A DNA stretch of 60,652 nucleotides from Candidatus Saelkia tenebricola (lineage in GTDB: Bacteria > Omnitrophota > Gorgyraeia > Kaelpiales > Kaelpiaceae), in contig JAVCDA010000021.1 in NCBI GenBank assembly GCA_030765145.1, forward strand, positions 1 through 60,652, read 5' to 3'. The translations under genes and the position numbers were made by a program. The notes under the pieces were generated by a model. It saw nothing but the letters and a program-made list of their open reading frames with translations. It was not told the origin of the DNA and ran no database searches. This document shows, in pieces, positions 1-60,652 of the stretch. Position 1 is the first letter of the stretch. Every line of letters starts with the position of its first letter.

Positions 1-1
1 A

Positions 2-1606
2 ATTTATAAATTAGATGTTTTGGTGATTCCCCCTAACAAACCTCTCAACAGAATTCCACATGCAGATGTAATATATAAAAGTCAGAGGGAAAAGTTTGAA
101 GCGGTTGTTAAAGAGATAGAGGAATTGCATAGTGCGGGGCGGCCTATGCTTGTGGGTACTACATCTATCGAGAAATCAGAGCTTTTAAGCGAGCTGCTTA
201 AAAAGCGTGGAATTCCTCACAATGTATTAAATGCCAAGTACCATGAAAGGGAAGCTGAAATCGTTGCTCAGGCAGGAAGATTTAAAGCGGTTACTATTGC
301 AACCAATATGGCTGGACGTGGAACCGATATTCTTTTGGGAGGGAACCCTGAGTTTTTGACAAAAACGAGTTTTAAGCAGGAGAGCCGTGATTTAAGAGAA
401 ATAACTGATCAAGAATTTCAAGAAGTTTTTAAAAATGTTACGATGGTGGTTAATAAAGAACATGATAAAGTTGTTGAATCAGGGGGACTGTATGTTATCG
501 GAACTGAACGGCATGAATCCAGACGTATTGACAACCAGCTCAGAGGTCGTGCTGGACGGCAAGGGGATCCGGGGTCTTCTAAATTCTATCTTTCCATGGA
601 AGATGATTTAATGCGTCTTTTTGGAAGCGAGAGAATTGCATTGATAATGGATAAACTGGGTATTGCTGATGGGGAAAAGATCGAACATTCTTTAATCAGC
701 CGCGCAATAGCTACTGCACAGAAGAGAGTTGAAACGTTTAATTTTGAGATTAGAAAGCACTTGCTTGATTACGATGATGTTATGAATAAACAGCGCCAGG
801 CTATATACTCAGAAAGGAGAACTGTTTTATTAAGCGAAGGTTTAAGAGAGCATATTTATGAAATTATAGAGGAAACTTTAGAATATGAAATAGAGCGTTT
901 TATTCCGGAAAGCATTTTACCTGAAGATTATGACTGGGATGGATTGAGCAGATGGATTCTGGATAAGTTTAGAGTGTCTATTGCTGTATCAATTCTTAAA
1001 GACGTTTCTTTTGAGAATTTGAAGGAACTTAAAAGCAACTGGAATGACATTGTTCTTAATTGTTTTGAGTTTCTGGTTAAGAAGTTAAAAGAAATTTACA
1101 ATGCACGCGAAAAGGAGATTGGGGAAGAGGAGTTAAGAAGGCTGGAGAAAATGATATTTCTACATGTTATAGATATGCGCTGGAAACAGCATCTTTATGC
1201 TCTGGATTATTTAAGAGAAGGTATTGGTTTAAGAGCTTATGGCCAGAGAGATCCTTTAGTAGAATACAGGAATGAGTCTTATAATATGTTTCAGGAGATG
1301 GTATCTCGGATTAAATTAGATGTTTTAGAATATTTATACAAATTCCATTCTAGATTTAAAACAGCTCCTGTCGGATTGATGGAAAAAGCAGCTTCTGATT
1401 ATAAGCATGAAGAGGTAAAGCAGTTCCAGGCGGTTAAGAGAATGACTAAGGAAAAAGAGCCACAGGCTCCTCGTGTAAGGCCAGGGCAGTTTGCGGGTGG
1501 AGGGCAAGCGGAGCCGTATAAAAGAACAAGTCAAAAAATTGGCAGAAATGATCCTTGTCCTTGCGGTAGCGGCAAGAAATATAAGAAATGCTGTTATCCA
1601 AAATAG
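2..1606 (+). CDS. secA: Preprotein translocase ATPase SecA (5'-truncated by window edge)
   Basis: Motifs [46 protein letters not shown] and C-terminal [21 protein letters not shown]; frame is open from base 2. Confidence 0.98.
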
Positions 1607-1607
1607 G

Positions 1608-3050
1608 ATGACATACTTCATTCTTGTATTGATTTCTGCATTCCTGAGTGCAGGGGCGTTTTATTACAATGAGTTTTTTATCTTTTTTAGCCTAACTCCT
1701 TTTTTGTATGTGTTGTTTAAGACAGAATATATAAAAAAGAGATTTCTTCTGGGCTATATCTGGGGACTTGTTTATTTTGCCTGCCTTTGTTATTGGTTGA
1801 TTCATGTCTCATGGTTGGGGTTAGTTCTTCTCACGTTATATCTGGGGTGTTATCCAGCTTTATTTGCTGTTTTATGTAAGCCCAAAAATAAGTTTATCAA
1901 TATATATTATGTTTCAGGATTATGGGTTATTTTAGATTTTTTAAGGTCATTTTTGTCTTTTAAATTTGCTTGGGGTTATTTTGGGTATGCGTTAAGTGAG
2001 AATAAGGTTTTAATTCAAATAGCAGATCTTACAGGGGTACATGGTGTTTCTTTTATTGTGGTATTGGTTAATTGTTTGTTTCTCTATTTTATTACAAAAG
2101 TAATCTTGAGAAAGAAAATATTGCATTCTTTCGTTTTGCTTGCAATATTTGTCTGTTCATTTGTTTATGGTAATAACCGGTTGAAAAATCTTGTTTCTAC
2201 AGGTGTAGCTAAAGATGTTGCTTTGATTCAAACAAATGTCAATTCGAATTTTAAATGGGATTTGTCTTTTTATCAGGATAATTTAGAGCGGTTTGAACTT
2301 TTAGTTCATATTGCAAAACATAAAGGTGCGAAATTGATAATTTCACCGGAATCGATACTGCCTTTCCCCTGGGGTAAAAAACCGAGTATGATGCAGCGTA
2401 TTCAATCGGTTGCAAAAGAGACTAAAACCCCGCTGCTTTTAGGAATCCCGTTTTATAAGAATAATCAAATTTATAATTCCTCATTATTTTTAACTCACAC
2501 AGGAGAAGTTAAGGATGTGTATTTTAAAGTACACCTTGTGCCATTTGGGGAATACATGCCTTTAAGAAGAATATTTTTATTTTTAGAAAATATTTACCCG
2601 ATAGGTTCTTATTCTCGTGGGGATAGCTTAAAACTATTTGATTATATGAAACATCGGTTTTCGATTTTAATCTGTTACGAGGATATTCCTGCGGACATTA
2701 TCAGACGGGCCACTGTTTTAGGTGCCCATTTTTTTGTCAATCAGTCTGATGAGGGATGGTTTAAGGAAACAAAAGAAATGTATTTACATAACCAGATTGC
2801 AGTATTCAGAGCAATTGAAAACAGACGCTCCATAGTGCGCTCAACAAATACAGGGTTGAGTTGTTTTATTGATTATAAGGGTAATGTTATAGAGCAGCTG
2901 GAGCCGTTTAAAGCAGATGTTTTAGTCGCAGATGTACCAATATATACAAAATTTTCTTTTTATAGTAAATACAGTTGGTTGTTCATTTGGATATTGTTGA
3001 TAGGTGTAGTGATTTATTTATTTAGTTCTGGAATTCGGCGTAATTTTTAG
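1608..3050 (+). CDS. lnt: Apolipoprotein N-acyltransferase
   Basis: Multi-TM N-terminus plus nitrilase triad E (SPES), K (KVHLVPFGEY), C (ICYED), and RAIENRR; ATG 1608 just after the secA stop preferred over 1491. Confidence 0.95.
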   Translation: MTYFILVLISAFLSAGAFYYNEFFIFFSLTPFLYVLFKTEYIKKRFLLGYIWGLVYFACLCYWLIHVSWLGLVLLTLYLGCYPALFAVLCKPKNKFINIYYVSGLWVILDFLRSFLSFKFAWGYFGYALSENKVLIQIADLTGVHGVSFIVVLVNCLFLYFITKVILRKKILHSFVLLAIFVCSFVYGNNRLKNLVSTGVAKDVALIQTNVNSNFKWDLSFYQDNLERFELLVHIAKHKGAKLIISPESILPFPWGKKPSMMQRIQSVAKETKTPLLLGIPFYKNNQIYNSSLFLTHTGEVKDVYFKVHLVPFGEYMPLRRIFLFLENIYPIGSYSRGDSLKLFDYMKHRFSILICYEDIPADIIRRATVLGAHFFVNQSDEGWFKETKEMYLHNQIAVFRAIENRRSIVRSTNTGLSCFIDYKGNVIEQLEPFKADVLVADVPIYTKFSFYSKYSWLFIWILLIGVVIYLFSSGIRRNF

Positions 3051-3124
3051 ACTATAATTAATGTGTTATTAACATTAGTATGTGTGTGTATTATTTAGAG
3101 GATTAAAATGGTAGATTGAATTGT

Positions 3125-3246
3125 AAATGGAAATGTATCCCCACTGATTTGTAAAACAAATCAAACATGTGGGGATAATTCGCCCAGGTAATTTACATTC
3201 ATCCTGGAAATCAGGATTCTGTAAATCAGGGGGCTCATTAGGAGGT
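3125..3246 (+). repeat. Structured leader element, copy A (unassigned)
   Basis: Hairpin atccccac/tgatttgt-aaa-acaaatca/gtggggat, second hairpin atcctg/caggat inside tttaca/tgtaaa, ends gctcattaggaggt; homologous to 47524-47613. Confidence 0.65.
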
Positions 3247-3252
3247 GAGAGA

Positions 3253-3570
3253 ATGATTGTTACTAATATCGATTCAGTTCCTGGTAAAAGAATTGTTGAA
3301 CATTTTGGTATTGTTCAAGGCAGTACTGTTCGAGCTCGGCATGTAGGCGCTGATTTAGCTGCTAGTCTTAAGAACTTGGTTGGCGGAGAATTAAAAGGCT
3401 ATACAAAATTATTGGAAGATGCCCGAGCAGAATCTTTAGGAAGGCTTATTCAGCAGGCTCAGCAATTGGGAGCTAATGCGATTATTAATATCCGATTTGC
3501 AACAGCTGCAGTGGCTCAAGGAGCTGCAGAGTTGATGGCTTACGGAACTGCTGTGCGGGTAGAAGAATAA
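3253..3570 (+). CDS. YbjQ/UPF0145 family protein
   Basis: LKNLVGGELKGYT, GANAIINIRF, AYGTAV motifs; GGAGG SD before ATG 3253. Confidence 0.92.
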   Translation: MIVTNIDSVPGKRIVEHFGIVQGSTVRARHVGADLAASLKNLVGGELKGYTKLLEDARAESLGRLIQQAQQLGANAIINIRFATAAVAQGAAELMAYGTAVRVEE

Positions 3571-3580
3571 AGGAGGGTCT

Positions 3581-4042
3581 ATGGATGCTCTGATTTATTT
3601 TATATTATTTATTTTTGTAGGATATATTTCAGGAACAATAATTGAAAAGAAACATTATCTTGATATTGAAGTAAGAGAAAAAAAATATTTAAATTTGCCC
3701 GCAATCAGTTCTAAAAATATAGAAGATGAAAGCCGGATTTTATCTGCCAATTTAGTTAGCGGTAGTGTTGTTATTTCACTTGATTATTTCAAGCGTTTTC
3801 TTGCCGGCCTGCGTAATGTCGTTGGTGGTAGAATTCATAGCTATGAAACTCTCTTGGACAGGTCTCGTCGGGAAGCTGTTCTAAGAATGAAGGAAAATGC
3901 CAGCAGTATGAATGCCGATATGATTTTAAATATCAGATTCCAAACCTTGGGAGTTGGACAAAAAGCAAATAAAAAAGGTAATATCGGTTGCTTTGAAGTC
4001 GTAGCATATGGAACAGCAGTGAAACTAAAACCCGGAACATGA
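3581..4042 (+). CDS. YbjQ/UPF0145 family protein with N-terminal TM anchor
   Basis: Hydrophobic N-terminus; LRNVVGGRIHSYETLLDRSRREAVLRMK and AYGTAV. Confidence 0.88.
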   Translation: MDALIYFILFIFVGYISGTIIEKKHYLDIEVREKKYLNLPAISSKNIEDESRILSANLVSGSVVISLDYFKRFLAGLRNVVGGRIHSYETLLDRSRREAVLRMKENASSMNADMILNIRFQTLGVGQKANKKGNIGCFEVVAYGTAVKLKPGT

Positions 4043-4881
4043 GGTTTACTCCTCGCTTACCACAAGATAACGTAAACGTTTCTAAAACATCAGATTTAAG
4101 AGAATTTTTTTGGCTTTTGGGAATTATCTTGGCTGTTCTGGTGTTAGTTTATCTATTCTTAGGATTTGCGCTGGATGTTGTAGTGGATAGAATTTCACCC
4201 AAGATGGAAAGAGAAATAGGGGTTGTCTTTAATAAGATGTATAAAATTAAAGATAACGAAATTTCACCCCTTGAGGAAAGCATACAAAAATTACTCGATA
4301 GCTTAGTTGAAAAGGCACCTGCTTTAAATATGGATTATGAGTTTAAGGTGCGGGTAGTTGAAAATAATGATTTTAATGCTCTGGCTTTACCGGGAGGAAA
4401 TATTGTGATTTTTTCCGGCTTGATTAAAGAAATTAATTCCCAGAATGAATTAGCTATGGTTCTATCACATGAACTGGGCCATTTTGCACATAAAGATCAC
4501 TTGAGAAGGTTAGGGCGGAGATTAGTATTGGTTGTTATTTCTAGTGTTTTATTCGGGGAGAGGAGTTCAGTTGCACAGTTTATGGAACGAACATTAATAA
4601 CCGCAGATCTTAAATCTTCACGCCAGCAGGAGGTAGTAGCTGACAAGTTTGCTTTAGATTTGTTAGATAAAAAGTATGGACATGTTGCAGGAGGTAGGGA
4701 ATTGTTTCAGCTAATGAAAAAGAAGGGAAATTTACCTATGTTTTTTCAATATTTTTCTACACATCCAGCTCCTGAAGATAGGTTGAATATAATGATGGAG
4801 GAGATAATAATAAATGGCTATTTGGTGAAAGAAACAATTCCTCTTGATCCGATTTATAGAGATCAAACAGTAGTAGATTGA
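4039..4881 (+). CDS. M48 family zinc metallopeptidase, membrane-anchored
   Basis: NALALPGG, HELGH (HExxH), QEVVAD, STHP motifs; ATGA overlap with the upstream gene. Confidence 0.92.
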   Translation: MRFTPRLPQDNVNVSKTSDLREFFWLLGIILAVLVLVYLFLGFALDVVVDRISPKMEREIGVVFNKMYKIKDNEISPLEESIQKLLDSLVEKAPALNMDYEFKVRVVENNDFNALALPGGNIVIFSGLIKEINSQNELAMVLSHELGHFAHKDHLRRLGRRLVLVVISSVLFGERSSVAQFMERTLITADLKSSRQQEVVADKFALDLLDKKYGHVAGGRELFQLMKKKGNLPMFFQYFSTHPAPEDRLNIMMEEIIINGYLVKETIPLDPIYRDQTVVD

Positions 4882-4904
4882 TACTTGGATAATTACAATC
4901 TGCA

Positions 4905-4933
4905 TTGACATATTAAATCTCAACGTTTACAAT
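4905..4933 (+). promoter_or_regulatory. Sigma70-type promoter of lysS
   Basis: TTGACA (4905-4910), 17-bp spacer, TACAAT (4928-4933). Confidence 0.7.
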
Positions 4934-4945
4934 TCAAAGAACAAA

Positions 4946-6370
4946 ATGAAAGACGAATTCAGAGAACATAAGTTGGAGAAACTTAATAAGTTAAGGGAGA
5001 AAGGTGTAAATCCCTATCCTTATCGCTATTTACCACATGAGGCTATTTCTTCCTGTATCGATAACTGGAAAGATAGAAGGGGAGTTAAGATTGCAGGGCG
5101 GGTTATGGCGTTTCGGGAGCACGGTAAGAGCATATTTTTTGATATTAAGGATTCAAGTGGGCGGATCCAAGTATATATTAAGCAGGATATAATCGGTGAG
5201 GATGAGTTTTTGATGTTCAAAGAATGTATTGATATCGGAGATATTTTGGGTGTTGAAGGCGAGACTTTTAAAACCAGAACCGAAGAACCTACTGTTTTGG
5301 CCAAAACATATAAAGTGCTTTCTAAATCTTTACTGCCTTTGCCTGAGAAATGGCATGGTTTAAAAGATGTGGAAACAAGACACAGGAAACGTTATCTGGA
5401 TTTAATAATGAATGAAAATGTTAAAGAAATTTTTGTTTTGAGAAGTAAAATTACTAATTTAATTCGCAAGTTTTTAGGTGATAAAGGTTTTATAGAAGTT
5501 GAAACTCCGATGCTTCATAATGTGGCAGGCGGGGCAGCTGGGGCGCCTTTTGCAACACATTTGGAAGCATATGATTTGGACCTTTACTTAAGAATTGCAC
5601 CTGAGTTGTATCTTAAGAGACTCTTAGTAGGCGGATTTGAAAAAGTGTATGAAATAAACAGGAGTTTTAGAAACGAAGGAGTTTCAACTCGGCATAATCC
5701 TGAATTTACAATGCTGGAGCTTTACTGGGCATATGCTGATTATGAAGATATTATGAAATTAACTGAAGAGTTGTTTACATATTTAGCTTATGAGATAAAA
5801 GGTTCCACTGAATTAGAATACCAAGGCAAGAAAATAAATCTTGCTTCTCCCTGGGAAAGATTGAGTTTTACTGATATTTTAGGCAAAAAGAATCTAACAA
5901 TAGATGTGCTTCGTGAAATCATGGAGTCAAAGCTTGGTAAAAAACTTGATAAACTTTCCAGGTCTCAGACTCTTAAATTGTGTGAAGACTATATTGAGAA
6001 TCAACTGGGGAATGAGCCGATTTTTGTAACCGATCATTTAAAAGATATTTCACCCCTTGCAAAATCTAAGAAAGAAAACTCTGATCTTGTTGAGAGGTTT
6101 GAGCTTTTTATATCGGGAATGGAAATAGCTAATGCATACAGCGAGCTTAATGATCCGATTGAGCAGAAAAAGAGATTTCAAGCTCAAACTGGTGAGGAAA
6201 AAGAGCATGTAGATCTCGATTTCGTAGAAGCTTTGGAATACGGTATGCCGCCGGCAGGGGGGTTGGGCATAGGGATAGACAGGTTGGTTATGCTTTTTGC
6301 TGATGCTTCTTCAATCAGGGAAGTTCTTCTATTCCCTCTCCTAAAACCTGAAGTTTGTGATGAGATTTGA
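4946..6370 (+). CDS. lysS: Lysyl-tRNA synthetase, class II
   Basis: PLPEKWHGLKD, LRIAPELYLKRL, FRNEG...HNPEFTMLE, YGMPPAGGLGIGIDRL. Confidence 0.98.
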   Translation: MKDEFREHKLEKLNKLREKGVNPYPYRYLPHEAISSCIDNWKDRRGVKIAGRVMAFREHGKSIFFDIKDSSGRIQVYIKQDIIGEDEFLMFKECIDIGDILGVEGETFKTRTEEPTVLAKTYKVLSKSLLPLPEKWHGLKDVETRHRKRYLDLIMNENVKEIFVLRSKITNLIRKFLGDKGFIEVETPMLHNVAGGAAGAPFATHLEAYDLDLYLRIAPELYLKRLLVGGFEKVYEINRSFRNEGVSTRHNPEFTMLELYWAYADYEDIMKLTEELFTYLAYEIKGSTELEYQGKKINLASPWERLSFTDILGKKNLTIDVLREIMESKLGKKLDKLSRSQTLKLCEDYIENQLGNEPIFVTDHLKDISPLAKSKKENSDLVERFELFISGMEIANAYSELNDPIEQKKRFQAQTGEEKEHVDLDFVEALEYGMPPAGGLGIGIDRLVMLFADASSIREVLLFPLLKPEVCDEI

Positions 6371-7535
6371 GTTTTGGTTAGCTAAAAAATACCTCAGTAG
6401 GAAAGAAGCAAAATTCTTAAAATTAATCTCTGTAATTACAGTTCTAGGAGTAGCTATTGGGGTTATGACTCTCTTAGTTGTGATAGCTGTAATGAATGGG
6501 TTTGATAAAGAATTGGAAGAGAAAATTTTAGGCATTAATTCGGATCTTTTAATAAAATCTGAACCTGTTTTATACAATTATGAAGAAGTAGTAACTAAGC
6601 TTGATTCATTGGATGAAATTATGTTTTTCTCACCTGTTGTTGTCGGGAATGGTAGCTTAGTTAAAAATGGTTTTCTGGAAAATATTTATATTAAAGGTAT
6701 AGATTTAAAACAAGAGGTAAAAACTACAAATTTAGAGAAGTACTTAATACATAAATTGGATAATATCAACTCAAATGGTATAGTCATTGGTAAAGTTATG
6801 GCAGAGAAATTTGATTTAATATTAGGTTCAACAGTTGAAGTTTTAATGCCGTTTCAATTCGAGAGTTTCCCGTTTGTAGTGGAAGGGATATTTGAGTCAG
6901 GTATGTATGAATATGATGCCTCCTTGGTATATATAAATTTAAATAGTGCTAAAGATATTTTCTCAATATCCGGGGTAACGTCGCTGGAAATCAAAATTAA
7001 GAATCCTTATAAAGCAGATGTTCTAAAAAAGGAAATTCAGGATATTCTGGGAGTGCCTTTTTATGTTTTAAGCTGGATAGATATGAACAAAAATCTTTTT
7101 CAAGCTTTGAAGTTAGAGAAAACTGCAATGTTCATTATTTTATGTTTAATAGTGCTTGTCGCGTCTTTTAATATTGCAAGTGTCCTTATTATGTCGGTAT
7201 TGGGAAAAATAAAGGATATTGGGATTATGAGAGCAATAGGTGCCCGGGCAAAAGATATAAGGCGTGTTTTTATTATCCAAGGGATGTTAATAGGATTTAC
7301 CGGGATTCTGTTGGGAACTGCTTTAGGAGGAGCGTTAATATATATTATAGACAACTATAAAATAATAAAGCTCCCTTCTGATATTTATTACATTGATGCA
7401 TTACCTGTTGCCCCATCTATGATTGATTTTGTCTTAATTGTTTCATCGGCACTTCTGATAACATTTATCTCAACTTTATATCCTGCAATAAAGGCAGCGA
7501 AGTTTGATCCTGTCGTAGCCTTGAGGTACGAATGA
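6357..7535 (+). CDS. lolE: Lipoprotein-releasing ABC permease LolC/E
   Basis: LGVAIGV...AVMNGF, LVASFNI, DIGIMRAIGA, YPAIKAAKFDPVVALRYE. Confidence 0.9.
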   Translation: MMRFEFWLAKKYLSRKEAKFLKLISVITVLGVAIGVMTLLVVIAVMNGFDKELEEKILGINSDLLIKSEPVLYNYEEVVTKLDSLDEIMFFSPVVVGNGSLVKNGFLENIYIKGIDLKQEVKTTNLEKYLIHKLDNINSNGIVIGKVMAEKFDLILGSTVEVLMPFQFESFPFVVEGIFESGMYEYDASLVYINLNSAKDIFSISGVTSLEIKIKNPYKADVLKKEIQDILGVPFYVLSWIDMNKNLFQALKLEKTAMFIILCLIVLVASFNIASVLIMSVLGKIKDIGIMRAIGARAKDIRRVFIIQGMLIGFTGILLGTALGGALIYIIDNYKIIKLPSDIYYIDALPVAPSMIDFVLIVSSALLITFISTLYPAIKAAKFDPVVALRYE

Positions 7536-8221
7536 TAGTAAAACTAGATAGCATTAATAAATATTATCGAGTTGGAAACAGTACTCTCCATGTGTTAAAA
7601 GATATTTTTTTAGATATTGAACAAGGAGAATTATTAGCTATAGAAGGTCCTTCTGGAGCGGGTAAATCTACTTTACTACACTTAATAGGCGGTTTGGATA
7701 GACCTAGCGAGGGGAAGGTTTATTTGGAAGAAGAGGATATTTATAGCTTTAATGACAGTAGTATTTCTCGGATTAGAAATGAAAAGGTTGGTTTTGTATT
7801 TCAGTTCTATTATTTGATATCCGAGTTAACTGTATTAGAAAATGTTGCCTTGCCTCTGCTTATTAGAGGCGAATCTAAGAAAAAAGCTCTGGATTTGGCG
7901 AAAGGGGTGCTTGATTTTTTAAAGCTTACCGAAAGAGTATCTCATTATCCTAATCAGGTATCCGGAGGTGAACAGCAGAGAACTTCTTTGGCTAGGGCAA
8001 TTGTTACAGAGCCTAAAATTTTACTTTGTGATGAGCCAACAGGAAATTTAGATTCTCAAATGGGAAAAGAAGTGTTAAAATTACTCCAGGATATTAATAA
8101 AGAACGAGGTACTACAATTGTGGTTGTTACCCATGATAGAGATATAGCATCATGGATGCAGCGAAGAGCTTACATGAAAGACGGAATGTTGGTGAATATA
8201 AAATGTAACAAAGGAGGATAA
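7532..8221 (+). CDS. lolD: Lipoprotein-releasing ABC ATPase LolD
   Basis: Walker A GPSGAGKS, GFVFQF, SGGEQQR, DEPTGNLD; adjacent to lolC/E. Confidence 0.9.
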   Translation: MIVKLDSINKYYRVGNSTLHVLKDIFLDIEQGELLAIEGPSGAGKSTLLHLIGGLDRPSEGKVYLEEEDIYSFNDSSISRIRNEKVGFVFQFYYLISELTVLENVALPLLIRGESKKKALDLAKGVLDFLKLTERVSHYPNQVSGGEQQRTSLARAIVTEPKILLCDEPTGNLDSQMGKEVLKLLQDINKERGTTIVVVTHDRDIASWMQRRAYMKDGMLVNIKCNKGG

Positions 8222-8222
8222 T

Positions 8223-9092
8223 ATGAAAGTTTACCTCAATGGTGAACTTGTAGATGAAAAAGATGCAAAGGTATCTGTTTTTGACCATGGGTATCTTTAT
8301 GGAGATGGTGTTTTTGAAGGAATAAGGGTCTATAACGGTCTGGTTTTTCGCCTTCAGCAGCACCTGGATCGTCTTTATCGTTCTGCTCATACGATTATGC
8401 TTAATGTCTCTATGAGTAAAGATGAAATGAAAGAAGCTGTAATAAAAACTCTGAAAGCAAATAGCTTAAAAGACGCTTATATTAGATTAATTATTTCCCG
8501 TGGTGAAGGGGATTTGGGATTAGACCCTAGAAAGTGTAAGCATCCAAATATTGTTATTATAACGGATAAGATTGCACTTTACCCTAAAGAGATTTATGAA
8601 AAGGGTCTTGAGATAATTACTGTGCCTACCAGGCGTAATATTCCGGAAGGGGTGAATCCTCAGATTAAATCCTTGAATTACCTCAATAATATTATGGCTA
8701 AAATGGATGCCTTGAGCTGCGGTTATGAAGAAGCTATTATGCTTAATAATGAGGGGTATGTAGTTGAATGCACAGGTGATAATATCTTTATTTACGATGA
8801 GGGTAAACTTTATACTCCATCTGTTCATTTGGGGATTTTAGACGGTATCACGAGAGATGTGGTAATGAAATTAGCAAAAGAACGGGGTATTGAAGTTTCT
8901 GAAGAGATAATATCCCGTCATGATGTTTATAATGCTGGAGAGTGTTTTCTTACAGGAACTGCTGCTGAAATAGTACCTGTAGTTAAAGTTGATGGTAGAA
9001 ATGTCGGGAGTGGTGTTCCTGGAGAAGTTACTCTTCAGCTGATAGAAGATTTTAAAGATTTAACAGATACAGATGGTGTGCCTGTCTCTTAG
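8223..9092 (+). CDS. ilvE: Branched-chain amino acid aminotransferase (class IV)
   Basis: DHGYLYGDGVFEGIR, KSLNYLNN (PLP Lys), LDGITR, FLTGTAAE. Confidence 0.93.
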   Translation: MKVYLNGELVDEKDAKVSVFDHGYLYGDGVFEGIRVYNGLVFRLQQHLDRLYRSAHTIMLNVSMSKDEMKEAVIKTLKANSLKDAYIRLIISRGEGDLGLDPRKCKHPNIVIITDKIALYPKEIYEKGLEIITVPTRRNIPEGVNPQIKSLNYLNNIMAKMDALSCGYEEAIMLNNEGYVVECTGDNIFIYDEGKLYTPSVHLGILDGITRDVVMKLAKERGIEVSEEIISRHDVYNAGECFLTGTAAEIVPVVKVDGRNVGSGVPGEVTLQLIEDFKDLTDTDGVPVS

Positions 9093-9106
9093 GCGGAGGT
9101 AATAAT

Positions 9107-9613
9107 ATGGTTTGTGATATTTGCGGGCAGACGGAAGCTACCGTACATTTGACAGAAATAATAAACGGTAAGGTTACAGAATTGCATTTATGTGAAGAAT
9201 GCGCTCGGGAAAAAGGTACTCAGATGGAACAGCATTTTGGTATATCCGATCTTCTGGCGGGCTTAGCAGATTTAAGTCCCGATGTGGAAATGAAACAGGA
9301 TGTTGTTTTAAAATGTAATAATTGCGGGATGAGTTACAAAGATTTTAAAAAAATAGGCAAATTTGGCTGCAGTCAATGTTATGAATCTTTCAGACAGCAT
9401 GTACCGGCTTTATTAAAAAGAGTGCATGGTTCTACTAAATACGTAGGAAAGGAACCTAATGCTGGAGAATATAAAGTAGTTAGGGATGAACTGCAGGAGT
9501 TAAGAAGTAAATTGCAAATTGCTATCGAAAAAGAAGAATACGAAAAAGCAGCTCAAATAAGAGATGAAATTCGTGAAATAGAAAGAGAGCGTGCTAAAGA
9601 TGAAGAAAAGTAA
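9107..9613 (+). CDS. mcsA: Protein-arginine kinase activator McsA
   Basis: Four CxxC motifs plus C-terminal UVR domain (EEYEKAAQIRDEI); upstream of mcsB-clpC. Confidence 0.95.
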   Translation: MVCDICGQTEATVHLTEIINGKVTELHLCEECAREKGTQMEQHFGISDLLAGLADLSPDVEMKQDVVLKCNNCGMSYKDFKKIGKFGCSQCYESFRQHVPALLKRVHGSTKYVGKEPNAGEYKVVRDELQELRSKLQIAIEKEEYEKAAQIRDEIREIERERAKDEEK

Positions 9614-10652
9614 TGTTGATATTTTATTAAATCAGCTGGGAGCATGGCTTCAGGGAACAGGTGAATATTCGGATATTGTTATTTCAAGCCGGATTAGATT
9701 TGCCAGAAATTTAAAGGGTTTTCCTTTCTATCACTGGGCAAGTGATAAAAAGAGAGAAGAAGTTTATTTTAAAGTCAAGGAAGCCATTGGAAACATTCCG
9801 GATTTCCAAAATGGAATTTGGATGGATATGGTAGAGTTAAATGAATTAGACAGGTATTTTTTACTTGAGAGGCATTTGATAAGCAAAGAGTTAACTGAAA
9901 AAGGTGCCCATAAGGCGTCTCTTATCGGGGACCGTGAAATTGTTTCTGTTATGGTGAACGAAGAGGACCATATCAGACTTCAGGTTTTAGAATCCGGGCT
10001 TTCTTTGCTTCAGGCAATAGATATAGCAAGAAGAATTGATAATGAACTAGCTCAAAAGTTAGATTATGCATTTTCTTATGAATGGGGGTATCTTACTGCT
10101 TGTCCCACTAATACAGGAACAGGCTTAAGGGCATCTGTAATGTTGCATTTGCCATTACTTGTTTTAACGAAACAAATAACAAATGTTATCAATACAATTG
10201 CAAAACTAAGTTTTACAACCCGTGGGTTTTATGGTGAAGGAACCGAGGCCAGCGGGAATTTCTTTCAAATTTCAAATCAAGTGACTTTAGGTAGGTCTGA
10301 GGAAGAAATTGTGGAAAATCTGCTTAAAGTTATATCTCAGGTAATAAATTATGAAAGGTCTGCTCGGGAGAAATTTTATAAACAGGAAAAACTGTCTTTG
10401 GAAGATCAAGTTTTCAGATCATATGGAATGTTGAAAAATTCCCGTGTTGTAACCAGCAAGGAGGCGATTGAACTTCTTTCGAATTTAAGAATGGGTATAG
10501 ATCTAGGTATTATTGATATTGATATAAAGCAGATGAATGAATTATTTCTTTTGATACAACCTGCTCATCTCCAGAAACTGGAGGGGAGGAAGTTGAATTC
10601 TAAGGAAAGGGATATAAAACGAGCAGAACTTATACGCAATAGAATAAAGTAG
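9600..10652 (+). CDS. mcsB: Protein-arginine kinase McsB
   Basis: SSRIRFARN, VNEEDHIRLQ, GYLTACPTNTGTGLRAS, QISNQVTLG. Confidence 0.97.
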   Translation: MKKSNVDILLNQLGAWLQGTGEYSDIVISSRIRFARNLKGFPFYHWASDKKREEVYFKVKEAIGNIPDFQNGIWMDMVELNELDRYFLLERHLISKELTEKGAHKASLIGDREIVSVMVNEEDHIRLQVLESGLSLLQAIDIARRIDNELAQKLDYAFSYEWGYLTACPTNTGTGLRASVMLHLPLLVLTKQITNVINTIAKLSFTTRGFYGEGTEASGNFFQISNQVTLGRSEEEIVENLLKVISQVINYERSAREKFYKQEKLSLEDQVFRSYGMLKNSRVVTSKEAIELLSNLRMGIDLGIIDIDIKQMNELFLLIQPAHLQKLEGRKLNSKERDIKRAELIRNRIK

Positions 10653-10661
10653 GAGGGTGTT

Positions 10662-13109
10662 ATGAATATGTTTAATCGATTTACCGAACGAGCAAGAAAA
10701 GTGATTATTTTAGCAAAAGAGGAGGCTAAACGTTTTAATCATGATTATATTGGGACTGAGCATATACTCTTAGGATTGATAAGAGAAGGCGAAGGCGTGG
10801 CTGCGATTGTTTTAAAGAGTATAGAGTTGGATTTGAATCAGATTAGATTAGAAGTGGAAAAGATTGTTCAGCCTGGAGCTAAAACAGTTGTTTCAGGGGA
10901 TATTCCTTTTACTCCTCAGGCAAAAAAAGCAATAGAACTGGCAATGGATGAAGCAAATTCCTTGGGGCATAATTATATTGGAACAGAACACTTGCTTTTG
11001 GGGTTGATAAGAGAAGGCGAAGGTGTTGCAGCCCAAGTATTATTTAATCTGGGATTGGATGTTAATAAAGTTAGAGATGGTATTATGGATCTTTTAGGTT
11101 CTCCTTCCGGTAATGTCGGGGCGGGGAGTGTTTCGAGCGGTAAGAGTAAAACTCCAGCACTTGATGCTTTTGGAAGAGATTTAACTGCTTTAGCACGAGA
11201 AGGAAAACTTGACCCAGTAGTGGGCAGAAATAATGAACGGGAAAGGGTGATGCAAATATTATGCAGGAGAACTAAAAACAGTCCTGTGCTTTTGGGTGAA
11301 GCCGGTGTGGGTAAAACTGCAATTGTAGAAGGCTTGGCTCAGAAAATAATTATAGCAGATATTCCTGAGATTTTGAGAAACAAGAGAATTATTGCTTTGG
11401 ATTTAGCGCTTATGGTTGCAGGTACCAAATATAGGGGGCAGTTCGAAGAAAGAATAAAAGCAGTTATGAATGAAATAAAAAAATCTGAAAATATAATTTT
11501 GTTTGTAGACGAGCTTCATACTCTCGTTGGGGCTGGAGGTGCTGAGGGTGCAATAGATGCTTCCAATATTTTAAAACCGGCTTTAGCGCGGGGTGAAGTG
11601 CAGTGTATTGGTGCGACAACTTTGGATGAATATAGGAAGCATATTGAAAAGGATGCGGCATTAGAGAGAAGATTTCAGACAATTATGGTAGATCCTCCTA
11701 CGGTTGAAGAAACAATAGAAATTCTTAAAGGATTGAGGGATAGATATGAAGCACATCATAGGGTGAAATTTCCTGATGAAACTATAATTGCAGCTACAAA
11801 ACTTTCTGATAGATATATTACAGGTAGGTTCTTGCCTGATAAAGCAATAGATGTAATAGACGAAGCTGGAGCTAGAGCTCGGCTTTCGGTATTAACTATG
11901 CCGCCGGAGCTAAAAGATTTAGAAGAGCAGGTTGAGAATATAAAAAAGGAAAAAGATGCGGCGATAAAAGATCAGGATTTTGAACGAGCGGCTAAATTAA
12001 GAGACCAGGAGAAAGATACTAAAAATCAATTGGAAAGCGGTAAAAAGGAGTGGGAAAAAACAAAATGTGAAGAGTCTCCCATGATTGTTCCCGAAGATAT
12101 TGCGGTTATTGTTTCAAAATGGACTGGTATTCCGTTAATGAAGTTGGAAGAAACAGAGAGTGATAAACTTCTTAAAATTGAAGAAAAATTATCTAAGAGT
12201 GTTGTTGGCCAAGTAGAGGCAATTCATGCCATAGCACGTGCAATAAGAAGGTCGCGTGCCGGATTGAAAAATCCAAAACGTCCGATAGGAGCGTTTGTCT
12301 TTTTAGGACCAACTGGTGTAGGTAAGACGCTTTTAGCTCAAGTGTTAGCCGGGTTTTTATTTGGAGATGAAGATGCATTGGTACAGCTTGATATGTCAGA
12401 ATATATGGAAAAATTCAATGTTTCCCGTCTTGTAGGTGCACCACCAGGATATGTTGGATATGAAGAAGGCGGCCAATTAACAGAAAAAGTAAGGCGTAGA
12501 CCTTATTCGGTTGTGCTTTTAGATGAAATAGAAAAGGCCCATCCGGATGTTTTTAATATTCTGCTTCAGGTAATGGAAGAAGGTAGGCTTACTGACAGTT
12601 TTGGCAGGCGTGTTGATTTTAGAAATTCTGTTTTGATAATGACTTCTAATGTAGGCGCTTCTCTTTTAAAACAACAGGGTGCTATAGGTTTTGATACGAA
12701 GAGTACTAATAATGTAATGAATTATGATGTTATGAAAGAGAAATTGTTAGATGAGGTGAAAAAAACTTTTAAACCGGAATTCTTAAACCGTGTAGATGAT
12801 ATTATAGTTTTTCGTTCTCTGATGAAAGAGCACCTTGCTGATATTGTAAATATAGAGGTTGAAGAAGTTAATGATCGGGTTGAGGAACAGGGACTAACTT
12901 TGGATTTAACCCCAGAAGCAAAAGAGTTCTTAATTAATAAAGGATTTGATCCTGTTTTTGGAGCACGGCCTTTAAAAAGAACAATTCAAAGATATATTGA
13001 AGATCCATTAGCAGAGGATGTAATTGCTGGTAAATTTAAATCTGGGGATATTATAGTAATTAAAAAAGCAGCTCAAAAAGAAGAGCTGAGTTTTGAGAAG
13101 AAGGCATAA
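10662..13109 (+). CDS. clpC: ATP-dependent Clp protease ATPase ClpC
   Basis: Duplicated Clp-N repeats, two AAA+ modules ([16 protein letters not shown]), UVR middle domain, IGF loop. Confidence 0.98.
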
Positions 13110-13162
13110 TTCTGCAGATTTAAATAGCTATATGAGTAGAGTTAATTTGTTGTAAAAAGCAT

Positions 13163-13199
13163 GCTTCTGATTATAAGTAAATCAGAAGCCAAATTTTTT
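13163..13199 (+). terminator. Putative intrinsic terminator (or operator dyad) after clpC
   Basis: Perfect 10-bp stem gcttctgatt/aatcagaagc with 7-nt loop; T-run follows after a 4-nt gap. Confidence 0.5.
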
Positions 13200-13203
13200 C
13201 TCA

Positions 13204-14877
13204 ATGCGTATATCAAAATTAAGAAAGAGGCGTTGGGAGTTATATTTAATTATTGCAACTATATTGCTTGTTTTTGCAGTGTTGTGTTTTTTTTCTTCTT
13301 TTTATTGTTCTGATTTTTTGGCGAATAAAATTTTAAATAGTTATTTAAAATCAGAAGATGTGCACTTGTCTGCTAAAAGATGCGGGTTTTCTTTTAAAAA
13401 TGGTATTATATTTAGAAGGATTTCTTTGACTAATAAAGAAAGTAGTATTTCTGCTCAAAGTTTTTCTTTAAATAAAGACGGAGAATCAACAGTTGTAATG
13501 ATAGAAGGTGCGGCTATTGATATTGCTTTACTTGGAGGCAAAATGTTTTATGAAGAAGATAAAATATCTAAAGCAGGTTCTGTAAAAATCGGTTTGAAAA
13601 ATGTTGAATTAAAATCTAGAGACAGTAGTTTGTTTAAAATAGAGAAAGGATTTATTCTCTTAGGTAAAAACGAGGTGAATTGGGATATGCGGATGAATTA
13701 CAAATTTATTAGCATAGATTCTAAAGGATTTGTATCCTTATCCAATAAAACTTGTTTGTTTTTCTTTGATGCTGATTCTTTGAGTGTTTCTTTGATGGGA
13801 GAGTATGATTTTAATACACAAGTTATAAATAGCAAGTTGTTTTTTAAAGGTAAGCCCTATGTTCTTAGCACTGATTTGTTGTTTGATCGGGGAAGTATTG
13901 CTTTGAAAGATATTATATTTGAGAAATTTCTAATACCAGGTCCGATAAATGCAACAGTTTTAGGTGGCATAGCATCTAACTGGTCAATTCAAGGAACGGA
14001 GAATGTATCCCGAGGTGATTTTGGATTTGAGGATAAAGAGAATCATCTAAAATTTTATCTTAGGGTGTTAAAAGCACATTTGGGTAATTATGAATTAATT
14101 ACGAATCTTTATCTAGATTATGTAAAAACTGAGAGAGCATTAAGCTTCCATTCTCGGGGTACGGTATTAAATAATCAACCTTTTCCGGAGTTGGATTTTG
14201 CGATAAAATTTTTAGACGAAGGTGTTTTATTGGAAAATTTTAATTATCAAGGTGGGTTAAGTCTTAGTGGTTATTGGGATTATGGAGTAGTTTTAACTGG
14301 GAAATGCAAATTTGAAAATTTCGATATTTATAAACTTATTAAACTCATTACGCCTCTTTATTCTCGTTATTTTAATGTAGCAAGCATAAATGGTGAAGCA
14401 AGTTATTTTTCTTATAATGCTACAAAGTTAGCTAAATTATCGTTAGAGCTTTCTGAGGGAAGAATTTGGGATGTTGTTTTTGATAGTGGTAGAATCGAGT
14501 TAATAGGTAATTCCAAAATATTGGAATTTGTTGATTCTGAACTGGTGATTGACGGGGAGTCTTTGATGTTCGAAGGGTATATGGATATTTCTAAGTTTCC
14601 TGATGCGGATATGTGGAAGGATGTTTTCTTGGTCCCTGGTTCATCTTCTTTGTTGTGGAATAAGGCGGATTTTGAGGATAGTTTTGGAGGAAGGAAGCTG
14701 TCATTAGGAGCAAATTTAAAAGAGAATGTTAAATTGGATTATAATGTAGAATTTTCTGATCAAGAAAATTACAATAAAAACGAGATTTCTTTGAAAATAA
14801 TAGGTAAACAGAATTTGAAATTGCGCTTAAGAGAAGATGAAGAGATAATGGGTATAGAAAAAACAATCGAATTTTAA
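13204..14877 (+). CDS. Hypothetical envelope protein, probably AsmA/TamB-like beta-rich
   Basis: Single N-terminal TM, long alternating hydrophobic beta-strand pattern, C-terminal GIEKTIEF; co-oriented with mlaEFD. The fold assignment is inferred. Confidence 0.5.
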   Translation: MRISKLRKRRWELYLIIATILLVFAVLCFFSSFYCSDFLANKILNSYLKSEDVHLSAKRCGFSFKNGIIFRRISLTNKESSISAQSFSLNKDGESTVVMIEGAAIDIALLGGKMFYEEDKISKAGSVKIGLKNVELKSRDSSLFKIEKGFILLGKNEVNWDMRMNYKFISIDSKGFVSLSNKTCLFFFDADSLSVSLMGEYDFNTQVINSKLFFKGKPYVLSTDLLFDRGSIALKDIIFEKFLIPGPINATVLGGIASNWSIQGTENVSRGDFGFEDKENHLKFYLRVLKAHLGNYELITNLYLDYVKTERALSFHSRGTVLNNQPFPELDFAIKFLDEGVLLENFNYQGGLSLSGYWDYGVVLTGKCKFENFDIYKLIKLITPLYSRYFNVASINGEASYFSYNATKLAKLSLELSEGRIWDVVFDSGRIELIGNSKILEFVDSELVIDGESLMFEGYMDISKFPDADMWKDVFLVPGSSSLLWNKADFEDSFGGRKLSLGANLKENVKLDYNVEFSDQENYNKNEISLKIIGKQNLKLRLREDEEIMGIEKTIEF

Positions 14878-14884
14878 TGCTGTT

Positions 14885-15643
14885 ATGAAAAAAAGTATAG
14901 ATAATTTTTTATATTATATCGGAAGAATTACAATGCTCCTGGGGCATATAATTTATCTTCTGTTTACAAAAAAACCAAGATTTGCTCTTTTATATAGACA
15001 GCTTGTAAAAATTGGGTTGGAAAGTTTTCCGATAGTATTTTTAACTTCTATTTTTATCGGGATAGTAATTGCTTTACAAAGTGCTTATCAGATGCAGAAA
15101 CTTTCAGCAGAGATTTATATTGCTTCCCTAGTTGCGCTTTCTGTTGTAAGAGAGTTAGGACCTGTAATTACAGGTCTTGTAGTTGCTGGACGAGTTGGCG
15201 CTTCAGTTTCGGCGGAATTAGGGACTATGAAAGTAACAGAGCAGATAGATGCAATGGAAGTAATGGCTACAGATTCTGTGCAATACTTGGTAATTCCACG
15301 TTTTTTAGCACTTCTTATAATGCTGCCTCTATTAACTGTTTATGCTGATATTATTGGTATTTTTGGAGGGTTTTTAATTGGTGTTACCAAGCTTGGTATA
15401 GGTGCTACGCAGTATTTAAGACTGACTTTTGAAGCTTTATCCATGAAGGATATTTATAGTGGGTTTACAAAACCGATTATTTTTGCAATTATTATAGCTT
15501 TGATTTCATCCCAGGAAGGATTTATGGCCCGAGGGGGTGCAGAAGGTGTCGGTAAGGCTACGACACGAACAGTTGTAAATACATTTATTTTAATTATTAC
15601 AGCAGATTGTCTTATAACTGCATTGTATTACTTTGTATTATGA
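14885..15643 (+). CDS. mlaE: MlaE family ABC permease
   Basis: RELGPV...AGRVG...AELGTMKVTEQIDAM, GGAEGVGKATT. Confidence 0.96.
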   Translation: MKKSIDNFLYYIGRITMLLGHIIYLLFTKKPRFALLYRQLVKIGLESFPIVFLTSIFIGIVIALQSAYQMQKLSAEIYIASLVALSVVRELGPVITGLVVAGRVGASVSAELGTMKVTEQIDAMEVMATDSVQYLVIPRFLALLIMLPLLTVYADIIGIFGGFLIGVTKLGIGATQYLRLTFEALSMKDIYSGFTKPIIFAIIIALISSQEGFMARGGAEGVGKATTRTVVNTFILIITADCLITALYYFVL

Positions 15644-16386
15644 TGATAAGGGTACTTAATCTCTGGAAAAAATTTGATGATTTAGAAGTTTTGCGTGGAT
15701 GTAATCTTGAAATAAAAGAAAACGAAACTTTTGTCATTATTGGCCGAAGTGGTTCTGGTAAGAGTGTTTTTTTAAAGCTTTTGGTTGATCTCTTGAGGCT
15801 GGATGAAGGCGGGATTTATATTGAAGGTGAGGAGATAACAAAGTTGAATAAAGATGGCCTGCATGATATGAGAATGAAGTTTGGATTGGTTTTTCAGGGG
15901 TCTGCTCTTTTCGATTCTTTAAATATTTATGAAAATGTTAGTTTTGGATTGATCGAGCATACTGATTTAAATGCGGATTTAATTCAAGAAAGAGTAACTC
16001 AATGTCTTGAATTGGTTGGCTTAAGAGGTGTTGAATCTAAAATGCCTGCTGAATTGAGCGGTGGGATGAGAAAACGTGTTGCTATTGCTCGCGCCATTGT
16101 TTTAAATCCCAGGATAATTTTGTATGATGAACCTACTGCGGGATTAGATCCTGTTGGGGCGACATCAATAAACAACTTGATTAAAAGGTTGAAAAATGAA
16201 ATCAATGCAACATCTATTGTTGTGACTCATGATATGAACAGTGCTTACTTTATTGCTGATAGAATTGGAATGTTATATGATGGAAAAATTATTCAGATTG
16301 GGACTCCCCAAGAGATTAAAAGCTCTATTAACCCGATAGTAAAACAGTTTGTTTCCGGGGATTTTGCTGGTCCGATAAAAGTATAG
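15640..16386 (+). CDS. mlaF: MlaF family ABC ATPase
   Basis: GRSGSGKS, FQGSALFDSL, LSGGMRKRV, YDEPTAGLDP; start at the ATGA overlap at 15640. Confidence 0.94.
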   Translation: MMIRVLNLWKKFDDLEVLRGCNLEIKENETFVIIGRSGSGKSVFLKLLVDLLRLDEGGIYIEGEEITKLNKDGLHDMRMKFGLVFQGSALFDSLNIYENVSFGLIEHTDLNADLIQERVTQCLELVGLRGVESKMPAELSGGMRKRVAIARAIVLNPRIILYDEPTAGLDPVGATSINNLIKRLKNEINATSIVVTHDMNSAYFIADRIGMLYDGKIIQIGTPQEIKSSINPIVKQFVSGDFAGPIKV

Positions 16387-16398
16387 GAGGATTGAGAG

Positions 16399-17181
16399 AT
16401 GGAGTATTGGAGAAATAGTGAGTGGAGATTAGGACTTTTCATTGCTTGCGGCCTGGTTCTTTTCGGAGCTTTAGTTTTTACAATAAGTAATTTGACATTT
16501 TTCGATAGAGGCTATGAGGTGAGAGTTCTTTTTAGATTTGCCAGTGGTGTTGAGGAAGGAGCGCCGGTAAGGCTTGCTGGGGTAAAAGTTGGAGAAGTTA
16601 AAAATGTAAAAATAGTTTATGATTTTGAAGATGAATATCCACTTGTTGAAGTACATTTAAATATTCAAGAAAATGTCCGTATCAGGCAAGACGCCAGTAT
16701 TTTAATAAGCACTTTGGGTCTTCTGGGTGAAAAATATGTTGAAATTTTACCGGGGACTAAAGAAAAGCCTTTAATTGAGAGTAGAGATATTGTAATAGGA
16801 TATGATACTGTTCCTCTTGCGAAATTGTCTGATTTAGGATATCAAATTGCTTTAAAATTAGATCAAACGATAGATGTTTTAAGGGAAATATTTGTCGAAG
16901 AAGAACAGAAGAAAGATATCAAAATTACTTTGAATAATATTAAAGATTTAAGCGCCAATTTAAATAATTTGGTTCTTGAAACAGATGTGGTTATGAAAAG
17001 AATCAATAGAGGCGAGGGTACGCTTGGACAGTTGATTAGTGAGGAAGAATTATATGATGATTTTCTGGCGTTTGTAAAAGATATTAAGAGAAATCCCTGG
17101 AAACTACTACGCAAAACCAAAAGTTCTAATCAAGATGATGTAGATGAAAATGGGAACAAAGGATATCTTTATTCTCAATAG
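16399..17181 (+). CDS. mlaD: MlaD/MCE family protein
   Basis: TM plus GAPVRLAGVKVGEV, GLLGEKYVEI, helical tail with GEGTLGQL and IKRNPW. Confidence 0.93.
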   Translation: MEYWRNSEWRLGLFIACGLVLFGALVFTISNLTFFDRGYEVRVLFRFASGVEEGAPVRLAGVKVGEVKNVKIVYDFEDEYPLVEVHLNIQENVRIRQDASILISTLGLLGEKYVEILPGTKEKPLIESRDIVIGYDTVPLAKLSDLGYQIALKLDQTIDVLREIFVEEEQKKDIKITLNNIKDLSANLNNLVLETDVVMKRINRGEGTLGQLISEEELYDDFLAFVKDIKRNPWKLLRKTKSSNQDDVDENGNKGYLYSQ

Positions 17182-17184
17182 AAT

Positions 17185-18528
17185 ATGAAAAGACAATCGA
17201 TATTTGTATGTCAGAATTGTGGTTATCAGTCAATGGGGTTTTTAGGCCGTTGCCCTGAATGTGATACGTGGGATTCTATGTTGGAAGAAGTTAAAGAGGA
17301 TCAATCTCGGGGTTGTGGAGTTTCTAGTCCTGCTCAACCTATAGGTGCAATTGAAATTAAAGATCAAGAGCGGGTTACAACAGAGTGTGGTGAATTTGAT
17401 TTGGTGTTAGGAGGAGGTGTTGTTGCGGGTTCTGTTGTTCTTTTAGGAGGAAAACCCGGAATCGGAAAATCTACAGTGATGCTTCAGGTGGCTTTTGATC
17501 TTGCAAAAAAGGGGCATGTTATACTGTATGTTTCCGGAGAGGAGTCTTTAGCTCAGATAAAAATGCGGGCTAATAGGCTAGGTGTAAATGATGAGCCTAA
17601 TTTATACCTTCTTTCGGAAACTAATTTTGAAGTTATAAAGTCGGCAATAGAATCTATAAGGCCCAAGTATTTGATTATAGATTCTATCCAGGTGGTTTAT
17701 GATCCCGTGCTTTCTTCTTCTCCCGGGACCATAAGTCAGGTGAAAGAATGTGCTCGTAAATTATCCAGGATTGCTAAAGAAAATACTATCTCAACGTTTT
17801 TAATCGGACATGTGACTAAAGAAGGTTCCCTGGCAGGGCCTATGGTTTTAGAGCATATCGTGGATACTGTATTGTATTTTGAAGGGGAAAGCTTCCTGTC
17901 TCATAGGATATTGAGGGCTGTAAAAAACAGGTTTGGTTCGACTAATGAAATAGGATTATTTGAAATGTCTGAAGGCGGTCTCAAGGAAGTTAAAAATCCA
18001 TCTTCTCTATTCCTTCTTGATGAAGGGGAGCAAGTAGCCGGGAATGTTATAGTTTCGACATTGGAGGGGACAAGACCGCTTTTAGTCCAAATTCAGGCGT
18101 TAGTTGCAAAATCTTATTTAGGTATACCTTTGAGGCGTACGATTGGTCTTGACCATAACAGGGTGTCTCTTTTAACCGCTGTCTTAGAAAGGAGGGGAAA
18201 ATTCGGACTTTATAATCAGGATATTTATGTAAATGTAGTTGGAGGTTTAAAGATTAATGAACCTGCGGTAGATTTAGGTGTTGTGCTTACACTGGCGTCT
18301 TCTTTAAAAAATTCATCTCTAGATCATGATTTGGTTGTTTTTGGAGAAGTCGGATTAGCAGGAGAAGTTCGCAAGGTAAATTTTGCTGAAAAAAGAATTA
18401 GAGAAGCCATTAAGCTAGGGTTTAAAACCTGTATGGTGCCTTGTGGAAATTTATTGGAAAAAAGTAAGTTAAGTATTAAAATAATCGAGGTTTCTAATAT
18501 AAGAGAAGCTTTACAAATATTGGAGTGA
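17185..18528 (+). CDS. radA: DNA repair protein RadA/Sms
   Basis: N-terminal C4 zinc finger, GKPGIGKST, KNRFG motif, Lon-like C-terminal domain. Confidence 0.98.
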   Translation: MKRQSIFVCQNCGYQSMGFLGRCPECDTWDSMLEEVKEDQSRGCGVSSPAQPIGAIEIKDQERVTTECGEFDLVLGGGVVAGSVVLLGGKPGIGKSTVMLQVAFDLAKKGHVILYVSGEESLAQIKMRANRLGVNDEPNLYLLSETNFEVIKSAIESIRPKYLIIDSIQVVYDPVLSSSPGTISQVKECARKLSRIAKENTISTFLIGHVTKEGSLAGPMVLEHIVDTVLYFEGESFLSHRILRAVKNRFGSTNEIGLFEMSEGGLKEVKNPSSLFLLDEGEQVAGNVIVSTLEGTRPLLVQIQALVAKSYLGIPLRRTIGLDHNRVSLLTAVLERRGKFGLYNQDIYVNVVGGLKINEPAVDLGVVLTLASSLKNSSLDHDLVVFGEVGLAGEVRKVNFAEKRIREAIKLGFKTCMVPCGNLLEKSKLSIKIIEVSNIREALQILE

Positions 18529-18531
18529 AAT

Positions 18532-19488
18532 ATGAAAATAATACGTGTTTTATTTTTAGTAAGTGTTTTTCTGGCCAGTTATTTAATGTTTAATCAACGT
18601 TGGGCTGATAGCCCGCATATGGTGCTTGTGATATTTGCTGCATTAGGAGGTGGATTTTTACTTTTGGAATATTTAACATCAAAATTTAATATTGCGTATC
18701 TGATTTCCCTTATAACAGCGCTTTTGTTTGCAATTTTGTTGTCTTTACTGGTTGTTTATATAGTGTCATTTTTAAAATTAAACATATCTCCCCGTGTTGT
18801 TTTGTTGTTTTCTTTTCTGGGATTTTTTTATCTATTTTTTGCAGCAGCATTTAGATTGACGGAAGCAAAGTATATTGCTTCTCCAAAAGGAAAAAATGAA
18901 CTGATTGTTGTTGATACATCATCCATTATAGATGGAAGGATAGCAGACCTTTGTGCCACTCGTTTTGTATCAGCTCGTTTGGTAATTCCCAAATTTGTTC
19001 TTAAAGAGTTGCAGCAGATAGCCGATTCTCATGACCCGTTAAAGAGAACCCGTGGCAGGCGTGGTCTGGATATCTTAAACAAAATGAGAAAGACGAAGAT
19101 TGAGATTGTGATAGATGAGCATGATTTCCCGGAAATAAAAGAGGTTGATACCAAGATTGTTCAGTTAGCCAAGTTTTATAACGCTGCTATTCTAACTACT
19201 GATTATAATCTTAATAAAGTTGCGGAATTACAGGGTGTGGTGGTTTTGAATGTAAACGATCTTGCCAACGCTTTAAAGCCAGTGGTGTTGCCTGGTGAAA
19301 ACATGAAAATAAAAGTTGTTAAGGAAGGTAAGGAGCAGAAGCAGGGTATTGGATATTTGGATGATGGGACTATGGTTGTTGTAGAAGAAGCGAAGCATTT
19401 GATGGGCAATGTTTTGAATGTTGTGGTTACCAGCGTTCTTCAAACTTCAGCGGGCAGAATTATATTTACCAAAAAGGCAAAGCGTTAA
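18532..19488 (+). CDS. yacL: Membrane PIN/TRAM domain protein (YacL-like)
   Basis: TM helices, [41 protein letters not shown]; conserved position between radA and ispD. Confidence 0.9.
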
Positions 19489-19489
19489 A

Positions 19490-20176
19490 ATGGGGGTAAC
19501 TTTTGTTCTTTTGGCAGCAGGAAGTGGTGAGAGGTTAGGTGCAAAAAAGCCTAAAGCACTTCTTGGTGTTGGAGGGGTGCCTATGTTTGTTTATTCTTTG
19601 CTTCAGTGTAACAAGGTTAAGTTCCTCAGTCAGATATTACTTGTAGTTCCTGTAGGGTATGAAGAAGAATTCAGGAAGGTTCTTATCAAATACCGCATTA
19701 AAAATGTAGATAAAATCGTTGCAGGAGGATTGAGGCGAGTGGATTCTGTTTATAATGCAATTTCTGCCATCGAGAAAAGTGAAGTTGTTTTTATCCATGA
19801 TGCTGCGCGTCCTTTTGTGAGTAGTAAACTCTTAAAATCTCTTTTTAACGATGTTAAAAAATATTCAGCTGTTACTCCGGGTGTTCCCGTGCGGTCAACA
19901 TTGAAATCTTGTAGACGTGGCTTTGTGGAGAAAACGTTAAAACGGGATGGTGTTTATGAGATTCAAACTCCTCAAGTGTTTAAAATAAAGCTTATAAAAT
20001 CTGCATTACTGAATTTCAAAAGCAAGAAGGTGGATTTTGATATTTTAGACGATTCTAATCTGGTAGAATTAATGGGTAAAAAGGTAAAAATATCTCTTGG
20101 CGATAGTTTGAATTTCAAGATTACTTATCCTGATGATTTAAAACTTGCTAGATTAATTGTGAAATCATGGAAATGA
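19490..20176 (+). CDS. ispD: 2-C-methyl-D-erythritol 4-phosphate cytidylyltransferase
   Basis: LAAGSGERLG...PK, IHDAARP, QTPQVF, NFKITYPDDL; ATG 19490. Confidence 0.95.
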   Translation: MGVTFVLLAAGSGERLGAKKPKALLGVGGVPMFVYSLLQCNKVKFLSQILLVVPVGYEEEFRKVLIKYRIKNVDKIVAGGLRRVDSVYNAISAIEKSEVVFIHDAARPFVSSKLLKSLFNDVKKYSAVTPGVPVRSTLKSCRRGFVEKTLKRDGVYEIQTPQVFKIKLIKSALLNFKSKKVDFDILDDSNLVELMGKKVKISLGDSLNFKITYPDDLKLARLIVKSWK

Positions 20177-20643
20177 GAATTGGTTTTGGATTCGATTCAC
20201 ATAAGATTAAAAAAGGGGGTAAACTTATCCTAGGAGGCGTTAATATAAAGTGTGATTTTGGCTTGTCTGGTTTTTCAGACGCGGATGTTGTAATCCATGC
20301 TTTAAGCGATGCTATTTTAGGTGCAATGTCCAAAAAGGATATCGGGGAATATTTCCCTGATACAGACGAGGTTAATAGGGATCGCGATAGTTCTGATTTT
20401 ATAAAATATGTTAAACAGATAATGGATGCTGAGAGTTATCAGATTAACAATATTGATATTACGATAATTTTGGAAAAACCCAAGCTCATTCCTTACAAAC
20501 AGGAAATAAAGAATAATTTAGCCCGGATTTTAGAAACAGAAGAAAAAAATGTTTCAGTTAAAGCGAAAAGTACAGAAGGAGCTTTTCCTGTAGATACTGC
20601 GGTATGTTTTTCTTTAGTTACTTTGGTCAAAAGTAAATTTTAA
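20167..20643 (+). CDS. ispF: MECDP synthase
   Basis: RIGFGFDSH, SDADVVIHALSDAILGA, DIGEYFPDTD, VSVKAKSTE. Confidence 0.95.
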   Translation: MEMRIGFGFDSHKIKKGGKLILGGVNIKCDFGLSGFSDADVVIHALSDAILGAMSKKDIGEYFPDTDEVNRDRDSSDFIKYVKQIMDAESYQINNIDITIILEKPKLIPYKQEIKNNLARILETEEKNVSVKAKSTEGAFPVDTAVCFSLVTLVKSKF

Positions 20644-20644
20644 A

Positions 20645-22048
20645 ATGGGTAAGAAGAATTATGTTCTAATTCGGCATATTGTATATATTATTTTCGTGTT
20701 TAGTTCCTGGTTTTTAAGCCTTAGATCAGGTTTGTCAAACATTCAGGCACTTTCTATTGGAGTGTTTTCTGCTTCAATTTCAGGAACGATATTTTTCTGG
20801 GAATATCGTTTAAGTTTTGCTCTCTGGGGGTCAGTTGTATTGATATTAATGAAAGTTGTTAATTTAATTGAATTTGTAAGTTTTGCTTCTTTAGAAATCA
20901 TACTTTTCCTTATCGGAATGATGATTATTACCGGCAACTTGAAGGAACTGGGGTTTTTTGATTGGATTTTAAGCAAACTCCTTAAGATTAGAAGGCTTAC
21001 GGCAGAAAAATTTCTATTGCTTCTAATATTTATGTCAGCAATATCTGCATGTTGTGTAGATGAGGTTTCGTCAATTATCTTTATGGTAGTTTTGGTTTTT
21101 ACAGTTTGTGATTATTTCGAGATAAATCCCGTTCCCTTTATGATCATCTCAATACTGGCGACGAATGTGGGGTCCACCGGAACTGTTTTAGGTAATCCGA
21201 TAGGTATTCTAATTGCTTCTAAAGCCGGGCTTAATTTTGAATCTTTTCTCGTGCATTCTTTTCCTGTAATGATAGTTTTATCAACCATTTTATATTTTAT
21301 CGTAAGAGTTGTTTTTTCAAAGCCATTAAAAGAATTGCGTAAAAAAATAGAGCTTTATGGTCCTAATGATACATTATCATATTTGATCAAAGTACCTGCT
21401 GATCGAGATTTACGTATCGGGATTACTGTTGCAATAATTACTTTGCTTATCATTGCTTTACATCATAGATTGGAGATGCTACTTCAGTTAGAATCAAACA
21501 CAATTCTTTTAATTGCTCCGCTGTTATCTTCAGGTGTTCTTATGGCCTGGAGAAAAAAACAAGCCAGGATTTATGTCGAACAAGAAGTTGAATGGTGGAC
21601 AATTATTTTTTTCCTCTTTTTGTTTGCACAAGCCGGTGTATTGGAGCATACAGGTGTTACGAAGTTTCTTGCCGAAAAATTAGCTACATATCTTGCCTAT
21701 AGTAGACCAATATTTATTGCTTCGACGTTAGGATTAAGTGCAATAGCATCAAGTGTGCTTGATAATGTGATTTTAGTTGCAGCATTCATTCCTATTTTAA
21801 AAGAAATCTTGACAATACGGCCCGAATTCTCTCAAGTTGCCTGGTGGGTGCTTCTATACGGTGCATGTATAGGAGGAAATCTTACATTTATCGGTTCTAC
21901 AGCAAATATAGTTGCTTTAGGGATGCTAGAGAAGAGGAAGCGTATTTATATAGAATTTATTTACTGGTTTATTCCCGGAGTTATATCTACGGTGATATTG
22001 TTAACTGTAGCGTATTTTATATTTATGTTTGTTCCCTTGTATCGATAG
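20645..22048 (+). CDS. ArsB/NhaD/SLC13-like ion transporter (IT superfamily)
   Basis: Highly hydrophobic; ATNVGSTGTVLGNP and GACIGGNLTFIGSTANIVA motifs. Confidence 0.85.
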   Translation: MGKKNYVLIRHIVYIIFVFSSWFLSLRSGLSNIQALSIGVFSASISGTIFFWEYRLSFALWGSVVLILMKVVNLIEFVSFASLEIILFLIGMMIITGNLKELGFFDWILSKLLKIRRLTAEKFLLLLIFMSAISACCVDEVSSIIFMVVLVFTVCDYFEINPVPFMIISILATNVGSTGTVLGNPIGILIASKAGLNFESFLVHSFPVMIVLSTILYFIVRVVFSKPLKELRKKIELYGPNDTLSYLIKVPADRDLRIGITVAIITLLIIALHHRLEMLLQLESNTILLIAPLLSSGVLMAWRKKQARIYVEQEVEWWTIIFFLFLFAQAGVLEHTGVTKFLAEKLATYLAYSRPIFIASTLGLSAIASSVLDNVILVAAFIPILKEILTIRPEFSQVAWWVLLYGACIGGNLTFIGSTANIVALGMLEKRKRIYIEFIYWFIPGVISTVILLTVAYFIFMFVPLYR

Positions 22049-22121
22049 AAATTTTGGGTGTATAATTTTTTGATTTGTATAGTATGAGTAATTTTATTTA
22101 AAAATTAACTTAGATTGTTAG

Positions 22122-23456
22122 ATGAAAAAGATAATTATTATAATTAGTGTATTTTTTGCTTGTCTGGTTTTTATTTCAGGCATTTTTCTTGTTCGACATC
22201 ATCACAGACTTAATGTTGTGTTGATTACAATAGATGCTCTTAGATGGGATCATCTTGGTTTTATGGGTTACGGAAAAGATACATCTCCTGCATTAGATAA
22301 TATATCTAAAAATAGCTTTTTATTTACCCATGTTATTACACAGGCTAATTTTACTCCCCCTTCTATTTGTTCGCTATTGACTTCTACTTATCCTGGTAAA
22401 CATAAAGTTTTTGATTTTGGTTATGAAATATCAAAAGATGTAGTCAGTATAGCCGAAATATTGAAAAAAAAAGGATACTTTACAGCATTGATATCAGAAC
22501 ATGCAGCTTTTGACATCATAAAAGGTTTAGATAAAAGGTTTGATTTATTTGAAATTTCCGGCGTGGAGAAAAGTGAGTTTAAAGAAAAAATCAAAGGTTT
22601 TTTAAATATAAATAAAAAGCCCTTTTTTTTATACCTACACCTAATGAGTCCGCATGCTGACTTTAAGTTTCTCCCAGTTGGTTATCAGAGATTATTTTCG
22701 CCCGAAGATTATTTCAGTCAGACAATAAATACATTAAAATCCCAAGGAAATAAAATATTGCCTAATGTACTAGAGCCGGGAATTAATGATATTTCTTATT
22801 ATCTTGCTAGATATGATTCAGCTATTAAATATGCAGATTCTCAAATAGCATATCTTTTAAATATGTTAGATGGTAAAAAATTAACTGATAAAACGTTAAT
22901 AATTATTTCTTCCGATCATGGGGAACTTCTTGGTGAGCATGGATATTATTTTCATCACAGAACACCAGGAATGTACGAACAAGAGATAAAAGTAGGGTGT
23001 CTTATTTATCATCGGAATCATATCGAAGGTTTTAATACAATAGGTCAGCAAGTGGAGTCAATAGATATTATGCCTACTATTTTAGATTATCTTAAGATAC
23101 CAAAAAATAGAGATATGCAAGGTGTGAGTTTATATCCTCTTATAAAAGGTGATAATAATTATGAGAAGAAATATGCTTTTTCATTTTCGTTTTCACGAGG
23201 AAGTGTAAATCATGTGGTGAGAACTGATAAGCATAAATTACTCTTGCAACATGGAGGTGTTTTATCTCTTTTTGACTTATCTTTAGAAGAAAGCGCACAA
23301 AATGATATCTATACAACGGAATCTGTTATCGGTAAAGAGTTGAATCTTGTTTTAGATGATTATATTAAAGAGAATTTTTCATTTCGATTAGAAGAACACA
23401 TACAATTATCTGAAAAAGAAAAGATGAGATTGAGAAGTTTAGGGTATACTTATTAA
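22122..23456 (+). CDS. Sulfatase-like alkaline phosphatase superfamily protein with Thr at the nucleophile site
   Basis: TM anchor, NVVLITIDALRWD, FTPPSICSLLT, HLMSPH, SDHGE, C-terminal RLRSLGY. Confidence 0.85.
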   Translation: MKKIIIIISVFFACLVFISGIFLVRHHHRLNVVLITIDALRWDHLGFMGYGKDTSPALDNISKNSFLFTHVITQANFTPPSICSLLTSTYPGKHKVFDFGYEISKDVVSIAEILKKKGYFTALISEHAAFDIIKGLDKRFDLFEISGVEKSEFKEKIKGFLNINKKPFFLYLHLMSPHADFKFLPVGYQRLFSPEDYFSQTINTLKSQGNKILPNVLEPGINDISYYLARYDSAIKYADSQIAYLLNMLDGKKLTDKTLIIISSDHGELLGEHGYYFHHRTPGMYEQEIKVGCLIYHRNHIEGFNTIGQQVESIDIMPTILDYLKIPKNRDMQGVSLYPLIKGDNNYEKKYAFSFSFSRGSVNHVVRTDKHKLLLQHGGVLSLFDLSLEESAQNDIYTTESVIGKELNLVLDDYIKENFSFRLEEHIQLSEKEKMRLRSLGYTY

Positions 23457-23482
23457 CTTATGATAAATATGTTGTCTATAAA

Positions 23483-25486
23483 ATGATAGCCTATTTAGAT
23501 CCTGGAGCAGGTTTTACTTTTTTCAAAGAACCATTATTTTTGCTGCCGATTTTAGGTGGGATAATTTATTTTTTTTTATTACTTTTTAAAATAACCTGGA
23601 GATTTATTTTAAAATTTAGATTGATTTTTATTTTAGCTGTAATACTTTTAGTAATAGGAGGAATTATTGTGTTAAAAGGAGAAAAACAACCTCAAAAAAA
23701 AGTATTGATTTTAGGAATAGATGCAATGGACCCAGAGATCACAAAGTATTTATTAGATTCGGGGAAATTGCCTAATTTTATGGCGTTAAAGGAAAAAGGG
23801 TATTATTCCAAACTTAAGACTGTAATCCCCGCAGAGTCATGCGTTGTCTGGACATGTTTTGCAACGGGTGCTCAACCTGCAGATTGCGGTATATTTGATT
23901 TTATAATGCGGGATCCTCAGACATATGTACCTTACTTGGGTTTAAATGAAGTAGTTCCAGATGTTAAGTTTATCAAAATAGGAAAATTTAAAATTCCGAT
24001 TTCAAAAAAACTTAAAGCAAGAAATTTAGTTAAAAAAGAATCTTTTTGGAATAGTTTATCTAATAGTGATATTCCTGTCTCAGTATATTTTCATCCCAAC
24101 ACTTTTCCTGCGGAAAAGATTTACGGAAATATGATATCCGGGATGGGAGTTCCTGACCTTTACGGTACTATGGGCAGGTTTCTTTTTTACAGTGAGAATG
24201 AAATGGGAGATAAAAAAGATAGCCGGGGAAAAATTATACGGGTAAATAAGAAAGGAAATATTATAAAAACTTTTATATACGGTCCTAAGATAGAAACAAA
24301 AGGTAGGGCAGAGGAAAGCAAAATTCCTCTGGATATTACGGTTGATACTGTGCGGAATAATATCGAGCTAAAATTAGCAAAAGACAATTTTATACTTCAA
24401 AAAGGGGAATGGAGTTCTTTCCATAGGGTAGCGTTTAAGATTAATGCTTTTAGATATATTAAAGGAATAGTTAAATTTTATTTAAAAAGTGTAGAACCGT
24501 TGGAATTGTACTGTAGCCCGGTCAATATTGATCCTTTAAATCCAATCTTTCCAATTTCTCATCCCAAAAAATATAGTGCTAAACTTGCGAAAGATGTTGG
24601 TTTTTATCATACCCAAGGCATGCCGCATGATACGTGGGCATTTGTAGAGGGTAAGTTGGATGAAAAAGCATTCCTGCAGCATGTGGATGATATTTTAGGT
24701 GAGAAAGTAAAAATATTCAACAAAGCTTTTGAAAAATTTCATTCCGGAGTTATGTTTTTCTACATAGATACTCTGGATATTGTGCAACATCTATTCTGGA
24801 GACAGATGAAAGAAAATAATTCTCAAAGGATATATGATTATTATGTTAAAATGGACCAAATTCTGGCGAATATTCTGGCTAAAATAGATAAGAATACAAC
24901 CCTTATTGTTCTATCAGACCATGGTTTTAAATCTTTTGATTATACTGTAGATTTGAACCATTGGTTATATGAACATGGTTATCTGGTTATGAAAGAGGGT
25001 ATTAATACAAGCGATGGATTTTTTGAAGGAGTAGATTGGAATAAAACTCAAGCTTATGCTTTGGGCTTTGGATCGATATATATAAACAAGTTTGGTAGGG
25101 AAAAATTTGGTATTGTTATGAATGAAGATTATAAAAAGATAAAGATGGAAATTAAGGATAAACTGCTTGAAATGGTTAATCCAGATAGTAAAGAGAGTGC
25201 TATTTCTAAAGTATATACCAATGATGAAGTTTTTTCTGGTACTTATGAATATTTAGCTCCGGATTTATATGTGGGTTTCTATCCCGGATATAGAGTGAGT
25301 TGGCAGACAGCCTTAGGCGGTCTTTCGGATGATTTGATAAAGCCTAATACCAAACTCTGGAGCGGAACTCATTTAATAGACCCGGAATTTGTTCCAGGAG
25401 TTATATTCTCAAATCAAAAATTGCATCTTAATAATCCGGAGATTGTTGATATTGCTCCTTTAATAACGAATATGTATCAATTTTGA
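23483..25486 (+). CDS. Alkaline phosphatase superfamily / nucleotide pyrophosphatase-like protein
   Basis: N-terminal AYLDPGAG plus two TMs; LGIDAMD, PAESCVVW, DIVQHLFW, SDHGF, WSGTH. Confidence 0.85.
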   Translation: MIAYLDPGAGFTFFKEPLFLLPILGGIIYFFLLLFKITWRFILKFRLIFILAVILLVIGGIIVLKGEKQPQKKVLILGIDAMDPEITKYLLDSGKLPNFMALKEKGYYSKLKTVIPAESCVVWTCFATGAQPADCGIFDFIMRDPQTYVPYLGLNEVVPDVKFIKIGKFKIPISKKLKARNLVKKESFWNSLSNSDIPVSVYFHPNTFPAEKIYGNMISGMGVPDLYGTMGRFLFYSENEMGDKKDSRGKIIRVNKKGNIIKTFIYGPKIETKGRAEESKIPLDITVDTVRNNIELKLAKDNFILQKGEWSSFHRVAFKINAFRYIKGIVKFYLKSVEPLELYCSPVNIDPLNPIFPISHPKKYSAKLAKDVGFYHTQGMPHDTWAFVEGKLDEKAFLQHVDDILGEKVKIFNKAFEKFHSGVMFFYIDTLDIVQHLFWRQMKENNSQRIYDYYVKMDQILANILAKIDKNTTLIVLSDHGFKSFDYTVDLNHWLYEHGYLVMKEGINTSDGFFEGVDWNKTQAYALGFGSIYINKFGREKFGIVMNEDYKKIKMEIKDKLLEMVNPDSKESAISKVYTNDEVFSGTYEYLAPDLYVGFYPGYRVSWQTALGGLSDDLIKPNTKLWSGTHLIDPEFVPGVIFSNQKLHLNNPEIVDIAPLITNMYQF

Positions 25487-25519
25487 GTGTTGCATAACTG
25501 TTTCATAAGTTTTAAGAGT

Positions 25520-26746
25520 TTATTCCCATATTGAGGTTGTTATGATTCCTACAGCATAAGTATTGCCGTTTTTAACCAGAATAAACCTGCCTAGTTCCCG
25601 GATATTATTGAAATTAGCTATTACAATTGGTTTTTTTGTTTTAATAACTACTTCTGCCATATCAAGGTTTTCTAAAACATTTACATTTTCTTTAATTGTT
25701 TTGAGAGTAGAAGAATTGATTCTTTTGTTTATTTTTTCTATCCTGCAAGTCACCTCTTGTGTTGAATAGCGCATAATCATTTCTTTATTTTTATCAAACC
25801 TTTTATCTTCCATCCAGAAAACAGTAGCAGAGAATTTATCTCTTAGTAAAGGAGTTTTATCCGGTGAACAGATTACATCTCCTCTTTTTACAGGTAGCTG
25901 CTTAAGTAAAGTGATGCCAATGCTTTCGCAGGAATAAGCTTTTACTACCTTCCAGGGATATTTTTCAATAGACTTAATTTTTGTTGTTTTCTCAGCCGGT
26001 AAAATCTTTATGGTTTGAGACCTTCTAAGAGAACCTGAAATTATTCTTCCCGCAATAACAGTTTCACCATTTATATTGTAAACATCTTGGACAGGGAAGA
26101 TTAATGTTTTATTGTTAAGCGTTTCGCGTTTAAAACTCGTTAGACTTTTTAAAAAAGGAGCCCCTTTATACCAACTCATTTTTTTAGAACGACGAATGAT
26201 ATTTTCACCATTAAGGGCGGAAATGGGGATACAATGAATTATTGCCATATTAATAGATTCAAGAAATTTATTAATCTCATTTTTAACATTTAAAAATTGC
26301 TCTTGCTTATAATTCACTAGGTCCATCTTGTTTAAAACAACAATGACTTCTTTAAACCCCAATAAAGATAAAAGATGAGCATGCCTCTTGGTTTGCTCTT
26401 TAAGTGATTCGATTACATCAACAATTAAAACAGCAGAATCTGCCTGAGAGGCTCCGGTAATCATATTCTTAACAAATTCAACATGTCCCGGAGCATCTAT
26501 AATTACGTAATTTGTTCTTCCAGATTTTAAAAATACCTGGGTTGTATCGATTGTAATGTCTCCTTCACGTTCTTCTTTTAAATGATCCAGAAAATAGGCA
26601 AATTTTCTATCAGAAGATACTTTTTCTACCTCTCTGATTTTGTCATAAGCTAAAGAACCGGTGTCATAAAGTAACCTGCCGATAAGAGTAGATTTACCAT
26701 GGTCAACGTGTCCGGTAATGACAAGCTTAATATCCTGTTTTTTCAT
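25520..26746 (-). CDS. cysN: Sulfate adenylyltransferase large (GTPase) subunit, no APS-kinase domain
   Basis: [37 protein letters not shown]; in an operon with cysD. Confidence 0.9.
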
Positions 26747-27531
26747 ATCAGGTTGCTTAAGGTCTTAACTATTGTAATTATGCCCAAAAATATTGTAAGA
26801 GTTGCAATTGCTAATTTTAAATTTCGGATGCTTATTCTTTTTATACTTTTAGCGGAAAAAGGAGTTGCAATAACGGCCCCAATGATAATATATGGCGCCA
26901 GAGTCCAATCGATGCCATTTTTAACTATCAACAAATAAGTCATGACACCTACAAAACAAGTTAAACTTTCAGATAGAGAGGTGATCCCTATAGCATTTTT
27001 ACTTTCAATGCCGGATAAGATCTGTCCTCCTGTTACTATTGGACCGTATCCTCCTCCGCTTATTCCTTTGTTGAAAGAAGCGGTTAGACCTAACAATGTA
27101 ATTTTAGGCCAGGAAAAAATATATTTTTTATCCAGAGTTATAAGAATAATTATTCCCATTACAAAAACCAGGCATCCAATATAAAGTTGCAGCCAAAATT
27201 TAGGGATATGAACAGCTATAAAAACTGCAGTGATAGTGCCTATAATACTGCAGGTGGTCAGAATTAAAGCAATTTTTAAATGATGAGACATTCCATTTTT
27301 AAAAAATTTGAGATTAACATTACCTTCTCGATGATGTAGTGAAGCCGCTAGCAGCCCTGTTATGAACTCGGATAATAAAATAACAGGTATAATTTGAAGC
27401 GGTTTAAAACCAAAGAGGAAAAGTATAGGTGCTAAAGCAGTTCCATAGCCCATGCCAAGAGTTGAATCTATATACTCACAGATAAAAGCTAATAAAATCA
27501 GGAGTATTATTATGCCCAAATTAAGCGTCAT
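26743..27531 (-). CDS. TauE/SafE family sulfite/anion exporter
   Basis: Multi-TM; [11 protein letters not shown] and [10 protein letters not shown] motifs. Confidence 0.88.
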
Positions 27532-27534
27532 TAT

Positions 27535-28335
27535 TTACATATATCCCAGAGAACGTAATTTTTGCATAGTATAATCATCTTCTTTATCCTGGGCCCGCCC
27601 GGAGCGTTCGGATATTTTAGATGTTTTAAGCTCTCTAATAATTTTACTTATGGTATTAGCATCTGAGGCTATAGAATCACAGCAGCATTCACAGCCTATA
27701 CTTCTGTAGCGCTGTCCATTTTTAGCGAAATATAGAGAAACTACAGAGATTCTTTCTTTTTTGATATATTCCCAGACATCAATTTCTCGCCATCCCAGTA
27801 GAGGATGAATTCTTAAATGCTCATTGTTGTTTGCCCAAGTTTTATACTGATTCCATACCTCAAGAGGCTGGTTTTTATAATTCCATTTAAAATTTTTATC
27901 TCTGGGGGAAAAGTTTCTTTCTTTGGCGCGGATTCCGTGCTCATCACGTCGGATAGCGAGGTATAAAGCGGAAAATCCGTATTCTGAAATTATCTTTTTT
28001 AAAGCGTTAGTCTTAAGCTCATTGCAGCATTCAAATTTTCCTTTATCAGGGGTAATTCCCTGATAAAGGGCTTCTTTATTCTCAGCAACAATTAAATTAA
28101 GATTCCATTCTTTTACATATTTATCGCGAAATTCATAAATCTCCTTAAATTTAAAAGAAGTATCAATATGAATGACGGGGAAAGGAATCTTGCCAAAAAA
28201 TGCTTTTCTGATTAGCCAAAGAAGAACTGTCGAATCTTTGCCTATGCTCCAGAGCATTGCAACTTTTTTAAACTGTGCGTATGCTTCGCGTATAATGTAG
28301 ATACTTTGATTTTCTAATTTTTCTAAATAACTCAT
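27535..28335 (-). CDS. cysD: Sulfate adenylyltransferase small subunit
   Basis: LENQSIYIIREAY, PP-loop WSIGKDS, RRDE...RAKER.FSPR, YRSIGC, ERSGRAQD. Confidence 0.93.
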   Translation of the reverse strand: MSYLEKLENQSIYIIREAYAQFKKVAMLWSIGKDSTVLLWLIRKAFFGKIPFPVIHIDTSFKFKEIYEFRDKYVKEWNLNLIVAENKEALYQGITPDKGKFECCNELKTNALKKIISEYGFSALYLAIRRDEHGIRAKERNFSPRDKNFKWNYKNQPLEVWNQYKTWANNNEHLRIHPLLGWREIDVWEYIKKERISVVSLYFAKNGQRYRSIGCECCCDSIASDANTISKIIRELKTSKISERSGRAQDKEDDYTMQKLRSLGYM

Positions 28336-28646
28336 ATCATTATGGTTTAATAATATCAGAAATTCAGTTTAGCGCCTAATTTTAAAATAAAATCCCCGTT
28401 TTTTTGATTGAAGAAAATGTTTGAAATTACGGTTTTTAAAATCTCCTCTGATATGCTAAAATTGGTCAAAATTTAATAAAAGATATATTGCAAAACAAGC
28501 AAGGTTCCTTGTAAAATAAAGCGTTAATCAACAAAAAAAGAAGGAACCAATGTCTGTAATGACAAGTATACTAAAAGCGAGAGTCAAGGCAAGGGGAAGA
28601 TTGGTAGATGTGGTATATGTTTTTTATGTAATTCGATACTTTGAAA

Positions 28647-28674
28647 TTGACATTACATGAAGTTCAAGGATAAT
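28647..28674 (+). promoter_or_regulatory. Sigma70-type promoter of cysE, probably leaderless
   Basis: TTGACA (28647-52), 16-bp spacer, GATAAT (28669-74); ATG 8 nt later, no SD. Confidence 0.5.
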
Positions 28675-28682
28675 AAGTAACA

Positions 28683-29384
28683 ATGTCTGTATTATTGATA
28701 ACATTGGGTGTCGGGTTAGTAGTAGCATCAATTTTTATTATTTTTCGTTCTGAGATTGATGCTACTGTGGAAAGAGATCCTGCAGCAAGAAGCAGATTGG
28801 AGATAATTTTTCTCTATTCAGGATTTCATGCAATTGTTGCTTATAGGGTAGCTAACTTATTGCGGAGATTAAAAATCCCAGTAATACCTCGGCTAATTTC
28901 TCAAATCTCACGGTTATTTACCGGTATAGAAATTCATCCTGGTGCGATGGTGAAAAGAGGATTATTTATAGATCATGGTATGGGTGTTGTAATAGGTGAG
29001 ACATCTGTAATAGGTAATAATGTTACTATTTTTCAAGGTGTTACTTTAGGAGGAACGGGTAAAGAGCGTGGCAAACGCCATCCGACTATAGGGGATAATG
29101 TTGTTATTGGAGCCGGCGCTAAAGTTTTAGGAAATATTAATATTGGAAATAATGTTCAAATCGGTTCTAATGCAGTGGTAATAAAAGATGTTCCGAATAA
29201 TTCCACAGTTGTAGGTGTTCCGGGTAGAATTGTTAAAAGAGAGGGGGTAAAGGTTACTGCTATTACTCTTGACCACACTAATTTACCTGATCCTCTTGCA
29301 CAATCGATAAACAAGCTTCAGGACGAAATAAACGTAATTGAAAATGTTATCAAAGATTGGAAACAAAGAAAACGGATGAATTGA
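28683..29384 (+). CDS. cysE: Serine O-acetyltransferase
   Basis: RDPAA, TGIEIHPGA, FIDHGMGVVIGET, GVTLGGTGKERGKRHPT. Confidence 0.96.
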   Translation: MSVLLITLGVGLVVASIFIIFRSEIDATVERDPAARSRLEIIFLYSGFHAIVAYRVANLLRRLKIPVIPRLISQISRLFTGIEIHPGAMVKRGLFIDHGMGVVIGETSVIGNNVTIFQGVTLGGTGKERGKRHPTIGDNVVIGAGAKVLGNINIGNNVQIGSNAVVIKDVPNNSTVVGVPGRIVKREGVKVTAITLDHTNLPDPLAQSINKLQDEINVIENVIKDWKQRKRMN

Positions 29385-29387
29385 AAA

Positions 29388-30836
29388 ATGGGGATTAGAG
29401 TTAAAAATACGTTGACTGGGAAAAAAGAAGAATTCAAGCCTATAAAAGAGGGCGAAGTCAAAATATATCTTTGTGGTCCTACGGTATATGATGATCCGCA
29501 TATAGGACATTTACGAAGTGCTTATGATTTTGATGTTATAAGAAAATATTTTATTTTTCGTGATTATGAGGTTTTATTTTTGCGTAATGTAACAGATGTT
29601 GACGATAAAATTATTCAAAAAGCAAAACAGTTAAATAGTGACAATCTCCTTAAAGCTACCAGGGAAATCTCTGAAAAATATTATAATTCGTATTTTTTGT
29701 GGATGAGTAAATTTGGGATTGCTTCTCCTGATATAGAGCCTTGGGCAACCGATCATATATTTCAGATGCAAAATTTAATCGTGAGGTTGATTGAAAAAGG
29801 TTATGCTTATGAATCCGGCGGAGATGTGTATTTTAGTGTAAGAAAATTTAAAAGTTATGGCAAACTGTCTGGTAGGTCAGTCGATGATATGATTGTGGGT
29901 TCACGTGTTGAACCTCTTGAGACAAAAAATGATCTGCTTGATTTTGCGGTTTGGAAAAAATCAAAACAGGATGAACCTTCCTGGAGTAGTCCCTGGGGAG
30001 AGGGTAGGCCTGGTTGGCATATAGAGTGTTCTGCAATGAGTATGTTCTATTTTGGTGAAAGTTTTGATATCCATTGCGGTGGACGTGATTTAATTTTTCC
30101 TCATCATGAAAATGAGATTGCACAAGCGGAAGCGGTGACAGGTAAAGTCTTTGCGAAATACTGGCTGCATAATGGTATGCTTACAATTAATGGGGAGAAA
30201 ATGTCTAAATCTCTGGGGAATTTTGTTACTGTTGAAGATGTATTAAAAAAATATCATCCGGATGTTGTAAAATTATTTTTTCTTTCAGCTAATTACGATA
30301 GTCCTATAGATTTTACATGGGAAAGGTTAGAGGAGTCAAAAGTAGCTAAGGAGCGTTTCGATTCTTTTTTTTCCAAAGTCAGGAATTTGAAGAAAAGCAG
30401 ACATCGAGAGCAAGAAAATGTATTTTTTGAAGATTTTTTAAAATATGAATTACAGGTTAAGAATTTAAATATTAAATTTATTCAAGCTATGGATGATGAT
30501 TTTAATACGGCTTTGGCAGTTGGAGTTTTATATGAATTGCTTAATTTAGGCAATAAGATTTATCAAGATGAAAAACTATCTTTTCCTCAAAAAGTAATTT
30601 TATTGAGGAAAATAGAGTATTTTCTTTTAAAATCTGGTACAATATTTTCTCTATTTACGTGTGATGAGATTCAAAGTCATGATTATAGCTTTATGATTCA
30701 AAATATTATAAAAATAAGAGAAGAAATTAGAGATTCTAAACAATTTGAACTGGCGGATAGAATTAGAGATATTTTGCAGGATGTAGGCATTGTAATTGAA
30801 GATGGCAAAGAAAATTCCAGCTGGAGAAAGATTTAA
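29388..30836 (+). CDS. cysS: Cysteinyl-tRNA synthetase
   Basis: CGPTVY, HIGH, GRPGWHIECSAM, FPHHENE, KMSKS. Confidence 0.98.
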   Translation: MGIRVKNTLTGKKEEFKPIKEGEVKIYLCGPTVYDDPHIGHLRSAYDFDVIRKYFIFRDYEVLFLRNVTDVDDKIIQKAKQLNSDNLLKATREISEKYYNSYFLWMSKFGIASPDIEPWATDHIFQMQNLIVRLIEKGYAYESGGDVYFSVRKFKSYGKLSGRSVDDMIVGSRVEPLETKNDLLDFAVWKKSKQDEPSWSSPWGEGRPGWHIECSAMSMFYFGESFDIHCGGRDLIFPHHENEIAQAEAVTGKVFAKYWLHNGMLTINGEKMSKSLGNFVTVEDVLKKYHPDVVKLFFLSANYDSPIDFTWERLEESKVAKERFDSFFSKVRNLKKSRHREQENVFFEDFLKYELQVKNLNIKFIQAMDDDFNTALAVGVLYELLNLGNKIYQDEKLSFPQKVILLRKIEYFLLKSGTIFSLFTCDEIQSHDYSFMIQNIIKIREEIRDSKQFELADRIRDILQDVGIVIEDGKENSSWRKI

Positions 30837-30839
30837 AAG

Positions 30840-31787
30840 ATGAAGGCAAAACATAAAGAGGCATTAGCGGCTTATTTGTTTTTAACCCCCAATTTTATTG
30901 GGTTTTTAATTTTTACATGTTTGCCGGTTATTTTTTCTCTGTTTTTGAGTTTTTTTCGGTGGGAACTTATAACAGGAGATGGCGGTTTATTTTCCGGCCT
31001 TAAATTTGTAGGTTTTGCGAATTTCATCAAGTTGTTAGGATTTCATTTTGAAACAGGACATTTAGTTGCTAATGATCCCCATTTTTGGTACTACCTTTAT
31101 AATACTGTTTTTATGATGTTGATAATCCCAGTAGGGATATTGGGGTCATTAATTCTGGCATTGGCTGTAAATCAAAAATTGAAAGGTATAGCTGCATATC
31201 GTTTGATTTTCTTTTTGCCTGTAATTTGTCCTATCGCTGCAATTGCAGTATTGTGGAAAGTATTATTGAATCCTGATTTTGGATTGATAAATAATTTAAT
31301 ATCCAAATTTGGAATTTTTATGGGTTTGGACATAATAGGTCCTAATTGGCTTTCAGATGCTATGTGGGCAAAACCAGCTGTTATGCTTGTAAGTTTATGG
31401 ATGACAGTAGGGGGGTATAATATGATTTTATATCTTGCTGCTTTACAGGGTATTCCCAGGGATCTATATGAAGCGGCAGATATTGATGGTGCTAGTGGTT
31501 GGCATAAATTTCGCTATATTACTTTTCCCATGATTTCTCCTACGACTTTTTTTATAACAATTATGAGTATTATTGGTGGGTTGCAGGGTGGTTTTGCTAT
31601 TATATATATACTCACTGGTGGAGGTCCTGCAAATTCTAGCACCACCATTATGTACTATATATTTACCAATCTCTATGAATTCCAGAAAGCTGGTTATGCA
31701 GCTGCTGTGGCATGGGTATTATTTATAATTATTTTTGTTTTTTCGCGTCTTTATTGGAAAAGAGGTGGAAAACTTGTGCACTATTGA
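30840..31787 (+). CDS. Carbohydrate ABC transporter permease (CUT1, MalF/UgpA-like)
   Basis: EAA motif LQGIPRDLYEAADIDGA; multi-TM. Confidence 0.92.
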   Translation: MKAKHKEALAAYLFLTPNFIGFLIFTCLPVIFSLFLSFFRWELITGDGGLFSGLKFVGFANFIKLLGFHFETGHLVANDPHFWYYLYNTVFMMLIIPVGILGSLILALAVNQKLKGIAAYRLIFFLPVICPIAAIAVLWKVLLNPDFGLINNLISKFGIFMGLDIIGPNWLSDAMWAKPAVMLVSLWMTVGGYNMILYLAALQGIPRDLYEAADIDGASGWHKFRYITFPMISPTTFFITIMSIIGGLQGGFAIIYILTGGGPANSSTTIMYYIFTNLYEFQKAGYAAAVAWVLFIIIFVFSRLYWKRGGKLVHY

Positions 31788-31796
31788 GGGTTTAAC

Positions 31797-32678
31797 ATGA
31801 TAAAGCAATTGAATAAAAGAAATATCAAAAAGAAAATGTCCAAAAGCAAGATTTTAAAGAAGGTTTTCTCCTATCTTTTACTTTCCATTTTTGGGTTTAC
31901 CATGATTTTACCGCTTGTGTGGATGGTTTCTACCTCTTTTAAAGAAGCTATTGAGGTTTTTACTGAAGATCCCTTAGATTGGAAAACATGGATACCAGAG
32001 AACTTTCTCTGGAGAAATTATTTAGAAGTTTTTAATGTTTTACCGTTTTTAAAATTTTATTTTAATTCTATAATTGTTGCCATGTTTGTTACTTTAGGAG
32101 TTGTGGTAAGTAGTTCGCTGGCTGGATATGCTTTTTCACGCCTCAATTTTATAGGACGGGATAAAATATTTTTTGCCTACCTTTCTACCATGATGATTCC
32201 GGGAGCGGTGGTTATAATACCTGTTTTTATTTTAATGAGATATCTGGGATGGATAGATTCGTATAAAGCACTTATTATCCCTGCGATGTTTACAGCATAT
32301 GGAACATTTATGTTGCGGCAGTTTTTTATGTCTCTACCTAAGGATTTAGAAGATGCGGCAAAGATAGATGGCTGCGGATTTTTCGGTATTTATTGGAGAA
32401 TAATCCTTCCGCTTTCAAAACCTGCTCTAGCAACTCTTACGGTATTTACATTTATCGGTAATTGGCAGAGTGTGCTTTGGCCGTTATTGGTAACTAATTC
32501 TATAAAGATGTTTACTGTTCCTATTGGTCTGGCTTATTTTGAATCCCAGTATTATTTGGTTAACTGGACTCTTCTTATGGCTGCTTCTGCTATGGCTATT
32601 ATGCCTATCGTAATTATCTTCCTCTTTGCCCAAAAGTTCTTTATAGCAGGCATTAAGCTGGAAGGAATCAAAGGATGA
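31797..32678 (+). CDS. Carbohydrate ABC transporter permease (CUT1, MalG/UgpE-like)
   Basis: LRQFFMSLPKDLEDAAKIDG, LPLSKPALAT. Confidence 0.92.
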   Translation: MIKQLNKRNIKKKMSKSKILKKVFSYLLLSIFGFTMILPLVWMVSTSFKEAIEVFTEDPLDWKTWIPENFLWRNYLEVFNVLPFLKFYFNSIIVAMFVTLGVVVSSSLAGYAFSRLNFIGRDKIFFAYLSTMMIPGAVVIIPVFILMRYLGWIDSYKALIIPAMFTAYGTFMLRQFFMSLPKDLEDAAKIDGCGFFGIYWRIILPLSKPALATLTVFTFIGNWQSVLWPLLVTNSIKMFTVPIGLAYFESQYYLVNWTLLMAASAMAIMPIVIIFLFAQKFFIAGIKLEGIKG

Positions 32679-33286
32679 GAGGTGTTTTTGTAACATTTGA
32701 GGGTATAGAAGGATCAGGAAAATCTACTCAAGCAGAGCTTTTTATTCAATGGTTAAAAAAAAGGAAGCGAGAGATTCTGTTTCTGAGAGAACCTGGATCA
32801 ACTTCTATAGGTGAGGAAATTCGGGGAATATTGTTATCGCTTGAGCATAAAAATTTTTGCCCTACTGCTGAGTTTTTACTTTTTTTATCTGCCAGAGCGC
32901 AGTTGGTTAGGGAAAAAATCATACCTGCCTTAGAAAAAGGAATAATTGTTATCTTAGATAGATATTCGGATTCAACATTGGCATATCAGGGATATGGAGA
33001 AGGTATATCTCTTGAGTTAATTAAAAAGCTGAATTATTTTGCCACTTCGGGGTTAAATCCGGATATTACATTTCTTTTAGATATAGAGATAGAGGATGGT
33101 TTAAAAAAAGCAGGGCTAAAGGATCGGATTGAAAAAAAAGGTTTAGAATTTCATAAAAAAGTTCAAAATGGTTATTATCAATTAGCCGCGAGTTTTAATG
33201 AAAGGATGTATGTTATTAAAGTGCAGGAAGATATTTTAGAAACTCAGAAAGAAATTCAATGTGTTTTTCAGGAAAAATTCCTCTGA
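32675..33286 (+). CDS. tmk: Thymidylate kinase
   Basis: FEGIEGSGKSTQ, REPG, DRYSDSTLAYQG. Confidence 0.97.
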   Translation: MRGVFVTFEGIEGSGKSTQAELFIQWLKKRKREILFLREPGSTSIGEEIRGILLSLEHKNFCPTAEFLLFLSARAQLVREKIIPALEKGIIVILDRYSDSTLAYQGYGEGISLELIKKLNYFATSGLNPDITFLLDIEIEDGLKKAGLKDRIEKKGLEFHKKVQNGYYQLAASFNERMYVIKVQEDILETQKEIQCVFQEKFL

Positions 33287-33353
33287 TATAAGTCTTTTTT
33301 TCCTCATACTCTCTATGTTCTGATAAAATAATAGACAAGAAACAAGTATTGTT

Positions 33354-34844
33354 ATGTTGAGAAAATTAATTTTCATCTTCACAGCTATTCTCTGGGTTTT
33401 TACTTTATTTTTATTTTATAAAAAAGAGATTCTTCCCGGGAAAAGAGTAGATTATCCTTATAGAGAATTTTTGACTTCAGATTTATTTTTAAAAGAGGAA
33501 TGGTTTGGAATTTATTTCAACCAAAATAAAATAGGTTATGCTAATTTTACTGTTGGTTTAGACAGTGTAGATGCTGATACGGAATATAAGATAAATGGAG
33601 AAGCTTTTGTGGTTCTTCCAGTTTTAGGGGTTAATAAAAAAAGCTGGGTACAGATTAAATCCCATGTCGATTTGGAGTATAGGCTAAAAGATTTCTATTT
33701 TTTATTTTTGGCAGAGGGATTAAGGACAGAAATAAAAGCAAAAAGAATAGGAGATTATGAGTTTGAATTAGAAATTAAAGAAGGTGTTAAGATTTCAAAA
33801 AGTGTTATTGAACTTCCCAAGGGTGTTGTTTTAAGTGGCATATTTGGTCCCTTAAAAGAGTTTAAGAACCCTGTTTTAGGAAGAAAAATAAAGTTTTACA
33901 CCTTCAACCCTCTAACATTAAAATCCGAGGAGGTTTATGCAGAGGTTGTTGCTCGAGAAGAAGTGCGCTTTGATGATGAATTGCGTGAGGTGTATATAGT
34001 GAAAACAAAATTTTCAGGATTAGAGTCTGAGTCTTGGCTTGACGAAGATGGCAGGCTATTAAGAGAAGAAAGTCCGTTGGGTATAAATATTGTTAGAGAA
34101 CCCCAGATGAAGGCATTAGGTTTTCTTGGGGAAGTGAAAGATATTTCTTGGGATTTGGCAAAAGTTTTTTCCCTTTCATCAAATGTTCAACTAGAATCTT
34201 TGAGAATTAATAGTCTCACTGTTTTATTAAGAGGTAAAAATTTAGATTCTCAAAAAATATTAAATGGGAGACAGAAGATTCTGGGAACAAGAGTTTTAAA
34301 AAATGGTGTAAAGGAGATATGTCTTAAAATCACAAAAGATGCAGATGAAATATCTTTAGAAAATAGAGAAAAATATCTTAAATCAGATAATTTTATTCAA
34401 ACCCAAGACCCTGAAATTAAGGCTCTGGCGAAACATCTTACAGAGAACAGTGCGACTGAGATTTCTAAAGCCAAAGATATCGCAATTTGGGTTTACAATT
34501 ATCTTGAGAAGAAAATCACATTAAGTATTCCTTCGGCTTTAAATGCACTTAATCTTGGGCAGGGAGATTGCAATGAACATACATTTTTGTTTACAGCTAT
34601 ATCCAGGAGTGCTGGAATTCCTACCAAAATTAAAAACGGTTTAGTATATATCGAAGAAAGATTTTACTATCATTCTTGGCCGTCGGTCTATGTAGATAAC
34701 AGATGGATAGACATAGATCCAACATTGAACCAGTTTCCTGCAGATCCTACTCATATTATGCTTGTGGAAGGAGAATTGTCGGAGCAGTTTGATATTTTAA
34801 AAATTTTAGGAAAAATAGAAATCGAGGTGAAAGATTATGAATAA
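33354..34844 (+). CDS. Membrane-anchored transglutaminase-like (Cys-His-Asp) protein
   Basis: N-terminal TM; GDCNEH, YHSWPSVY, WIDIDPT triad motifs. Confidence 0.88.
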   Translation: MLRKLIFIFTAILWVFTLFLFYKKEILPGKRVDYPYREFLTSDLFLKEEWFGIYFNQNKIGYANFTVGLDSVDADTEYKINGEAFVVLPVLGVNKKSWVQIKSHVDLEYRLKDFYFLFLAEGLRTEIKAKRIGDYEFELEIKEGVKISKSVIELPKGVVLSGIFGPLKEFKNPVLGRKIKFYTFNPLTLKSEEVYAEVVAREEVRFDDELREVYIVKTKFSGLESESWLDEDGRLLREESPLGINIVREPQMKALGFLGEVKDISWDLAKVFSLSSNVQLESLRINSLTVLLRGKNLDSQKILNGRQKILGTRVLKNGVKEICLKITKDADEISLENREKYLKSDNFIQTQDPEIKALAKHLTENSATEISKAKDIAIWVYNYLEKKITLSIPSALNALNLGQGDCNEHTFLFTAISRSAGIPTKIKNGLVYIEERFYYHSWPSVYVDNRWIDIDPTLNQFPADPTHIMLVEGELSEQFDILKILGKIEIEVKDYE

Positions 34845-35574
34845 AACAGTAATTAGAACTCAAAATTTAAGCAAGCAATTTAATTCTACCTGGGTGGTGA
34901 AAAATTTAAATATCGAGGTCTATGAAGGAGAAATTTTTGCTTTTCTGGGTCTTAATGGTGCAGGAAAAACAACGACAATAAAACTCCTTACAGGACTCTT
35001 AAAGCCTACGAGAGGAATGGTTGAAATTTGCGGTTATGATATTCAAAAGGATTCTCTTAATGCTAAGCGGTCGATTGGATATATTCCGGATGAGCCTTAT
35101 CTTTATGAAAAGCTTACAGGTAGAGAGTTTTTAGAGTTTATAGCCGAACTGTATAGTATTTCTAGGAAAGATATGCTTCAGGCAATTGAATATTTTATTG
35201 ATTGTTTCCAAATGAAAGAATATATAGATAATTTAACTCAGGATTATTCCCATGGCATGAAACAGAAGTTGATCTTTGCTGCAGCGTTTATCCATAATCC
35301 CCGTGTTGTTATTATAGATGAACCTCTTGTAGGTTTAGATTCAGCAAGCGGTAAAAAAATTAAGCAATTGTTAAAAAAGAATGCATCAGAAGGTATTAGC
35401 TTTTTTATTTCCACTCATACGCTTTCTTTTGCAGAAGAGATAGCTTCCAAAATAGCGATTATTGACAAAGGACAGCTTGTTGCTATTGGAACTCAAGAAG
35501 AGTTGAAAACAAGAAGCGGGATTGAAGGTAATTTAGAGGAAGTATTTCTAAAAATTACAGAAGAAGAAAGGTAA
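34837..35574 (+). CDS. ABC transporter ATP-binding protein (ABC-2 exporter type)
   Basis: GLNGAGKTT, YSHGMKQK, DEPLVGLD. Confidence 0.93.
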   Translation: MNKTVIRTQNLSKQFNSTWVVKNLNIEVYEGEIFAFLGLNGAGKTTTIKLLTGLLKPTRGMVEICGYDIQKDSLNAKRSIGYIPDEPYLYEKLTGREFLEFIAELYSISRKDMLQAIEYFIDCFQMKEYIDNLTQDYSHGMKQKLIFAAAFIHNPRVVIIDEPLVGLDSASGKKIKQLLKKNASEGISFFISTHTLSFAEEIASKIAIIDKGQLVAIGTQEELKTRSGIEGNLEEVFLKITEEER

Positions 35575-35575
35575 A

Positions 35576-37252
35576 ATGTTAAAACCGGTTTTTAAAGCTA
35601 AATGCAGAATTTTAATTCACACGATCAAAGAGATTATTCGAGCTCCGTTGCTTAAGATATTGGTTATAATTGTTTTCATGTTTGGAATGATTTATGCCTG
35701 TTACAGTTTTACTCATTATATATTTAAGCTACTTAATAGCATTGAAGGTGCAGGTTCTTTTTTATGCGATAAACTACTGAATGTGTTTTTTATGAGCTTA
35801 TTTTTCCTGCTTATATTTAGTAATGCGGTTACAAGTTATTCTACCGTTTTTTGTGCTAAAGAAATAAGAATGCTCTTAACACAGCCTTTAGAGTTTAAAG
35901 AAATATTTCTATCTCGGTTTTTAGAATCGATGGTTTTGACTTCTTGGGCTTTTTTGGTTTTAATTGGGCCTTTTATATATGCTTATTCTGTGGTTAGAAA
36001 AACATCGTTATTTTACATAAGTCTAAAGTTCCTATCTGTTGTACCCTTCATTTTTATAGCAGCAGTTCTAGGAACGTTATTAACATTGTTTCTCATTCGC
36101 TTGATGCCAAAGAGAGATTTAAGGCCTTATCTGATTACATTTTCGGTAATTTTAATTGTGGTATCCATATTTTATTTTAGAAATATATATTTGAAGAAAG
36201 AATTAATGGGTAAAGGTGGTATGGTGTTTTTTATATCTCAACTTATACCTTTTTCAAACTTTGCTGAGAAACCCTATCTTCCTTCCTATTGGCTGAGCAA
36301 ATCAATAGTAATGGCATCTAAGGCTTCAGTTAGCCAATTTTTGTTCTATTTTTGGTTATTGTTCATAAATGCTGTTTTATTTTTTCAGATAATGGTTCAT
36401 CTTGTTCCATATAGCTACTACACATCTTTGGTTGCTATTAGTTCTCAATCAGGTATGGGTGTAAAAGTAAGAACAAAGTTTTGGAAATTATTGAAGGGAA
36501 TGTTGGTGTTTTTGCGTTTACGAGAAAGAGAAATTGTGATTAAAGACATAAAAACAATTTTTAGGGATCCAATTCAATATTCTCAAATTTTGATATTTTT
36601 TGGAATTTTAGCAATTTATTTTACTCATTTGCAAGGTGAGTATTATCAGTCATTTCCAACGAAATGGAAGATTTTTATTGCGTTTTTAAATCTTGCTGCC
36701 ACAAATCTAGTTTTAGCTTCTCTGGCATTAAGGTTTATTTATCCTTTGATAAGCTTGGAAGGTAAGAGGATGTGGGTATTGAACTTAGCTCCGATTTCAC
36801 AATGGAACTTGATATTTACAAAGTATTTGACGATTTCATCATTAGCTTTAATTATAACAGTCAGTTTAATTGTGATTTCCAATACCATGCTTAGGATAGA
36901 GCAGGAGTTTATAAAGGTGAGCATAGTAAGCAGTATTGTTTCTTCTTTTACTATAACAGGTATAATAATTGGGCTTGGGAGTTGTTTTGCTAATTTTAAA
37001 GAAGAAAACCCTGCGCGAATAGTAGCTGGATTTGGAGGGACATTAGCGCTTGTGGTTTCTCTTGTCTATGTGGGGAGTATGGTTTTTATATCTGCTTTTC
37101 CTTTTTGGTTGCATATGCTAGGTAAAATCTCTAATTCAGAACTTAAAACATATGTTGATTTATCCTGTTTTGTTCTAGTAGTGATAAGTGCGATTTTGAT
37201 TTTTATACATCTTTATCTGGGCAAAAAACATCTTGAAGTCGCAGAGTTTTAA
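35576..37252 (+). CDS. Putative ABC-2 type exporter permease (large, about 12 TM)
   Basis: Very hydrophobic, two permease-like halves (LLTQPL; SLEGKRMWVLNLAP); adjacent to the ATPase. Confidence 0.8.
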   Translation: MLKPVFKAKCRILIHTIKEIIRAPLLKILVIIVFMFGMIYACYSFTHYIFKLLNSIEGAGSFLCDKLLNVFFMSLFFLLIFSNAVTSYSTVFCAKEIRMLLTQPLEFKEIFLSRFLESMVLTSWAFLVLIGPFIYAYSVVRKTSLFYISLKFLSVVPFIFIAAVLGTLLTLFLIRLMPKRDLRPYLITFSVILIVVSIFYFRNIYLKKELMGKGGMVFFISQLIPFSNFAEKPYLPSYWLSKSIVMASKASVSQFLFYFWLLFINAVLFFQIMVHLVPYSYYTSLVAISSQSGMGVKVRTKFWKLLKGMLVFLRLREREIVIKDIKTIFRDPIQYSQILIFFGILAIYFTHLQGEYYQSFPTKWKIFIAFLNLAATNLVLASLALRFIYPLISLEGKRMWVLNLAPISQWNLIFTKYLTISSLALIITVSLIVISNTMLRIEQEFIKVSIVSSIVSSFTITGIIIGLGSCFANFKEENPARIVAGFGGTLALVVSLVYVGSMVFISAFPFWLHMLGKISNSELKTYVDLSCFVLVVISAILIFIHLYLGKKHLEVAEF

Positions 37253-37278
37253 TAATAGGCAGTTGTTTAGAGAAAATT

Positions 37279-37311
37279 TTCCCCTAGAATGAAAATTTAT
37301 TTTTAGGGGAA
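37279..37311. terminator. Hairpin between convergent operons, probable terminator
   Basis: ttcccctagaa / ttttaggggaa 11-bp stem with one G-U; a T-run follows on the minus strand. Confidence 0.6.
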
Positions 37312-37346
37312 CAAAGTTATTAAATAAAGGTAATTAGTATGTCTGT

Positions 37347-40300
37347 TTAGTTCGTTGATGTGTTATTATCTGTTGCATTCTTTTTTACGGTTGTATGCCC
37401 TGCAAGCTTAAGTGTAATATCGTCAATGATTGCATAGATGCAGGGAATTACAATTAGTGTTAAAGCTGTAGCGCAGATAATACCCCAAACAATTGTAAGA
37501 GCCATAGGACGTAAGAACGGGTCACCTCCCCAGATTCCATAGGCTGTTGGGGTAAGGCCTAAAGCTGTTGTAATTGTTGTCAGCAATACTGGTCTTAAGC
37601 GTAATTGGCCTCCCTGAATAATTGATTCTCGTCTATCTACACCTTGACGCCTTAGATTATTGATAAACTCAACCAATACAATTGAATCATTTACAACAAT
37701 ACCGGTAAGTCCTACGATACCAATAAGTGTAAAAAAACTTATCGGAAGTCCGTGAAAGAAAAATGCCCAGATAACGCCTATTAGTCCAAATGGAATAGCC
37801 ATCATAACGACAAAAGGCTGAATTAAAGAATTAAAATTAGCCGCTAGGATCATGAATATTAAAAAGAATGCCATAGCGAAAGCTTGCATAAAATCTCTTG
37901 TTGAGCGGATGTTTTCTTCTTGTTCTCCCCCGAATGTGATGTTATATCCGGGGTATTTAACAGGTATATTTTTTAATTGTTTAGCCAGAATGTTATTTGC
38001 TTTAGCTGATGTAATATTTTTGTTATCTACTTCAGCTCGTATCGTGACTATTCTTTTACCATCTAAGTGTCGGATTGTATTAAGAGTTGTGTGTTCTTCC
38101 AACCGGGATACTTTTTCTAAAGGGATAAGATTGTTGAATTTATTGGGGATTAGTATTTTATTAAAAGTGTCTTTTTTATTACGGTAATCCTGGGGAAATA
38201 TTACTAAAACATCAATTTCTTCTGTTGCTTTTGTGGGTTTGATAGATGTTGCTATACCGCCTCTAAATACATTTCTGATGCTTGAGGCAATTTCAGCGGT
38301 TGAAAGATACGATTGTGCTGCTTTTTCTTCATCAATTATAACTTTGATTTCATTTTGCCCCATTTCATAATCAGATGTAATGTCTGTTACACCTTTCATT
38401 TTATTTAATAAAATGTTTATTTCATTGGCTATTTCTTCCAGAATATTAAATTCTTCTCCTCTGATTTGAACCGCTATGGCTTTTCCTATCGGTGGGCCTT
38501 CTTTTTCTTTTTCAAAATATGTTTTTTTAAAACCCTTAATGTCTTTCAACTCTTCCCGTAATGTTTCAATAATCTGATTAACCTTTCTTTTACGATTGGA
38601 ATTGGGTGTAAGATATACTGTTACTTGTGTAGTATGACTACCTGATTTCCCGTAAGGGTCAAGACTTCTATAGGATTGTCCTGATGAGCCAATTTGGGTT
38701 GTAAAGGCATCAAGTTCATTTTTAGGCAATAATTTTACTTTTTCTTCAATCTGTTTTGTTAATTTTTCGGTTTTATAAAGGTTTGTTCCTATCGGAGCTT
38801 CAGCCCGGATATAAAATTGCTCAGTTCCCTGAGAACCGAAAAGAATAAAAGGCATTATTTTAAAAAGAACAAATGTTAATAGAAGCACTATAAAAAGTAT
38901 TAAAAGTACTAAATAACGCTTGTTAAGAGCTTTTATAACGGTATTCGTATAGAAGTTGAGTAGTTTTTTAAACCAGGGAGTTTCTTTTTTCGATTTAATT
39001 TTTTCTCCCACTTTTACTTTTACAAAATCAGCAATATGGGAGGGCAAAATTATTAATGCTTCAAATAGTGAAGCTACTAAAGCAATAATGACTGTAATCG
39101 GAATGCCTCTTATAAATTTTCCAATCATACCTCCCATAAATAAGAGAGGACTAAAAGCTGCAATTGTAGTTATGATAGTGGTAGTAACTGGCTTAATAAC
39201 TTCTTCAGTTCCTATAACAGCTGCTTTTCTGGGGCTCATCCCGGATTCTATATGGCGGGAGCAGTTTTCAGCTATAATTATTCCATCATCAACAATCATT
39301 CCCAGGACTACAATTAGTCCGAACATAGAAATAAGGTTAATGCTTAATCCTGAAAATCCCATAATTGCAAGTGTAATACTGAAAGCTATTGGTAGTCCGA
39401 GTGCAGTTAAAAAAGCAGTTTTATGGTCTAAGAAGAATAAAAGTACTCCTAGCACCAGCAATATTCCAATAATTCCATTTTGCCTTAGTACCCCCAGTCG
39501 TCTTCTAACGTAAAAGGACATATCGTCTATGTATGAAATATGCAAATTGGGGTTAGAATAGTTTTTGAATTTAGAAATTTCTTTTTTAATCTGATCAACA
39601 ATTCTTATGGCATCTCCTGAAGAACGTTTTATTACTGTTAGAGTAATTGAGCGCGTTGCGAAACTTTTGCTGATTTCGTTTTCTTCCTCAAATGTGAATC
39701 GCACAGTTCCAACATCTTTAACACGCAGCCAGTTTCCAATGTCATTTGCCCGGATTATAACATTTTCAATCTCCTCTTTTTTGTAGAATTCACCGGTTGT
39801 TCGAATATTGAATTCTTTCTCAGCTCGTATTTTCCCTCCGGGAATACCGATATTTCTTTGAGCCAAAGCCTGCATTATCTCTTCTATGCTGAGGTGAAAG
39901 TTTTTGAGTTTTTCAGGGTCAACTTCAATCCAGACTTCCTCATCGCGCCAACCTTCCCGAGCAATAGAGGAGACGCCTTCTATATCTTCAAGGATATCTT
40001 CCAGTTTTTCAGCATGTTCTTGCAGATCTCTTTCGGATATTTCTCCGCTTAGAGCAATTTTGACAATAGGAATTTCACCAGATGTGACTTCAATAACTAA
40101 AGGATCGTCTTTAACATCATCAGGAAGGTCTCCAATACGGTCAACCGCTTGCTGAATGTCGTCAATAACTTTAGTCTTGTCTTTTACATCTTCGTTGATT
40201 TCAACTGATATCGTGGATAGATTATCAGTTGATGTAGAATCAAATTCCTCAATTCCGTCTACTCCTTTGAGTTCCTTTTCAATAGGTGTGGTAACTAATT

Positions 40301-40487
40301 TTTCTACTTCTTCAGGAGTAGCTCCTGGATACATAGTGGTGATAATAACTTTATCGAATGAAATCTCGGGAAATGCTTCTTTTCTGATTCGGGAAATAAA
40401 GACAGTATAGAATCCTGCGATTAAAATAAAAACAGAAATAAGGTTTATCAAAAGAGAGTGTTTTACTGAAAATTCACTTATTTTCAT
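37347..40487 (-). CDS. RND efflux permease (AcrB/AcrD/AcrF superfamily)
   Basis: 1046 aa; YPGATPEEVE, GMIVDDGII, GIVVNDSIVL, RLRPVLLT. Confidence 0.95.
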   Translation of the reverse strand: MKISEFSVKHSLLINLISVFILIAGFYTVFISRIRKEAFPEISFDKVIITTMYPGATPEEVEKLVTTPIEKELKGVDGIEEFDSTSTDNLSTISVEINEDVKDKTKVIDDIQQAVDRIGDLPDDVKDDPLVIEVTSGEIPIVKIALSGEISERDLQEHAEKLEDILEDIEGVSSIAREGWRDEEVWIEVDPEKLKNFHLSIEEIMQALAQRNIGIPGGKIRAEKEFNIRTTGEFYKKEEIENVIIRANDIGNWLRVKDVGTVRFTFEEENEISKSFATRSITLTVIKRSSGDAIRIVDQIKKEISKFKNYSNPNLHISYIDDMSFYVRRRLGVLRQNGIIGILLVLGVLLFFLDHKTAFLTALGLPIAFSITLAIMGFSGLSINLISMFGLIVVLGMIVDDGIIIAENCSRHIESGMSPRKAAVIGTEEVIKPVTTTIITTIAAFSPLLFMGGMIGKFIRGIPITVIIALVASLFEALIILPSHIADFVKVKVGEKIKSKKETPWFKKLLNFYTNTVIKALNKRYLVLLILFIVLLLTFVLFKIMPFILFGSQGTEQFYIRAEAPIGTNLYKTEKLTKQIEEKVKLLPKNELDAFTTQIGSSGQSYRSLDPYGKSGSHTTQVTVYLTPNSNRKRKVNQIIETLREELKDIKGFKKTYFEKEKEGPPIGKAIAVQIRGEEFNILEEIANEINILLNKMKGVTDITSDYEMGQNEIKVIIDEEKAAQSYLSTAEIASSIRNVFRGGIATSIKPTKATEEIDVLVIFPQDYRNKKDTFNKILIPNKFNNLIPLEKVSRLEEHTTLNTIRHLDGKRIVTIRAEVDNKNITSAKANNILAKQLKNIPVKYPGYNITFGGEQEENIRSTRDFMQAFAMAFFLIFMILAANFNSLIQPFVVMMAIPFGLIGVIWAFFFHGLPISFFTLIGIVGLTGIVVNDSIVLVEFINNLRRQGVDRRESIIQGGQLRLRPVLLTTITTALGLTPTAYGIWGGDPFLRPMALTIVWGIICATALTLIVIPCIYAIIDDITLKLAGHTTVKKNATDNNTSTN

Positions 40488-42028
40488 AGTTTGTCATTCC
40501 AATATTTATTTAGTAATGTGTTTTTTATGACATTAAGTTCAATAATGTTAATACGGTAATCGAATAATGTTTTGGCCAAATTTAAGCTTGCCTGCAGGAG
40601 ATCATCTTCATAGCGTATTACTGTATCTGAGTTTGAGCGTCCGTAGTTAAGACGTTTCATTTCCTCAGCAAGTTTATTTTTTTGCAACTCTTTAATAGCG
40701 TTGAGAAGAGATACACGTTCTTTTAAATTGTTTATTTCCTGAGTCTTATTATGAATTTCTTTTAATATTAGTCGTTCAGTGCGTTTAAAAGATATTAAGA
40801 GCTGTTCTTTGTGTAGCTCTGTTTCTTTTAATTCTGATTTAGATAGTCGGTTTTCAATAGGTATTTTAAATGAAATTCCCAGGTATAATTCAGAGTTGTT
40901 TTCGTTGGATATGTTTTTCCAGGAATTTTGGAGTTCTGACCTGATTCCGTTTTTTGCAAAACTTGCTTTCATATCAATTTCAGGCCAGAGGGCATTTTTT
41001 TTAACCGCTATATCTATATTGAGCGATTTAAGCTGGTTTTCTATGATTTTATAATCTCTGCGGTAAAGCAATGCCTCCTTTAATTCTTTATATGTATCGA
41101 CATTATGAGGAGTAATGGTTAAAGAGTCATGGGGAATTATATCAACAGATGTATCTATTTCGTTGAGCAAAAAAAGAAGATTGTTTTTTGCTATTTCTTT
41201 CTCAAGTTCAGATAAAAGCAGATCATTTTTTCGTGAGCCTACATTAGCTTGCGCTGCCAGTAAATCTACGGATTCTACAACCCCTCGTTCATAATGTTCT
41301 TTATAAATATTCAATAGTTTTTGGGATTCTTTTAGCATTTTTAATTTTATTTTTAAAGTTTCATTTTTTAGCACAAGATTCCAATAGGCTTTTTGAGTGT
41401 TGTAGAGTATATTTTCTATTGTATTTAATGAGGTGTATTCCGAATTTATAATATCTATCTGAGTTATTTTAACTTCTCCCCGGTCGGCTAATCCAAAGAA
41501 GTTTTTACCCAAGGATTGGGTGATAGATATCCCGGCTGTTGCTTCATGATAAGGTTTCAATGCAGCAGTTGATAAGTTAGATGAAACTCTGGTGTCTTCC
41601 AGTTCAATTTCTAAGGTTGAACCGGTAGGAAATTTCTTCTCAAGTCCGATAGAGTAAAGATTTGTAATTGTATGGGTATCTAGGAATGTAGTGGAAGTTT
41701 TTTTGCCATTGTTCTTATAGCTTGCCTCGGTATTTAAAAAAGTATCGAAGATAGATTCTGTCTCGCTTAAAGAAGTTCTTTTCCTATAAAGATCGAATTT
41801 AGCGATCTGAATATCTAGAGAGTTTTTAAGAGCCAGCTTACTTGCTTCATCAAGGGAAATGGATCGAATTGTATTGTCATTTTCCTCAAAATGTGTTTTT
41901 TTCTCATCGAGGATATTGGTAATCTGGTTCATGGAAAAAGCATTATTATGTTTAGATAATGTGAATATTGTGCCTATTAATATAAGAGGTAAAATGATTG
42001 CTGCAATGGTTTTATTATTTATTTTCAT
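40484..42028 (-). CDS. TolC family outer membrane efflux protein
   Basis: Signal-like N-terminus, ISLDEA..LALKNS, AYWNLV, LWPEID repeats; adjacent to the RND gene. Confidence 0.88.
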   Translation of the reverse strand: MKINNKTIAAIILPLILIGTIFTLSKHNNAFSMNQITNILDEKKTHFEENDNTIRSISLDEASKLALKNSLDIQIAKFDLYRKRTSLSETESIFDTFLNTEASYKNNGKKTSTTFLDTHTITNLYSIGLEKKFPTGSTLEIELEDTRVSSNLSTAALKPYHEATAGISITQSLGKNFFGLADRGEVKITQIDIINSEYTSLNTIENILYNTQKAYWNLVLKNETLKIKLKMLKESQKLLNIYKEHYERGVVESVDLLAAQANVGSRKNDLLLSELEKEIAKNNLLFLLNEIDTSVDIIPHDSLTITPHNVDTYKELKEALLYRRDYKIIENQLKSLNIDIAVKKNALWPEIDMKASFAKNGIRSELQNSWKNISNENNSELYLGISFKIPIENRLSKSELKETELHKEQLLISFKRTERLILKEIHNKTQEINNLKERVSLLNAIKELQKNKLAEEMKRLNYGRSNSDTVIRYEDDLLQASLNLAKTLFDYRINIIELNVIKNTLLNKYWNDKL

Positions 42029-42035
42029 TGTATTT

Positions 42036-42476
42036 TTAAGTATATAAAATTTTTTTAAGTTTTTTCAAGATTTGTAAATAATTCTTTCTTTCCTGCTCTG
42101 TTAATTTTCCGAAAATTTCTGCTATTGTTTGTTGTCGTTGAGAGTGTATTTCCTTAGCCGTATTTTTCCCCTTAAGAGTATTTTTAATATGTATCACTCG
42201 GCGGTCATTTTCATCATAGATACGCTTGACCATTTTCATGCGAGCGAGCCTATCTATTAATCCTGTTGCAGCAGGTAGGGAGATGTTCAATTCACAAGCT
42301 ATGTCTTTCATTTTTAGCAATTTATCAGTGCTTAAGAGATCTAAGGCTAAATATTGAGGCATAGTTATCTCGCCTCGCTTTAGAGCATCAGTCTGTTTTT
42401 TCAGCACGCCTCTTATTATGTACGGCAATATATTTGTTATTTCCCCAGAGAAAGATGCAATAGATTGTTTTGTCAT
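42036..42476 (-). CDS. MarR family transcriptional regulator
   Basis: ITMPQY, wHTH SLPAATGLIDRL, DENDRR..I..T.KG. Confidence 0.93.
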   Translation of the reverse strand: MTKQSIASFSGEITNILPYIIRGVLKKQTDALKRGEITMPQYLALDLLSTDKLLKMKDIACELNISLPAATGLIDRLARMKMVKRIYDENDRRVIHIKNTLKGKNTAKEIHSQRQQTIAEIFGKLTEQERKNYLQILKKLKKILYT

Positions 42477-42490
42477 GGTTATCCTCGTTA

Positions 42491-42527
42491 ATAATTAATA
42501 TTATTAATAGTTAACTATATTAATTAT
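42491..42527. promoter_or_regulatory. Putative MarR operator
   Basis: Perfect 12-bp palindrome atagttaactat (42507-42518) plus outer IR ataattaata/tattaattat, overlapping the -10 and start site of the marR promoter. Confidence 0.6.
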
Positions 42528-42551
42528 ATCGTAGATATTGATGTTTGTCAA
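42523..42551 (-). promoter_or_regulatory. Consensus sigma70 promoter of marR-tolC-RND
   Basis: Minus strand TTGACA (42551-42546), 17-bp spacer, TATAAT (42528-42523). Confidence 0.8.
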
Positions 42552-42683
42552 GGTCTGTCATGTGGAATTAATCGATGTTTCTTATGTTATAAGTGAGAAT
42601 AGGATGATAAATTCCAGGTTTGTTTTTGCCATTCTGTGTTATAATAATGCCCAGTAATAATTATAAAAATAAGGAGATGACGG

Positions 42684-43247
42684 TTGCAGGGATATATTTT
42701 TTTAAGGTTTTTATTTTTGGGAGTGCCTGTTTTATGTTATTACGATAAAGGGATTGCTCTTTTAGCATTAGTTGTTTTATTTGTTTTGTTTTCAGTATTT
42801 GAATTCTCAAGGTTCCTAGGTAAATCATTGGATGAAAAAATTAGGAAAAAATATTTCTTTTTTTTGGTTCCTATTGGCGAAAAAAGAATAGCCAAATTAT
42901 TATACCTAACAGCTGCTCTTTTTATCGTTGTTAATTTTTTTGAAAAGGATGTTGCGATTTTTTCAATCAGCGTTGCTTTAATCTATGGAGTGGTGTCTTT
43001 AATATTTAATTCATTTGCAAAAGTAAAAATTAAAAACAATACTTTGGAAGGAATAATAGCTGGTATTGGTTTTGCTTATATTACGGGTATCTATCTGGGG
43101 AATGATTTAAATTTGGGGCAGAATGTAATAATTTCATCTGTCATAGCTGCTCCTCTAACCGAGCTTATTATTAGTTGTTTGGATGAAAATTTTAGCGTAC
43201 CTTTTTTTGTTGCTGTGGCAGCACAGTTTGTTAAAAACTCATTTTAA
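42684..43247 (+). CDS. Membrane protein of the dolichol/phytol kinase (CTP-dependent) family, divergent
   Basis: Multi-TM; NTLEG and LDENFSVP resemble the KSxEG and DNxxxP motifs; TTG start 7 nt after AAGGAG. Confidence 0.6.
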   Translation: MQGYIFLRFLFLGVPVLCYYDKGIALLALVVLFVLFSVFEFSRFLGKSLDEKIRKKYFFFLVPIGEKRIAKLLYLTAALFIVVNFFEKDVAIFSISVALIYGVVSLIFNSFAKVKIKNNTLEGIIAGIGFAYITGIYLGNDLNLGQNVIISSVIAAPLTELIISCLDENFSVPFFVAVAAQFVKNSF

Positions 43248-43277
43248 ATTTTATATTGAGAGGTATAAAATCTTTTT

Positions 43278-43730
43278 ATGGCAAAATTTAAACAAGAAAT
43301 ATCCAGTGGCGGTGTAATTTATAAATTAAATAGCTCATCTGTTGAAATCATCCTAATTAGACGGGTTACTAAAAGAGGTATGCATGCATGGTGTCTTCCT
43401 AAAGGTAAAGTCGAGCAAGGAGAGAGTTTGGAGGTTACTGCGTTACGAGAGGTCAAAGAGGAAACAGGTGTGAGTGGAAAAATAGAAAAAGAACTGGGGA
43501 GTATTAACTATTGGTTTTACGGTGCCGAAGATAAGTTAAAAATAAATAAAACAGTTCATTTTTATTTGATGAAATATATGTCCGGGAATCTGGAATTGTA
43601 CGATGATGAAGTTGAAGAGGTTAGATGGTTTGTAATAGATGAAGCAAGATCTATAGCAAGTTATAAATCAGAAAAAGAAATGATTACGAAGGCAATGGAG
43701 GTTTTGATCCCGGTTCCAGAAGATAAATAG
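43278..43730 (+). CDS. NUDIX hydrolase
   Basis: Nudix box LPKGKVEQGESLEVTALREVKEETG. Confidence 0.95.
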   Translation: MAKFKQEISSGGVIYKLNSSSVEIILIRRVTKRGMHAWCLPKGKVEQGESLEVTALREVKEETGVSGKIEKELGSINYWFYGAEDKLKINKTVHFYLMKYMSGNLELYDDEVEEVRWFVIDEARSIASYKSEKEMITKAMEVLIPVPEDK

Positions 43731-43733
43731 AAA

Positions 43734-44306
43734 ATGAAGATATTTTGGTCAATTTTAGTATTTTTAGCAGTTGTTTTAAGAATATCCGATGCGACAAGTG
43801 AAGTTTTAATGATAGTTGCAAAAAACGGGTTTCGTGATGAAGAGGTTTTTATTACCAAAGAGATTTTAGAAAACAATGGCTATATGATTGATGTAGCATC
43901 AAGTTCTCGGGGTATCTGTTTAGGGATGCTTGGCAAAAGTATAAATGCAGAAATTTCAATAGAGGAGATCAATGTTTCTGATTATAGTGTTGTTGTATTT
44001 ATAGGCGGAATTGGTGCTCGAGAATTCTTTGATAGCACATTAGCTCATGGGATTGTGAAAAAGGCATATCAAGAGAACAAGATCATAGCAGCGATATGTA
44101 TTGCGCCTGTAATTTTGGCGCAAGCTGGCATTTTAGAAGATAAACACGCTACTGTTTTAAATAGCTTTAAGGCTCAGATTCAACAGTATGGAGCAGTTTA
44201 TACCGGTAACGGAGTGGAAGTAGATGGTAACATTATTACAGCAGATGGACCGGGCGCTACTGAAGGATTTGCTTATAGGATATTGGATGTTTTAAAAAAG
44301 AAATAG
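43734..44306 (+). CDS. DJ-1/PfpI family protein
   Basis: FRDEE, FIGGIG, AAICIAP (nucleophile Cys), IITADGP. Confidence 0.92.
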   Translation: MKIFWSILVFLAVVLRISDATSEVLMIVAKNGFRDEEVFITKEILENNGYMIDVASSSRGICLGMLGKSINAEISIEEINVSDYSVVVFIGGIGAREFFDSTLAHGIVKKAYQENKIIAAICIAPVILAQAGILEDKHATVLNSFKAQIQQYGAVYTGNGVEVDGNIITADGPGATEGFAYRILDVLKKK

Positions 44307-44329
44307 CTTGCAAATATCGGAAGCGAACT

Positions 44330-44737
44330 ATGGAATCCAAAAAGATTGTGTTACATTTTCCCCGGAGCTTGGTGGATAAGCCGATTATTTGCAAACTAAT
44401 TAGAGAATTTGATTTAGATTTTAATATTTTGAAAGCTTCTGTTACCCCCAATGAAGAAGGGCTTTTAGTTTTAGAGCTCATAGGCGAGGATAAAGATTTA
44501 AAAAAAGCAGTAGAATATTTAAAGAGTAATGGAGTAACGGTCCAGTCTTTGAGTAAAGATATTATTCGTAATGATAAAAAATGTACTCATTGTGGGGTTT
44601 GTGTCGTATATTGTCCAACCGGAGCTCTTTTTGTAGATAATGAAACTCAGGAAGTTCTTTTTCAGGAAGATAAGTGTATAGGTTGTGAAATATGTGTCAA
44701 TATCTGCCCTCTTAGGGCTATGGAAGTTCATTTTTAA
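44330..44737 (+). CDS. NIL domain plus 2x[4Fe-4S] ferredoxin
   Basis: FNILKA (NIL) and two CxxCxxCxxxCP motifs. Confidence 0.92.
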   Translation: MESKKIVLHFPRSLVDKPIICKLIREFDLDFNILKASVTPNEEGLLVLELIGEDKDLKKAVEYLKSNGVTVQSLSKDIIRNDKKCTHCGVCVVYCPTGALFVDNETQEVLFQEDKCIGCEICVNICPLRAMEVHF

Positions 44738-45456
44738 TGCAAGAGAGGTTTTATAGAAAGTGGGTTCAAGAGAATAATTTAATAGGTTTTGAGGTCAAAG
44801 TTAAAGAAACGGATTTATTTATCAGGGCAGATAAGAATTTAGCAAATGAAGCACGTGTTTTAGTAGTAAAATATAGAAATATTTTAAAAGAGTATCTTCG
44901 TGATAATCCCGTGTTTCTTAAATCCTTAGTTCCTGTTGAGATAAAATCTACAGCGCCTATTTTTGTGCAGGAAATGGTTAATGCTTCTTGTAAAGCAGGT
45001 GTGGGGCCTATGGCATCGGTTGCAGGAGTGATAGCAGAGTTTGTGGGTAAGGAATTACTGACTTTCAGTAAAGAGATATTGGTTGAAAATGGAGGAGATA
45101 TATTCTTAAAAACATTGCAAAAAAGAACAGTGGCCATTTATGCAGGAAAATCTCCTTTATCAGGTAAAATAGGTATTGAAATTACTCCGGAAATGGGAGT
45201 GGTTGGAGTTTGCACATCATCTGGAAAAGTAGGCCATTCTTTGAGTTTTGGTTGTGCAGATTCAGTTACTGTTATATCAAAATCAGCTATTTTAGCAGAT
45301 GCTTGGGCGACAAGCCTTGCTAATCGAGTTAAGAGTTCAAGTGAAATTGAAGAAGTGCTTAAATATGCTTCCGAAATAAAAGGGATCAGAGGGGTAGTCA
45401 TAATTGTAGATGAAAAAATAGGTTTTACCGGAAAAATAAGAATATTAAAAGTCTAA
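44737..45456 (+). CDS. UPF0280 / ApbE-superfamily protein
   Basis: VGPMASVAG, VENGGDI, CTSSGKVGHSLSFG.AD, ADAWATSLAN. Confidence 0.92.
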   Translation: MQERFYRKWVQENNLIGFEVKVKETDLFIRADKNLANEARVLVVKYRNILKEYLRDNPVFLKSLVPVEIKSTAPIFVQEMVNASCKAGVGPMASVAGVIAEFVGKELLTFSKEILVENGGDIFLKTLQKRTVAIYAGKSPLSGKIGIEITPEMGVVGVCTSSGKVGHSLSFGCADSVTVISKSAILADAWATSLANRVKSSSEIEEVLKYASEIKGIRGVVIIVDEKIGFTGKIRILKV

Positions 45457-45499
45457 ATTAAGATATCTTATTGATGGTTATTTGGTTATGGTAATTCGC

Positions 45500-45528
45500 T
45501 TGACAGTATTTTTGGTATATGGTATTTT
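45500..45528 (+). promoter_or_regulatory. Sigma70-type promoter of the HU gene
   Basis: TTGACA (45500-05), 17-bp spacer, TG-extended TATTTT (45523-28). Confidence 0.6.
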
Positions 45529-45563
45529 GACTTTAGATCGTTTAATAGATAAGGAGGTTGATA

Positions 45564-45836
45564 ATGACTAAAAAAGAAATTGTTAATGTTGTGGTGTCTA
45601 AGACGGGATATAAGCAGACAGAAGTTAAGAAAATAGTTCAACTCACATTAAATGCGATTTCAGATACATTGGTTAATGGCAAAAATATTGAATTGAGAAA
45701 TTTTGGTGTTTTTAAAGTAAAAACCAGAAAACCTAGACAGGGCCGAAATCCGAAAACAGGAGAAGCGGTTCCGGTTCCCCAAAGAAGAGTTGTGGTTTTT
45801 AAGCCAGGGTTGGAATTGAAGTTAAAGTTAAGGTAA
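45564..45836 (+). CDS. HU/IHF family nucleoid-associated protein
   Basis: MTKKE, ELRNFGVF, GRNPKTGE, FKPG; AAGGAGG SD. Confidence 0.95.
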   Translation: MTKKEIVNVVVSKTGYKQTEVKKIVQLTLNAISDTLVNGKNIELRNFGVFKVKTRKPRQGRNPKTGEAVPVPQRRVVVFKPGLELKLKLR

Positions 45837-45922
45837 GTCTCTATTTTAACTAGGGATAAAAATATTTTCTTCTTCTTTCGTGCCCCTGGTCATGTGTGGA
45901 GAAGAAAGAGGGAAGGTGAGGC

Positions 45923-46129
45923 ATGAGTAGTAAAGGTAAAGTAAAGTGGTTTTCCAACCAGAAAGGTTTTGGATTTATTACCCCAGAGGAAGGTGCTGAT
46001 GTTTTTGTGCATTTTTCTGCTGTCCAAACTGATGGTTATCGTAGCCTTGGAGAAGGTGATGATGTTGAATTTGACATTGTAGAAACTCCTAAAGGTCCAC
46101 AAGCTGCAAACGTGAAAAAAATTAGCTAA
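45923..46129 (+). CDS. cspA: Cold-shock protein
   Basis: GKVKWF, KGFGFI (RNP1), VFVHF (RNP2), KGPQAANV. Confidence 0.96.
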
Positions 46130-46145
46130 AATTGTCTGGAAAACC

Positions 46146-46186
46146 AAAAGCCCGTCTTTTTACATGTTTAAGAAGGCGGGCATTTT
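46146..46186 (+). terminator. Intrinsic terminator after the cold-shock gene
   Basis: gcccgtcttttta / taagaaggcgggc stem flanked by aaaa and atttt. Confidence 0.75.
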
Positions 46187-46256
46187 AAATAGTAAAGATA
46201 GAGGTTCCTAACGTATAATAATCGTTGTAAGCTGATAATTTAAGGTCAGATTATTT

Positions 46257-47510
46257 ATGAAATATCAAAAATTGAGAGGAACTGAGGATATAATTTCTCC
46301 TCAAATTGAATTATGGCAGGAAATAGAAAGTATATCCCGTGATTTATTTGAAGTATCAGGTTATAAGGAAATAAAAACTCCGATAGTTGAGTTTTTGCAG
46401 CTTTTTCAGCGTAGTATCGGAAAAAATACTGATATTGTAGAGAAAGAAATTTTTCAATTTCAGGATAGATCCGAAAGAAAAATTGCGCTTCGTCCTGAAG
46501 CCACTGCTTCTATAGTTCGTGCTTATTTAGAATGCGGGCTATATCAAAATCCAGGATTGACAAAATTATATTATATAGGTCCTATGTTTCGCGCAGAAAG
46601 GCCTCAAAAGGGGCGGAAGAGACAATTTTATCAAGTTGGCATTGAAGCTATAGGGTCTTTGAATCCTGAGATAGATGCTGAAGTTATATGGTTAGTTAAA
46701 AAGCTACTTGATAATTTGGGTGTTGATGATTTTAGAATTGAAATAAACAGTTTGGGTTGTGATGATGATAAAATCAAAATTGTGGATTATTTAAAAGGTG
46801 AAATTAGTAAAAATTTAGATCACTTTTGCCAGAATTGCCAGAATAGATTTGAAAGAAATGTTTTAAGAGTTTTGGATTGTAAAAATCCGGATTGTAAAAG
46901 TTGTTTGAAAAATCTCAAAATAGATATTAAAACGGTGATTTGTAAAAATTGCATGCAACATTATAACGAAGTCAAATCGTTATTAACTGTATTAGGAGTT
47001 CAATATGAAGAAAATAAATATTTAGTTCGGGGGCTTGATTATTACACCAGAACAGTGTTTGAAGTCTTAAATTATAATTTGGGGGCTCAAAATGTGATTT
47101 GTGCAGGTGGAAGATATGATAATCTCGTTGAAGAAATGGGTGGTAAACCTACAGGAGCTGTGGGGTTTGCTTTAGGAATGGAAAGAATTGCCATGCTTCT
47201 TGAGGATAGAAGTAAAAAAAAGATAGAATTGGATATTTTTTTAATTCTTCAGGACAGAATGTTTTTGAAAGAAGCATTAAAAGAGTTAATAAATTTAAGA
47301 GAAAATGGAATTTATGCTGAGATGGATTATCAGAGTAGGTCTTTAAAATCTCAGATGAGATTGGCTAATGAAAAAAAAGCGAGATATGTTTTAATTTTAG
47401 GACAAAAAGAGTGGGAAAAAGGTGAATTCTGTTTAAAAGATATGAAAACAGGGAGTCAAATCAATATAAAAAAAGAAAAATTGTTAGAAGTAATTAATCG
47501 AATTATATAG
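46257..47510 (+). CDS. hisS: Histidyl-tRNA synthetase
   Basis: LRPEATA, MFRAERPQKGR.RQFYQ, LVRGLDYYT, AGGRYD, GFALGMER. Confidence 0.98.
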   Translation: MKYQKLRGTEDIISPQIELWQEIESISRDLFEVSGYKEIKTPIVEFLQLFQRSIGKNTDIVEKEIFQFQDRSERKIALRPEATASIVRAYLECGLYQNPGLTKLYYIGPMFRAERPQKGRKRQFYQVGIEAIGSLNPEIDAEVIWLVKKLLDNLGVDDFRIEINSLGCDDDKIKIVDYLKGEISKNLDHFCQNCQNRFERNVLRVLDCKNPDCKSCLKNLKIDIKTVICKNCMQHYNEVKSLLTVLGVQYEENKYLVRGLDYYTRTVFEVLNYNLGAQNVICAGGRYDNLVEEMGGKPTGAVGFALGMERIAMLLEDRSKKKIELDIFLILQDRMFLKEALKELINLRENGIYAEMDYQSRSLKSQMRLANEKKARYVLILGQKEWEKGEFCLKDMKTGSQINIKKEKLLEVINRII

Positions 47511-47523
47511 TTTTTTATGGGGA

Positions 47524-47613
47524 TAATGGGATGTATCCTTATATGTTTGATTTGATTTGGGAATCAACAGGGATAATTTGTAGACGGCTGATGCCTTATG
47601 CTCATTAGGAGGT
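47524..47613 (+). repeat. Structured leader element, copy B (unassigned)
   Basis: taatggg...ctcatta closing stem, tatcctt...agggata hairpin, ends gctcattaggaggt; core is 32/42 identical to the reverse complement of 3136-3177. Confidence 0.65.
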
Positions 47614-47617
47614 TAAA

Positions 47618-49024
47618 TTGTTACGTACTCATTATTGTGGCCAGATTCGTAAGAAAGATGTAGAAAAAGAAGTTTCTCTTTGTGGATGGATTTACAGAAT
47701 AAGAGAACATGGAAAAATAGTTTTTTTGGATTTAAGAGATAGAGAAGGTTCTATTCAAGTTGTTTGTGTTCCAAGCGTTTTGAAAGATAATTTTGATGTT
47801 ATGCGCAATTTAGGCAAGGAGGATGTTATTCTTCTTAAGGGTATAGTTCAGGCGCGGCCGAAAGGTACTATTAATGATAAAATACCTACCGGTGAAGTTG
47901 AAATTTTGATTAATGATATCGAAATTTTAAATAAATGTAAGAATCATCCGTTTGATATGGAAATAGAAACTGAAGTTGCTGAGGAATTACGTTTGAAGCA
48001 CAGGTACTTGGATTTAAGAAGCCCCAAGCTGCAATCAAATTTTATTTTCAGACATAAAGTTGTGAAAAAAATCAGGGATTTATTTGATCAGTCAGGGTTT
48101 ATCGAAATTGAAACTCCGATTCTTACTAAATCTACTCCGGAAGGAGCTCGTGATTTTCTGGTACCTTCCCGATTGCGTTCTGGTGCATTTTATGCTTTGC
48201 CCCAATCTCCCCAGCTGTTCAAACAGATATTGATGGTCGCGGGGTTTGATAAATATTTTCAAATCGCAAGGTGTTTTAGAGATGAAGATTTGCGGGCCGA
48301 TAGGCAACCAGAATTTACTCAATTAGATTTAGAAATGAGTTTTATTGAAGAAGAGGATATTTTTACTTTGATAGAAATGGTGTTAAAAGATGTGTTTAAG
48401 TATGTTTTAAACTTAGATATCAAAATACCATTTCCGCGTCTTAATCATAAGGATGTGATAGCAAAATACGGGAGTGACAAGCCGGATTTAAGGCAAGATT
48501 TGAATGGAGAGTTTTGTTTCCTGTGGATTAAGGAATTTCCTCTATTTCATTTTAATCAAGATTCCAATAGCTGGGATATGGAGCATCATCCTTTTACAGC
48601 GCCGCATGCTGATGATATAAATTTGCTTGGAAAAAATATGGATAAAATACGTGCCCGCTCCTATGATTTAGTGCTTAACGGAGTTGAATTGGGAAGCGGA
48701 AGCATTAGAATACATAATAGAGAGTTACAGAAGAAGATTTTTGAAACTATAGGTATAAGCGAGGAAGATGCAGAGAGAAAATTTGGTTTTCTGCTCCGTG
48801 CTCTTGAATGCGGAGCTCCTCCTCATGGAGGTTTTGCATTGGGGTTAGACAGATTAATAACCATTATGCTTGGTAAAGAAAGCATAAGAGATGTAATTGC
48901 TTTTCCTAAGACTCAACGTGGAGTTTGCCCTTTAGCTGATGCCCCTTCTTTTGTAGATTTAAGCCAGTTATTAGAGTTGAAAATTAAAATATTGAAGGAG
49001 GAAAAAAATGAAGATAAAAAATAG
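47618..49024 (+). CDS. aspS: Aspartyl-tRNA synthetase, bacterial type lacking the GAD insertion, probably non-discriminating
   Basis: LRTHYCG, TPEGARDFLVPSR, LPQSPQLFKQ, FRDEDLRADRQPEFTQ, PPHGG.ALGLDR; TTG start after GGAGG. Confidence 0.96.
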   Translation: MLRTHYCGQIRKKDVEKEVSLCGWIYRIREHGKIVFLDLRDREGSIQVVCVPSVLKDNFDVMRNLGKEDVILLKGIVQARPKGTINDKIPTGEVEILINDIEILNKCKNHPFDMEIETEVAEELRLKHRYLDLRSPKLQSNFIFRHKVVKKIRDLFDQSGFIEIETPILTKSTPEGARDFLVPSRLRSGAFYALPQSPQLFKQILMVAGFDKYFQIARCFRDEDLRADRQPEFTQLDLEMSFIEEEDIFTLIEMVLKDVFKYVLNLDIKIPFPRLNHKDVIAKYGSDKPDLRQDLNGEFCFLWIKEFPLFHFNQDSNSWDMEHHPFTAPHADDINLLGKNMDKIRARSYDLVLNGVELGSGSIRIHNRELQKKIFETIGISEEDAERKFGFLLRALECGAPPHGGFALGLDRLITIMLGKESIRDVIAFPKTQRGVCPLADAPSFVDLSQLLELKIKILKEEKNEDKK

Positions 49025-49631
49025 GGTTTATTTAGTTTGTCTGGTTCTATCAGTAGTTTTCACGGGATGTATTAAAACGGGAACTAAGGAAATTATAGTT
49101 CCGGATCAACAGATTCAAGGTAATCAGGGATATTTACAAGGATGTTCGCCCAGAACAGAAAAGTTCCGAGAAATTAAGAAGAAGAAGATCTATGATATAG
49201 AGATAGAAATCCCGAATGTTTTTGGTAAAGAGTATGTAGTTTTAGAAGATAAAGATATTTGGGGTAATCAGGGCTATATGTATAAAGAAGAAGGTAGAAT
49301 GAAATATATGTATGTTGCTCCTGGCACAGTAAAAAGCAAGGATAAAGATATGACTAAAAAGATTCTCAAAGAAAGTCCTGTGATAATAGAGGATGAATTT
49401 GAATCTTTTGAATCAAGAGATGTTCAGTCTGAAGAAACATATATGGATTATAAGGTTGGTAAAGGAGAGAGTCTCTGGACTATAGCTAAAAAAGTTTACG
49501 GTGATGCTACGAAATGGCAGCTGATTTACGAGCATAATAAAGAGCTGTTGCGTGATCCTAAAATGATAAAACCAGGCATGATGTTGCGGTTACCTTTATC
49601 TTCTGATGATGTCAGAGAATTTATTAAATGA
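49008..49631 (+). CDS. LysM-domain lipoprotein
   Basis: Lipobox FTGC; C-terminal LysM YKVGKGESLWTIAKKVYG...IKPG. Confidence 0.88.
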   Translation: MKIKNRVYLVCLVLSVVFTGCIKTGTKEIIVPDQQIQGNQGYLQGCSPRTEKFREIKKKKIYDIEIEIPNVFGKEYVVLEDKDIWGNQGYMYKEEGRMKYMYVAPGTVKSKDKDMTKKILKESPVIIEDEFESFESRDVQSEETYMDYKVGKGESLWTIAKKVYGDATKWQLIYEHNKELLRDPKMIKPGMMLRLPLSSDDVREFIK

Positions 49632-50596
49632 ATGATAAGGTTTTAGAATTTAAGGATGTTAGAATCGCCCAAACACTTGCAGGTCGTTTTGATGAGAATA
49701 TTAAGTTAGTCGAAAACGAGCTTCGTTTAGATATTATTCCTCGAGGAAATAGCTTTATATTGAAAGGAAGCGAGAAGGTAGTAATCCAAGCTGAGCAGTT
49801 GTTGAATGAACTGGCTTTTGTTGTTGATAAAGGTGTGCTATTGCGTAAGCAGGATGTTCTTTATGCGCTGAAGTTATTGAAAAAAAAGTCAAAGTCTATT
49901 CATGATGTGTATCTGGACAAAATTGAGGTTTTTTCTAAACGTCGATATATAACTCCTAAAACTCAAGGGCAAAAGGAGTATGTAGATGCTATTAGAAGTT
50001 CTGATATTACCTTCAGCATTGGTCCTGCAGGTACAGGTAAAACCTATCTTGCAATGGGTATGGCGGTAAATGCTCTTAAAATTAAGAAAGTTTCCCGTAT
50101 TATATTGACTAGGCCTGCCATAGAAGCCGGGGAGAAGCTTGGGTTTTTACCGGGAGATATGCATGATAAAGTTTCTCCTTACTTAAGACCTTTATATGAT
50201 GCTCTATACGATATGATGGAACCTAATATGATTGAGGATTATATCGATATGGGTATTATTGAAGTTGCACCCCTTGCATATATGAGGGGTAGAACTCTAA
50301 ATGATGCTTTTATTATCTTGGATGAAGCTCAGAACTCAACTCCTGAGCAGATGAAGATGTTTTTAACTCGTATGGGCTTTGATTCCAAAGCTGTGATAAC
50401 AGGTGATATCACGCAAAGTGATTTACCTAATGGAGCCCAATCTGGGTTAATTCAGATTGGAGAAATCCTTAAAGAGGTAAAGGATATAAAGTTTATTTAT
50501 TTGACCAGAGATGATATTGTAAGGCATGAACTGGTTCAGCAAATTTTAAAAGCATACGAAGGCTATGAAAGTAAGAGAAACAAGAAAAATACTTAA
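49628..50596 (+). CDS. phoH: PhoH-like ATPase
   Basis: GPAGTGKT, RPAIEAGEKLGFLPG, YMRGRTL, DEAQN. Confidence 0.96.
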   Translation: MNDKVLEFKDVRIAQTLAGRFDENIKLVENELRLDIIPRGNSFILKGSEKVVIQAEQLLNELAFVVDKGVLLRKQDVLYALKLLKKKSKSIHDVYLDKIEVFSKRRYITPKTQGQKEYVDAIRSSDITFSIGPAGTGKTYLAMGMAVNALKIKKVSRIILTRPAIEAGEKLGFLPGDMHDKVSPYLRPLYDALYDMMEPNMIEDYIDMGIIEVAPLAYMRGRTLNDAFIILDEAQNSTPEQMKMFLTRMGFDSKAVITGDITQSDLPNGAQSGLIQIGEILKEVKDIKFIYLTRDDIVRHELVQQILKAYEGYESKRNKKNT

Positions 50597-52778
50597 ACTG
50601 CGTAAAAGGAAGTTGCCTCGAGATTCTTTTCGGCTTAGTTTTCTAATTCGTCCTCTTGTGATAATTCTTACTTCGTTAATTATTGCTGGGATATATTCTA
50701 TAGGAGAAGAGACGTTTAATTTTAGCCTCAGGGAAGGCGATATTGCTATGCGAGATGTTTTTGCTCCCTTCGATTTCCAGTATAGAGTAGGGGTGGATAA
50801 AGAAAAGACTCAAAAAGCAAAAGAACATGCTAAAAAAGAAGCGGGCGAGATTTATCATATTAATGAGAGTGTTGCAGATGTAATTTTAGAAAAACTAAAT
50901 AAAATTTTTAGTTATTCTTTGAGCGCAATAGAGGAGACCCCTGCTTTACCCGAGGAGTTGTTATTGCTTATACCGCAGAAGATTAATTTCAAGAATCTTT
51001 TACTGTTGCGGCAATATGATTTAAGCAAAAGTATAGAAGATGTTTCAATATTTTTGGAAGAGTTCTATAAAAGTAGTTATGTGATTCAAGATTCGGATTT
51101 TGAAAGATTTTCTTATTCTGACGCTAAGTACCTTATTATTAAAAAGAATGACATTGAGGATAACAGTGGGTATGTTCAACTATCGTTTAATAATTCGCGG
51201 ATAAGACCATTAAGCAGAGCTCGTGAGATAGTCGGTACAGAATTAAGGAGAAAAATAAAATCAAGAGTAAAAGATGTTATTATAGATTTAATCATCTGGA
51301 ATATGGAGCCCAATCTAGTATTCTCTCTGGAGGAGACAGAAATACGGCAAGATAAAGCTGCTGAAAACATTGAAAACGTATATTTATATAATGATGTTAG
51401 AAAACATGAAGGAATAATTTCTAAAGGCAATAGGGTTACAGAGGAAGACTTAGTAAGACTGAAGCAAATAAGCCAAAGATATGGTAATGAAAAACTTCCT
51501 GCAATAATTGGTATTTTCCTTTTTTCACTAATATTCCTATTTTTAATCACACTTTCGTACAAACATTTCAATCCCAAATTTTATAAAGATGTTTCCAAAT
51601 TGATATTGGTTTCTTTAGTTGTTATTATTACGGTTGCTTTAACAAAAGCTGTTATTTTATCTCCTGTGCCTAGTTATTTAATTCCGGTTGCATTGGGACC
51701 GATGTTAATAAGTGTGCTTATATCTTTCCCTGTTGCAGTTAAAGTAACCATTTTTGTAGCGATTATAAATGGAATTATAATCGGAAATAATATTGTTCCC
51801 GCGGCATGTTTTCTTATCGGTGGCTTAGCAGGTACAATGGCTATGAAGGATATAAGGAAGCGTTCTCAGTTGCTTAAAGCAGGTATAATTGTAGGAGAAG
51901 CGCAGTTTTTTGCGGTAGTAGGATTGGGACTTGTTTTCGGAATTGGTGTAGATGTTTTTTTAAGAGAAGGTTTCTTAAGTTTGTTCAGTGGTATAATAGC
52001 GGCGTTTTTTACATTAGGGTTACTTCCGATTCTGGAGCATTCATTCAAGATAACTACAAACATTCATCTTTTAGAACTTTCTGATTTAAACCATCCATTG
52101 CTCAAAGAGGTTTTAATTAAGGCTCCGGGAACATATCACCATTCTCTTATTATGAGTAGCTTGGCAGAACAAGCTGCTGAGGCAATTGGAGCCAATCCGC
52201 TTTTGGCACGTGTCGGGGCATATTTCCATGATATCGGTAAGCTTGAAAAGCCGGAATATTTTTCTGAGAATCAAAGCAAAGAAAGAAGAGAACGCTCTAA
52301 GCATGATAAGCTTTCACCTTCTATGAGTAGTCTTATAATTACGAATCACGTTAAAAAGGGATTGGAACTTGCTCATAAACATAAACTTCCTCCGGCTATA
52401 ATCGATTTTATCGAACAGCATCATGGAATGAGCTTGGTATATTATTTCTATCATAAAGCCTTAGAAGTAAAATCGGAGGAAGAGATAAAGGAAGAACAGT
52501 TTCGTTATCCTGGTCCGAAACCTCAGACTAAAGAAGTAGCGCTTGTGTCTTTAGCAGATGCAGTAGAGGCGGCTACAAGGAGTTTACAGGAACCAACATC
52601 TGCCAGAATTAAAGGATTGATAAAGGAGATAATACATAATAAGTTTGAGATGGGTGAACTTGATGAGTGTGAATTAACTTTAAAAGATTTAAATAAAATT
52701 GCAGATGTTTTTACCAGATTAAGTGTAAGTATTCATCATACTCGAGTGGAGTATCCCAGTGAGAAAAAAGAAGATTGA
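50565..52778 (+). CDS. pgpH: 7TM-HD phosphohydrolase (PgpH-like c-di-AMP phosphodiesterase)
   Basis: Extracytoplasmic domain, 7 TMs, APGTYHHS, HDIGK, QHHG, FRYPGPKP, ADAVEAA; located between phoH and ybeY. Confidence 0.85.
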   Translation: MKVRETRKILKLRKRKLPRDSFRLSFLIRPLVIILTSLIIAGIYSIGEETFNFSLREGDIAMRDVFAPFDFQYRVGVDKEKTQKAKEHAKKEAGEIYHINESVADVILEKLNKIFSYSLSAIEETPALPEELLLLIPQKINFKNLLLLRQYDLSKSIEDVSIFLEEFYKSSYVIQDSDFERFSYSDAKYLIIKKNDIEDNSGYVQLSFNNSRIRPLSRAREIVGTELRRKIKSRVKDVIIDLIIWNMEPNLVFSLEETEIRQDKAAENIENVYLYNDVRKHEGIISKGNRVTEEDLVRLKQISQRYGNEKLPAIIGIFLFSLIFLFLITLSYKHFNPKFYKDVSKLILVSLVVIITVALTKAVILSPVPSYLIPVALGPMLISVLISFPVAVKVTIFVAIINGIIIGNNIVPAACFLIGGLAGTMAMKDIRKRSQLLKAGIIVGEAQFFAVVGLGLVFGIGVDVFLREGFLSLFSGIIAAFFTLGLLPILEHSFKITTNIHLLELSDLNHPLLKEVLIKAPGTYHHSLIMSSLAEQAAEAIGANPLLARVGAYFHDIGKLEKPEYFSENQSKERRERSKHDKLSPSMSSLIITNHVKKGLELAHKHKLPPAIIDFIEQHHGMSLVYYFYHKALEVKSEEEIKEEQFRYPGPKPQTKEVALVSLADAVEAATRSLQEPTSARIKGLIKEIIHNKFEMGELDECELTLKDLNKIADVFTRLSVSIHHTRVEYPSEKKED

Positions 52779-53187
52779 AATTGTAATTCACACCAGTAAA
52801 TCTCCGTTGGGTTTAAAAATGATTAGGAAATATTTTAATAAAATATTGGAGATTTTTCCTGAATTAAAATGCTTATATTGGAGTATTTCTATTATATCAG
52901 ATCAACAAATGAAGAAGTTGAATTTTCAATTTACCGGGAGAAATAATTCTACAGATGTTCTTTCTTTCCTTTATCAGGATAATAGTTTCCCGTTAGCAGA
53001 AGTTATTATCTCTGCATCTCAAGCTTATAAGAATTCCACTATATTCAAAACTACTCCGTCTGAAGAACTTATTTTGTATTTAATACATGGAATTTTGCAT
53101 ATTATGGGATATAATGATTCTGGGAGTAAGGAAAAAAATAAAATGTCAAGAGAGCAGGGCAGATTATTTAAGGAGATTCTTAAATGA
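52759..53187 (+). CDS. ybeY: rRNA maturation endoribonuclease YbeY
   Basis: TDVLSF, HGILHIMGYND (third His of the usual HxxxHxxGYDH appears replaced). Confidence 0.9.
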   Translation: MRKKKIEIVIHTSKSPLGLKMIRKYFNKILEIFPELKCLYWSISIISDQQMKKLNFQFTGRNNSTDVLSFLYQDNSFPLAEVIISASQAYKNSTIFKTTPSEELILYLIHGILHIMGYNDSGSKEKNKMSREQGRLFKEILK

Positions 53188-53885
53188 AAAAGCGAAGTTT
53201 TACTGCACGACTTAATAATGCAACGGAAGGTTTAATTTCTATTTTTAAAGACCATAGAAATATGAAATTACATCTTTTAATGGGGGTTTTAGTTTTTGGG
53301 ACAGGAGTATTTTTAGGATTAGATAGAATTGAACTTGTTATTTTGATAGCAGTTATTGGATTGATTCTTTTTGCAGAGATGATTAATTCGTCTATGGAAA
53401 TGATGATTGATTTTTACCATCCGGATTTTCATCCTGTTTTAAAACGGATTAAAGATGCTCTAGCAGGAACAGTGCTTTTTATGGGAATTGTTTCATTTGC
53501 GATTATTTATTTTTTATTTAGCCCTTATTTAGATCCTTCTCTTCAAAATGGATTTCAGCGATTGAAAGGAGCTCATTGGCCTATAACATTTTTAACTTTT
53601 TCAGTTATAAGTGCGGTAGTAATTATTACCAAAACTTTTTTTAAAAAAGGAACTCCATTTAGAGGTGGAATTCCCTCAGGACATGCTGCAATGGCATTTT
53701 CTATCTGGACCATGGTTACTTTAATGGAGGCAAATCCATTGCTGTCGATTTTGATCTTTATTTTAGCTGTAATGATTGCAGGAAGCAGGTTGAAAGAAGG
53801 CATACATAATATTTGGGAAATAATTTTAGGAGGTTTCGTAGGGTTTCTAATTACTTTGACAATATTTCAAATTTTTGGTTTCTAA
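53184..53885 (+). CDS. dgkA: Diacylglycerol/undecaprenol kinase fused to a PAP2-like phosphatase domain
   Basis: EMINSSME and IKD kinase motifs; PSGHAA, SR...H...E PAP2 motifs. Confidence 0.88.
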   Translation: MKKRSFTARLNNATEGLISIFKDHRNMKLHLLMGVLVFGTGVFLGLDRIELVILIAVIGLILFAEMINSSMEMMIDFYHPDFHPVLKRIKDALAGTVLFMGIVSFAIIYFLFSPYLDPSLQNGFQRLKGAHWPITFLTFSVISAVVIITKTFFKKGTPFRGGIPSGHAAMAFSIWTMVTLMEANPLLSILIFILAVMIAGSRLKEGIHNIWEIILGGFVGFLITLTIFQIFGF

Positions 53886-54508
53886 TGGTATTTAAAAACT
53901 TGAGAAAATATTTTTTAACTGGGATTGCTACAATACTTCCTCTTGTGATTACGGTTTGGATTTTGAGATGGTTATTTACCGTAGTAGACAATGTTTTACT
54001 TAAACCTTTTATTGCTTTTGTCAAAATATATCTGGAATATCCCGGTATTGAGTGGTTAGCACGAGTTTTTCTGCTTGTTTTGTTTATATTTATAGTCTCT
54101 TTTTTGGGTTTTTTAATCAGTTTTTTATTTTTCCGAAAGATGTTAGCTGGTTTAGAAAATTTATTTTTAAAGTTTCCTTTTATCGGTAAAATATATAAAT
54201 CAATAAAACAGGTTAGCAGTGCTATCGTAGGCGAGGGAAAGAATGTTTTTAAAGAAGTTGTTTTAGTAGAATATCCTGCCAATGGAAGATTTTGTATTGG
54301 ATTTTTGACTGCCGAAGCTGAACATATTATTAACCAGGCATCGTCGAATGATTTAGTTGCTATATTCATACCCACCACTCCTAATCCTACAAGCGGAATG
54401 CTTGTGTATTATCCTAAGGAAGCAGTTAAGCATTTGGATATAAGCGTAGAAGAAGGCATGCGGATTGTAATTTCCGCAGGCACTGCTACAGTTGCTTCCT
54501 ATGATTGA
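53885..54508 (+). CDS. DUF502 membrane protein
   Basis: FLTG...LPL..T, IYKSIKQ, VVLVEYP, FIPTTPNPTSG; ATG 53885. Confidence 0.92.
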   Translation: MVFKNLRKYFLTGIATILPLVITVWILRWLFTVVDNVLLKPFIAFVKIYLEYPGIEWLARVFLLVLFIFIVSFLGFLISFLFFRKMLAGLENLFLKFPFIGKIYKSIKQVSSAIVGEGKNVFKEVVLVEYPANGRFCIGFLTAEAEHIINQASSNDLVAIFIPTTPNPTSGMLVYYPKEAVKHLDISVEEGMRIVISAGTATVASYD

Positions 54509-55247
54509 GAAAACTAAAGGCTTCATAATCAAAAGAAAAGTTTATCGTGATACCAGTTTGTTGCTTACAGTTTATAGTTATGATTTCGGTAAAATAGAAG
54601 GTATAGTTAAGGGTGTCAGAAAGATAGAAGATTATGGTAGGTATGATGGGATAATAGACCTTTTTTCTAATTATGAGGTTGTTTTCTATCCTAGAAAATC
54701 TAAGTTTGCTCTTTTTGTTCAATTTTATCTCATAGAGTCTTATTGGAATATTATTAAAAAGTATGATAATTTTTCTACGGTTTGTTCGGGGATAGAGCTG
54801 CTGAATTATATGACGCAGCCTTATGAAAATAATACTGATATTTATAATCTTTTAATGTTTTTCTTGAATGAATCTTCTTCTCGGGAGAGGGATGTTATTT
54901 TTTATGCTTTCATAGTTAAACTGCTTAAGTTTACGGGGTTTAGCCCTCAAATTAACAAGTGTTTCAAATGCCAAAATAAAATTCAATATCGAGGGTATTT
55001 TTCTGTACGGGAAGGGGTGTTGGTCTGCCCAAAATGTAGTTTTAAAGAAAATGATTTAGTTCCGATTAGCTCCGGTATGATAAAATCTATAAATTTTTTA
55101 GAAAGAGAATCTTATGATAATATAAAAAGACTTGTTTTAACTCGACAAGTTAAGGAAGAGCTTGGAAAAGTTATTTCCGAGTTTGTTTCATATCATATTT
55201 CTTTTGTTCCACGAAGTTGGCAGGCAAATAAAATTGGGGTTGGATGA
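54501..55247 (+). CDS. recO: DNA repair protein RecO
   Basis: N-terminal OB fold (GKIEGIVKGVRK), GFSP..CxxC...CxxC zinc finger; position in the phoH-ybeY cluster. Confidence 0.9.
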   Translation: MIEKTKGFIIKRKVYRDTSLLLTVYSYDFGKIEGIVKGVRKIEDYGRYDGIIDLFSNYEVVFYPRKSKFALFVQFYLIESYWNIIKKYDNFSTVCSGIELLNYMTQPYENNTDIYNLLMFFLNESSSRERDVIFYAFIVKLLKFTGFSPQINKCFKCQNKIQYRGYFSVREGVLVCPKCSFKENDLVPISSGMIKSINFLERESYDNIKRLVLTRQVKEELGKVISEFVSYHISFVPRSWQANKIGVG

Positions 55248-55250
55248 TTT

Positions 55251-55925
55251 ATGATTAAAGATAATTTACTTAAAAAGTCACTTTATATATCTATTTTTTT
55301 TCATTTCGCTGTTCTTATTCCTTGGCCTGGTTTTTCTAATTTGAGAACAAAATTCAAAGAAGATACAGCTGAATCACCGGCTATATTTGCTTATAAAATA
55401 AAAGATGAGAATATTTTTGAACAAAATTCTCCTAATGAACTTCAACAGGACGTCAAAGAAGATGAACTGGAAGATAAGATTAAAGATGCTCCAACAGAAG
55501 ATGATATTATGGTTGATTCCGAAAAGTTCCCGGATTTTAAAGTTATAGAGTCTCAAGAGAATGTATTCAGAATAGAAGAAGATCAAGTTGTAAGCCTTTC
55601 TGAGAATATTAATGCCGAAATTATTCCAGAGTCTATGTTGAATTATTATAATGCGATTAGAGAAGAGATAAAAAAGAAAGCTTTTTATTATAAACCACGT
55701 TTTCAAGGCAAGGGAGCCGTAAGGGTTCTATTTGGCATTGATTCTGACGGAATTTTACAAGGTATCATGGTCGATGATAATAAATCTACCCGATATAATA
55801 TTTTACGTAATGCTGCTTTAAAAAGCGTCAAACATGCTGCGCCTTTCCCCCCATTTCCTATAGAATTGAAAAATGATTTTATCACATGTAGTATTACCAT
55901 AGAATTTGAGTTGGGAGGTAGATGA
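55251..55925 (+). CDS. TonB/TolA C-terminal domain protein
   Basis: TM with SIFFH, acidic linker, F.I..DG...S....L..AAL..V..AAPFPPFP. Confidence 0.82.
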   Translation: MIKDNLLKKSLYISIFFHFAVLIPWPGFSNLRTKFKEDTAESPAIFAYKIKDENIFEQNSPNELQQDVKEDELEDKIKDAPTEDDIMVDSEKFPDFKVIESQENVFRIEEDQVVSLSENINAEIIPESMLNYYNAIREEIKKKAFYYKPRFQGKGAVRVLFGIDSDGILQGIMVDDNKSTRYNILRNAALKSVKHAAPFPPFPIELKNDFITCSITIEFELGGR

Positions 55926-56015
55926 TTAGAATAGTAATTATCGAGAGTTGTAATTCTATAAGGTTTTCTATAAATAGGTTTTTATTATTGAGCGATTCTT
56001 ATAGAACTTTATTTA

Positions 56016-56849
56016 GTGGTTGTAAAAGTGAAGAATATTTCTCAGAAATTAAAATCTAAGTATCAGAAGTTACAAGATGATCTTGTAAAATTGGATTCTG
56101 TTGTAGTTGCATTTTCAGGTGGGGTGGATTCTACTTTTCTTCTTAAAGTAGCTAAAGATGTATTAGATGACAATGTTTTGGCGGTTACTGTGCATTCCAA
56201 GGTTTATTTAGACAGAGATTTTAAGGCAACTTTGCAATTGGCTACCAAGATTGGAGTGGAACATTTAATAATTACCTCCTCAATTTTGGAAAACATGCGA
56301 TTCAGAAATAATACTTATAGAAGGTGCTATTATTGTAAAAAACAGATGTTCTCTGAAATTTTAAGTGTAGCTAGAAAAAGAAAATTTAAATTTGTCATTG
56401 AAGCCAGCAACAAAGATGATGAAAAAGATTTTCGCCCTGGATTGAAAGCTTTAGATGAACTGGGGATATTAAGTCCTTTGAGAAAAGGTTGTTTTAGTAA
56501 AGATGAGATAAGGATTGTTTCTCAAGGCCTTTCATTAGAAACGCATTCTCATCTTTCTTCATCTTGTTTAGCAACGAGGATTCCTTACGGAATTAAGTTA
56601 AGTGAAGAAATATTATCTCAGGTAGATAAAGCTGAAAACTATCTATTTAAATTGGGTTTTACCCGTATAAGAGTGAGATATCACAAAGAAGTAGCGCGGA
56701 TTGAAATTGAGCCTTGTGAATTTCAGAAAATGATAAAACTAAGCAATAAAATAGTACAATTTTTAAAAAAATTAGGATTCACGTACATAGCTGTTGATTT
56801 GGAAGGTTATCGAAGCGGTAGCTTGAATTTATTGATTAACGAAAAATAA
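56016..56849 (+). CDS. larE: LarE-family ATP-dependent sulfur transferase
   Basis: PP-loop AFSGGVDS, RCYYCK, DFRPG, SCLATRIPYG, RVRYH, DLEGYRSGSLN; exact start uncertain. Confidence 0.9.
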   Translation: MVVKVKNISQKLKSKYQKLQDDLVKLDSVVVAFSGGVDSTFLLKVAKDVLDDNVLAVTVHSKVYLDRDFKATLQLATKIGVEHLIITSSILENMRFRNNTYRRCYYCKKQMFSEILSVARKRKFKFVIEASNKDDEKDFRPGLKALDELGILSPLRKGCFSKDEIRIVSQGLSLETHSHLSSSCLATRIPYGIKLSEEILSQVDKAENYLFKLGFTRIRVRYHKEVARIEIEPCEFQKMIKLSNKIVQFLKKLGFTYIAVDLEGYRSGSLNLLINEK

Positions 56850-56856
56850 GGCTTCG

Positions 56857-56885
56857 TTGACTTAATTTTTTAGATGTGTTAAATT
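56857..56885 (+). promoter_or_regulatory. Sigma70-type promoter upstream of apgM-cstA-lysC
   Basis: TTGACT (56857-62), 17-bp spacer, TG-extended TAAATT (56880-85). Confidence 0.65.
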
Positions 56886-56890
56886 TAGCA

Positions 56891-57013
56891 ATGAGACTTG
56901 GTCTTTTTCCCCGTGAAATTCAGAGAATTTCCGGGACAGAGTCCCTGGAATTATGGGATAATTCCTAGGGGGTTGACGAAGGAGAAAGAAAAGTCCGTAG
57001 TCGAATTGTCTTA
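56891..57013 (+). ncRNA. Candidate structured leader RNA or sRNA (unassigned)
   Basis: Locally GC-richer segment starting at the predicted start site; closing helix 56895-56910/56981-56995 encloses three short hairpins. Confidence 0.45.
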
Positions 57014-57067
57014 AGTTATGTGGTATAGGTATTATTGATTTTAATTTATCTATTGAGGAATGATGAT

Positions 57068-58258
57068 ATGAAATATGTGCTTTTCATCGTAGATGGAATG
57101 AATGATCGTCCAATCAAAGAACTGAATGGTCTTACTCCTATGGAAGCTGCGCATAAGCCGTTTATGGATGCATTGGCGCCTGATGCGTTGGTAGGCCTGG
57201 TTAAAAATATTCCCCGCGGTTTTAAGCCCGGGAGCGATGTAGCAATTATGTCTATGTTGGGATTTTCTCCAAAAACTTACTATACTGGTCGTGGTCCGCT
57301 TGAAGCAGCAAATCTTGGGATAGAACTTAATGACAATCAGGTAGTTTTTAGATGTAATTTGGTTACTACCTCAGGTGATAGAATGGTTGATTATTCTGCC
57401 GGTCATATTAAGAGAGAAGAGGCGAAAGTCTTGATGCAGTATTTGAATGAAAAGTTAACAAATGAAAAATTAAGGTTTTATTCTGGTATTAGTTATCGCA
57501 ATCTCTTGCTTACAGATGGGATAGGAGATGAGCTTAATACCACACCGCCTCATGATATTATGGGAGAGTCTTTGGTCAAGCATCTGCCTAAAGGAAAAGA
57601 TGAGGATGTAATATGTGATTTAATGTATCAATCTCAAGAGATACTTGCTTCCCACGATATTAATAGAGTACGCCTTGATTTAGGAGAAAATCCTGCCAAT
57701 ATGATTTGGCTTTGGGGGCAAGGTAGGAGGCCTAATTTTCCGACATTTCAAGAAAAATATAGCTTAGATGGATTTGTTATCTCTGCAGTAGATTTGGTTA
57801 ATGGGTTGGGAAGACTTTTGGGGTTAAAAGTCGTCGATGTGCCTGGAGCTACTGGTTATTATGACACTAACTACGAGGGGAAAGGGAAATATGCGGTTAA
57901 TAACTTGAAAAAACATGATTTTTGCTTCTTACACTTAGAGGCTACGGATGAAGCCGGGCATAACGGAGATTTAAGGGAGAAAATAAAAGCTATTGAATCT
58001 TTTGATAATTACATTTTAGGTCCGGTATATGACTATATCAGTAAAAGCAATGAGGATTTTCGAATTTTGATTTCATCAGATCATGCGACACCAGTTTCTA
58101 TTCGAACACATACTGATGAAGCAGTAGCATTCTTGTGTTATGGAACAGGTATTGCTCCACGTTTTAAAGTAGACTCTTTCAATGAAAAGAATGCCAAAGC
58201 TACATTGGTTGAATATGCAGGGCCAGAATTGATTGAGGAGGTTTTTTTAGGTGAGTAG
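57068..58258 (+). CDS. apgM: ApgM-type cofactor-independent phosphoglycerate mutase family protein (possible homoserine kinase)
   Basis: MKYVLFIVDGM.D, PGSDVA, GRGPLEAA, DEAGH, SDHATP; ATG 57068 after GAGGA. Confidence 0.88.
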   Translation: MKYVLFIVDGMNDRPIKELNGLTPMEAAHKPFMDALAPDALVGLVKNIPRGFKPGSDVAIMSMLGFSPKTYYTGRGPLEAANLGIELNDNQVVFRCNLVTTSGDRMVDYSAGHIKREEAKVLMQYLNEKLTNEKLRFYSGISYRNLLLTDGIGDELNTTPPHDIMGESLVKHLPKGKDEDVICDLMYQSQEILASHDINRVRLDLGENPANMIWLWGQGRRPNFPTFQEKYSLDGFVISAVDLVNGLGRLLGLKVVDVPGATGYYDTNYEGKGKYAVNNLKKHDFCFLHLEATDEAGHNGDLREKIKAIESFDNYILGPVYDYISKSNEDFRILISSDHATPVSIRTHTDEAVAFLCYGTGIAPRFKVDSFNEKNAKATLVEYAGPELIEEVFLGE

Positions 58259-59861
58259 CGTTTGGCTATTTTCAATAGCCGTTGTTTGTTTCTATTTAGG
58301 ATACCGTTTTTATTTAAGGTTTCTAATAAAGAAAATTTTTCCTCTTGATGTAACGAAGATCACGCCTGCTTTAGAGATAAATGATGGGGTTGATTATGTT
58401 CCGGCCAAGAATTGGATTATGCTTTTTGGACATCATTTTGCTTCCATTGCAGGAGCTGCTCCTATTATAGGGCCTGTTATTGCATTTTCGGCTTGGGGGT
58501 GGGGAGTTTCGCTAGTATGGATTGTTTTGGGCAGTATTTTTATAGGCGGGGTGCATGATTTTTCTTCACTCTATGTATCTATGAGAAGCAGAGGCTGTTC
58601 AATTTCTGAAGTTGGTAAATTTGCGGTTTCTAAAAAAACAAAATATTTATTTTCAATTTTCATTTTATTAGCGTTAATTCTTATAATTGCGGTTTTTTTA
58701 TATTTTTGTGCTAATACATTTGTGCATAAGCCAGAAATTGTTCTTCCTTCTTTAGGTTTAATCCCAGTAGCTATTTTAGTAGGATGTATGTTGTATATAC
58801 TGAATTTCAATGTTTTTTTTGCCACTGGATTTGGTCTTTTGTCAATGGTTCTTTTGATTTATTTCGGTGATATATTTCCGATAGGATTTATTGGAGAAAA
58901 GGCTCAAAACTACTGGATAATTATTTTAATGTTTTACTGTTTTTTTGCTTCTATTATGCCTGTTAATATTTTACTTCAGCCTAGGGATTATCTCTCTTCA
59001 TTCATTCTTTTTGCTGGGATAGTATGTGCTGTTCTGGGTATATTTATAACTCGGCCTAAAATTATAGCACCGGTATTTTTAACGTTTAAAGGAGAAATTG
59101 GTTTAATATGGCCAATGCTTTTTGTAACAATCGCTTGTGGTGCAATATCAGGATTTCATTCATTGGTGGCAAGCGGAACTACTTCGAAGCAGATATCTTC
59201 TGAGGCATATGCTCCGCGCATTGGCTATGGTAGTATGCTTTTAGAGGGAGTTTTAGCGGTCATTGCTTTAATCTCAGTTTCAGTTTTGGCAATGGATGTT
59301 TTTAAAGAAAGATTGGCTTCAAGTGGTCCTGTAGGATGTTTTGAAAAAGGATATGGTTTTATAACATTACCTTTATTAGGGGGATATGGTGAATCATTTG
59401 CGGTATTGATTCTAAATGCTTTTATATTGACCACTTTAGATACAGCAACCAGAATTTCTCGGTATATAATGAGTGAAATATTTCACTTTAAAGGAAGGAT
59501 TTTTCCCGCTGTTTTTCCGGTTATATTGGCTTCTCTTTTGGCTTTATCAGGTAAATGGCGAGATATATGGGTTATATTCGGAGCCAGCAATCAATTGATT
59601 GCTGCCTTATCCTTAATAGTAGTATCAGGTTGGCTGCTAAAAAAGAAAAGGCAGATTAGGTTTACTTTTATACCTGCAATTTTTATGTTGTTAACAACAA
59701 TATCTGCTATAATATACAAATTAAATCATTTTTTAAAAGCAGGTAATATTATTTTGTCAATTGTATCAATTGTGTTAATATTGCTAGGAGTTTCAATCAT
59801 ATGGGAAGCAAGGTTTATTTTTGGGAATAAGAAAAGTTTAATAGGAGAAAAATTTGGTTAA
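58251..59861 (+). CDS. cstA: Carbon starvation protein A family transporter
   Basis: DGVDYVP, LFGHHFASIAGAAPIIGP, LLQPRDY, IACGAISGFHSL, LTTLDTATR. Confidence 0.95.
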   Translation: MSSVWLFSIAVVCFYLGYRFYLRFLIKKIFPLDVTKITPALEINDGVDYVPAKNWIMLFGHHFASIAGAAPIIGPVIAFSAWGWGVSLVWIVLGSIFIGGVHDFSSLYVSMRSRGCSISEVGKFAVSKKTKYLFSIFILLALILIIAVFLYFCANTFVHKPEIVLPSLGLIPVAILVGCMLYILNFNVFFATGFGLLSMVLLIYFGDIFPIGFIGEKAQNYWIIILMFYCFFASIMPVNILLQPRDYLSSFILFAGIVCAVLGIFITRPKIIAPVFLTFKGEIGLIWPMLFVTIACGAISGFHSLVASGTTSKQISSEAYAPRIGYGSMLLEGVLAVIALISVSVLAMDVFKERLASSGPVGCFEKGYGFITLPLLGGYGESFAVLILNAFILTTLDTATRISRYIMSEIFHFKGRIFPAVFPVILASLLALSGKWRDIWVIFGASNQLIAALSLIVVSGWLLKKKRQIRFTFIPAIFMLLTTISAIIYKLNHFLKAGNIILSIVSIVLILLGVSIIWEARFIFGNKKSLIGEKFG

Positions 59862-60652
59862 GGTAATTGTTCAGAAATATGGAGGGAGTTCTGTTGCTAC
59901 GGTTGGGAGAATAAAAAAAGTAGCACAGAATATAGTAAGCTATAGGAGAAAAGGATATAGAGTTATGGCTGTAGTTTCTGCTTTAGGAGATACGACAGAT
60001 GAACTTATTGATTTGGCTAGAAAGATTACGAAACATCCTAAAGAAAGGGAATTAGATGTATTAATTTCAACAGGTGAGCAAGTGTCGTCAGCACTACTTG
60101 CGATGGCAATTCATGAATTAGGAGTCGAAGCAATTTCATTTACGGGTTTCCAAGGCGGGATTATAACAGATGGTGTTTTTACAAAAGCCAGGATTGTTAA
60201 AATCAATGCTGATAAAATAAAGAGTGAGTTAGGAAAAGGTAAAATTGTAGTTGTAGCTGGATTCCAGGGTGTAAATTTGGATATGGAGGTTACAACTTTA
60301 GGTAGAGGTGGGAGTGATTTAACTGCTGTGGCACTGGCAAATAGCGTAAATGCAGATGTTTGTGAGATATATACGGATGTAGCAGGTGTTTATACTGCTG
60401 ATCCGAGGATTGCAGGAAGTGCGAAAAAAATTTCCAGGATTTGTTATAATGAGATGTTAGAACTTGCTTCATCAGGTGCGCAAGTAATGCAGGCGCGGTC
60501 TATTGAATTTGCGAAGAAGAATAATGTTAAGATTCATGTTAGATCCAGTTTTACCAAGAAAGAAGGTACAATTATTATGGAGGAGGTAAAATCTATGGAA
60601 GATATATATGTTACAGGAGTAGCTGTGGATAAAAGCGAGGCTAAAGTTACAA
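59854..60652 (+). CDS. lysC: Aspartate kinase (3'-truncated by window edge; absent from the supplied ORF track)
   Basis: Read directly: TTG start after AGGAG, VIVQKYGGSSVA, VVSALGDTTDELI, VAGFQG, TTLGRGGSD, YTDVAGVYTADPR. Confidence 0.96.
   Translation, partial: MVKVIVQKYGGSSVATVGRIKKVAQNIVSYRRKGYRVMAVVSALGDTTDELIDLARKITKHPKERELDVLISTGEQVSSALLAMAIHELGVEAISFTGFQGGIITDGVFTKARIVKINADKIKSELGKGKIVVVAGFQGVNLDMEVTTLGRGGSDLTAVALANSVNADVCEIYTDVAGVYTADPRIAGSAKKISRICYNEMLELASSGAQVMQARSIEFAKKNNVKIHVRSSFTKKEGTIIMEEVKSMEDIYVTGVAVDKSEAKVT

Follow-up and report, generated by a model that had tools for sequence, protein, structure and literature searches.

The hairpin repeat in the ybjQ and aspS leaders

The question raised by this locus is why the leaders of ybjQ and aspS, two unrelated genes in a stretch of 60,652 nt (the window) from Candidatus Saelkia tenebricola, resemble each other while a hairpin within them is flipped. 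We give a probability of roughly 0.6 to the reading that both leaders are copies of one non-coding, hairpin-forming DNA repeat family with a patchy distribution in the phylum Omnitrophota. The sequence-only reading that had paired the two leaders is confirmed in its observation and partly supported in its interpretation.

All features of both copies lie on the forward strand. In copy A, the left flank (AAATGGAAATG, 3125–3135) leads into hairpin P1 (3136–3177, TATCCCCAC-TGATTTG-TAAAA-CAAATCA-AACAT-GTGGGGATA), which carries its AACAT bulge on the 3′ arm, the commoner orientation. P1 is followed by the conserved 5′ block TAATTCGC (3176–3183, alignment A1), a divergent variant of a second hairpin, P2, closed by GCCC/GGGC (3182–3234), and the conserved 3′ block GCTCATTA (3233–3240), the right end of the repeat. 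The Shine-Dalgarno sequence (SD) GGAGGT is located at 3241–3246 and ybjQ (YbjQ_1, PF01906, E = 1.9e-36) at 3253–3570. A similar flank, AATG-N-AAATGTAT, is found to the left of P1 in the ybjQ ortholog of another genus (genome G402) and in the rpsL leader (contig C36) of the genome studied here (G000, 1.63 Mb). Read by eye, the frame opened by the left-flank ATG of copy A runs for only about 6 codons and then meets a stop.

Copy B is situated between hisS (46257–47510) and aspS, and contains a left flank (TAATGGGATG, 47524–47533), a P1 hairpin (47534–47575) whose inner segment is inverted with respect to copy A, with ATGTT on the 5′ arm, the 5′ block variant TAATTTGT (47574–47581), a short form of P2 (GTAGACGGCTGATGCCTTATGC, 47580–47601), and again the 3′ block GCTCATTA (47600–47607). 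The short P2 unit also occurs in tandem on contigs C20, C12, and C55. The aspS SD (GGAGGT, 47608–47613) and the gene itself, with a TTG start (47618–49024), complete the locus.

Each P1 core measures 42 bp and is bounded by TATCC/GGATA. Core B agrees with core A at 32/42 positions in reverse complement and at 18/42 on the same strand; the core is flipped relative to its flanks, as had been claimed. The 10 bounding bases agree in both comparisons; with these set aside, the remaining 32 inner positions give 22/32 and 8/32, respectively. Tested against shuffles, this inner-core reverse-complement match was equaled once in 200,000 (binomial P = 6.5e-6). A three-way junction closed just before the SD had been proposed for both leaders, from which their minimum-energy folds differ. 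Copy A forms two successive hairpins, with a further weak one locally covering the SD (−43.1 kcal/mol, z = −4.2), and the fold of copy B is as stable as that of its shuffles (z = −0.16; 85 of 200 fold equally well).

Our covariance model of the repeat unit, R1, the seeds of which include copies A and B, matches copy A at 3173–3240 (E = 9.5e-10) and copy B at 47571–47607 (E = 2.4e-4), and has 28 matches in G000 (E ≤ 1). A full unit consists of a variable hairpin P1, the 5′ block (consensus (T/C/A)AATTCGC), P2, and the 3′ block (consensus GCTCATT(A/G/T)), which is predicted to pair with the 5′ block over 4 bp, a 2 × 2 loop, and then more pairs. P2 usually has a 2 × 2 internal loop, a 1–2-nt bulge on the 5′ arm, and conserved arms CTTAYG/CRTAAG. 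P2 is replaceable, being represented in copies A and B by hairpins quite different from this canonical form. Units occur singly or in short tandem arrays; those of alignment A1 were picked with a fold filter, which inflates its pairing figures.

Further copies, which the sequence-only reading would lead one to expect, exist across the phylum. Of 31 related genomes, 19 contain R1 matches at E ≤ 0.01, and the copy number ranges from 0 to 52 over the set; at E ≤ 0.001, the model has matches in 74 of 151 genomes sampled from the phylum. A strict pattern search of public genomes returned at least 124 stretches; among the matches listed, 63 of 80 records have Omnitrophota or Omnitrophica in their title. 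Within the same family, R1 finds no copy in 6 of 9 genomes, including G031 and G191 (97% complete) and G211 (95% complete). Many matches lie at contig ends, as expected of repeats, and the repeats break Omnitrophota assemblies. The mean nearest-neighbor identity of G000 P2 units is 0.77 within G000 and 0.80 to other genomes; being no closer to each other than to outside units, they give no sign of a recent burst in G000. Searches of Rfam 15 returned no match for the whole window at gathering thresholds and none at E ≤ 1 for 12 loci with canonical units, and E-value scans of copies A and B gave only E = 0.51–9.2, far under the gathering threshold. With no Rfam family matched, the proposed unrecognized dispersed element stands, and it is MITE/REP-like in kind.

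Insertion directly ahead of genes

The element had been thought to supply a ribosome-binding site. Comparison with sister genomes speaks against this, as AGGAGG or AAGGAG is already present in element-free sisters at hisS-aspS, rplR-rpsE, gcvT-gcvH, and rpoC-rpsL; in the filled sites at these four junctions, the element is found directly 5′ of the pre-existing SD. The empty rplR-rpsE junction reads gaattttaaAGGAGG in G211, G031, and G191, whereas G000 holds 160 nt exactly between TAA and AGGAGG. In G191 and G031, which lack the element at hisS-aspS, hisS overlaps the aspS start and the junction reads AAAGGAGGTTTAAATTG, with the SD present; the insert amounts to 107 nt in G000 and >330 nt in G401. 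The gcvT-gcvH and rpoC-rpsL junctions show filled versus empty sites likewise. A further case is rpsH-rplF in family f48, where G357 and G412 lack an insert, their spacers measuring 3 and 7 nt, and G318, G411, and G361 have one. The hisS-aspS spacer exists in three versions (C37, C48, and G401), in which different units stand against the same junction, indicating turnover. Comparing filled and empty junctions, we never find a target duplication of more than 1–3 shared bases (TAA or A). The repeats recode the C-termini of the upstream genes hisS, gcvT, and rpoC, and the last hisS codons in the window are unlike their counterparts in relatives whose hisS runs into the aspS start.

These junctions also account for the 14-mer GCTCATTAGGAGGT, which is indeed exact and common to both leaders (found at 3233 and 47600 only in the whole window, both on the forward strand) but is not one unit. 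Since the repeat lies flush with a pre-existing SD, the 14-mer is the 3′ block GCTCATTA joined to each gene's own SD. For ybjQ, we take GGAGGT at 3241–3246 to be the gene's own SD by likeness to the four junctions with empty sites.

The units have a preferred placement. In G000, 27 of 28 are upstream of and co-directional with a gene, and 20 of these 27 are directly followed by an SD. The genes behind them are unrelated (aroC, eno, rpsE, rpsL, aspS, gcvH, tatA, thi4, PFOR subunits, and ybjQ). In G318, 18 of 21 units end 1–2 nt before a start codon without SD. Units are inserted into tiny gaps before genes, in the same direction as the gene and flush with an existing ribosome-binding site; in SD-poor lineages, they end 1–2 nt ahead of the start codon. 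Of 125 public units, 49 lie more than 4 nt from an SD and more than 3 nt from a start, including some ahead of terminator-like hairpins or promoters and one in antisense within an intron-bearing tRNA gene. No promoter-like sites were found at copies A and B.

The repeat explains the long leader sequence common to unrelated Omnitrophota housekeeping genes, and guards against calling such leaders riboswitches or their genes co-regulated. A riboswitch or gene-specific cis-regulatory RNA is improbable, as the downstream genes belong to no single class and orthologous sister leaders lack the unit.

The flipped P1 hairpin and stem pairing

The inversion of the P1 core between copies is real. The orthologous ybjQ leader in G402 contains the same hairpin in the orientation opposite to copy A (38/42 in reverse complement, 28/42 on the same strand), and P1 of copy B has the G402 orientation (29/42 on the same strand, 20/42 in reverse complement). 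In the P1 subtype of copy A, 6 hairpins share its orientation and 2 are flipped among the sequences examined. The presence of both orientations, also at one orthologous locus in two genera, would suit a DNA inversion switch, in which a recombinase flips the P1 core to control ybjQ or aspS. We nevertheless consider such a switch, which the sequence-only reading had put forward, very improbable. The flipped inner segment comprises only ∼24 bp, a length at which invertases are not known to form a synapse. None of the 9 proteins flanking the two copies is a recombinase, neither next to copy A (secA, lnt, ybjQ, and an M48 peptidase) nor next to copy B (HU, hisS, aspS, and a LysM protein). Three contigs from different runs across the copy A hairpin show 0–1 differences from the window and its orientation only, at ∼3× depth, where a minor form could escape. 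Moreover, the same hairpin results from either orientation, so that the output of a switch would not change. A replication slip rather than a genetic switch is the most likely origin of the flip.

The stems are ∼97% Watson-Crick, with G-U hardly commoner than A-C. We could parse 71 of 75 units (4 failed the length or stem filter and were dropped), which contain 1198 Watson-Crick, 27 G-U, and 26 A-C pairs; the corresponding numbers for 125 public units are 1072, 25, and 14 (G-U versus A-C, binomial p = 0.11). This pairing agrees better with a DNA palindrome that template switching maintains than with an RNA under selection. When the two arms of an inverted repeat serve as templates for each other, such switching is reported to make the arms alike and to flip the spacer or loop between them (PMC8604942, PMC8794818). 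Acting within a hairpin during replication, it would homogenize the arms and invert the segment between them, and may so have produced both the near-perfect stems and the flipped P1. As template switching in DNA palindromes can yield compensatory-looking stem changes together with a flipped hairpin, covariation alone is no proof of a functional RNA. The terminal pair does covary (TA 65, AT 33, and CG 13 of 125), as a selected RNA helix would, and this counts against the DNA-repeat reading.

For a DNA repeat, we envisage that units spread and swap modules at the DNA level, by a trans-acting enzyme or by block-anchored recombination. In mRNA, they would be passengers, folded into two hairpins with the SD left free, and would be tolerated, or mildly useful as a stabilizer or insulator, rather than act as a sensor.

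Function, mobility, and relation to known repeats

The units might instead be a functional cis-acting RNA module, in which a conserved host factor (an RNase, ribosomal protein, or other RNA-binding protein) binds or cuts the conserved, asymmetric P2 in the 5′ UTR and so controls how stable the mRNAs of highly expressed genes are or how their translation is initiated, with repeat-like spread being secondary. This is possible, if on balance unlikely. It would agree with the terminal pair covariation (TA, AT, CG), with blocks, 2 × 2 loop, and 5′-arm bulge kept across the phylum, with the co-directional position upstream of genes (27/28 in G000), and with the 18/21 G318 units that stop 1–2 nt short of an SD-less start codon. 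Many genes after G000 units are of kinds that tend to be strongly expressed (rpsL, rpsE, eno, an EF-G-like gene, PFOR subunits, tatA, and the V-ATPase K subunit), and promoter-like boxes seen by eye upstream of arrays on C20, C55, and C75 place those units within 5′ UTRs. However, the same genes manage without a unit in sister genomes, no copies are seen in 6/9 same-family genomes, G-U is about as rare as A-C, 49/125 public units are away from an SD or start, and quite different hairpins can stand in for P2 in copies A and B. A dedicated cis-regulatory RNA, another suggestion of the earlier reading, is disfavored by the patchy distribution and by the G-U to A-C ratio in the stems.

Selfish repeats do not usually keep sequence blocks, an internal loop, and a one-sided bulge across two classes of a phylum; that the units do so implies a conserved trans-acting factor, although none was found; phylum-wide conservation, the one-sided bulge, and the flush start-site position together point to such a putative factor. 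If it acts on RNA, the element bears on start-codon choice in SD-poor bacteria, and the flush position of 18/21 G318 units could mean a translation role beyond mere compaction. P2 and the paired end blocks might then form a host-factor recognition module marking translation starts, placed against the SD in SD-using lineages and, in SD-poor ones (1–2 nt before the start in G318), serving SD-independent start selection or processing to short-leader mRNAs. We regard this as doubtful; if true, the repeat, far from being junk, would serve as a portable translation-start cassette throughout the phylum. Least credible is a boxA/boxB-like Nus-factor site, with GCUCAUUA as boxA for NusB/NusE and the hairpin as boxB. 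GCUCAUUA does resemble the E. coli rrn boxA, GCUCUUUA, and ribosomal-protein genes are among those with units in front, but in two Omnitrophota genomes the boxA of the rrn leaders and spacer is of the GTTCTTTGAYAA type, not GCTCATTA, and the last base of the 3′ block varies with its pairing partner.

With regard to mobility, the units could be REP/PATE-like elements that fold as single-stranded DNA and are mobilized by an HUH Y1 transposase, of the RAYT or IS200/IS605 type, that reads the bulged hairpin. IS608 and REP-RAYT enzymes read imperfect bulged hairpins, and the imperfect hairpin of the units, with its one-sided bulge and internal loop, has this shape. Y1_Tnp genes are present in 16/19 genomes with units versus 6/12 without (Fisher p = 0.056, kinship not corrected). 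Yet G000 contains 28 units and no match to Y1_Tnp (PF01797) in a 98% complete genome, the 6 Y1 loci of G318, G401, and G059 are all free of R1 matches (E ≤ 1) within ∼1.5 kb, and the units have no conserved GTAG or CGTC tag and are not in inverted pairs, which makes this route improbable. A MITE was rejected as well: the 5′ and 3′ blocks, although inverted repeats of each other, enclose P2 only and leave P1 outside, no terminal inverted repeats of the whole unit were found, and junctions share ≤1–3 bases.

Among known repeats, Neisseria REP2, MIRU, and REP/BIME come nearest, and the Omnitrophota repeat belongs to none of them. According to PMC3184786, REP2 elements (Parkhill 2000, Morelle 2003), to which Borrelia IR-A/IR-B are similar, span 120–150 bp, form two stem-loops internally, and lack terminal inverted repeats; their tens of copies are placed right before genes, oriented like the gene, and belong to the 5′ UTR. 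The Omnitrophota repeat is alike in its two stem-loops, its lack of terminal inverted repeats, copy number, position, and orientation. REP2 is described there with its own promoter, ribosome-binding site, and ATG, whereas our SD pre-exists at four junctions and copies A and B have no promoter-like site; in addition, there is no sequence likeness, and REP2 is confined to one genus while our repeat is phylum-wide. MIRUs (Supply 1997, as outlined in PMC3184786) are 40–100 bp long, reside inside operons between cistrons, are transcribed with the operon, show empty and filled sites between species, and have ends that abut the flanking genes. Our units share the place inside operons, the empty and filled sites between genomes, and the ends against flanking genes; the tetranucleotide direct repeats and small ORFs overlapping neighbor genes that this outline reports for MIRUs were not found at the Omnitrophota junctions.

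REP/BIME and REPINs with RAYT are portrayed, in excerpts of PMC2817692, PMC3116915, and PMC3733652, as short modular extragenic palindromes in tandem or mosaic arrays that are transcribed with genes. By this portrayal, our repeat is likewise short, extragenic, palindromic, modular, and arrayed in tandem or mosaic fashion, but it lacks the GTAG/CGTC tag, alternating or inverted pairing, and a RAYT-like gene flanked by units; Omnitrophota units are tied to gene starts and REP/BIME to gene ends, and G000 units are strictly co-oriented. In our alignments, GTAG occurs only in copy B and one C28 unit, with GCAG there in other units.

In the integron attC fold, conserved end boxes pair with each other and are followed by an unpaired central spacer and another short helix; one arm carries extrahelical bases, and the terminal hairpin is variable. 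The Omnitrophota unit appears to resemble this layout by analogy. We rejected an attC assignment, as the RYYYAAC/GTTRRRY boxes are absent and the blocks are TAATTCGC and GCTCATTA. Unlike attC sites, which stand behind cassettes, the units precede core genes in conserved operons.

Two leaders and the repeat family

The leaders of ybjQ (copy A, 3125-3246) and aspS (copy B, 47524-47613) have the sequences given for them in the sequence-only reading, which described two homologous elements with an inverted core. Each contains a 42-bp core (3136-3177 in A, 47534-47575 in B) bounded by TATCC and GGATA. Core B agrees with the reverse complement of core A at 32 of 42 positions and with A on the same strand at 18, as counted by hand before. 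The ten bounding bases agree either way, and the inner 32 bases match at 22 positions in reverse complement versus 8 on the same strand (binomial P for 22/32 is 6.5e-6; 1 of 200,000 shuffles reached this value). The shared 14-mer GCTCATTAGGAGGT starts at 3233 and 47600 and nowhere else in the window. The observation as a whole is confirmed, save for its fold: a three-way junction closed before the Shine-Dalgarno sequence (SD) is the minimum-energy fold of neither copy. Copy A forms two hairpins, one after the other (-43.1 kcal/mol, z -4.2), and the fold of copy B is as stable as those of its shuffles (z -0.16). Promoter and terminator scans returned zero sites at either copy. Copy A is flanked by secA, lnt, two ybjQ genes and an M48 peptidase gene, copy B by genes for HU, hisS, aspS and a LysM protein. 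The two YbjQ_1 (PF01906) genes lie side by side at 3253-4042, followed by the peptidase gene, and the product of the second is longer by ∼40 residues at its N terminus.

BLAST and motif scans located the same blocks before many genes of the 1.63-Mb, 88-contig genome that contains the window (G000), and a relaxed expression for the 3' block plus SD gave 26 matches versus 4 with the reversed control. Both leaders are members of a repeat family. The full unit consists, in order, of a variable hairpin closed by CCC(C)/GGG(G) (P1), a 5' block TAATTCGC, a second hairpin (P2) and a 3' block GCTCATTA. Units occur singly or in tandem, where the blocks overlap as GCTCGTAATTCGC. We aligned 24 units (alignment A1) and built a covariance model (R1) on eight basal pairs, which are formed in 96.8% of the alignment cells versus 86% after shuffling, a figure inflated by the fold filter with which the units were picked. 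Model-based alignments of 59 further matches define the commonest form of P2. It begins at the base with 4 bp, (T/C/A)AAT with ATT(A/G/T), followed by a 2x2 loop TC/TC and 4 bp, GCNC with GNGC. Beyond these lie a bulge of 1-2 nt on the 5' arm, 10 bp ending CTTAYG/CRTAAG and a loop of 12-16 nt. P2 is divergent in copy A and short in copy B.

At E<=1 the model has 28 matches in G000. Among the 31 genomes compared (0-52 copies each), 19 have matches at E<=0.01. In a sample of 151 phylum genomes, 74 have matches at E<=0.001, and these belong to both classes. These further copies bear out the suggestion of a dispersed MITE/REP-like unit. An element specific to this genome, first suggested by an exact 13-mer (0-1 matches each in 400 phylum genomes), was overturned by the model search. 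Across public genomes of species representatives, a strict pattern matched at least 124 stretches. Among the matches listed, 63 of 80 record titles name Omnitrophota or Omnitrophica and 12 name Planctomycetota, Planctomycetia or Planctomycetales; the other five include one each from Syntrophomonadaceae, Ratteibacteria and Neomarinimicrobiota. The distribution is patchy, as the R1 search found no copy in six of nine genomes of the same family, among them G031 and G191 (97% complete) and G211 (95% complete). Rfam gave zero usable matches for the window (gathering thresholds), for copies A and B (E-value) and for 12 canonical loci; the sequence-only reading had matched the element to no riboswitch or attC consensus. 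In the literature searched, no account of repeats of this kind in Omnitrophota came up.

Placement before genes and at existing ribosome-binding sites

Nearly all units in G000 (27 of 28) lie upstream of a gene and co-directional with it. Twenty of the 27 are directly followed by an SD, with the start codon 6-15 nt past the unit in 19; the twentieth, on contig C48, runs into the contig end. Six are upstream members of arrays, and one ends 4 nt before a start codon without SD. The 28th unit is followed by terminator-like sequence. The arrangement differs in G318, a genome of another family, where we considered 21 units (the 20 best-scoring loci and one neighbouring unit). Eighteen end 1-2 nt before an SD-less start codon whose frame is open to the locus end, two are followed by an SD and one by another unit. 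Empty rpsH-rplF junctions in the family of G318 have spacers of 3 and 7 nt and no SD, so the flush position is partly due to gene packing. Many genes at G318 loci L039, L056, L084-L103 and L234 are apparently SD-less, including rplB, rplV and rplF, and their spacers are A-rich or minimal. This suggests a lineage of Omnitrophota that is poor in SDs. At 15 of 19 G318 junctions, ATTA+R makes a stop codon immediately ahead of the start, a share not clearly above that expected from composition, and this candidate was rejected.

Among 125 distinct public units, an SD follows within 4 nt in 49, a start codon follows within 3 nt without SD in 27, and neither is found in 49. Several of the latter have an SD or start a few bases beyond; others lie before terminator-like hairpins or promoters, or beside tRNA genes. 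Upstream of a 16S gene (L028, G321:C48), a unit ends in GCTCATTT; an A-run comes next and, beyond it, the rRNA operon has two promoter-like TTGACA-N17-TATAAT sites. Units can thus also be placed immediately before promoters. By eye, good sigma-70-like promoters with a common extended -35 region, TTCCTTGAC(A/G), are seen upstream of arrays on G000 contigs C20 (∼14130-14170), C55 (∼16500-16540) and C75 (∼9360-9400).

Comparison of filled with empty sites bears on the proposal that the unit supplies a ribosome-binding site. The empty rplR-rpsE site (G211, G031 and G191) reads gaattttaaAGGAGG, 7 nt, GTG. In G000, two units totalling 160 nt occupy the same site, with TAA immediately before them and AGGAGG immediately after; in G401 and G402 other units occupy it. 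At the empty hisS-aspS junction (G191 and G031), hisS runs across AAAGGAGGTTTAAATTG into aspS; G000 has a 107-nt insert with the hisS end recoded, and G401, from the same genus, has an array of >330 nt. The gcvT-gcvH and rpoC-rpsL junctions are likewise filled or empty, with the gcvT end recoded by repeat sequence. The SD is already present in the empty sister sites. The proposal therefore fails: the SD within the 14-mer belongs to the gene downstream, for ybjQ by analogy with these junctions, and only GCTCATTA comes from the repeat. Target duplications of more than 1-3 bases were absent from the filled-versus-empty junctions compared. At L184 (121-337), a unit separates the intact tRNA-Arg (262-337) from a 23-nt copy of its 5' end, which has one mismatch; the tRNA gene looks as though its start had been duplicated or replaced by the insertion.

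Inverted core and stem pairing

The P1 of copy A reads TATCCCCAC-TGATTTG-TAAAA-CAAATCA-AACAT-GTGGGGATA. The ybjQ ortholog of G402, a genome of another genus, has the same flanks around a P1 reading TATCCCCAC-ATGTTTGATTTG-CTAAA-CAAATCA-GTGGGGGTA, which is identical to the reverse complement of A at 38 of 42 positions and to A at 28. The inversion of the core relative to its flanks is hence real at an orthologous site too. Copy B is oriented as in G402 (29/42 same-strand matches versus 20/42 in reverse complement). In all sequence examined, this P1 subtype occurs six times in the A orientation and twice flipped, and the inversion alters only which arm bears the 5-nt bulge.

A DNA inversion switch, another of the original suggestions, left no sign. 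The inner segment measures ∼24 bp, the genes flanking the two copies include no recombinase, and the contigs have one orientation: three Logan contigs, each from another run, span the P1 of copy A in the window orientation, at a depth of ∼3x and in contigs that drop rare variants, so that a minor form may go unseen. Two papers (PMC8604942; PMC8794818) report that template switching between the arms of inverted repeats homogenises the arms and inverts the spacer or loop. Such switching would explain the flipped core as well as the near-perfect pairing of the stems.

The terminal pair of the 125 public units is TA in 65, AT in 33, CG in 13 and unpaired in 14, variants which indicate that the 5' and 3' blocks do pair. 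In an RNA under selection, G-U pairs are expected to be far commoner than A-C mismatches. The stems are almost wholly Watson-Crick, with G-U hardly commoner than A-C: 27 versus 26 in 71 of 75 units parsed (the other four failed the length or stem filter), and 25 versus 14 at pattern-free positions of the 125 public units (p 0.11). By this pattern the stem fits a DNA palindrome whose arms would have been copied from one another. The sequence-only reading had also suggested a cis-regulatory RNA; no sign of a sensor was seen. Phylum-wide conservation of the blocks, of the loop and of the bulge on one arm, together with the flush placement at start sites, leaves room for a minority reading in which the hairpin may be used as RNA by a host factor. 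This reading would gain support from transcripts that begin sharply at GCUCAUUA or just past it, or from a protected hairpin.

Three candidate signals were rejected. TAATTTG as a Bacteroidetes-type -7 box (TAnnTTTG) was dropped, given strong SDs in the genome and the pairing of this block with the 3' block. As to a boxA/Nus site, the boxA in the rrn leaders of G362 and G321 is another one, and G000 has no 16S match. Pairing of an anti-SD-like CUCC in the P2 loop with the SD was set aside, as by eye its presence does not track an SD downstream.

Spread and relation to known repeats

The 4.4-kb contig C48 (L018) of G000 contains the hisS-aspS junction again, with a different P1 and P2 and the same GCTCATTAGGAGGTTAAATTG (compare window 47400-47625); this contig is a strain variant that was co-assembled, or else a second copy of the locus. 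Contigs C37 and C48 and genome G401 carry different units at this one junction, which suggests that modules are exchanged through recombination with the conserved blocks as anchors. A recent burst in G000 gains no support from nearest-neighbour identities of P2 (0.77 within versus 0.80 elsewhere, where one genome may sit on both sides). Y1_Tnp genes occur in 16 of 19 genomes with units versus 6 of 12 without (p 0.056, kinship ignored). A Y1/RAYT link was rejected on this weak association, as G000 has no Y1 gene and none of six Y1 loci has units beside it.

The closest systems in behaviour are Neisseria REP2 and Borrelia IR. They are described (PMC3184786) as having two stem-loops, no terminal inverted repeats and a position just upstream of genes, within the 5' UTR, but also their own promoter, ribosome-binding site and ATG, unlike the Omnitrophota repeat. 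MIRUs share the intercistronic position and the filled-versus-empty evidence, but direct repeats and bridging ORFs are reported for them, neither of which we found here. REP/BIME elements and REPINs are palindromic and modular; the Omnitrophota repeat lacks their tag, arrangement and RAYT gene. The folded unit recalls an attC site, but the defining boxes are absent. What stands of the original interpretation is the dispersed unit of MITE/REP-like kind and the inversion of its hairpin; SD donation does not stand, and no sign of a switch or a sensor was seen.

At L051 (G252:C93, ∼400-760), a unit lies antisense directly after a tRNA gene 5' half, and ARAGORN called no tRNA at this locus. The sequence that follows the unit, GAGCCAAGC ... 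GGTGCAGAGACTAAGCG ... CACCTAAG, resembles a group I intron. Similar to L051, a tRNA 5' half lies next to a unit at L064 and L215.
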